IMG/VR virus record: IMGVR_UViG_3300024255_000019
DNA from: an uncultured virus (IMG/VR IMGVR_UViG_3300024255_000019)
Taxonomy: Duplodnaviria; Heunggongvirae; Uroviricota; Caudoviricetes
Reading direction: 5' to 3' (one strand)
Length of the DNA: 20,000 bases
Positions within the stretch are counted from its first letter, which is position 1. The number at the start of each line of letters is the position of its first letter. Below, piece by piece: positions 1 through 20,000 of this stretch. Position numbers and translations under genes: made by a program. The notes beneath the pieces are model-generated. The model saw only the letters and a program-made list of their open reading frames with translations, made no database searches and was not told the DNA's origin.

Positions 1-132
1 ATTACAGAAGGCAGATTTGAAGATACTAATAAAATCTTTGAGAAGCCAGAAGCTGTAGACCATATCATACACACGTGGCGACAAGACGTACATGTTACTC
101 TTGCAGCTATCATTAGAGCGAGATATGAGTGA
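1..132 (+). CDS. 3' end of a probable phage adenylylsulfate (APS) kinase-like P-loop protein (partial)
   Basis: Frame 1 is open from the window start: ITEGRFEDTNKIFEKPEAVDHIIHTWRQDVHVTLAAIIRARYE*, TGA at 130-132. GRFEDTNKxFExP resembles the C-terminal region of phage CysC-like kinases. The DUF2061 and nucleotidyltransferase neighbours fit. Confidence 0.5.
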   Translation: MTEGRFEDTNKIFEKPEAVDHIIHTWRQDVHVTLAAIIRARYE

Positions 133-343
133 AGTAACAAAAGCTAGACATTTAGCAAAAGCAGTTACATGGAGAATTATAGCAAGTATAACTACAGCAT
201 CAATTGCATTATATTTTGGTTTACCTCAAAAAGCAGTAGGCGCAGTATTTCTTGCTGATATAGTAATAAAATTTGTATTGTATTATGGGCATGAACGCTT
301 ATGGTACAATCATATAAAATTTGGAGTAAAGGAAAATGATTGA
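125..343 (+). CDS. DUF2061-family small membrane protein
   Basis: Start chosen at ATG 125 (MSEVTKARH), which overlaps the upstream stop. Motifs KAVTWR...KFVLYYGHERLW and two hydrophobic segments match DUF2061. Confidence 0.75.
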   Translation: MSEVTKARHLAKAVTWRIIASITTASIALYFGLPQKAVGAVFLADIVIKFVLYYGHERLWYNHIKFGVKEND

Positions 344-761
344 TATTGAGAAGATGTTCGATTATAAAAAGCCAACTGTGCAAATGTTAGGCAGATGGCA
401 ACCGTGGCATGATGGCCATACAGAATTATTTAAAAAGTGTTTGACAATTACAGGACAAGTTGTTATAATGGTACGTGACGTGTTTAAATTCGAAGGTGAT
501 GCTGGAGCAGGTCGTACTGGAGTACAAGACGACAATCCATTTGGTATGATACAAACCATTGAAGGTATTGAAAAAGGATTATCAGAGCATGGTTATTATA
601 ATGGCCAACAGTATCTGATTTTAGAAGTACCAAACATTGTTGACATTAGCTATGGGCGTGGAGTAGGTTACACATTTACAGAGCATGATTTAGGAAAAGA
701 TATTCACGAGATATCTGCAACAAAAATTCGTAAAGAAATGAGAGAAGAAGGTAAATTATGA
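336..761 (+). CDS. Cytidylyltransferase-like (HIGH superfamily) nucleotidyltransferase
   Basis: N-terminal GRWQPWHDGH (HxGH) motif, DNPF motif and C-terminal ISATKIR (KMSKS-equivalent). Confidence 0.75.
   Translation: MIDIEKMFDYKKPTVQMLGRWQPWHDGHTELFKKCLTITGQVVIMVRDVFKFEGDAGAGRTGVQDDNPFGMIQTIEGIEKGLSEHGYYNGQQYLILEVPNIVDISYGRGVGYTFTEHDLGKDIHEISATKIRKEMREEGKL
441..469 (+). promoter_or_regulatory. Intragenic sigma70-type promoter
   Basis: TTGACA (441-446), 17-bp spacer, TG-T-TATAAT (-10 at 464-469). Same architecture as the intergenic promoters of this window. Confidence 0.65.
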
Positions 762-1369
762 GATTAGTACCAAGTACTGACCCAATCCTTACTAAGGGAC
801 TGGAAGAGTTTGATTTTGAAAAAGTCAAAGAAATATTTGCAGATGCTGCAGACTTGAAAGAACAGATGGTTGACCTTATGGTAAAACATAAAGGTATTGG
901 ATTATCAGCTTGTCAAGTTGGATTAAACATGCGTTGTTTTGTAATTGGAGAAACAAGAGAATCTGCCATTATGGTAATCAATCCAAAAATACTTGGGTTT
1001 AGTGAAGAAACAGAATTAGCTCCAGAAGGTTGTCTAAGCTTTCCAGATATGTTTTTACAAATTGCTAGACCATCACAAGTATCAGCTGAATGGCTAGACG
1101 AACATGGTGAAAAACAAAGTGGAACTCTTGATGGATATGGTGCTCGATGCTTCTTGCATGAGTTTGACCATCTTAACGGAGTAGTATTTAGAAATAAAGT
1201 ATCTCGTCTTAAATGGGAAAGAGCCCAAAAGAAAAAATCTAAAATTACAAAACAGCGTAACCAAGTAATGCAATACATGAAAATCTTAGAGCAAGCAGAA
1301 AAGAATAAAGCTGCAGTTGCTCAACAAGAAGAATCTGTAACGCTAGACTTGAGTACAGACAAGGACTAA
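758..1369 (+). CDS. def: Peptide deformylase
   Basis: All three PDF motifs are present: GIGLSACQVG, EGCLS and HEFDH. Confidence 0.95.
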   Translation: MRLVPSTDPILTKGLEEFDFEKVKEIFADAADLKEQMVDLMVKHKGIGLSACQVGLNMRCFVIGETRESAIMVINPKILGFSEETELAPEGCLSFPDMFLQIARPSQVSAEWLDEHGEKQSGTLDGYGARCFLHEFDHLNGVVFRNKVSRLKWERAQKKKSKITKQRNQVMQYMKILEQAEKNKAAVAQQEESVTLDLSTDKD

Positions 1370-1370
1370 A

Positions 1371-2432
1371 ATGAAGATTGCGATCGTAACAGACTTACAC
1401 TTTGGCGCTCGAGGAGATAGCCGAGTATTCCATGAAGTACAAAGAAAGTTTTTCCAAGAGGTATTCTTTCCTTATGTAGACGAACAAGGTATCACAACTG
1501 TGTTTGACCTTGGTGACACCTTTGATAGAAGAAAGTATGTTAACTTCGTAAGTTTAGACAGGTGTCGTGAGTTCTTCTTTGATGAGCTTAACAAACGTAA
1601 AATTGATTTTCATTGCTTAATTGGTAATCACGATATCTATTATACCAATACAAATAGCATTAACAGCATGAATCTATTATTGCAAGACTATAAACACTTT
1701 AATCTATATGAAGATAAAGCTGAGCATATTGAGATTGGTTCAACAACATTCTTGATGCTACCTTGGATTAATAAAGAAAATGCAGAATATAATTACAAGA
1801 TGCTTGCCGAAAGTAAAGCTGATGTAGTTATGGGTCACCTTGAAGTCAAAGGATTTGAGATGTTAAAAGGTGTTCCATGTACTCACGGTACAGAAATGGA
1901 AGTATTTAAGAATTTTGAAGATGTTTACTCTGGTCATTTCCATCACCCATCTCGCTATGGAAATGTAGAATATCTCGGAGCACCCTATGAAATGACTTGG
2001 TCAGATTATAATGGTAGCCGTGGATTCCATGTCTTCGATACTGAAACAAGAGAGATGACCAAACACGAAAACCCTAACAAAGTCTTTTATAAAATAGATT
2101 ATGATGATTCAGATTGGACAGTGGATACTGTAGCCAATTTTGATGTTGACAAATATAAAGATACATTTGTAAAGGTAATTGTGAAAAACCGTACCAATGC
2201 TTATTTGTATGACCTCTTTATGAGTCGTATGAGTGAGTCTGGTGCAGTTGATGTCAAGGCAATTGATGATAATCTTAACCTTGAACATGTCGGAGTCGAT
2301 GAAGTACTTGACGAAACAAAAGACACTGGAGAAATCCTTCACCAGTATATAGATAGTATAGAGACCCAAGTCGATAAAGGAAGAGTAAAACAAGTTATCG
2401 ACGACTTATATCATGAGGCCCTTAGTTTATAA
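1371..2432 (+). CDS. gp47: Recombination endonuclease subunit gp47 (Mre11/SbcD-like)
   Basis: Metallophosphoesterase motifs DLH, GDTFD, GNHD and GHFH; directly upstream of gp46. Confidence 0.95.
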   Translation: MKIAIVTDLHFGARGDSRVFHEVQRKFFQEVFFPYVDEQGITTVFDLGDTFDRRKYVNFVSLDRCREFFFDELNKRKIDFHCLIGNHDIYYTNTNSINSMNLLLQDYKHFNLYEDKAEHIEIGSTTFLMLPWINKENAEYNYKMLAESKADVVMGHLEVKGFEMLKGVPCTHGTEMEVFKNFEDVYSGHFHHPSRYGNVEYLGAPYEMTWSDYNGSRGFHVFDTETREMTKHENPNKVFYKIDYDDSDWTVDTVANFDVDKYKDTFVKVIVKNRTNAYLYDLFMSRMSESGAVDVKAIDDNLNLEHVGVDEVLDETKDTGEILHQYIDSIETQVDKGRVKQVIDDLYHEALSL

Positions 2433-4144
2433 TGCGAATTCAATTTAAGAAAATTAAATACAAAAACATATTATCCACAGGAAACAACTTTACCACAATT
2501 GATTTTGATACCAAACCAACCACTCTAATCAGTGGTACTAACGGTTCGGGTAAGAGCACATTGCTTGATGCGATCGTGTTCGGTCTATACGGAAAGCCAT
2601 TTCGTAAAGTCAACAAAGGTCAGTTAATCAATACAATTAATAACAAAGAGTTGTTGGTTGAGATTTACTTTCAAGTTGGTGGTAAGAACTATATGGTTAA
2701 ACGAGGAATGAGACCCGTTGTATTTGAAATCTATCAAGATGGTCAACTCATTAACCAAGACGCAGCAAAGAAAGATTACCAAGAGTATCTAGAAACATCT
2801 ATTATTGGTATTAATTATAAATCTTTTAATCAGATTGTTGTACTTGGTTCAGCTACCTATGTTCCCTTTATGGAATTACATGCTGGAGCAAGAAGAGATA
2901 TCATTGAGGATTTACTAGACATTCAAGTATTCAGTACAATGGGATGGTTAGCTAAAGACCAAATGAAAGAAACAACTGATGACATCAATGATAATGCTTA
3001 TCAGATTGAGTTAACAGAATCTAAAATCGAAAGCGCTAAAGAGAATAACAACGAGATTCGTAAGATTAAAGAAGTTGAAGTATCTAAAATTAAAGAACGT
3101 ATGGGTGTAGAAATAGATGCTGTAGAATCTAAAAACGAAATCATCGATACACAAGATGAGATTATTAAAACTCTTTATGATGATATATCCGATAAAGCTG
3201 ACGAGAAAGAAAAATTCCAAGAGGCTACAGAAAAGAGAGCAGAACTTGAACGAATGCGTATTGCGTTTGATAAAGAGCTTAGTTTCTATGAGCACAATGA
3301 TGATTGCCCAACCTGTAAACAAGGTATTGAGCACGACTTTAAACAAGAACAAATTAATAATAAGAACGAACAAAAAGAAGATATCGAAAGAGGATTAGCT
3401 GCAACAGCAAAAACAATTAAGACACACCAAGACAGACTCAACTCAATATCTAAAGTCGAAACACAAATACAAAATGTTAACTTCAAAATCTCAGAGTATC
3501 GTGCTGAAATCAAAATGTCTAAGAATGCTTTAGTAGCTATGAAGAAAGAATTAGATAATGCACAAAGAGAAGTAGATGAAGTTGATGTTAGTAAACTTTT
3601 AAAATTAGAAAAAGACTTAGCAAAGAAACAAGAACAGAGAACAGAACTTCTTGATGAACGAGAAGTACTCAGTGTTGTTAGAACTATACTACAAGATGGT
3701 GGCATCAAAGCTCGTATTATCAGTCAGTATATTCCAGTTATGAATAAGCTTATAAACAAATATTTAGCTGCATTCGACCTCTTCGTTGACTTCCAACTTG
3801 ATGAGAACTTCAATGAGATTATCAAATCTCGTTTCAGAGATAAGTTCTCTTATGCTTCTTTTTCAGAAGGTGAGAAACTACGTATTACACTTGCGATCAT
3901 GCTAACATGGCGATCAGTTGCTAAATTACGTAACTCAGTATCTACAAATCTTCTTATACTTGATGAAACTCTAGATGGTGCACTTGATAGTGTAGGTATC
4001 GAAAGTTTAATTGAAACTCTGCACAGCTTGAATGCTGATGACAATGTATTCGTTATCTCACATAGAGGTGACCAATTCGCAGAGAAATTTGACACTAGTA
4101 TCACGTTCCAAAAGGTGAAAAACTTTAGTGAGATTGCTGCATAA
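2432..4144 (+). CDS. gp46: Recombination ATPase subunit gp46 (Rad50/SbcC-like)
   Basis: Walker A GTNGSGKST, coiled coil with CPTC zinc hook, signature FSEGE, Walker B LILDE, and H-loop ISH. Confidence 0.95.
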   Translation: MRIQFKKIKYKNILSTGNNFTTIDFDTKPTTLISGTNGSGKSTLLDAIVFGLYGKPFRKVNKGQLINTINNKELLVEIYFQVGGKNYMVKRGMRPVVFEIYQDGQLINQDAAKKDYQEYLETSIIGINYKSFNQIVVLGSATYVPFMELHAGARRDIIEDLLDIQVFSTMGWLAKDQMKETTDDINDNAYQIELTESKIESAKENNNEIRKIKEVEVSKIKERMGVEIDAVESKNEIIDTQDEIIKTLYDDISDKADEKEKFQEATEKRAELERMRIAFDKELSFYEHNDDCPTCKQGIEHDFKQEQINNKNEQKEDIERGLAATAKTIKTHQDRLNSISKVETQIQNVNFKISEYRAEIKMSKNALVAMKKELDNAQREVDEVDVSKLLKLEKDLAKKQEQRTELLDEREVLSVVRTILQDGGIKARIISQYIPVMNKLINKYLAAFDLFVDFQLDENFNEIIKSRFRDKFSYASFSEGEKLRITLAIMLTWRSVAKLRNSVSTNLLILDETLDGALDSVGIESLIETLHSLNADDNVFVISHRGDQFAEKFDTSITFQKVKNFSEIAA

Positions 4145-4149
4145 AGTAG

Positions 4150-4178
4150 TTGACAAATCTCTCAGAACGTGTTATAAT
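4150..4178 (+). promoter_or_regulatory. Sigma70-type early promoter of gp43
   Basis: TTGACA, 17-bp spacer, TATAAT with extended -10 TGn; intergenic. Confidence 0.85.
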
Positions 4179-4201
4179 AGTCCCTTACAATATGGAATAA
4201 T

Positions 4202-6748
4202 ATGAGTATGACTTCATTCTACACTTCAGTCGAGCGTTACGGCAATAATATCTTGCATCGTGGTTACGAAAACGGTAAACGTTTTTCATATCGCGTTCCT
4301 TATAAGCCAACTCTCTACTTACATACACCAAAATCCGGTGACGAGGGATATACTTCTCTTAAAGGTAATTTACCATTGAGTCCACAGCAGTTTGGCTCGA
4401 TGCGTGAATCCAAAGAATTTACTGAAGAATACAAAGGTGTTCACGGTATGAAAATCTTTGGTAACACAAACTATACTGCTCAATTTATCCAAGAAAATTA
4501 TCCCGACGATGTACGTTATGACATTAACCAAGTCAACATCGTCAGCTTCGACATCGAGGTCGATATCAGTGACGGGTATGCAAACACAGAATATGCTGAC
4601 AAAGAAATCACATCTATTGCATACAAATCTTCAAAATCAAATATCTATTATTTGCTTGGTCGTAAAGACTTTGACAAGACTCAAACTATCACTGGTATTG
4701 ACCCCGATAATATTATGTTCATCAAGTTTGACTCAGAGGTACAATTACTGAGACGCTTTGTTGAGATATGGGTATCTGATTATCCTGATGTTGTAACAGG
4801 TTGGAACGTCCAATACTTTGACATTCAGTATATTGTGACTCGTATTACAAATCTATGTGGTGAAGAGTTATCAAAACGACTCAGCCCTTGGAATAATATT
4901 CGTAAATATTCGCGAGAAGTATTTGGTAAGGTACAATCATCTTACACAATTTCAGGTGTTGCTGTTATTGACTATATGGATGCATTCAAAAAGTTTGGTT
5001 ACAAATACGGACCACAAGAATCTTACAGACTTGACCATATTGCAAATGTTGTACTCGGTGAAAAGAAACTTGACTATTCTGAATATGGTAACTTGACTGC
5101 TCTTTACGAACAGAATCCACAACTCTATCTCGACTATAACTTAAAAGATACACAGCTTATTGAAAGGCTCGAAGAGGAAACATCTCTACTTGCTCTTGTG
5201 ATGACTGTTGCTTATGGTGGTGGAGTTAACTATAACGATGCATTTGGTACTGTTGGTATCTGGGAATCTATTATCTATCGTAAACTTATGAAAGATAAAA
5301 TTGTTCCACCAATTAAAGAATCACCAGGTCAACGAGGTTCTGGTCTTGTAGGTGGTTATGTTAAAGACCCTAAACCTGCAATGTACCCTTGGGTAGTATC
5401 ATTTGACTTGAACTCACTATATCCTCACTTGATGTTACAATACAATATGTCACCTGAAACTTATTCGCATGACGACCGTGAGTATGTAACTCAAGACATG
5501 GTACTCAAAGGTGAGTTTAAAAATACAAACAAAGATTATTCAGTTGCAGCCAATGGTGCATGTTTCAGTAATAAAAAGATGGGTATCATTCCAGAGATTA
5601 TTGATGAGTACTATAATAACCGTGCCAAAATCAAACAACAGATGCTTGCAGTTGAACAACAACTTGAAGTTGAAACTGACCCAGCTGAAAAGAAAAAGTT
5701 AAAGACAGAAGCTAACCAATTACATAATTCTCAGATGTCCATAAAGATTTCTATGAACTCACTTTATGGTGCTACAGCAAACATATATTTCTTATACTAT
5801 ATTAATGATATGGCTGAAGCTATTACAACATCTGGCCAGCTCAGTATTCGATATGCAGAAAAATCTGTAAACGATTATCTTAACAAAGTACTTAAAACAA
5901 CTAACAAAGACTATGTTATCTATATTGATACTGACTCAGTCTATGTTGACTTTGCTTCACTCATTGAACAAGTATATGGTACGACAGACATTGATCGCAA
6001 GACTGGAGAAGAGTTCTTAGATAAAGTCTGTAAATCAAAAATTGAAGAAATCATTGAAGCAGGTTACGAAACTCTTGCATCTGATATGGGTGCCTATCGT
6101 AATGCGATGGTAATGAAAAGAGAGAAAATCAATGACCGTGCAATCTTCATTGCAAAGAAACGATACATACTGAATACTCTCAACTCAGAAGGTGTTCACT
6201 ATGAAAAACCAAAAATCTCTGTTACAGGACTTGAAAGTGTTCGTTCATCTACTCCAGAGATATGTCGTGACAAGATGCGAGAAATCTTCAACGTAATTCT
6301 AAACGAAGGTGAAGAGCAAACTCAAAAATTCATTAGTGACTTTAAACAAGAATTCTTTAAACTACCTGCACAGGTTGTTGCTCGTAACTCAGGTACTGAT
6401 AACATTGAGAAGTATATGACCAAGGGTGGTTACAAGAAAGGCTGTCCTATACATGTTCGTGGTTGTATCTTGTTTAACCATTATCTTAAAGAGAAAGGTC
6501 TCAGTAAACGATACGAGTCCGTTCAGTCAGGCGATAAGATTAAGTTCGTCTATCTCAGAGTACCAAACCCACTTCGTGAAAATGTAATATCATTTCCAAA
6601 TGTTCTACCAAAAGAACTTGGACTCGAGCAATATATAGATTACGAAACACAATTTAACAAAGTTTTTCTCAGTCCCATAGAGCATATCATTGAAGCTCTC
6701 GGCTGGACTTCAGAAAAACAAGATAACCTTGACGACTTTTTTAGTTGA
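4202..6748 (+). CDS. gp43: Family B DNA polymerase gp43
   Basis: Exonuclease motifs FDIE, GWNVQYFD and YNLKD. Polymerase motifs SFDLNSLYP, KISMNSLYG and YIDTDS. C-terminal clamp-binding-like LDDFF. No intein or intron visible. Confidence 0.97.
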   Translation: MSMTSFYTSVERYGNNILHRGYENGKRFSYRVPYKPTLYLHTPKSGDEGYTSLKGNLPLSPQQFGSMRESKEFTEEYKGVHGMKIFGNTNYTAQFIQENYPDDVRYDINQVNIVSFDIEVDISDGYANTEYADKEITSIAYKSSKSNIYYLLGRKDFDKTQTITGIDPDNIMFIKFDSEVQLLRRFVEIWVSDYPDVVTGWNVQYFDIQYIVTRITNLCGEELSKRLSPWNNIRKYSREVFGKVQSSYTISGVAVIDYMDAFKKFGYKYGPQESYRLDHIANVVLGEKKLDYSEYGNLTALYEQNPQLYLDYNLKDTQLIERLEEETSLLALVMTVAYGGGVNYNDAFGTVGIWESIIYRKLMKDKIVPPIKESPGQRGSGLVGGYVKDPKPAMYPWVVSFDLNSLYPHLMLQYNMSPETYSHDDREYVTQDMVLKGEFKNTNKDYSVAANGACFSNKKMGIIPEIIDEYYNNRAKIKQQMLAVEQQLEVETDPAEKKKLKTEANQLHNSQMSIKISMNSLYGATANIYFLYYINDMAEAITTSGQLSIRYAEKSVNDYLNKVLKTTNKDYVIYIDTDSVYVDFASLIEQVYGTTDIDRKTGEEFLDKVCKSKIEEIIEAGYETLASDMGAYRNAMVMKREKINDRAIFIAKKRYILNTLNSEGVHYEKPKISVTGLESVRSSTPEICRDKMREIFNVILNEGEEQTQKFISDFKQEFFKLPAQVVARNSGTDNIEKYMTKGGYKKGCPIHVRGCILFNHYLKEKGLSKRYESVQSGDKIKFVYLRVPNPLRENVISFPNVLPKELGLEQYIDYETQFNKVFLSPIEHIIEALGWTSEKQDNLDDFFS

Positions 6749-6773
6749 CAAATACAAACAAACGTGTTATAAT
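6745..6773 (+). promoter_or_regulatory. Sigma70-type early promoter
   Basis: TTGACA (overlapping the gp43 TGA stop), 17-bp spacer, TG-T-TATAAT. Confidence 0.85.
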
Positions 6774-6796
6774 ATAACACAATTATGGAGAACATT

Positions 6797-7084
6797 ATGA
6801 AAGATGTACAATTAGTAAGACTAGTAACAGGTGAAGAAGTTGTTGCAGAAGTTAGTTACGATAAGGGATTTTATACCCTAACAGACGCAATTCTGCTAGT
6901 CCCAGCAGGAGAAGGTAAAATTGGAATGGTTCCATTTGTACCTTATGCAAAACGTGAACCAGTCGTTATCGGCGAAGCTCATGTTATGTTCCAATTAACT
7001 CCTGCAGATGAGTTAAAAAGACAAGTGATTGAAGCTACCACAGGTATTTTGATGCCAGGTAACGACGGACTTAAATTAGTATAA
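6797..7084 (+). CDS. Phage Sm-like domain protein
   Basis: Start chosen at ATG 6797 behind a GGAG SD. N-terminus VQLVRLVTGEEVVAEV and MVPFVPY are typical of T4-like phage Sm-like proteins. Confidence 0.55.
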   Translation: MKDVQLVRLVTGEEVVAEVSYDKGFYTLTDAILLVPAGEGKIGMVPFVPYAKREPVVIGEAHVMFQLTPADELKRQVIEATTGILMPGNDGLKLV

Positions 7085-7093
7085 GGAGATAAA

Positions 7094-7321
7094 ATGGTAA
7101 AAATATATGGCAAACCATCATGTGGTTATTGTGTAATGGCTGAATCGTTGTGTAAACAAAAGAGCGTTCCATATCAATATCTCAGTTTAGATAAAGATTA
7201 TACAACTGAAGAATTTTTTGAAACTTTCCCTGGTGCAAGAACCTTCCCACAAATTCAAATCGAAGGTGAAAACATCGGTGGATATACTGAATTAGAAAAG
7301 AGGTTAAAGTTAAATACATGA
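7094..7321 (+). CDS. Glutaredoxin (NrdC-like)
   Basis: CGYC active site, TFPQI cis-Pro motif, IGGY; strong AAGGAG SD. Confidence 0.92.
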   Translation: MVKIYGKPSCGYCVMAESLCKQKSVPYQYLSLDKDYTTEEFFETFPGARTFPQIQIEGENIGGYTELEKRLKLNT

Positions 7322-7641
7322 AATATAAAATCTTAACAGTAGCAACTTTATTTGCTATCGGTCTTACAGCACAAGCAGAAGAAAGGCTTGATAGTTATAA
7401 AGAAATCAGACCAGTGTGGAAAACCTGTGCAGCATGTCATGGCCCACAAGGTCAAGGTGGCATCGGTCCAAAACTCGCAGGACAAAGTACTGATGACATT
7501 ATCAGTAAGCTTTTAAAATATAAAGCTGGTGAAACAGTTGGACCACAATCTATGTTGATGTGGGGAACAGCTAAAGGTTTAACTGATGGACAAATTGGTA
7601 CCATCAGCGTATACATTACACAAGGATTTCCAAATGAGTAA
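7318..7641 (+). CDS. Exported monoheme class I cytochrome c (c553-like)
   Basis: Sec signal peptide MKYKILTVATLFAIGLTAQA, heme motif CAACH, GPKLAGQ, and a candidate distal Met in QSMLM. Confidence 0.88.
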   Translation: MKYKILTVATLFAIGLTAQAEERLDSYKEIRPVWKTCAACHGPQGQGGIGPKLAGQSTDDIISKLLKYKAGETVGPQSMLMWGTAKGLTDGQIGTISVYITQGFPNE

Positions 7642-8044
7642 AAATTGGGTAGAAGATATCCATGTCATGCAAGGTAAATATCTTACAAGACAATGGGTAG
7701 AAAAGAATCCAGAGAAACTACAAAAGTTTCTTGAGTTTCGTGTTGACTTTCTTAATGAAGAGTTAGAAGAAACTCGTAAAGCTGTATCTGAATATGATGC
7801 AGAAGAGATTGTAGATGGATTAATTGACCTATGTGTTGTAGCTATTGGTACACTTGATGCATTTGGAGTTGACCCTTATAAAGCTTGGGACGAAGTACTT
7901 AAAGCGAACATGAACAAAGAGGTAGGTGAAAAGCCATCTAGGCCAAATCCACTCGGAGTACCAGACTTAATTAAACCAGATACATGGTACCCACCTTCGC
8001 ATGAAGGTAACCATGGTAAATTTGCAAACTTAAAAGGAGAATAA
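7634..8044 (+). CDS. MazG-like / PRA-PH all-alpha NTP pyrophosphohydrolase
   Basis: Start chosen at ATG 7634 (MSKNW). Acidic motifs EELEE and EIVDGLIDL, plus ANMNK and DLIKP-x-W. Confidence 0.75.
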   Translation: MSKNWVEDIHVMQGKYLTRQWVEKNPEKLQKFLEFRVDFLNEELEETRKAVSEYDAEEIVDGLIDLCVVAIGTLDAFGVDPYKAWDEVLKANMNKEVGEKPSRPNPLGVPDLIKPDTWYPPSHEGNHGKFANLKGE

Positions 8045-8046
8045 AA

Positions 8047-8289
8047 ATGGCAATGAAAGAACTATCAATGAAAGAACTATTAGTGAATGCACTCATTTCT
8101 AAATATGAAGCAGCGATCGCAGAACACACAGCAAACATAGCAGTAATGCTTGAGCAAGGTGTTGGAGTAGCTGAACATCCAGGTATTGTTGAAACATTGG
8201 ATTTAGAAATGGCTAAACTTGCTGAAGCTGAAGATAAACTCAGTACAGCAAAACAATTTTGTGCACCAATTCCACCTAAAGTTGTATAA
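8047..8289 (+). CDS. Conserved hypothetical protein of marine T4-like phages
   Basis: AAGGAG SD. The helical HTANIAV...GVAEHPGIVE pattern recalls a small protein common in marine myoviruses. Confidence 0.6.
   Translation: MAMKELSMKELLVNALISKYEAAIAEHTANIAVMLEQGVGVAEHPGIVETLDLEMAKLAEAEDKLSTAKQFCAPIPPKVV
8051..8080 (+). repeat. Perfect 15-bp tandem duplication (CAATGAAAGAACTAT x2)
   Basis: 8051-8065 equals 8066-8080; in frame, giving MKELS/MKELL. Confidence 0.9.
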
Positions 8290-8291
8290 AA

Positions 8292-8335
8292 TACAAATAA
8301 TGGTTGACAAACACACATTAGTGTGTTATAATAAC
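8292..8335 (+). repeat. 44-bp promoter-containing direct repeat, copy 1 (copy 2 at 14654-14697)
   Basis: 40 of 44 positions identical, including a 19-bp exact block TACAAATAATGGTTGACAA. Confidence 0.9.
8304..8332 (+). promoter_or_regulatory. Sigma70-type early promoter with palindromic spacer
   Basis: TTGACA, 17-bp spacer, TATAAT. The inverted repeat AACACAC-ATTA-GTGTGTT spans 8310-8327. Confidence 0.85.
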
Positions 8336-8357
8336 ATTTTATATTATGGAGTAAGCG

Positions 8358-8693
8358 ATGACTAAACAAGTCAACCCAGTTTCGGTTGATGTACTACAAG
8401 AGTGCGTTGACCTTCAGTTGAAAAAGTCAAGGGATTATCAAAATCCTAATTCGACAGTTCAACAAGCCGACTACTATCCTAACGGAATCACAACCATACA
8501 TGACATCATGCATGCAAAAATGCTACGTATGAAATCAGTTATGGAAGCGATGGCGTCGGACGATTATGACCCTAACTTTGAGTCCCTTGAAGATTCAGCA
8601 AAAGACCTTATAAACTATTCAAGTTTCTTTGTCTCTTATTGTCGTCAAGGTATTTCAGGTCAGGATAAAACTAAAGATGTATTTAACAAATAA
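8358..8693 (+). CDS. Nucleotide-modification-associated domain 1 (Nmad1/DUF1599)-like protein
   Basis: KKSRDY...KMLR...ESLEDSAKDLINY pattern; located next to nucleotide-modification genes. Confidence 0.65.
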   Translation: MTKQVNPVSVDVLQECVDLQLKKSRDYQNPNSTVQQADYYPNGITTIHDIMHAKMLRMKSVMEAMASDDYDPNFESLEDSAKDLINYSSFFVSYCRQGISGQDKTKDVFNK

Positions 8694-8705
8694 CAGGACT
8701 ATATT

Positions 8706-8960
8706 ATGAGTAACATTATTATACCTTCAAGCGAAGAAGATAAAAAACGCATACGTGGAGCATTTGAAGAAATCAGTAATTCATTTGTACGAATTGAAGC
8801 AGAAAGAGCATTTCAAAAAGATGCTATTGATGCACTAGCTGATGACGTTGATATCCCTAAAGGAACACTTCGTAAAGCTGCAAGACTATTTCACAAACAA
8901 AATATCAGCTCAGTCGTAACTGAAGTTGAAGACATGGAAGCATTGCTGGAGAGTATTTAA
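8706..8960 (+). CDS. dsbA: T4 DsbA-like dsDNA-binding protein
   Basis: 84 aa, helical; IPKGTLRKAARLFHKQN parallels the T4 DsbA central motif. Confidence 0.7.
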   Translation: MSNIIIPSSEEDKKRIRGAFEEISNSFVRIEAERAFQKDAIDALADDVDIPKGTLRKAARLFHKQNISSVVTEVEDMEALLESI

Positions 8961-9622
8961 TGTTAACAGTTGGTAACATAAGACAACTAATCATTGATAA
9001 GTACCTTGACGAAGATTTTGTAATCGACAGAACAGGTGCTAAAACAATTGAAATCATTGGTGCAACATTTGTTGCTGACCAAGATTATGTTATTCGTAAA
9101 CCTGCTTATGCTTATATCGAGCGTGAATTAGAGTGGTACAAATCTCAATCACTTAATGTAAACGATATCCCAGGAGAAACTCCTCAGATATGGAAAGACA
9201 TTGCATCGACAGAGGGCCAGATTAATTCTAATTACGGCTGGTGCATTTATTCTGAAGATAATGGTAACCAATATAAACATGTATTGCGTGAACTGAAGAA
9301 CAATCCAAATTCCCGTAGAGCCACTATGTTATACAATAGGCCTTCAATGCATTTGGATTACAATCGTGATGGTATGTCAGATTTTATGTGTACATATGCA
9401 AATACTTTTTATATTCGCGATGGCCAACTTGAATCTCATTACTTGATGCGTTCTAACGATGCAGTCTTTGGTTACAATAACGATGTTGCATGGGCAAAAC
9501 ATGTTCAACAAGAATTGGCGAATGACTTAAATGTTCAAGTCGGCAATATCGTTTGGACAGCATCCAACTTTCATGTTTACGAAAGACATTTTAATTTCAT
9601 TGAGGAATTAATGAATGGCTGA
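8960..9622 (+). CDS. gp42: dCMP hydroxymethylase (T4 gp42-like, thymidylate synthase superfamily)
   Basis: Colinear with T4 gp42 as I recall it: DRTGAKTIEIIGA, RELEWY, INSNYGW, DGMSDFMCT (catalytic Cys), RSNDAVFGYNND (final Asp is the cytosine-specificity residue, Asn in ThyA), HVY. Confidence 0.88.
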   Translation: MLTVGNIRQLIIDKYLDEDFVIDRTGAKTIEIIGATFVADQDYVIRKPAYAYIERELEWYKSQSLNVNDIPGETPQIWKDIASTEGQINSNYGWCIYSEDNGNQYKHVLRELKNNPNSRRATMLYNRPSMHLDYNRDGMSDFMCTYANTFYIRDGQLESHYLMRSNDAVFGYNNDVAWAKHVQQELANDLNVQVGNIVWTASNFHVYERHFNFIEELMNG

Positions 9623-10067
9623 TAAATGGGATATTAGATTTTTAAGATTAGCAAAAGAAGTTTCAACTTGGAGCAAAGACCCATCTAAACAAATAGGTGC
9701 TGTCTATGTTGTTAATCGAAGAATTGTATCTACAGGTTATAATGGCTTTCCACGAGGTATCGACGATACAGAAGAGCGATACAATAACAGAGAGCTTAAG
9801 TATGAGTTAGTATCTCATGCAGAAATGAATGGCATATACAATGCTACAGCTCACGGTCAATCTCTTAATGGTGCAACTGCATATGTTTGGGGATTACCTA
9901 TCTGCCACGAATGTGCAAAAGGTATCATTCAAGTTGGTTGTTTAAGAGCTGTTATGGCAACAGAAGATGTACCAGATAATTGGAAAAGCTCCTTTGCTAA
10001 AACATCTGACATGTTTAAAGAAGCTGGAATTGATTGGAAAATCATTGAAGCCAGCAAACTACTTTGA
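9615..10067 (+). CDS. cd: dCMP deaminase
   Basis: SKDPS...GYNGFPRG, HAEMN and PICHEC zinc ligands. Confidence 0.92.
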   Translation: MADKWDIRFLRLAKEVSTWSKDPSKQIGAVYVVNRRIVSTGYNGFPRGIDDTEERYNNRELKYELVSHAEMNGIYNATAHGQSLNGATAYVWGLPICHECAKGIIQVGCLRAVMATEDVPDNWKSSFAKTSDMFKEAGIDWKIIEASKLL

Positions 10068-10086
10068 AAATTTTCATAAATAATTG

Positions 10087-10115
10087 TGTACATTCTAATA
10101 AAAACATGTTATAAT
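10087..10115 (+). promoter_or_regulatory. Sigma70-type promoter with variant -35
   Basis: TGTACA, 17-bp spacer, TG-T-TATAAT; intergenic, upstream of the glycosyltransferase/methyltransferase genes. Confidence 0.7.
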
Positions 10116-10138
10116 ATACAATTAAAAGGTAATATATT

Positions 10139-10822
10139 ATGAGTAAAACTGAAAAGAACCTTGTGTTCCAAGTCCAAATAAAGCCCAATGGCGGTCGCTC
10201 AGAAGGCAAGAAAAAATTCCATTACGCCCAAGACTTGTATGATTACTCTACTTCAAGAGCAAAAGCTTATGCTGAAAAGAATGGAGCAGAGTATTTTCGT
10301 TTAACAACTGACGAATGGTTAGGTGGACAATATTCACCTGCTTATCATAAGCTTTATATTTACAAACTATTCGAGCAAGGGTACGATAAAATTATGTATT
10401 TGGATAGTGATGCTATTATTACTAAAATTTGTCCTAACTTATTTGAGAACGATGAATTTTCAGCAATGATGGATTACGGCTATAATACAGAAGCTGCTGC
10501 AGCAAAACAAAAAAGATTTAACGATCGCTTAGGAATACCAGATGAGCATATATACTTTTGCTCAGGTACAGTTTTATTTGATAGAAAATATTACGAAGCG
10601 ACTAAAGACCACTGGCAAGAGCAATTAAATGTTCCACAACCACAGCATGACCAATCACTATTTAATGTTTTAGTTGGTAACCATTATGGTAAATACACAA
10701 ACATAAGTAATGAGTGGGGTCACTGGGGTAAAAAAGGTAAGTACATTCAGCATGTAACTACTGCAGGTGGAACTAAAACTTTTGACGAACAAAAATTTTT
10801 GGACTGGGAATCCAAATTATAG
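10139..10822 (+). CDS. GT8-like glycosyltransferase (GT-A fold)
   Basis: YDKIMYLDSD (DxD), YFCSGTVL, DQSLFN and a late His motif (IQH), as in family GT8. Confidence 0.75.
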   Translation: MSKTEKNLVFQVQIKPNGGRSEGKKKFHYAQDLYDYSTSRAKAYAEKNGAEYFRLTTDEWLGGQYSPAYHKLYIYKLFEQGYDKIMYLDSDAIITKICPNLFENDEFSAMMDYGYNTEAAAAKQKRFNDRLGIPDEHIYFCSGTVLFDRKYYEATKDHWQEQLNVPQPQHDQSLFNVLVGNHYGKYTNISNEWGHWGKKGKYIQHVTTAGGTKTFDEQKFLDWESKL

Positions 10823-10837
10823 AATGGAGAATTATTG

Positions 10838-11962
10838 ATGAAAATTTTAATTACAGGGTTTAACAAAGAGCAATGTACCAAAGATTACTATCTTGGTAAA
10901 GAGCTTAAGATTCTAAACTCACATTACAGTTTAATTCGTTGCCTCGAAGATATGGGCCATGAGATTGAACAACGAACAATTACTATAGGCGAAGACCTTA
11001 GCGGATATGATAAAGTTATCATTTATCTTTCATCTGTTAAATCTTTTGCTCACCATGCTTTCGATGCACTATATGCACTGACTGCAAGACCTGATGCAAT
11101 TTTAGCTAACGATGATTGGCAAGTGCGTGAAGTATTTACCTCATTTAAATTGTATGAAGAAAATCTTATTGCTCATAAAGAATCGGGCAAACCATTTTAC
11201 GATTATGGAACAAATACATACCTAGCAAATCTATATAAAGGTGATACACCACTTGAAGATATGCATAAACATATTGATACATTCATAGATGCATGTCATA
11301 TAGTTAACGAAAAACTGAATACATTAATACTATGTACATTTGCAGGTGGTGAAAACGAGTTATTTAAGATTGACTACAAAGGTGAGATTATTAATTATAA
11401 TCCAAACCCTTACAATCTTAATCGTAGACCCGAAAACAATTATGGTGAGGATGTTGGATTACTTGGATTCTTTGATGATGAACCAGTTATTCTCTCACCA
11501 GAAGAAAAGAAATTAAGATGGATATTCTCATCTATTGTACAAAGTAAAACAATGGGTTGGTTCAACAAACAGAAACCAACTTGGGATGTATTAAACTTTG
11601 GCCCAAGACGAGAAACAAAACAAACTAAAGGCATTGAAACATATAGAGTGAAAGAGCCTGAGATGTGCAAAATCTATAATGAGAACTGGGGTTGTATGAT
11701 GCCAGAATACTATCATGCAGGTTCTGGTTGGTGGCGTTCTCGAGTTCAACAAGTTGCTGATGTAGAGTCGGTACTTGTATGTTCAGATGCAGAAGGTAAA
11801 ATTTACGGGGAGGCATACGTTGGAAATACTATTGAAAGTGTTGAGAATATGTCTATTGAAGAATTAACAAAACTGGGTAAGGCTCAAAAAGAATGTCTTT
11901 ATGATAACCACCCATTAAATAAGGCGACACAAAGAAGTGAGCTTTTAGGAGTAGTAGAATGA
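10838..11962 (+). CDS. Putative DNA-base glycosyltransferase (GT-B-like)
   Basis: ATG 10838 behind a GGAGA SD. Rossmann-like start MKILITG...LEDMGHEIE, with DDWQ and YHAGSGWWRSR. Recalls uncharacterised or sugar-transferring proteins of T4-like phages with modified cytosine; context downstream of gp42. The fold call is inference. Confidence 0.5.
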   Translation: MKILITGFNKEQCTKDYYLGKELKILNSHYSLIRCLEDMGHEIEQRTITIGEDLSGYDKVIIYLSSVKSFAHHAFDALYALTARPDAILANDDWQVREVFTSFKLYEENLIAHKESGKPFYDYGTNTYLANLYKGDTPLEDMHKHIDTFIDACHIVNEKLNTLILCTFAGGENELFKIDYKGEIINYNPNPYNLNRRPENNYGEDVGLLGFFDDEPVILSPEEKKLRWIFSSIVQSKTMGWFNKQKPTWDVLNFGPRRETKQTKGIETYRVKEPEMCKIYNENWGCMMPEYYHAGSGWWRSRVQQVADVESVLVCSDAEGKIYGEAYVGNTIESVENMSIEELTKLGKAQKECLYDNHPLNKATQRSELLGVVE

Positions 11963-13191
11963 AACATGCAGGAATTATCCCGCTGATTGGAGGGGAGATA
12001 TTAGCATCTGACGAAGCTTACGGAACAAAGCCTGAGTATTTAATGACTTACGGCGGATTCGAAGGTAACGAAAAACATTTGCTTAATTATTATAAAGAAC
12101 AAGGACATGATTTACCTTATCATGTTATCGATGGTGATAATGCACCTAAGCGATATAATAAAGTTGATGTGGTATCATCGGTATGTCCCTGTGCAGGATT
12201 AAGTAGTTATCATAATTCTTATGGTGAAGAAAATCCAAATAACCAATGGCTTGTAAAATCTACAAAGTTTGTATTAAATGAAATTGCTCCTAAAGTTCTA
12301 TGGGGCGAGAATGCTCCTGCTCTTGCAACTAATGTTGGCGCATTTATGAAAAAGAAACTTATGGAAATTGGTAAAGAAGCTGGTTATAATATGACCATCT
12401 ATACTACTAAAACATTGTTACATGGTAATCCTCAAGTTCGTAGACGTTCATTCTATTTCTTTTGGAAAAAAGATGTATTTAATAATAAGGTACCAACGTT
12501 CGAGTATTTTGATAAACCAATGCCGACCATTACTGACTTGTTAATAGAAACAAAATCTAATTTCCAAACAGAAACAATTAATAAGCGTATTCCATCTCAA
12601 GATGACCCATACTACAAATACTTATTAGAAGAAATTAAAGGTGGAATGAGTCATACTGATTTTGCAGCAGAGTTAAGAGAAGACAAAACATTTACTAGAC
12701 CATCATATAATATTGAAAGTGAACTTATACATCACCACGGTAAAAACTATGCTGAAATATCTGAATACATGAGAGGGCAAGGACTTGACAGAGAAGCCGA
12801 TAAATGTATGAGAAGATATGAGAAATTAAAAGCTGGGGGTGGAGTAATGTGGAGAGGAACATTGATTCCTGTTCGACACATTGGAGCCTTCGTAGTGCAT
12901 ATGCCACATGTTCTCACGCATCCTGTTGAAGATAGATATATAAACATAAGGGAAGCAATGAACATTATGGGCCTTCCAGAAGATTATGAACTACTTGACC
13001 CAGAAAAAAGCATCAACCACATCTGCCAAAATGTACCTTACAAGACTGCAAGGGATATGGCTAATCAGGTTAAGAAAGCAATAGAGAAAAAACTACCTAT
13101 GGAAGATGCTACCTATATGTTACAAGACAATCTATCACAGCGTATTCGTGATAGCCACTCATCTATTGATATAACAGAGTTTATGGCATGA
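11959..13191 (+). CDS. C5-cytosine DNA methyltransferase homologue with atypical motif I
   Basis: Motif IV CPCAGLS, VI GENAP, VIII GNPQVRRR, IX HPVEDRYINIREAMNIMGLP and X CQNVP. Motif I reads IPLIGG instead of FxGxGG. Confidence 0.8.
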   Translation: MKHAGIIPLIGGEILASDEAYGTKPEYLMTYGGFEGNEKHLLNYYKEQGHDLPYHVIDGDNAPKRYNKVDVVSSVCPCAGLSSYHNSYGEENPNNQWLVKSTKFVLNEIAPKVLWGENAPALATNVGAFMKKKLMEIGKEAGYNMTIYTTKTLLHGNPQVRRRSFYFFWKKDVFNNKVPTFEYFDKPMPTITDLLIETKSNFQTETINKRIPSQDDPYYKYLLEEIKGGMSHTDFAAELREDKTFTRPSYNIESELIHHHGKNYAEISEYMRGQGLDREADKCMRRYEKLKAGGGVMWRGTLIPVRHIGAFVVHMPHVLTHPVEDRYINIREAMNIMGLPEDYELLDPEKSINHICQNVPYKTARDMANQVKKAIEKKLPMEDATYMLQDNLSQRIRDSHSSIDITEFMA

Positions 13192-13814
13192 AGAAACATT
13201 TAGTACTTGACTTCGAAACAATGGGGACTGAGCCTACAACATGCGCAGTCGTTGATTGTTCAGTAATGATTTTTGATTGGGATAATTTTACAACCAATCC
13301 TTATACTCCTGCGGACATTAACAAGACTCGTAGATTTAAACTCAATGTTTCAGAACAGGTCAAGGACTATGGTTACAACATCGAAGAGTCCGTTATTAAG
13401 TTTTGGCAAGAACAATCTAAAGAAGTTCGTGATAAAATTAAACCATCACAGCAAGACCTTACAGTAAAAGAGTTCGTATCCAACTTTCACAATTTAGTTG
13501 TTGATGAAAATATTGGTCATTGGTGGACTCGTGGAAATGCTTTCGACCCAATAATTATTACAAGACTATTTGATAGTCAAGGCCGTAAAGCACATCTCTA
13601 TAACTATTTGAAGTACTATATGGTACGTGATATGAGAACTTATATTGATGCTAAGTTTAACTTTGAAAATAAACAAAACGGATTCTGTCCCATTGCCGAT
13701 TCAGAAAAATGGGATAAAATATTTAAGGCGCATGATAGCTCCTGGGATGTCTTGGCTGATGTACTCAGACTACAAGCGATCGTAAGAGCAGAAAATGATT
13801 TGGAGCAAGTATGA
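13188..13814 (+). CDS. dexA: DexA-like 3'-5' exonuclease (DEDDh)
   Basis: LDFETMG, WTRGNAFD, RDMRT and AHDSSWD. Confidence 0.85.
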   Translation: MKKHLVLDFETMGTEPTTCAVVDCSVMIFDWDNFTTNPYTPADINKTRRFKLNVSEQVKDYGYNIEESVIKFWQEQSKEVRDKIKPSQQDLTVKEFVSNFHNLVVDENIGHWWTRGNAFDPIIITRLFDSQGRKAHLYNYLKYYMVRDMRTYIDAKFNFENKQNGFCPIADSEKWDKIFKAHDSSWDVLADVLRLQAIVRAENDLEQV

Positions 13815-14662
13815 AAATTGAAATTAAAACAGAAGAACTAAGAAAGTATAATATCTTCGTTGGCACACCGATGTATGGTGGTCAAGCGACAGGCCTTTAC
13901 ACGAAGGCTACCAACGATCTAAGCATGTTATGTGCTACTCATGGTATCCCATTAAAATACTATTTCCTTTTCAATGAGAGCCTTGTACAACGTGCTAGGA
14001 ACTATATAGTAGACGAATTCATGCGTTCAGATTGTAGTCACTTATTATTCATTGATGCAGACATTGCATTTAACCCTCGTGATGCTTTAGCATTACTTGG
14101 TGTACATTTACAAGACCCAGAAGAATATCCTATCGTAACTGGACCTTATCCTAAGAAAACAATTGCATGGGAAAAAGTAGCTAAGGCAGCTCAAATGGGC
14201 AAGAGTGATGAGAATCCATTTGAACTAGAAAGATTTACATCTGACTTCGTATTCAACCCAGTTAAAGGTATGCAACAATTTAAATTGAGTGAACCTGTTG
14301 AAGTACAAGAAGCAGGAACTGGATTTATGTTAATTAGCAGAGAAGCATTAGAGAAATATCGTGATGCATATCCTGAGTTATCATATCTACCAGACCATGT
14401 CAGAACAGAACAATTTGATGGCACAAGAGAGATTACAGCTTTCTTCGATTGTGTTATCGACCCAGATTCTAAGCGTTACTTATCAGAAGATTATTTCTTC
14501 TGTAAGCAAGCCCGTAAAGCGGGTCTGAAAGTTTGGATGTGTCCTTGGATGCAACTAAACCATACAGGAACATATATCTTTAAAGGTGGTATGGGTTCCA
14601 TTGCAGAGCTTGGAGTAACAGCAACCGCTGATTCTACCTCTTCCAAAAAGAGTTACAAATAA
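13811..14662 (+). CDS. GT-A fold (GT2-like) glycosyltransferase-like protein
   Basis: TPMYGG, NESLVQRARN, FIDAD (DxD), GTGFMLI and YLSEDYFFC. Confidence 0.65.
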   Translation: MKIEIKTEELRKYNIFVGTPMYGGQATGLYTKATNDLSMLCATHGIPLKYYFLFNESLVQRARNYIVDEFMRSDCSHLLFIDADIAFNPRDALALLGVHLQDPEEYPIVTGPYPKKTIAWEKVAKAAQMGKSDENPFELERFTSDFVFNPVKGMQQFKLSEPVEVQEAGTGFMLISREALEKYRDAYPELSYLPDHVRTEQFDGTREITAFFDCVIDPDSKRYLSEDYFFCKQARKAGLKVWMCPWMQLNHTGTYIFKGGMGSIAELGVTATADSTSSKKSYK

Positions 14663-14697
14663 TGGTTGACAATCGCACACTAATGTGTTATAATAAC
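14654..14697 (+). repeat. 44-bp promoter-containing direct repeat, copy 2
   Basis: Matches 8292-8335 at 40 of 44 positions; includes the last codons TAC AAA TAA of the upstream gene. Confidence 0.9.
14666..14694 (+). promoter_or_regulatory. Sigma70-type early promoter of gp45
   Basis: TTGACA, 17-bp spacer, TG-T-TATAAT. Confidence 0.85.
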
Positions 14698-14725
14698 CTT
14701 TCATAAACTAGGAGAAATTTATATT

Positions 14726-15388
14726 ATGAAATTTTCTAACGAAACCTTGAGTGTCCTTAAGAGCTTTACCGCAATCAACAAATCTATTCAGATGAAACCC
14801 GGTAATGTTCTCAAGACAATTACTCCAGAAAAAACGCTTATTGCAATTGCAGAAATCCCAGATGAAATACCAAGCGAAGCTTGCGTATATGATTTATCTA
14901 GATTCCTGTCAATTCTAGGCTTATATAATGACCCAGACGTTGAGTTTGGCGATAAGTATTTTACTATCTCAGAAGGTAAGAGGCGAACCAAGTATGTCTA
15001 CGCAGACATCTCTATGATTCATACTCCGCCTGAAAAAGATATAAATATACCATCTGAAGACGTCGTAGTAAGTGTAACGGAAAGTGACCTTTCCGCAGTG
15101 CTTAAAGCGGCAGGAGTTCTTCAGTTCACAGAGATTGCATTTGTAGGTGAAAACGGCAAATGTACTCTGAAAGCGATCGACAGTGCTAACGACAACACAG
15201 ATGACTTTGGTGTTGAAATTGGTGAAACTGACGATGAGTTTAAAGTCATCATTAAAACTGATAACTTGAAGCTAATGCCGATGGATTACGAAGTTACCAT
15301 TTGTTCAAAAGGTATCTCAGAATTCAAAGGGGATAACGTCACTTACTTTGTGGCAATAGATTCAAAGTCAACATATAATAAAGGATAG
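14726..15388 (+). CDS. gp45: Sliding clamp gp45
   Basis: MKFSNETLSVLKSFTAINKSI and YDLSRFL match gp45; size and position before gp44/gp62 fit. Confidence 0.93.
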   Translation: MKFSNETLSVLKSFTAINKSIQMKPGNVLKTITPEKTLIAIAEIPDEIPSEACVYDLSRFLSILGLYNDPDVEFGDKYFTISEGKRRTKYVYADISMIHTPPEKDINIPSEDVVVSVTESDLSAVLKAAGVLQFTEIAFVGENGKCTLKAIDSANDNTDDFGVEIGETDDEFKVIIKTDNLKLMPMDYEVTICSKGISEFKGDNVTYFVAIDSKSTYNKG

Positions 15389-15396
15389 GTGAAACT

Positions 15397-15684
15397 ATGA
15401 ATGACGCAGTACAAGGCAACTTCGGTGGCCAGCAACAGCAACAACAAGAAGAAGTCGTAATCAATATGAACGACCTCTCAACAGTCCTGCAACTAATTGA
15501 CGTAGTGTCAACAAGAGGCGGGTTTCAAGGTAATGAACTAGCCGGTGTAGGAATGTTAAGGAATAAGCTTGAAGCTTATCTAAGACAACACATGCCACAA
15601 CAAGAAGCGCCAAAAGGTGCGGACGGTGAAGTGGATGTAGCTATACCAGCAACTGGTGAATTAGCTGAAAAGTTGGTTGACTAA
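15397..15684 (+). CDS. Conserved hypothetical protein (Gln-rich ends)
   Basis: AGGTGA SD; helical core NDLSTVLQLIDVVSTRGGFQGNELAGVG. Confidence 0.6.
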   Translation: MNDAVQGNFGGQQQQQQEEVVINMNDLSTVLQLIDVVSTRGGFQGNELAGVGMLRNKLEAYLRQHMPQQEAPKGADGEVDVAIPATGELAEKLVD

Positions 15685-15708
15685 AACCAACACTCTTTCT
15701 CGAGAACA

Positions 15709-15747
15709 GGGGATACAGCGAATGCTTATCCCCGCCCTCAATTTTTT
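15709..15747 (+). terminator. GC-rich hairpin, possible weak terminator or processing/stability element
   Basis: GGGGATA-C-AGC-GAAT-GCT-TATCCCC stem (15709-15733); the T6 tract starts 8 nt downstream. Confidence 0.45.
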
Positions 15748-15768
15748 ATATTATGATATCGGTGACCT

Positions 15769-16716
15769 ATGCAACACAAAACAAATGAAGTACTCTGGGT
15801 AGAAAAGTATCGTCCACAATCTATAGACGACACAATCTTACCAGACAAAATGAAAAACACGTTTCGTAAATTTGTAAACGACGAAAACGTACCAAACTTA
15901 TTACTAACCGGTGGACCAGGAGTAGGTAAAACTACGATCGCTAAAGCCATGCTCGATGAAATGGGCTGTGACTATATCGTTAAAAACGGTTCTCTAAACG
16001 TGAATATCGACACTCTTCGATATGACATCTCAACTTATGCAAGTGCTGTTTCCCTTAGTGGTGGCAGAAAATATGTAATCTTTGACGAAGCAGATTATCT
16101 CAGTGCAGCTAATGTACAACCTGCTCTTCGTAATTTCATTGAAGAATATTCATCGAACTGTGGATTTATATTTACTTGTAATTTTAAGAACAGAATTATT
16201 GCTCCACTCCGTTCAAGGTTATCTGAAGTAGATTTCTCTATTGAACAGACAGAGCGTCCAGCTCTTGCTATGCAATTCTTTAAACGAGTTATTAATATTC
16301 TTGAGAATGAGAATGTTAACTATGATAAAGCAGTTGTAGCAAAAGTAATTGAAAAACACTTCCCAGACTTTCGTAGAGTATTAACTGAACTACAATCTTA
16401 TGCAGCTTCAGGTAAAATTGACGAAGGTATATTTGTAAATCTAAAACAAGAAAGTATTGATGAACTATTTAGTTTACTCAAAGCGAAAGACTTTACAAAT
16501 ATGCGTAAATGGGTAGCAAGAAACTCAGACCAAGACATGAATGAAATGTTTCGTAGAATCTATGATGCATCATCTGAACGTGTAGAATTTAAAACACTAC
16601 CAGGGTTTGTAGTTACTATTGCCGACTATATGTATAAGAGTAACTTTGTAGCTGACCAAGAGATTAACATGGTTGCTTTTCTAACAGAAGTTATGATTGA
16701 ATCTGAGTATCTCTAA
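15769..16716 (+). CDS. gp44: Clamp loader large subunit gp44 (AAA+)
   Basis: LWVEKYRP, Walker A GGPGVGKTT, Walker B IFDEAD, LRSR and FPDFRR. Confidence 0.96.
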   Translation: MQHKTNEVLWVEKYRPQSIDDTILPDKMKNTFRKFVNDENVPNLLLTGGPGVGKTTIAKAMLDEMGCDYIVKNGSLNVNIDTLRYDISTYASAVSLSGGRKYVIFDEADYLSAANVQPALRNFIEEYSSNCGFIFTCNFKNRIIAPLRSRLSEVDFSIEQTERPALAMQFFKRVINILENENVNYDKAVVAKVIEKHFPDFRRVLTELQSYAASGKIDEGIFVNLKQESIDELFSLLKAKDFTNMRKWVARNSDQDMNEMFRRIYDASSERVEFKTLPGFVVTIADYMYKSNFVADQEINMVAFLTEVMIESEYL

Positions 16717-16904
16717 TGAAAATTGATTTCCGCAAATCATATGATTGCTTTAACTGTAGTGAGCGTATTGAAGGAGGTGAAGAATACACTCTAAAGTACC
16801 AAGCATCAGATGGCGAAGCGGAAGTCAAAATGTGCGCAACTTGCGCCAAAGACTTTAATGAGATACTCATCGGAATAGAGGAAGTACAAAATGGCAAAGG
16901 GTGA
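16716..16904 (+). CDS. Small zinc-ribbon protein
   Basis: CFNC...CATC; translationally coupled to gp44 (TAATG). Confidence 0.6.
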   Translation: MKIDFRKSYDCFNCSERIEGGEEYTLKYQASDGEAEVKMCATCAKDFNEILIGIEEVQNGKG

Positions 16905-17289
16905 CTATAATCCATTTGATTTTATGAATGCTGTATCTTTTACTAAAGCAGATATAATCAAAGACAACGACAATCCAGAATTAATTGAAAAACAATACAA
17001 TGCGTATATTGTTAACCGTGGGTTTACTAACTTCGAAGATACTATACTTCATGCAAATGAAATGAATCAACGACACGAGTTATTCCCAGCAGCACAGTTT
17101 GACTACTATCGTGCTGTATTGCGAAAGCGTAAGAGATTCTCTAAATGGCCTAAGGCTGATAAAGATATTAATCTCGATGCAATCCAAGAAGTATACCAAT
17201 GTAATCGTACTGTAGCAAAACAATATCTTAAAGTTCTCAATGAAGAACAACTTAAAGATGTCCATGCACGCCTCGTGACAGGTGGTTAA
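16891..17289 (+). CDS. gp62: Clamp loader small subunit gp62
   Basis: PFDFMN, YNAYIVNRG, ANEMN and RKRKRFSKW; lies between gp44 and regA. Confidence 0.92.
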   Translation: MAKGDYNPFDFMNAVSFTKADIIKDNDNPELIEKQYNAYIVNRGFTNFEDTILHANEMNQRHELFPAAQFDYYRAVLRKRKRFSKWPKADKDINLDAIQEVYQCNRTVAKQYLKVLNEEQLKDVHARLVTGG

Positions 17290-17300
17290 GTTTTGAAAAA

Positions 17301-17308
17301 GATAAATA
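17301..17308 (+). promoter_or_regulatory. Possible T4-type late promoter (GATAAATA)
   Basis: 7/8 match to TATAAATA in the gp62-regA intergenic region. Confidence 0.35.
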
Positions 17309-17365
17309 ATCCTATAGTGGTTATATACCATCAGTCACAACATAATTTAAAGGTGAATATGTATC

Positions 17366-17779
17366 ATGGAACAAGAAGATATTTTTAGAGGTGTGGGCGT
17401 TGAAGTAACGCTTCCTACGCCTGATAGTTTCTTAAAAATAAAAGAAACACTCACAAGGATTGGTATTTCAAGTCGTAAAGATAAGAAACTATTTCAGTCC
17501 TGTCACATACTGCACAAGAAGGGTAGGTATGCAATTCTTCATTTTAAAGAATTGTTTATCCTCGACGGCAAACACAATACATTTACAGAAGAAGACCACG
17601 CTCGTAGAAACACGATTGTTAATCTCTTAGAAGAGTGGGAACTTGTAAAAATTGTAGATGCTGAAAAAACAAAAGACCCTCTCGCATCGTTGAACCAAAT
17701 CAAAATTATTTCTTACAAAGAAAAAGATGATTGGGAATTGACAGTCAAGTACAATATAGGAAACGCAAAAAGTAGTTGA
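17366..17779 (+). CDS. regA: Translational repressor RegA
   Basis: PDSFLKIKETLTRIGI, QSCHILHKKGRY, HFKELF and RRNTI. Confidence 0.96.
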   Translation: MEQEDIFRGVGVEVTLPTPDSFLKIKETLTRIGISSRKDKKLFQSCHILHKKGRYAILHFKELFILDGKHNTFTEEDHARRNTIVNLLEEWELVKIVDAEKTKDPLASLNQIKIISYKEKDDWELTVKYNIGNAKSS

Positions 17780-17804
17780 CAAAAATTTAAATTTATGATA
17801 TAAT
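17776..17804 (+). promoter_or_regulatory. Sigma70-type promoter of dut
   Basis: TTGACA (overlapping the regA TGA stop), 17-bp spacer, TG-A-TATAAT. Confidence 0.8.
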
Positions 17805-17814
17805 ATGGAATATA

Positions 17815-18324
17815 ATGATGAATGTGTTTAAAACAAAAGAATGTGCTATCTTTCCAAACTACGCGACTACAGGCAGTGCTTGTTTCGACCTATCTGCAGC
17901 CTTTGTGACTGGTGAAAAGATAAAAGCGTATAATACAGTTAATAGAAAAGTAGAAGTATTAACTAAAGTAATTGATGGCGAACCTTCATTTCTTTTACAT
18001 CCAGGGCAAAGAGCTCTGATTCCAACTGGTCTTATTTTTGACATACCTGAACATCACGTTATGAAAATGTATATTCGTAGTAGTGTAGCCTCTAAAAGAG
18101 GTATAGCATTAAGTAATGGTGTAGGTATTATAGATTCTGATTATGTAGATGAAACGCACATTTTAGCGCTCAATATATCAGATAGTTTAATTCGTATTGT
18201 ACACGGTGAAAGATTAGCACAATGTGTTATAGAGCCTGTACAGACTTATGATTTGGTAGAAACTTTTAATCCACCACTACAGAAAACTGATAGGAAAGGT
18301 GGTATTGGAAGTACTGGAACTTAA
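17815..18324 (+). CDS. dut: Trimeric dUTPase
   Basis: Motifs ACFDL, RSS, GIIDSDY, ERLAQ and RKGGIGSTG. Confidence 0.93.
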   Translation: MMNVFKTKECAIFPNYATTGSACFDLSAAFVTGEKIKAYNTVNRKVEVLTKVIDGEPSFLLHPGQRALIPTGLIFDIPEHHVMKMYIRSSVASKRGIALSNGVGIIDSDYVDETHILALNISDSLIRIVHGERLAQCVIEPVQTYDLVETFNPPLQKTDRKGGIGSTGT

Positions 18325-18407
18325 AGAACTTTTCTCCAAACGTTTTGGATTCTGGTCTGCTTCATTAGTAAATGAAGGCTATTAAATTGTTTTTTAATGT
18401 ATTGCAT
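18321..18407 (-). CDS. 28-aa basic peptide (not in the ORF track)
   Basis: MQYIKKQFNSLHLLMKQTRIQNVWRKVL*. AGAGGT SD and TATAAATA lie upstream on the minus strand; its stop overlaps the dut stop (TTAA). Confidence 0.55.
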   Translation of the reverse strand: MQYIKKQFNSLHLLMKQTRIQNVWRKVL

Positions 18408-18443
18408 GGTATTACCTCTTGTTAATATTTAGTATATACATTA

Positions 18444-18451
18444 TATTTATA
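18444..18451 (-). promoter_or_regulatory. T4-type late promoter TATAAATA (minus strand)
   Basis: TATTTATA on the + strand, 36 nt upstream of the ATG of the 28-aa ORF. Confidence 0.55.
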
Positions 18452-18455
18452 TTAA

Positions 18456-18475
18456 TTGTTACACTTGTGTGACAA
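18456..18475. promoter_or_regulatory. Inverted repeat, candidate operator
   Basis: TTGTTACAC-TT-GTGTGACAA (8/9 dyad) between two divergent small ORFs. Confidence 0.45.
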
Positions 18476-18490
18476 AAAGGTGAACTAATT

Positions 18491-18640
18491 ATGACAAAAG
18501 ATGATACGTTAATTATTAAAATTAATAAAGAACAGAAAAAAGAATTCATACAACTTTGTAAAGATGATGATACATCAGCATCACGTGAAATAAGAAACTT
18601 TATTAAGATTTTTATTAAACAACATACAGAGTCTGTATAA
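18491..18640 (+). CDS. 49-aa ribbon-helix-helix (CopG-like) DNA-binding protein (not in the ORF track)
   Basis: MTKDDTLIIKINKEQKKEFIQLCKDDDTSASREIRNFIKIFIKQHTESV*: alternating beta strand, helix, turn, S-x-S-x-x-IR helix; AAGGTG SD. Confidence 0.7.
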   Translation: MTKDDTLIIKINKEQKKEFIQLCKDDDTSASREIRNFIKIFIKQHTESV

Positions 18641-18643
18641 ATA
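18636..18643 (+). promoter_or_regulatory. T4-type late promoter TATAAATA upstream of hsp20
   Basis: Exact consensus, just before a structured ~85-nt leader. Confidence 0.6.
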
Positions 18644-18648
18644 AAATT

Positions 18649-18738
18649 GTGAATACGAATTATCGGTTCACATTAGCGGTGTGCTAAAAGCCACCAATTT
18701 AGTATAACAATAATCTTGCTTAAAAGGAGATAAAAATG
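18649..18738 (+). promoter_or_regulatory. Structured hsp20 5' UTR with ROSE-like RNA thermometer
   Basis: Hairpins at 18649-18671 and 18678-18695, and an SD-sequestering hairpin ATCTTGCT-TAAA-AGGAGAT (18713-18731) carrying the U(U/C)GCU ROSE motif with bulged G. Confidence 0.6.
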
Positions 18739-19188
18739 ACTGGATTTAATATACACAACCTCGCCCCATTCACAGTGGGCTTTGACCGAATCTTTGATAG
18801 ATTGGTCGAAATTGAAAACCAACCTGCTAGAAATATGCAATCAGGTTTTCCACCTTACAATATTCGCGCTTCTAAAGACGAGCTAAAGTTCTCTATTGAA
18901 CTTGCCTTAGCAGGTCTTTCAGATAAAGATGTAGATATTGAAGTTAAAGAAAATCAATTAACTATTAAGTCTGTATATGATACAGATGATGGTGGTGATG
19001 ATTTTGTTCACAAAGGAATTTCTAAACGGAAATTTACTCGAAGCTTTACTCTTGCAGATGACATTGAAGTTGTCGGAGCTAGCTTCAAAGATGGTTTATT
19101 GACTATTGGATTGGAAAGAATTATTCCAGACCACAAGAAACCACAGAAAATCAAAATTAATAATAAGAAGGAATTCTTAGTAGAATAA
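18736..19188 (+). CDS. hsp20: Small heat shock protein (Hsp20/IbpA-like)
   Basis: VGFDRIFD, FPPYNI, ELALAG, HKGISKRKFTRSFTL and DGLLTIGLER. Confidence 0.95.
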   Translation: MTGFNIHNLAPFTVGFDRIFDRLVEIENQPARNMQSGFPPYNIRASKDELKFSIELALAGLSDKDVDIEVKENQLTIKSVYDTDDGGDDFVHKGISKRKFTRSFTLADDIEVVGASFKDGLLTIGLERIIPDHKKPQKIKINNKKEFLVE

Positions 19189-19195
19189 CTTTGAC

Positions 19196-19216
19196 GAGAG
19201 GGTGTAATGCCCTCTC
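19196..19216 (+). other. Intergenic hairpin without U-tract
   Basis: GAGAGGG-TGTAATG-CCCTCTC between hsp20 and the peroxiredoxin gene. Confidence 0.55.
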
Positions 19217-19239
19217 ATTAACCTAATAGGAAATATATT

Positions 19240-19758
19240 ATGGAAACTAAAAGAGTACCTCAAGTAACATTTAAAACTCGCTCTCGAAACGTAGATACTG
19301 GTGACTTTGAATGGCAACATCCAACAACCGCTGATTATTTTGGTGGTAAAAAGGTAATTGTATTCAGCTTACCTGGTGCGTTTACTCCAACATGTTCTAA
19401 CTTCCAAGTACCTGGCTATGAAGCTTTGTATGAGGATTTTAAAGCAGAAGGGATTGATAATGTTTATTGTATATCATGTAATGATGCTTTTGTTATGAAT
19501 GCTTGGTTACAAGACCAGCATGTAAAAAATGTTGAATTTATACCAGATGGTTCATGCGAATTTACCGCTGGAATGGATATGATTGTAAAGAAAGATAACT
19601 TAGGATTTGGTGCAAGGTCTTGGAGATATGCTATGATTGTAAATGATGGCGTGGTCGAAAAGATGTTTGTCGAACCTGGGAAATCTGATGATTGTGAAAC
19701 TGACCCTTATGGAGAAACATCACCTGAAACAGTATTAGAGTTTATTAGGGGAGCCTAA
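19240..19758 (+). CDS. Peroxiredoxin (Prx5/redoxin family)
   Basis: LPGAFTPTCS peroxidatic motif, SCNDAFVM and RSWRY. Confidence 0.93.
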   Translation: METKRVPQVTFKTRSRNVDTGDFEWQHPTTADYFGGKKVIVFSLPGAFTPTCSNFQVPGYEALYEDFKAEGIDNVYCISCNDAFVMNAWLQDQHVKNVEFIPDGSCEFTAGMDMIVKKDNLGFGARSWRYAMIVNDGVVEKMFVEPGKSDDCETDPYGETSPETVLEFIRGA

Positions 19759-19803
19759 TCAAAAACAATCCACGTAGGTGACATCCTACCCGGCCGTTTT
19801 TGG

Positions 19804-19830
19804 AGGGAAGCTATATGCTTCCCTTTTTTT
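19804..19830 (+). terminator. Rho-independent terminator
   Basis: AGGGAAGC-TATAT-GCTTCCCT with a T7 tract; lies between convergent genes. Confidence 0.85.
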
Positions 19831-19999
19831 ATGTAACTAATCCAGGCATGTCGATGTAGCTTCCGCCTCCACCGCCGCCTCCGCCACCGGAGATACGAGT
19901 ATTTGCTACTCTTGCTCCACCGGTTGATGATTGAACTGATATAGGATTAGTACTATTATTTACGTTGTTAACAATAATTGGGCTACTATTGTTTCCTGT
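19829..19999 (-). CDS. 3' end of a minus-strand gene with low-complexity Asn/Ser/Gly tail (possibly a baseplate hub/tape-measure-type structural protein; partial)
   Basis: Open frame TGNNSSPIIVNNVNNSTNPISVQSSTGGARVANTRISGGGGGGGGGSYIDMPGLVT* ending at the terminator. The product guess comes from composition only. Confidence 0.55.
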   Translation of the reverse strand, partial: TGNNSSPIIVNNVNNSTNPISVQSSTGGARVANTRISGGGGGGGGGSYIDMPGLVT

Positions 20000-20000
20000 C

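Follow-up and report, generated by a model that had tools for sequence, protein, structure and literature searches.

GATC depletion with a flank-specific exemption in an uncultured marine T4-type phage

GATC is strongly depleted in the analyzed stretch of 20,000 nucleotides of phage DNA (the window), and the permitted context for the sites that survive is R-C directly 5' of GATC (GCGATC >> ACGATC >> TCGATC/CCGATC), best on both strands. As judged from the sequences compared, the optimum tolerated context appears to be GCGATCGC. The best reading, which we hold tentatively (probability roughly 0.45), combines a host-side GATC nuclease with flank-specific cytosine modification by a phage gene cassette.

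GATC depletion and the context of the surviving sites

The window contained 11 GATC sites, compared with a mean of 64.0 (sd 7.2) in 200 dinucleotide-preserving shuffles and of 48.1 (sd 5.1, minimum 35) in 1000 codon-preserving shuffles. Number and positions (Table 1) agree exactly with the preliminary description, whose expectation of about 60 sites matches the composition estimate, but the codon-aware figure is 48. Among the 16 four-base palindromes, GATC was the most depleted (Markov O/E 0.16). DGATCH did not occur in the window, against about 34 expected (33.8-34.6; minimum 19 in 1000 codon-preserving shuffles). The depletion is confirmed, and the pattern is sharper than had been claimed. 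Asp codons before C were GAT in 3 cases and GAC in 43, unlike those before A/G/T (GAT 97/100/60, GAC 44/36/39), so the earlier remark that Asp before C is mostly GAC holds.

Our recount also reproduced the described contexts: each site is preceded by C or followed by G (11/11; 5' C in 10, 3' G in 8), seven are CGATCG, and ten contain GCGATC or GATCGC. CGATCG had a mean of 2.1 in the codon-preserving shuffles, of which 2/1000 reached 7. For GCGATC/GATCGC-type sites 2.4-2.6 were expected, the shuffle maximum was 7, and 0/1000 shuffles reached 10 or more. These sites exceed expectation in the window, which is more than mere sparing, and ATC was used in 6/6 GCG-Ile pairs. In purged genomes part of this excess is inflation, since the codon usage on which the shuffle null draws has already been skewed by the purge.

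The CpG overlap first proposed as the exemption is present at all sites, but the true context is narrower. CG-flanked sites lacking GCG numbered 1 against 11.5 expected, indicating that position -2 matters, and TCGATC occurred once against 5.6 expected, even though TCG is more frequent than any other NCG trinucleotide. G was preferred at +1 (7/10 GCGATC sites), and one-base neighbours of the GCGATC motif were not enriched. As flank matches to GC/GATC/GC rose from 0 to 4, observed/expected counts were 0/25.3, 1/17.8, 3/4.2, 6/1.16 and 1/0.07 in the window, and 2/56.5, 3/39.4, 6/11.4, 1/1.18 and 4/0.17 in an independent 45 kb of G002, a contig of the same clade; the last of these is the full octamer GCGATCGC. 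Double-CG sites made up 7/11 survivors versus ~15% expected among CG-flanked sites, which fits protection strand by strand.

CG-flanked sites accounted for 14/14 GATC in G001, 16/16 in G006 and 19/22 in G002, other contigs of the clade. The window and G002 had merely 3 GATC sites in common over the aligned region, and each new site was CG-flanked. GATC sites turn over fast in the clade, in the manner of a filter and not of conserved elements. Dose-response, motif specificity and turnover into the permitted context fit a flank-specific shield, the core of the earlier proposal; shielding of survivors does not, however, explain the GCGATC(GC) excess in non-purged relatives described below.

Table 1. 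Surviving GATC sites and modification- or nucleotide-related genes in the window
Feature	Position	Strand	Remarks
Surviving GATC site GCGATCGT	1380..1387	.	codons GCG-ATC
Surviving GATC site GCGATCGT	2570..2577	.	site count, context, codon analysis
Surviving GATC site GCGATCAT	3893..3900	.	single GCG flank
Surviving GATC site GCGATCAG	3910..3917	.	single GCG flank; frame CGA-TCA
Surviving GATC site TTGATCGC	5991..5998	.	GCGATC on minus strand; frame GAT-CGC; common to G002
MazG-type nucleotide pyrophosphohydrolase	7586..8044	+	PF01503, E 1.6e-11
Surviving GATC site GCGATCGC, full palindrome	8113..8120	.	sole full octamer in window
dCMP hydroxymethylase, T4 gp42 orthologue (hm-dCMP maker)	8960..9622	+	E 2.4e-74 to 1b49 vs 1e-14 for thymidylate synthases
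dCMP deaminase	9615..10067	+	
GT8-family (GT-A) glycosyltransferase	10139..10822	+	PF01501, E 7.5e-8
Surviving GATC site ACGATCGC	10521..10528	.	site count, context, codon analysis
GT-B glycosyltransferase, candidate DNA hmC glycosyltransferase	10835..11962	+	AF2 model and Foldseek
C5 cytosine DNA methyltransferase	11959..13191	+	PF00145, E 4e-18
Surviving GATC site GCGATCGT	13776..13783	.	site count, context, codon analysis
Conserved ORF, possible third glycosyltransferase	13811..14662	+	weak GT-A-type matches, PF13506 E 0.0011, below cut-off
Surviving GATC site ACGATCTA	13914..13921	.	only one without GCGATC; kept in G001, G006, G002
Surviving GATC site GCGATCGA	15173..15180	.	site count, context, codon analysis
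Surviving GATC site ACGATCGC	15934..15941	.	common to G002
dUTPase-family protein	17815..18324	+	dut scores at cut-offs: 104.8 vs 102.55; 103.3 vs 103

Modification genes and purge state among related lineages

The window is the replication module of an uncultured, marine, pelagimyophage-like T4-type phage. Its hydroxymethylase is 54-59% identical to gp42 of T-even and Acinetobacter T4-like phages and keeps the catalytic Cys (DFMCT) and the cytosine-specifying Asp (NND aligned to T4 RND). The GT-B protein matched no Pfam family; with its AF2 model (pLDDT 89.3, pTM 0.88), Foldseek PDB ranks 1-6 were all T4 beta-glucosyltransferase (E 1.2e-6 to 3.2e-5, TM 0.44-0.57), followed by T4 alpha-glucosyltransferase. 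Judging from this gene content, the phage DNA very probably carries glycosylated 5-hydroxymethylcytosine. The C5-MTase has motifs I, IV (PC), VI (ENA), VIII (QVRRR), IX and X, identified by eye, and varies most between lineages at residues ~181-300; a PDB search by sequence gave no match. The ORF at 13811..14662 matches phrog_1574 (unknown function) and is found in most lineages. The dUTPase-family product may be either an ordinary dUTPase or a dCTPase/dUTPase of the gp56 type, and the MazG-type protein may possibly help to shape the dNTP pool. Neither the window nor an additional 67 ORFs from G002 yielded a TET/5mYOX gene, and no Dam was found.

The cassette between deaminase and MTase differs by lineage. 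GT8 is limited to the GCGATC-retaining clade (14/14 GT8 loci); at its position L108, L119 and G003 carry other glycosyltransferases, a GT4-type gene in the case of L119/L012. L108 and L119/L012 are sister lineages sharing the modification cassette, and GATC is normal in the former and purged in the latter. In L119/L012, which at similar divergence has an MTase 79-85% and a GT-B 81-87% identical to the window's, none of the 3 GATC sites in the 26 kb where loci overlap was GCGATC. Purging of GATC is common among these phages, and some sister lineages of the window's clade have about zero GATC. MTase homologues are present in lineages of every GATC state, those of ~50% identity being found in G003, a total-purge lineage, as well as in lineages with normal GATC, and hydroxymethylase presence does not track the purge either. 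The L053/L054 lineage, in a locus without the hydroxymethylase/MTase block, retains AGATC alone (16/16).

Non-purged relatives showed a 2-5 fold GCGATC excess (observed/expected 8/2.7 in L108, 9/1.8 in L109 and 19/9.4 in L045; 0/150 shuffles each). MTase identity to the window's is 79% in L108/L109 and 67% in L045, and about 50% in L024, where GCGATC stood at 10/4.6. L123, L132, L017, L049 and L063, with MTase distant or absent, had no excess.

Comparison with cultured phages and known systems

The unrelated podophages HTVC011P (0/80.5) and HTVC019P (0/95.5), isolated on the same Pelagibacter host, have no GATC. The purge thus differs between the cassette-sharing L108 and L119 and recurs in unrelated podophages, which points to an agent outside the phage and supports the earlier suggestion that a host-side GATC defence drove it. 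HTVC008M keeps GATC solely as GGATC (83/83), with observed/expected values of 0/191.8, 55/115 and 28/11.8 as flank matches increase; annotation and tblastn revealed no recognisable DNA-modification gene in it, and neither HTVC008M nor Melnitz has a hydroxymethylase. The flank-specific exemption from the GATC purge is therefore a general phenomenon that differs by lineage. The Pelagibacter podophages are also without CCGG, GGCC and CGCG (GCGC 0-1), and HTVC008M is without TCGA and CGCG. Hydroxymethylase-bearing lineages purge GATC alone (TCGA 59/65 in the window, 362/357 in G003), as would follow if C-centred sites were already shielded by cytosine modification.

The window's phage shares with the HTVC008M group of pelagimyophages and Melnitz CsgF/CsgG, ribosomal protein S21, peptide deformylase, Hsp20, PhoH and GATC avoidance, and 6/7 cultured-phage records with CsgG homologues belong to them. 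It is divergent from them (CsgG 47-52%, gp23 63%), and its DNA polymerase best matches cyanomyoviruses (44-45%). Pelagimyophage GT8 genes have been assigned to host LPS (Zaragoza-Solas et al., PMC7029224), and GANTC depletion is reported in pelagiphages (PMC9516812). From the pelagimyophage-like gene set we infer a non-cyanobacterial host, presumably of a SAR11-like order; psbA was absent from five contigs. DpnII/MboI and MutH/Sau3AI families were found in 0/187 and 1/187 SAR11-like genomes, respectively, and in none of G002, G003, G005 and the complete HTVC008M and Melnitz genomes. GATC is normal in SAR11-like G041 (O/E 1.05, 20 kb sampled), and SAR11 is reported to be almost without R-M (PMC7029224, PMC9516812). 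T4gt DNA containing only hmC scored resistant to DpnII, MboI, Sau3AI and PvuI, the DpnII and MboI results being confounded by T4 Dam; nor did that work show any known GATC enzyme to cut hmC DNA (Flodman et al. 2020, supplement 2).

Restriction-site avoidance in phages, of GATC among other palindromes, offers a parallel: a 4-bp palindrome is lost by synonymous changes to an extreme degree that varies by lineage, and unrelated same-host phages have the loss in common. It differs in that the exemption here is clean, the permitted base is lineage-dependent ((G)C, G or A) and the cognate nuclease family was not found in the presumed host order; our literature search found no report of a GATC flank rule. 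T-even hmC glucosylation is matched by the gp42 orthologue with its Cys and Asp, by a GT-B nearest T4 BGT and then AGT, and by the dCMP deaminase and dUTPase-family genes. Unlike the window, T4 has to our knowledge no GT8, variable glycosyltransferase cassette, C5-MTase or need to purge GATC. Burke and colleagues are said to have described, in 2021, post-replicative, sequence-specific cytosine hypermodification by phage C5-MT/5mYOX(TET)/glycosyltransferase systems. Such modification is post-replicative and confined to sequence context (Pyle et al. 2023 preprint). The window's C5-MTase likewise adjoins glycosyltransferases, and a GpC preference would mark C(-1) of GCGATC; in contrast, hmC here would arise by a pre-replicative ThyA-like route. 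Cyanobacteria have HIP1 (GCGATCGC) and CGATCG/GATC methyltransferases (Elhai 2015; Xu et al. 2018). The same octamer and CGATCG core are over-represented here, the GCG-ATC frame is favoured, and a C5-MTase that may be specific for a CGATCG-type motif is associated with them, but the frequency is orders of magnitude lower and the setting is a phage of non-cyanobacterial type, where all other GATC is purged, not Dam-methylated.

Possible origins of the flank rule

On the preferred reading, an outside, host-side GATC-attacking activity would select against GATC, which synonymous changes (ATC to ATT, GAT-C to GAC-C, GCG-ATC to GCA-ATC) would remove. In the window's clade alone, GATC would be tolerated with a purine-preceded C directly 5', G far better than A. 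The likeliest cause would be that cytosine in the R-C-G context bears a modification bulkier than, or different from, that on cytosines elsewhere, such as a context-dependent sugar added by the clade-specific GT8 together with the BGT-like GT-B, and the modified cytosine abutting the site would block the nuclease sterically, one strand per flank. The hydroxymethylase, GT-B and GT8 are all encoded, and the GT8-less L119/L012 retains no GCGATC. Against this, the association of GT8 with GCGATC retention is a single evolutionary event in one clade, the GCGATC(GC) excess in non-purged relatives is left without explanation, and the equally clean HTVC008M rule, in a genome lacking a recognisable modification gene, favours a host-side origin of flank specificity. 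The assignment of pelagimyophage GT8 genes to host LPS, the near absence of the searched nuclease families from the 187 SAR11-like genomes and the scored resistance of hmC-only T4gt DNA also count against it.

That observation, the AGATC rule of L053/L054 and a purge state that follows something outside the cassette would also suit a rather unlikely alternative, in which the enzyme itself cannot cut, or merely nicks, R-C-flanked sites and variants in other host populations spare GGATC or AGATC. An enzyme needing both half-sites should spare sites flanked on one side as often as those flanked on both, but O/E differs ~10-fold in the window (4/12.0 vs 7/2.0) and ~5-fold in HTVC008M, although separate nicks on the two strands could produce the same difference. 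At least three enzyme variants would be required, each excluding one different flank base and with a -2 preference, and known GATC nuclease families are missing from the 187 genomes of the putative host order but for the one match above. We know of no such flank rule among known type II GATC enzymes.

The preliminary description had named the C5-MTase, ahead of a glycosylation system, as a possible source of the shield. We consider 5-methylcytosine, laid on residual unsubstituted cytosine in an RCG/GpC/CGATCG-type motif, improbable in this role. The enzyme has all catalytic motifs, sits in the cassette and is most divergent between lineages in its variable region. GCGATC excess in non-purged lineages accompanies the MTases closest to the window's, though it also occurs in L024, and is missing where the MTase is distant or absent. 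Phage hypermodification MTases mostly favour GpC (Pyle et al. 2023 preprint), which G(-2)C(-1) supplies next to GATC, and Elhai (2015, PMC4390886) connects HIP1 with a CGATCG MTase. It is nevertheless a weak candidate, because the gp42-type enzyme would occupy C5 and, with complete substitution, leave it without substrate. L119/L012 keeps no GCGATC despite its similar MTase, ~50% identical MTases occur in total-purge and normal lineages alike, and a pure GpC rule fails to account for the +1 G preference.

Positive maintenance of GCGATC(GC), whether through a HIP1-like ratchet of methylation-linked biased repair or because the motif is a functional site of a phage protein, seems more doubtful still. 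Survivors would then owe their persistence to being required or constantly regenerated, and not to a shield. It would accommodate the excess in L108, L109 and L045, the octamer count in G002, the unenriched one-base neighbours and the GCG-ATC usage. However, the 6-mer is sparse (about 0.2-0.5 per kb), positions are not conserved as sites turn over, and L119/L012 and G003 purged the motif. A ratchet would further meet a host that is not a HIP1-rich cyanobacterium, five contigs without a Vsr-type nuclease, and no Dam.

Finally, a phage-encoded GATC nuclease that degrades host or competitor DNA, as in chloroviruses, with self-immunity by avoidance, would suit the scarcity of R-M in SAR11 and the normal GATC of G041 but is highly improbable, since three phage families would each require such an enzyme and neither the DpnII nor the MutH/Sau3AI family was found in the five phage sequences searched. 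A PD-(D/E)XK gene does adjoin phoH in G002; it matches PF12705, which we take to be a Cas4/RecB-like family.

GATC depletion and its flanking context in the window

The window contains exactly 11 GATC sites, in number and position as the preliminary description had given them, whereas dinucleotide-preserving shuffles yielded 64.0 ± 7.2. When synonymous codons were permuted inside each ORF 1000 times, the expectation was 48.1 (sd 5.1, minimum 35), and no other four-base palindrome came near the depletion of GATC (Markov O/E 0.16). The observation is genuine and far from random. It extends to codon choice, with Asp before C encoded by GAC in 43 cases and by GAT in 3, whereas GAT prevails elsewhere, a shift that had also been noticed by eye.

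All 11 sites carry a 5' C or a 3' G; CGATCG accounts for 7, GCGATC or GATCGC for 10, and the full GCGATCGC for one. Under the codon-preserving shuffle, DGATCH was absent against 33.8 expected (minimum 19), so GATC in these contexts is not at normal frequency, in line with the initial manual scan. CG-flanked GATC without GCG was also scarce (1 versus 11.5), and TCGATC occurred once against 5.6 expected, although no NCG trinucleotide is more frequent than TCG (38%; GCG 16%). Position -2 thus counts in the permitted context. Permitted sites moreover exceed expectation, beyond mere sparing: GCGATC/GATCGC-type sites numbered 10 against 2.6 (maximum 7) and CGATCG 7 against 2.1 (7 being reached in 2 of 1000 shuffles), an excess whose absolute size is overstated in purged genomes because the shuffle null inherits purge-skewed codon usage. 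Ile codons following GCG were ATC in 6 of 6 pairs, with GCG making up just 29 of 360 Ala codons. The observed/expected ratio climbed steeply with the number of matching flank bases, both in the window and in an independent part of G002, a contig of the same clade. The 6-mer class outside the window in G002 (8 versus 5.0) was not significant alone, 8 being reached in 21 of 200 shuffles.

Observed/expected GATC sites by number of flank bases matching GC/GATC/GC
Matches	Window	Independent 45 kb of G002
0	0 / 25.3	2 / 56.5
1	1 / 17.8	3 / 39.4
2	3 / 4.2	6 / 11.4
3	6 / 1.16	1 / 1.18
4	1 / 0.07	4 / about 0.17

GATC state across relatives and cultured phages

Relatives were sampled as 80 polymerase-centred loci, with further loci drawn around the MTase and around GT8.

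GATC state of the window's relatives
Contig or loci	Observed	Expected	Surviving sites
G001 (window clade)	14	87	CG-flanked 14/14
G006 (window clade)	16	102	CG-flanked 16/16
G002 (window clade)	22	206	CG-flanked 19/22; full GCGATCGC 4; 3 exceptions, all AAGATC
G003 (sister lineage, 107,852 bp)	1	353	
L115-L117, L129, L136	none		
L012/L013/L119	one each		AGATC-type
L053/L054			AGATC only, 16/16; inherited positions
Most other lineages	normal		

The three exceptions in G002 lie at 16548, 23611 and 39467 (loci L081/L082); two fall in accessory genes (CsgF and a CHASE2 adenylate cyclase) and may be recent acquisitions awaiting purge. In the aligned region, the window and G002 have only 3 sites in common and each new site is CG-flanked, which points to a context-dependent filter on newly arising sites. 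The same turnover led us to reject the survivors as positionally conserved functional elements.

In six other depleted loci (L053, L054, L044, L012, L013 and L119), the survivors were only AGATC, mostly AAGATCY, and CG-flanked GATC in L053 was absent against 9.2 expected, the opposite of the window's rule. The AGATC sites of L053-L056 and L044 occupy shared orthologous positions and are thus inherited, so AAGATCTT was rejected as an independent recurrent element.

The whole record of HTVC008M (L174+L175+L177), a cultured pelagimyophage-type relative, has 83 GATC sites where 379 would be expected, every one of them GGATC/GATCC. Observed/expected values for 0, 1 and 2 G flanks were 0/191.8, 55/115 and 28/11.8, the same dose-response, with GGATCC enriched in the last class and GGGATC absent (0 versus 9.3). 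TCGA (2 versus 441) and CGCG (1 versus 112) were close to absent as well. The first 50 kb of Melnitz, a second cultured relative and a methylophage of OM43, has 4 GATC against 176. Two podophages of a single Pelagibacter strain, HTCC1062, the unrelated HTVC011P and HTVC019P, have no GATC against 80.5 and 95.5 expected, and in podophage HTVC010P GATC is normal. CCGG, GGCC and CGCG are absent and GCGC occurs 0-1 times in all three podophages (L198, L199, L200), and TCGA is absent from HTVC011P. These phages thus avoid several palindromes strongly, even though their host is said to be without R-M. By contrast, the window clade and G003, which encode the hydroxymethylase, show strong depletion of GATC only, the picture to be expected if hypermodified cytosine protects C-centred sites and leaves GATC exposed.

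An excess of GCGATC half-sites also appeared in relatives with normal GATC, at 8 versus 2.7 in L108 and 9 versus 1.8 in L109 (0/150 shuffles each; one lineage, probably with sites in common), 19 versus 9.4 in L045 (0/150) and 10 versus 4.6 in L024 (1/150). L123, L132, L017, L049 and L063 showed none, and one-base neighbours of the motif were not enriched. This over-representation is a positive signal separable from the purge. A parallel is offered by HIP1 of cyanobacteria with its CGATCG methyltransferase (Elhai 2015, PMC4390886; Xu et al. 2018, PMC5861425). However, the density here is far lower, and neither Dam nor Vsr genes were found in the phages searched. Counts of GCGATCGC were 4 versus about 0.17 in G002 and 1 versus 0.07 in the window, but only ~1 per 16-20 kb. 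By its genes, the window clade appears cyanobacterial neither in genome nor in host: psbA was absent from 5 contigs of up to 170 kb and the gene set is pelagimyophage-like, so a cyanophage on a HIP1-rich host was rejected. Elhai 2015 (PMC4390886) moreover reports no HIP1 excess in marine picocyanobacteria. A HIP-like positive process seems improbable as the source of the flank rule, though it may coexist with other causes.

The putative modification cassette and the presumed host

The window carries a T4-like replication module (gp47/46, gp43, gp45, gp44/62 and RegA), together with MazG, peptide deformylase, Hsp20, peroxiredoxin and cytochrome c, the last an unusual auxiliary gene. No DNA near-identical to the window was found in the phage collection, and the best matches of the clade's polymerase, at 44-45%, mark a divergent clade.

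Coordinates of features in the window and related records
Record	Position	Feature	Remark
Window	336-761	141-aa ORF	weak NMN/pantetheine adenylyltransferase-like matches
Window	7318-7641	107-aa cytochrome c (PF00034/PF13442)	within replication module, adjoining glutaredoxin and MazG
Window	8960-9622	T4 gp42 dCMP hydroxymethylase orthologue	E 2.4e-74 to 1b49, 1e-14 to thymidylate synthases
Window	10139-10822	GT8 glycosyltransferase	
Window	10835-11962	GT-B glycosyltransferase, candidate hmC type	modelled fold, pLDDT 89.3
Window	11959-13191	C5-MTase	all catalytic motifs; adjoins glycosyltransferase
Window	13811-14662	conserved 283-aa ORF, phrog_1574	sub-threshold GT-A matches
Window	17815-18324	dUTPase-family ORF	scores as dut right at cut-off
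L119; L108; L023	4555-5640; 1572-2657; 13805-15037	GT4-type genes	in the slot of the window's GT8, unrelated to it
L081; L082	11588-12406; 658-1590 and 1586-3655	porphobilinogen deaminase, uroporphyrinogen decarboxylase (heme genes); CHASE2 adenylate/guanylate cyclase	window clade
Melnitz (L176)	4010-5227	C5-MTase annotated HhaI-like	directly behind DNA polymerase

The gp42-type ORF retains the catalytic Cys and the cytosine-specifying Asp when aligned to 1b49, and thymidylate synthase was rejected as its identity on the tabulated E values. The GT-B ORF matched no Pfam family; among 350,542 PDB chains searched with Foldseek, its best six were T4 beta-glucosyltransferase, followed by T4 alpha-glucosyltransferase, and at the level of its predicted fold it qualifies as a putative DNA hmC glycosyltransferase. 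The window shares this BGT-like fold and the hydroxymethylase with both residues with the T4-type glucosyl-hmC system, the likeness here being one of genes. The T4 system further has the dCTPase gp56, which excludes dCTP and so makes substitution complete; the dUTPase-family ORF may be a plain dUTPase or a gp56-like enzyme, and MazG is also encoded. The C5-MTase had no PDB match by sequence, its closest cultured homologues were 28-32% identical, and its best 120 homologues listed carried no names or generic ones, from which no specificity could be assigned; the Melnitz enzyme did not match it at E 1e-5. Its place next to a glycosyltransferase resembles C5-MT/5mYOX/GT clusters, but Pfam searches of 29 window ORFs, three of them taken to E 10, and of 67 ORFs of G002 gave no TET/JBP-type 5mC dioxygenase, and such a partner for the MTase was rejected.

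Across lineages, the glycosyltransferase cassette that separates the dCMP deaminase from the MTase varies in content, with GT8 and GT-B in the window clade, a GT4-type gene (83% identical between them) and GT-B in L108 and L119/L012, and a different GT4-like gene in G003; the GT8 slot seems to be swappable. L108 and L119 have MTases 85% and GT-B genes 87% identical, yet GATC is normal in L108 and purged in L119, which argues that the purge is imposed from outside the cassette. MTase homologues, most variable at residues ~181-300, occur in lineages of every GATC state. Purged G003 and normal G004 both encode the hydroxymethylase, which was not found in G005 (normal), HTVC008M or Melnitz (both purged); its presence appears to bear no relation to the purge. 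GT8 is restricted to the GCGATC-retaining clade (14 of 14 GT8 loci), one clade representing one evolutionary event, and the GT8-less L119/L012 lineage has GCGATC at 0 of 3 sites (26 kb of overlapping loci). GT8 may, if weakly, be the best candidate for a context-dependent step.

G002 (64 kb) encodes CsgF, CsgG, ribosomal protein S21, hemC, hemE and PhoH, a type of gene set described for pelagimyophages (Zaragoza-Solas et al. 2020, PMC7029224), and the window clade shares CsgF/CsgG, S21 and peptide deformylase with the defining set in that account. Among cultured phages, 6 of 7 records with CsgG homologues came from Pelagibacter phage HTVC008M and methylophage Melnitz. The host of the window clade may be of the SAR11/OM43 type. 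Peroxiredoxin, compared with genome contigs, matched mixed Alpha- and Gammaproteobacteria at 53-62%, and S21, compared with 401 class genomes, gave only matches of <=45%, neither providing a host signal.

G041, a bacterial genome with a 1.41 Mb contig, is probably SAR11-like given its size, GC content (29.4%, 20 kb sampled) and proteorhodopsin gene; its GATC is normal over the same sampled length. Among 187 genomes of its order, taken as the presumed host population, the nuclease families searched were found in 0 (DpnII) and 1 (MutH/Sau3AI), with a strong Dam match in 1 and weak partial Dam matches in 16. This near-absence agrees with PMC7029224 and PMC9516812, according to which SAR11 is nearly without R-M. 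The DpnII/MboI and MutH/Sau3AI families were also absent from G002, G003, G005, HTVC008M and Melnitz. The pattern resembles restriction-site avoidance in its counts (11 versus 48.1 in the window, 1 versus 353 in G003) and appears to follow the hosts that a phage meets, and neither its phylogeny nor its gene content, as indicated by L108 versus L119, the HTCC1062 podophages and the unrelated distribution of the hydroxymethylase; it departs from such avoidance in the near-absence of the nuclease families searched.

Proposed flank-specific protection and its alternatives

The best reading, at a probability of about 0.45, combines a host-side GATC nuclease with flank-specific cytosine modification by the phage's hmC-glycosylation cassette. 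The nuclease would select against GATC; in the window clade, the C immediately 5' of GATC in R-C-G would carry the cassette-made modification and block the nuclease, one strand per flank. Double-flanked sites would be safe, single-flanked sites half-tolerated and all others lost. A precedent exists in T-even enzymes, whose glucosylation depends on context. All chemistry proposed here is read from sequence. According to Flodman et al. 2020 (PMC7653180), glucosyl-hmC T4 DNA is refractory to 214 of the 227 type II enzymes, and supplement 2 of that paper scores hmC-only T4gt DNA as resistant to DpnII, MboI, Sau3AI and PvuI, T4 Dam confounding the first two. The proposed nuclease would therefore have to tolerate modified C within GATC, or substitution would be incomplete. 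The preliminary description had inferred a purge sparing CpG overlaps, shielded by the C5-MTase or by glycosylation; this holds in outline, as a purge with a context-specific shield, but tied itself too closely to CpG and to the MTase and overlooked the separate enrichment.

Alternatively, the flank rule may be intrinsic to the nuclease, an unlikely reading, favoured by HTVC008M, which obeys a clean GGATC rule with no recognisable modification genes. A shield of m5C laid down by the C5-MTase is less probable still, weakened by the presence of the hydroxymethylase and by the L119/L012 lineage, which keeps no GCGATC. That the phage itself encodes a GATC nuclease and avoids its own sites is very improbable, neither the DpnII/MboI nor the MutH/Sau3AI family having been found in the phages searched.

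If the glycosylation model is true, the window clade would have context-dependent hmC glycosylation in R-C-G, and GCGATC tolerance (codon-aware NNGATCNN O/E) should be gained or lost repeatedly together with GT8. Such a sequence-only prediction of a hypermodification site (R-C-G adjoining GATC) is testable with few enzymes and hmC DNA. The predicted T4-type hmC-glycosylation kit of pelagimyophage-like phages would also bear on the published inference that glycosyltransferases of these phages, above all GT8, act in modifying host LPS.

More broadly, streamlined marine hosts of the SAR11/OM43 type, regarded as devoid of restriction systems, might harbour a potent DNA attack directed at GATC and other palindromes, each pelagiphage lineage purging and modifying flank-specifically; we regard this generalization as doubtful. 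Were it true, the logo of survivors (GCGATC here, WGGATC in HTVC008M, AAGATC elsewhere) would read out the site of each phage's hypermodification enzyme. That Pelagibacter phages have wholly shed GATC and a number of further palindromes argues, together with the present observation, for strong sequence-specific defence in the most abundant marine bacteria, and a defence without recognised R-M genes points to undiscovered nucleases. In PMC9516812, about half of 33 pelagiphages are described as depleted in GANTC. The literature searched, with passages of PMC7029224, PMC9516812 and PMC8919816 among it, mentioned neither avoidance of GATC by pelagiphages nor an exemption that depends on flanks. 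The window's rule belongs to a broader and apparently undescribed pattern in which phages of streamlined marine bacteria spare GATC in particular flanks. Flank-resolved site counts could serve as a cheap marker of host or defence exposure in uncultured phages. Separately from the cassette, the phrog_1574 ORF, possibly one more glycosyltransferase, occurs in most lineages irrespective of GATC state.
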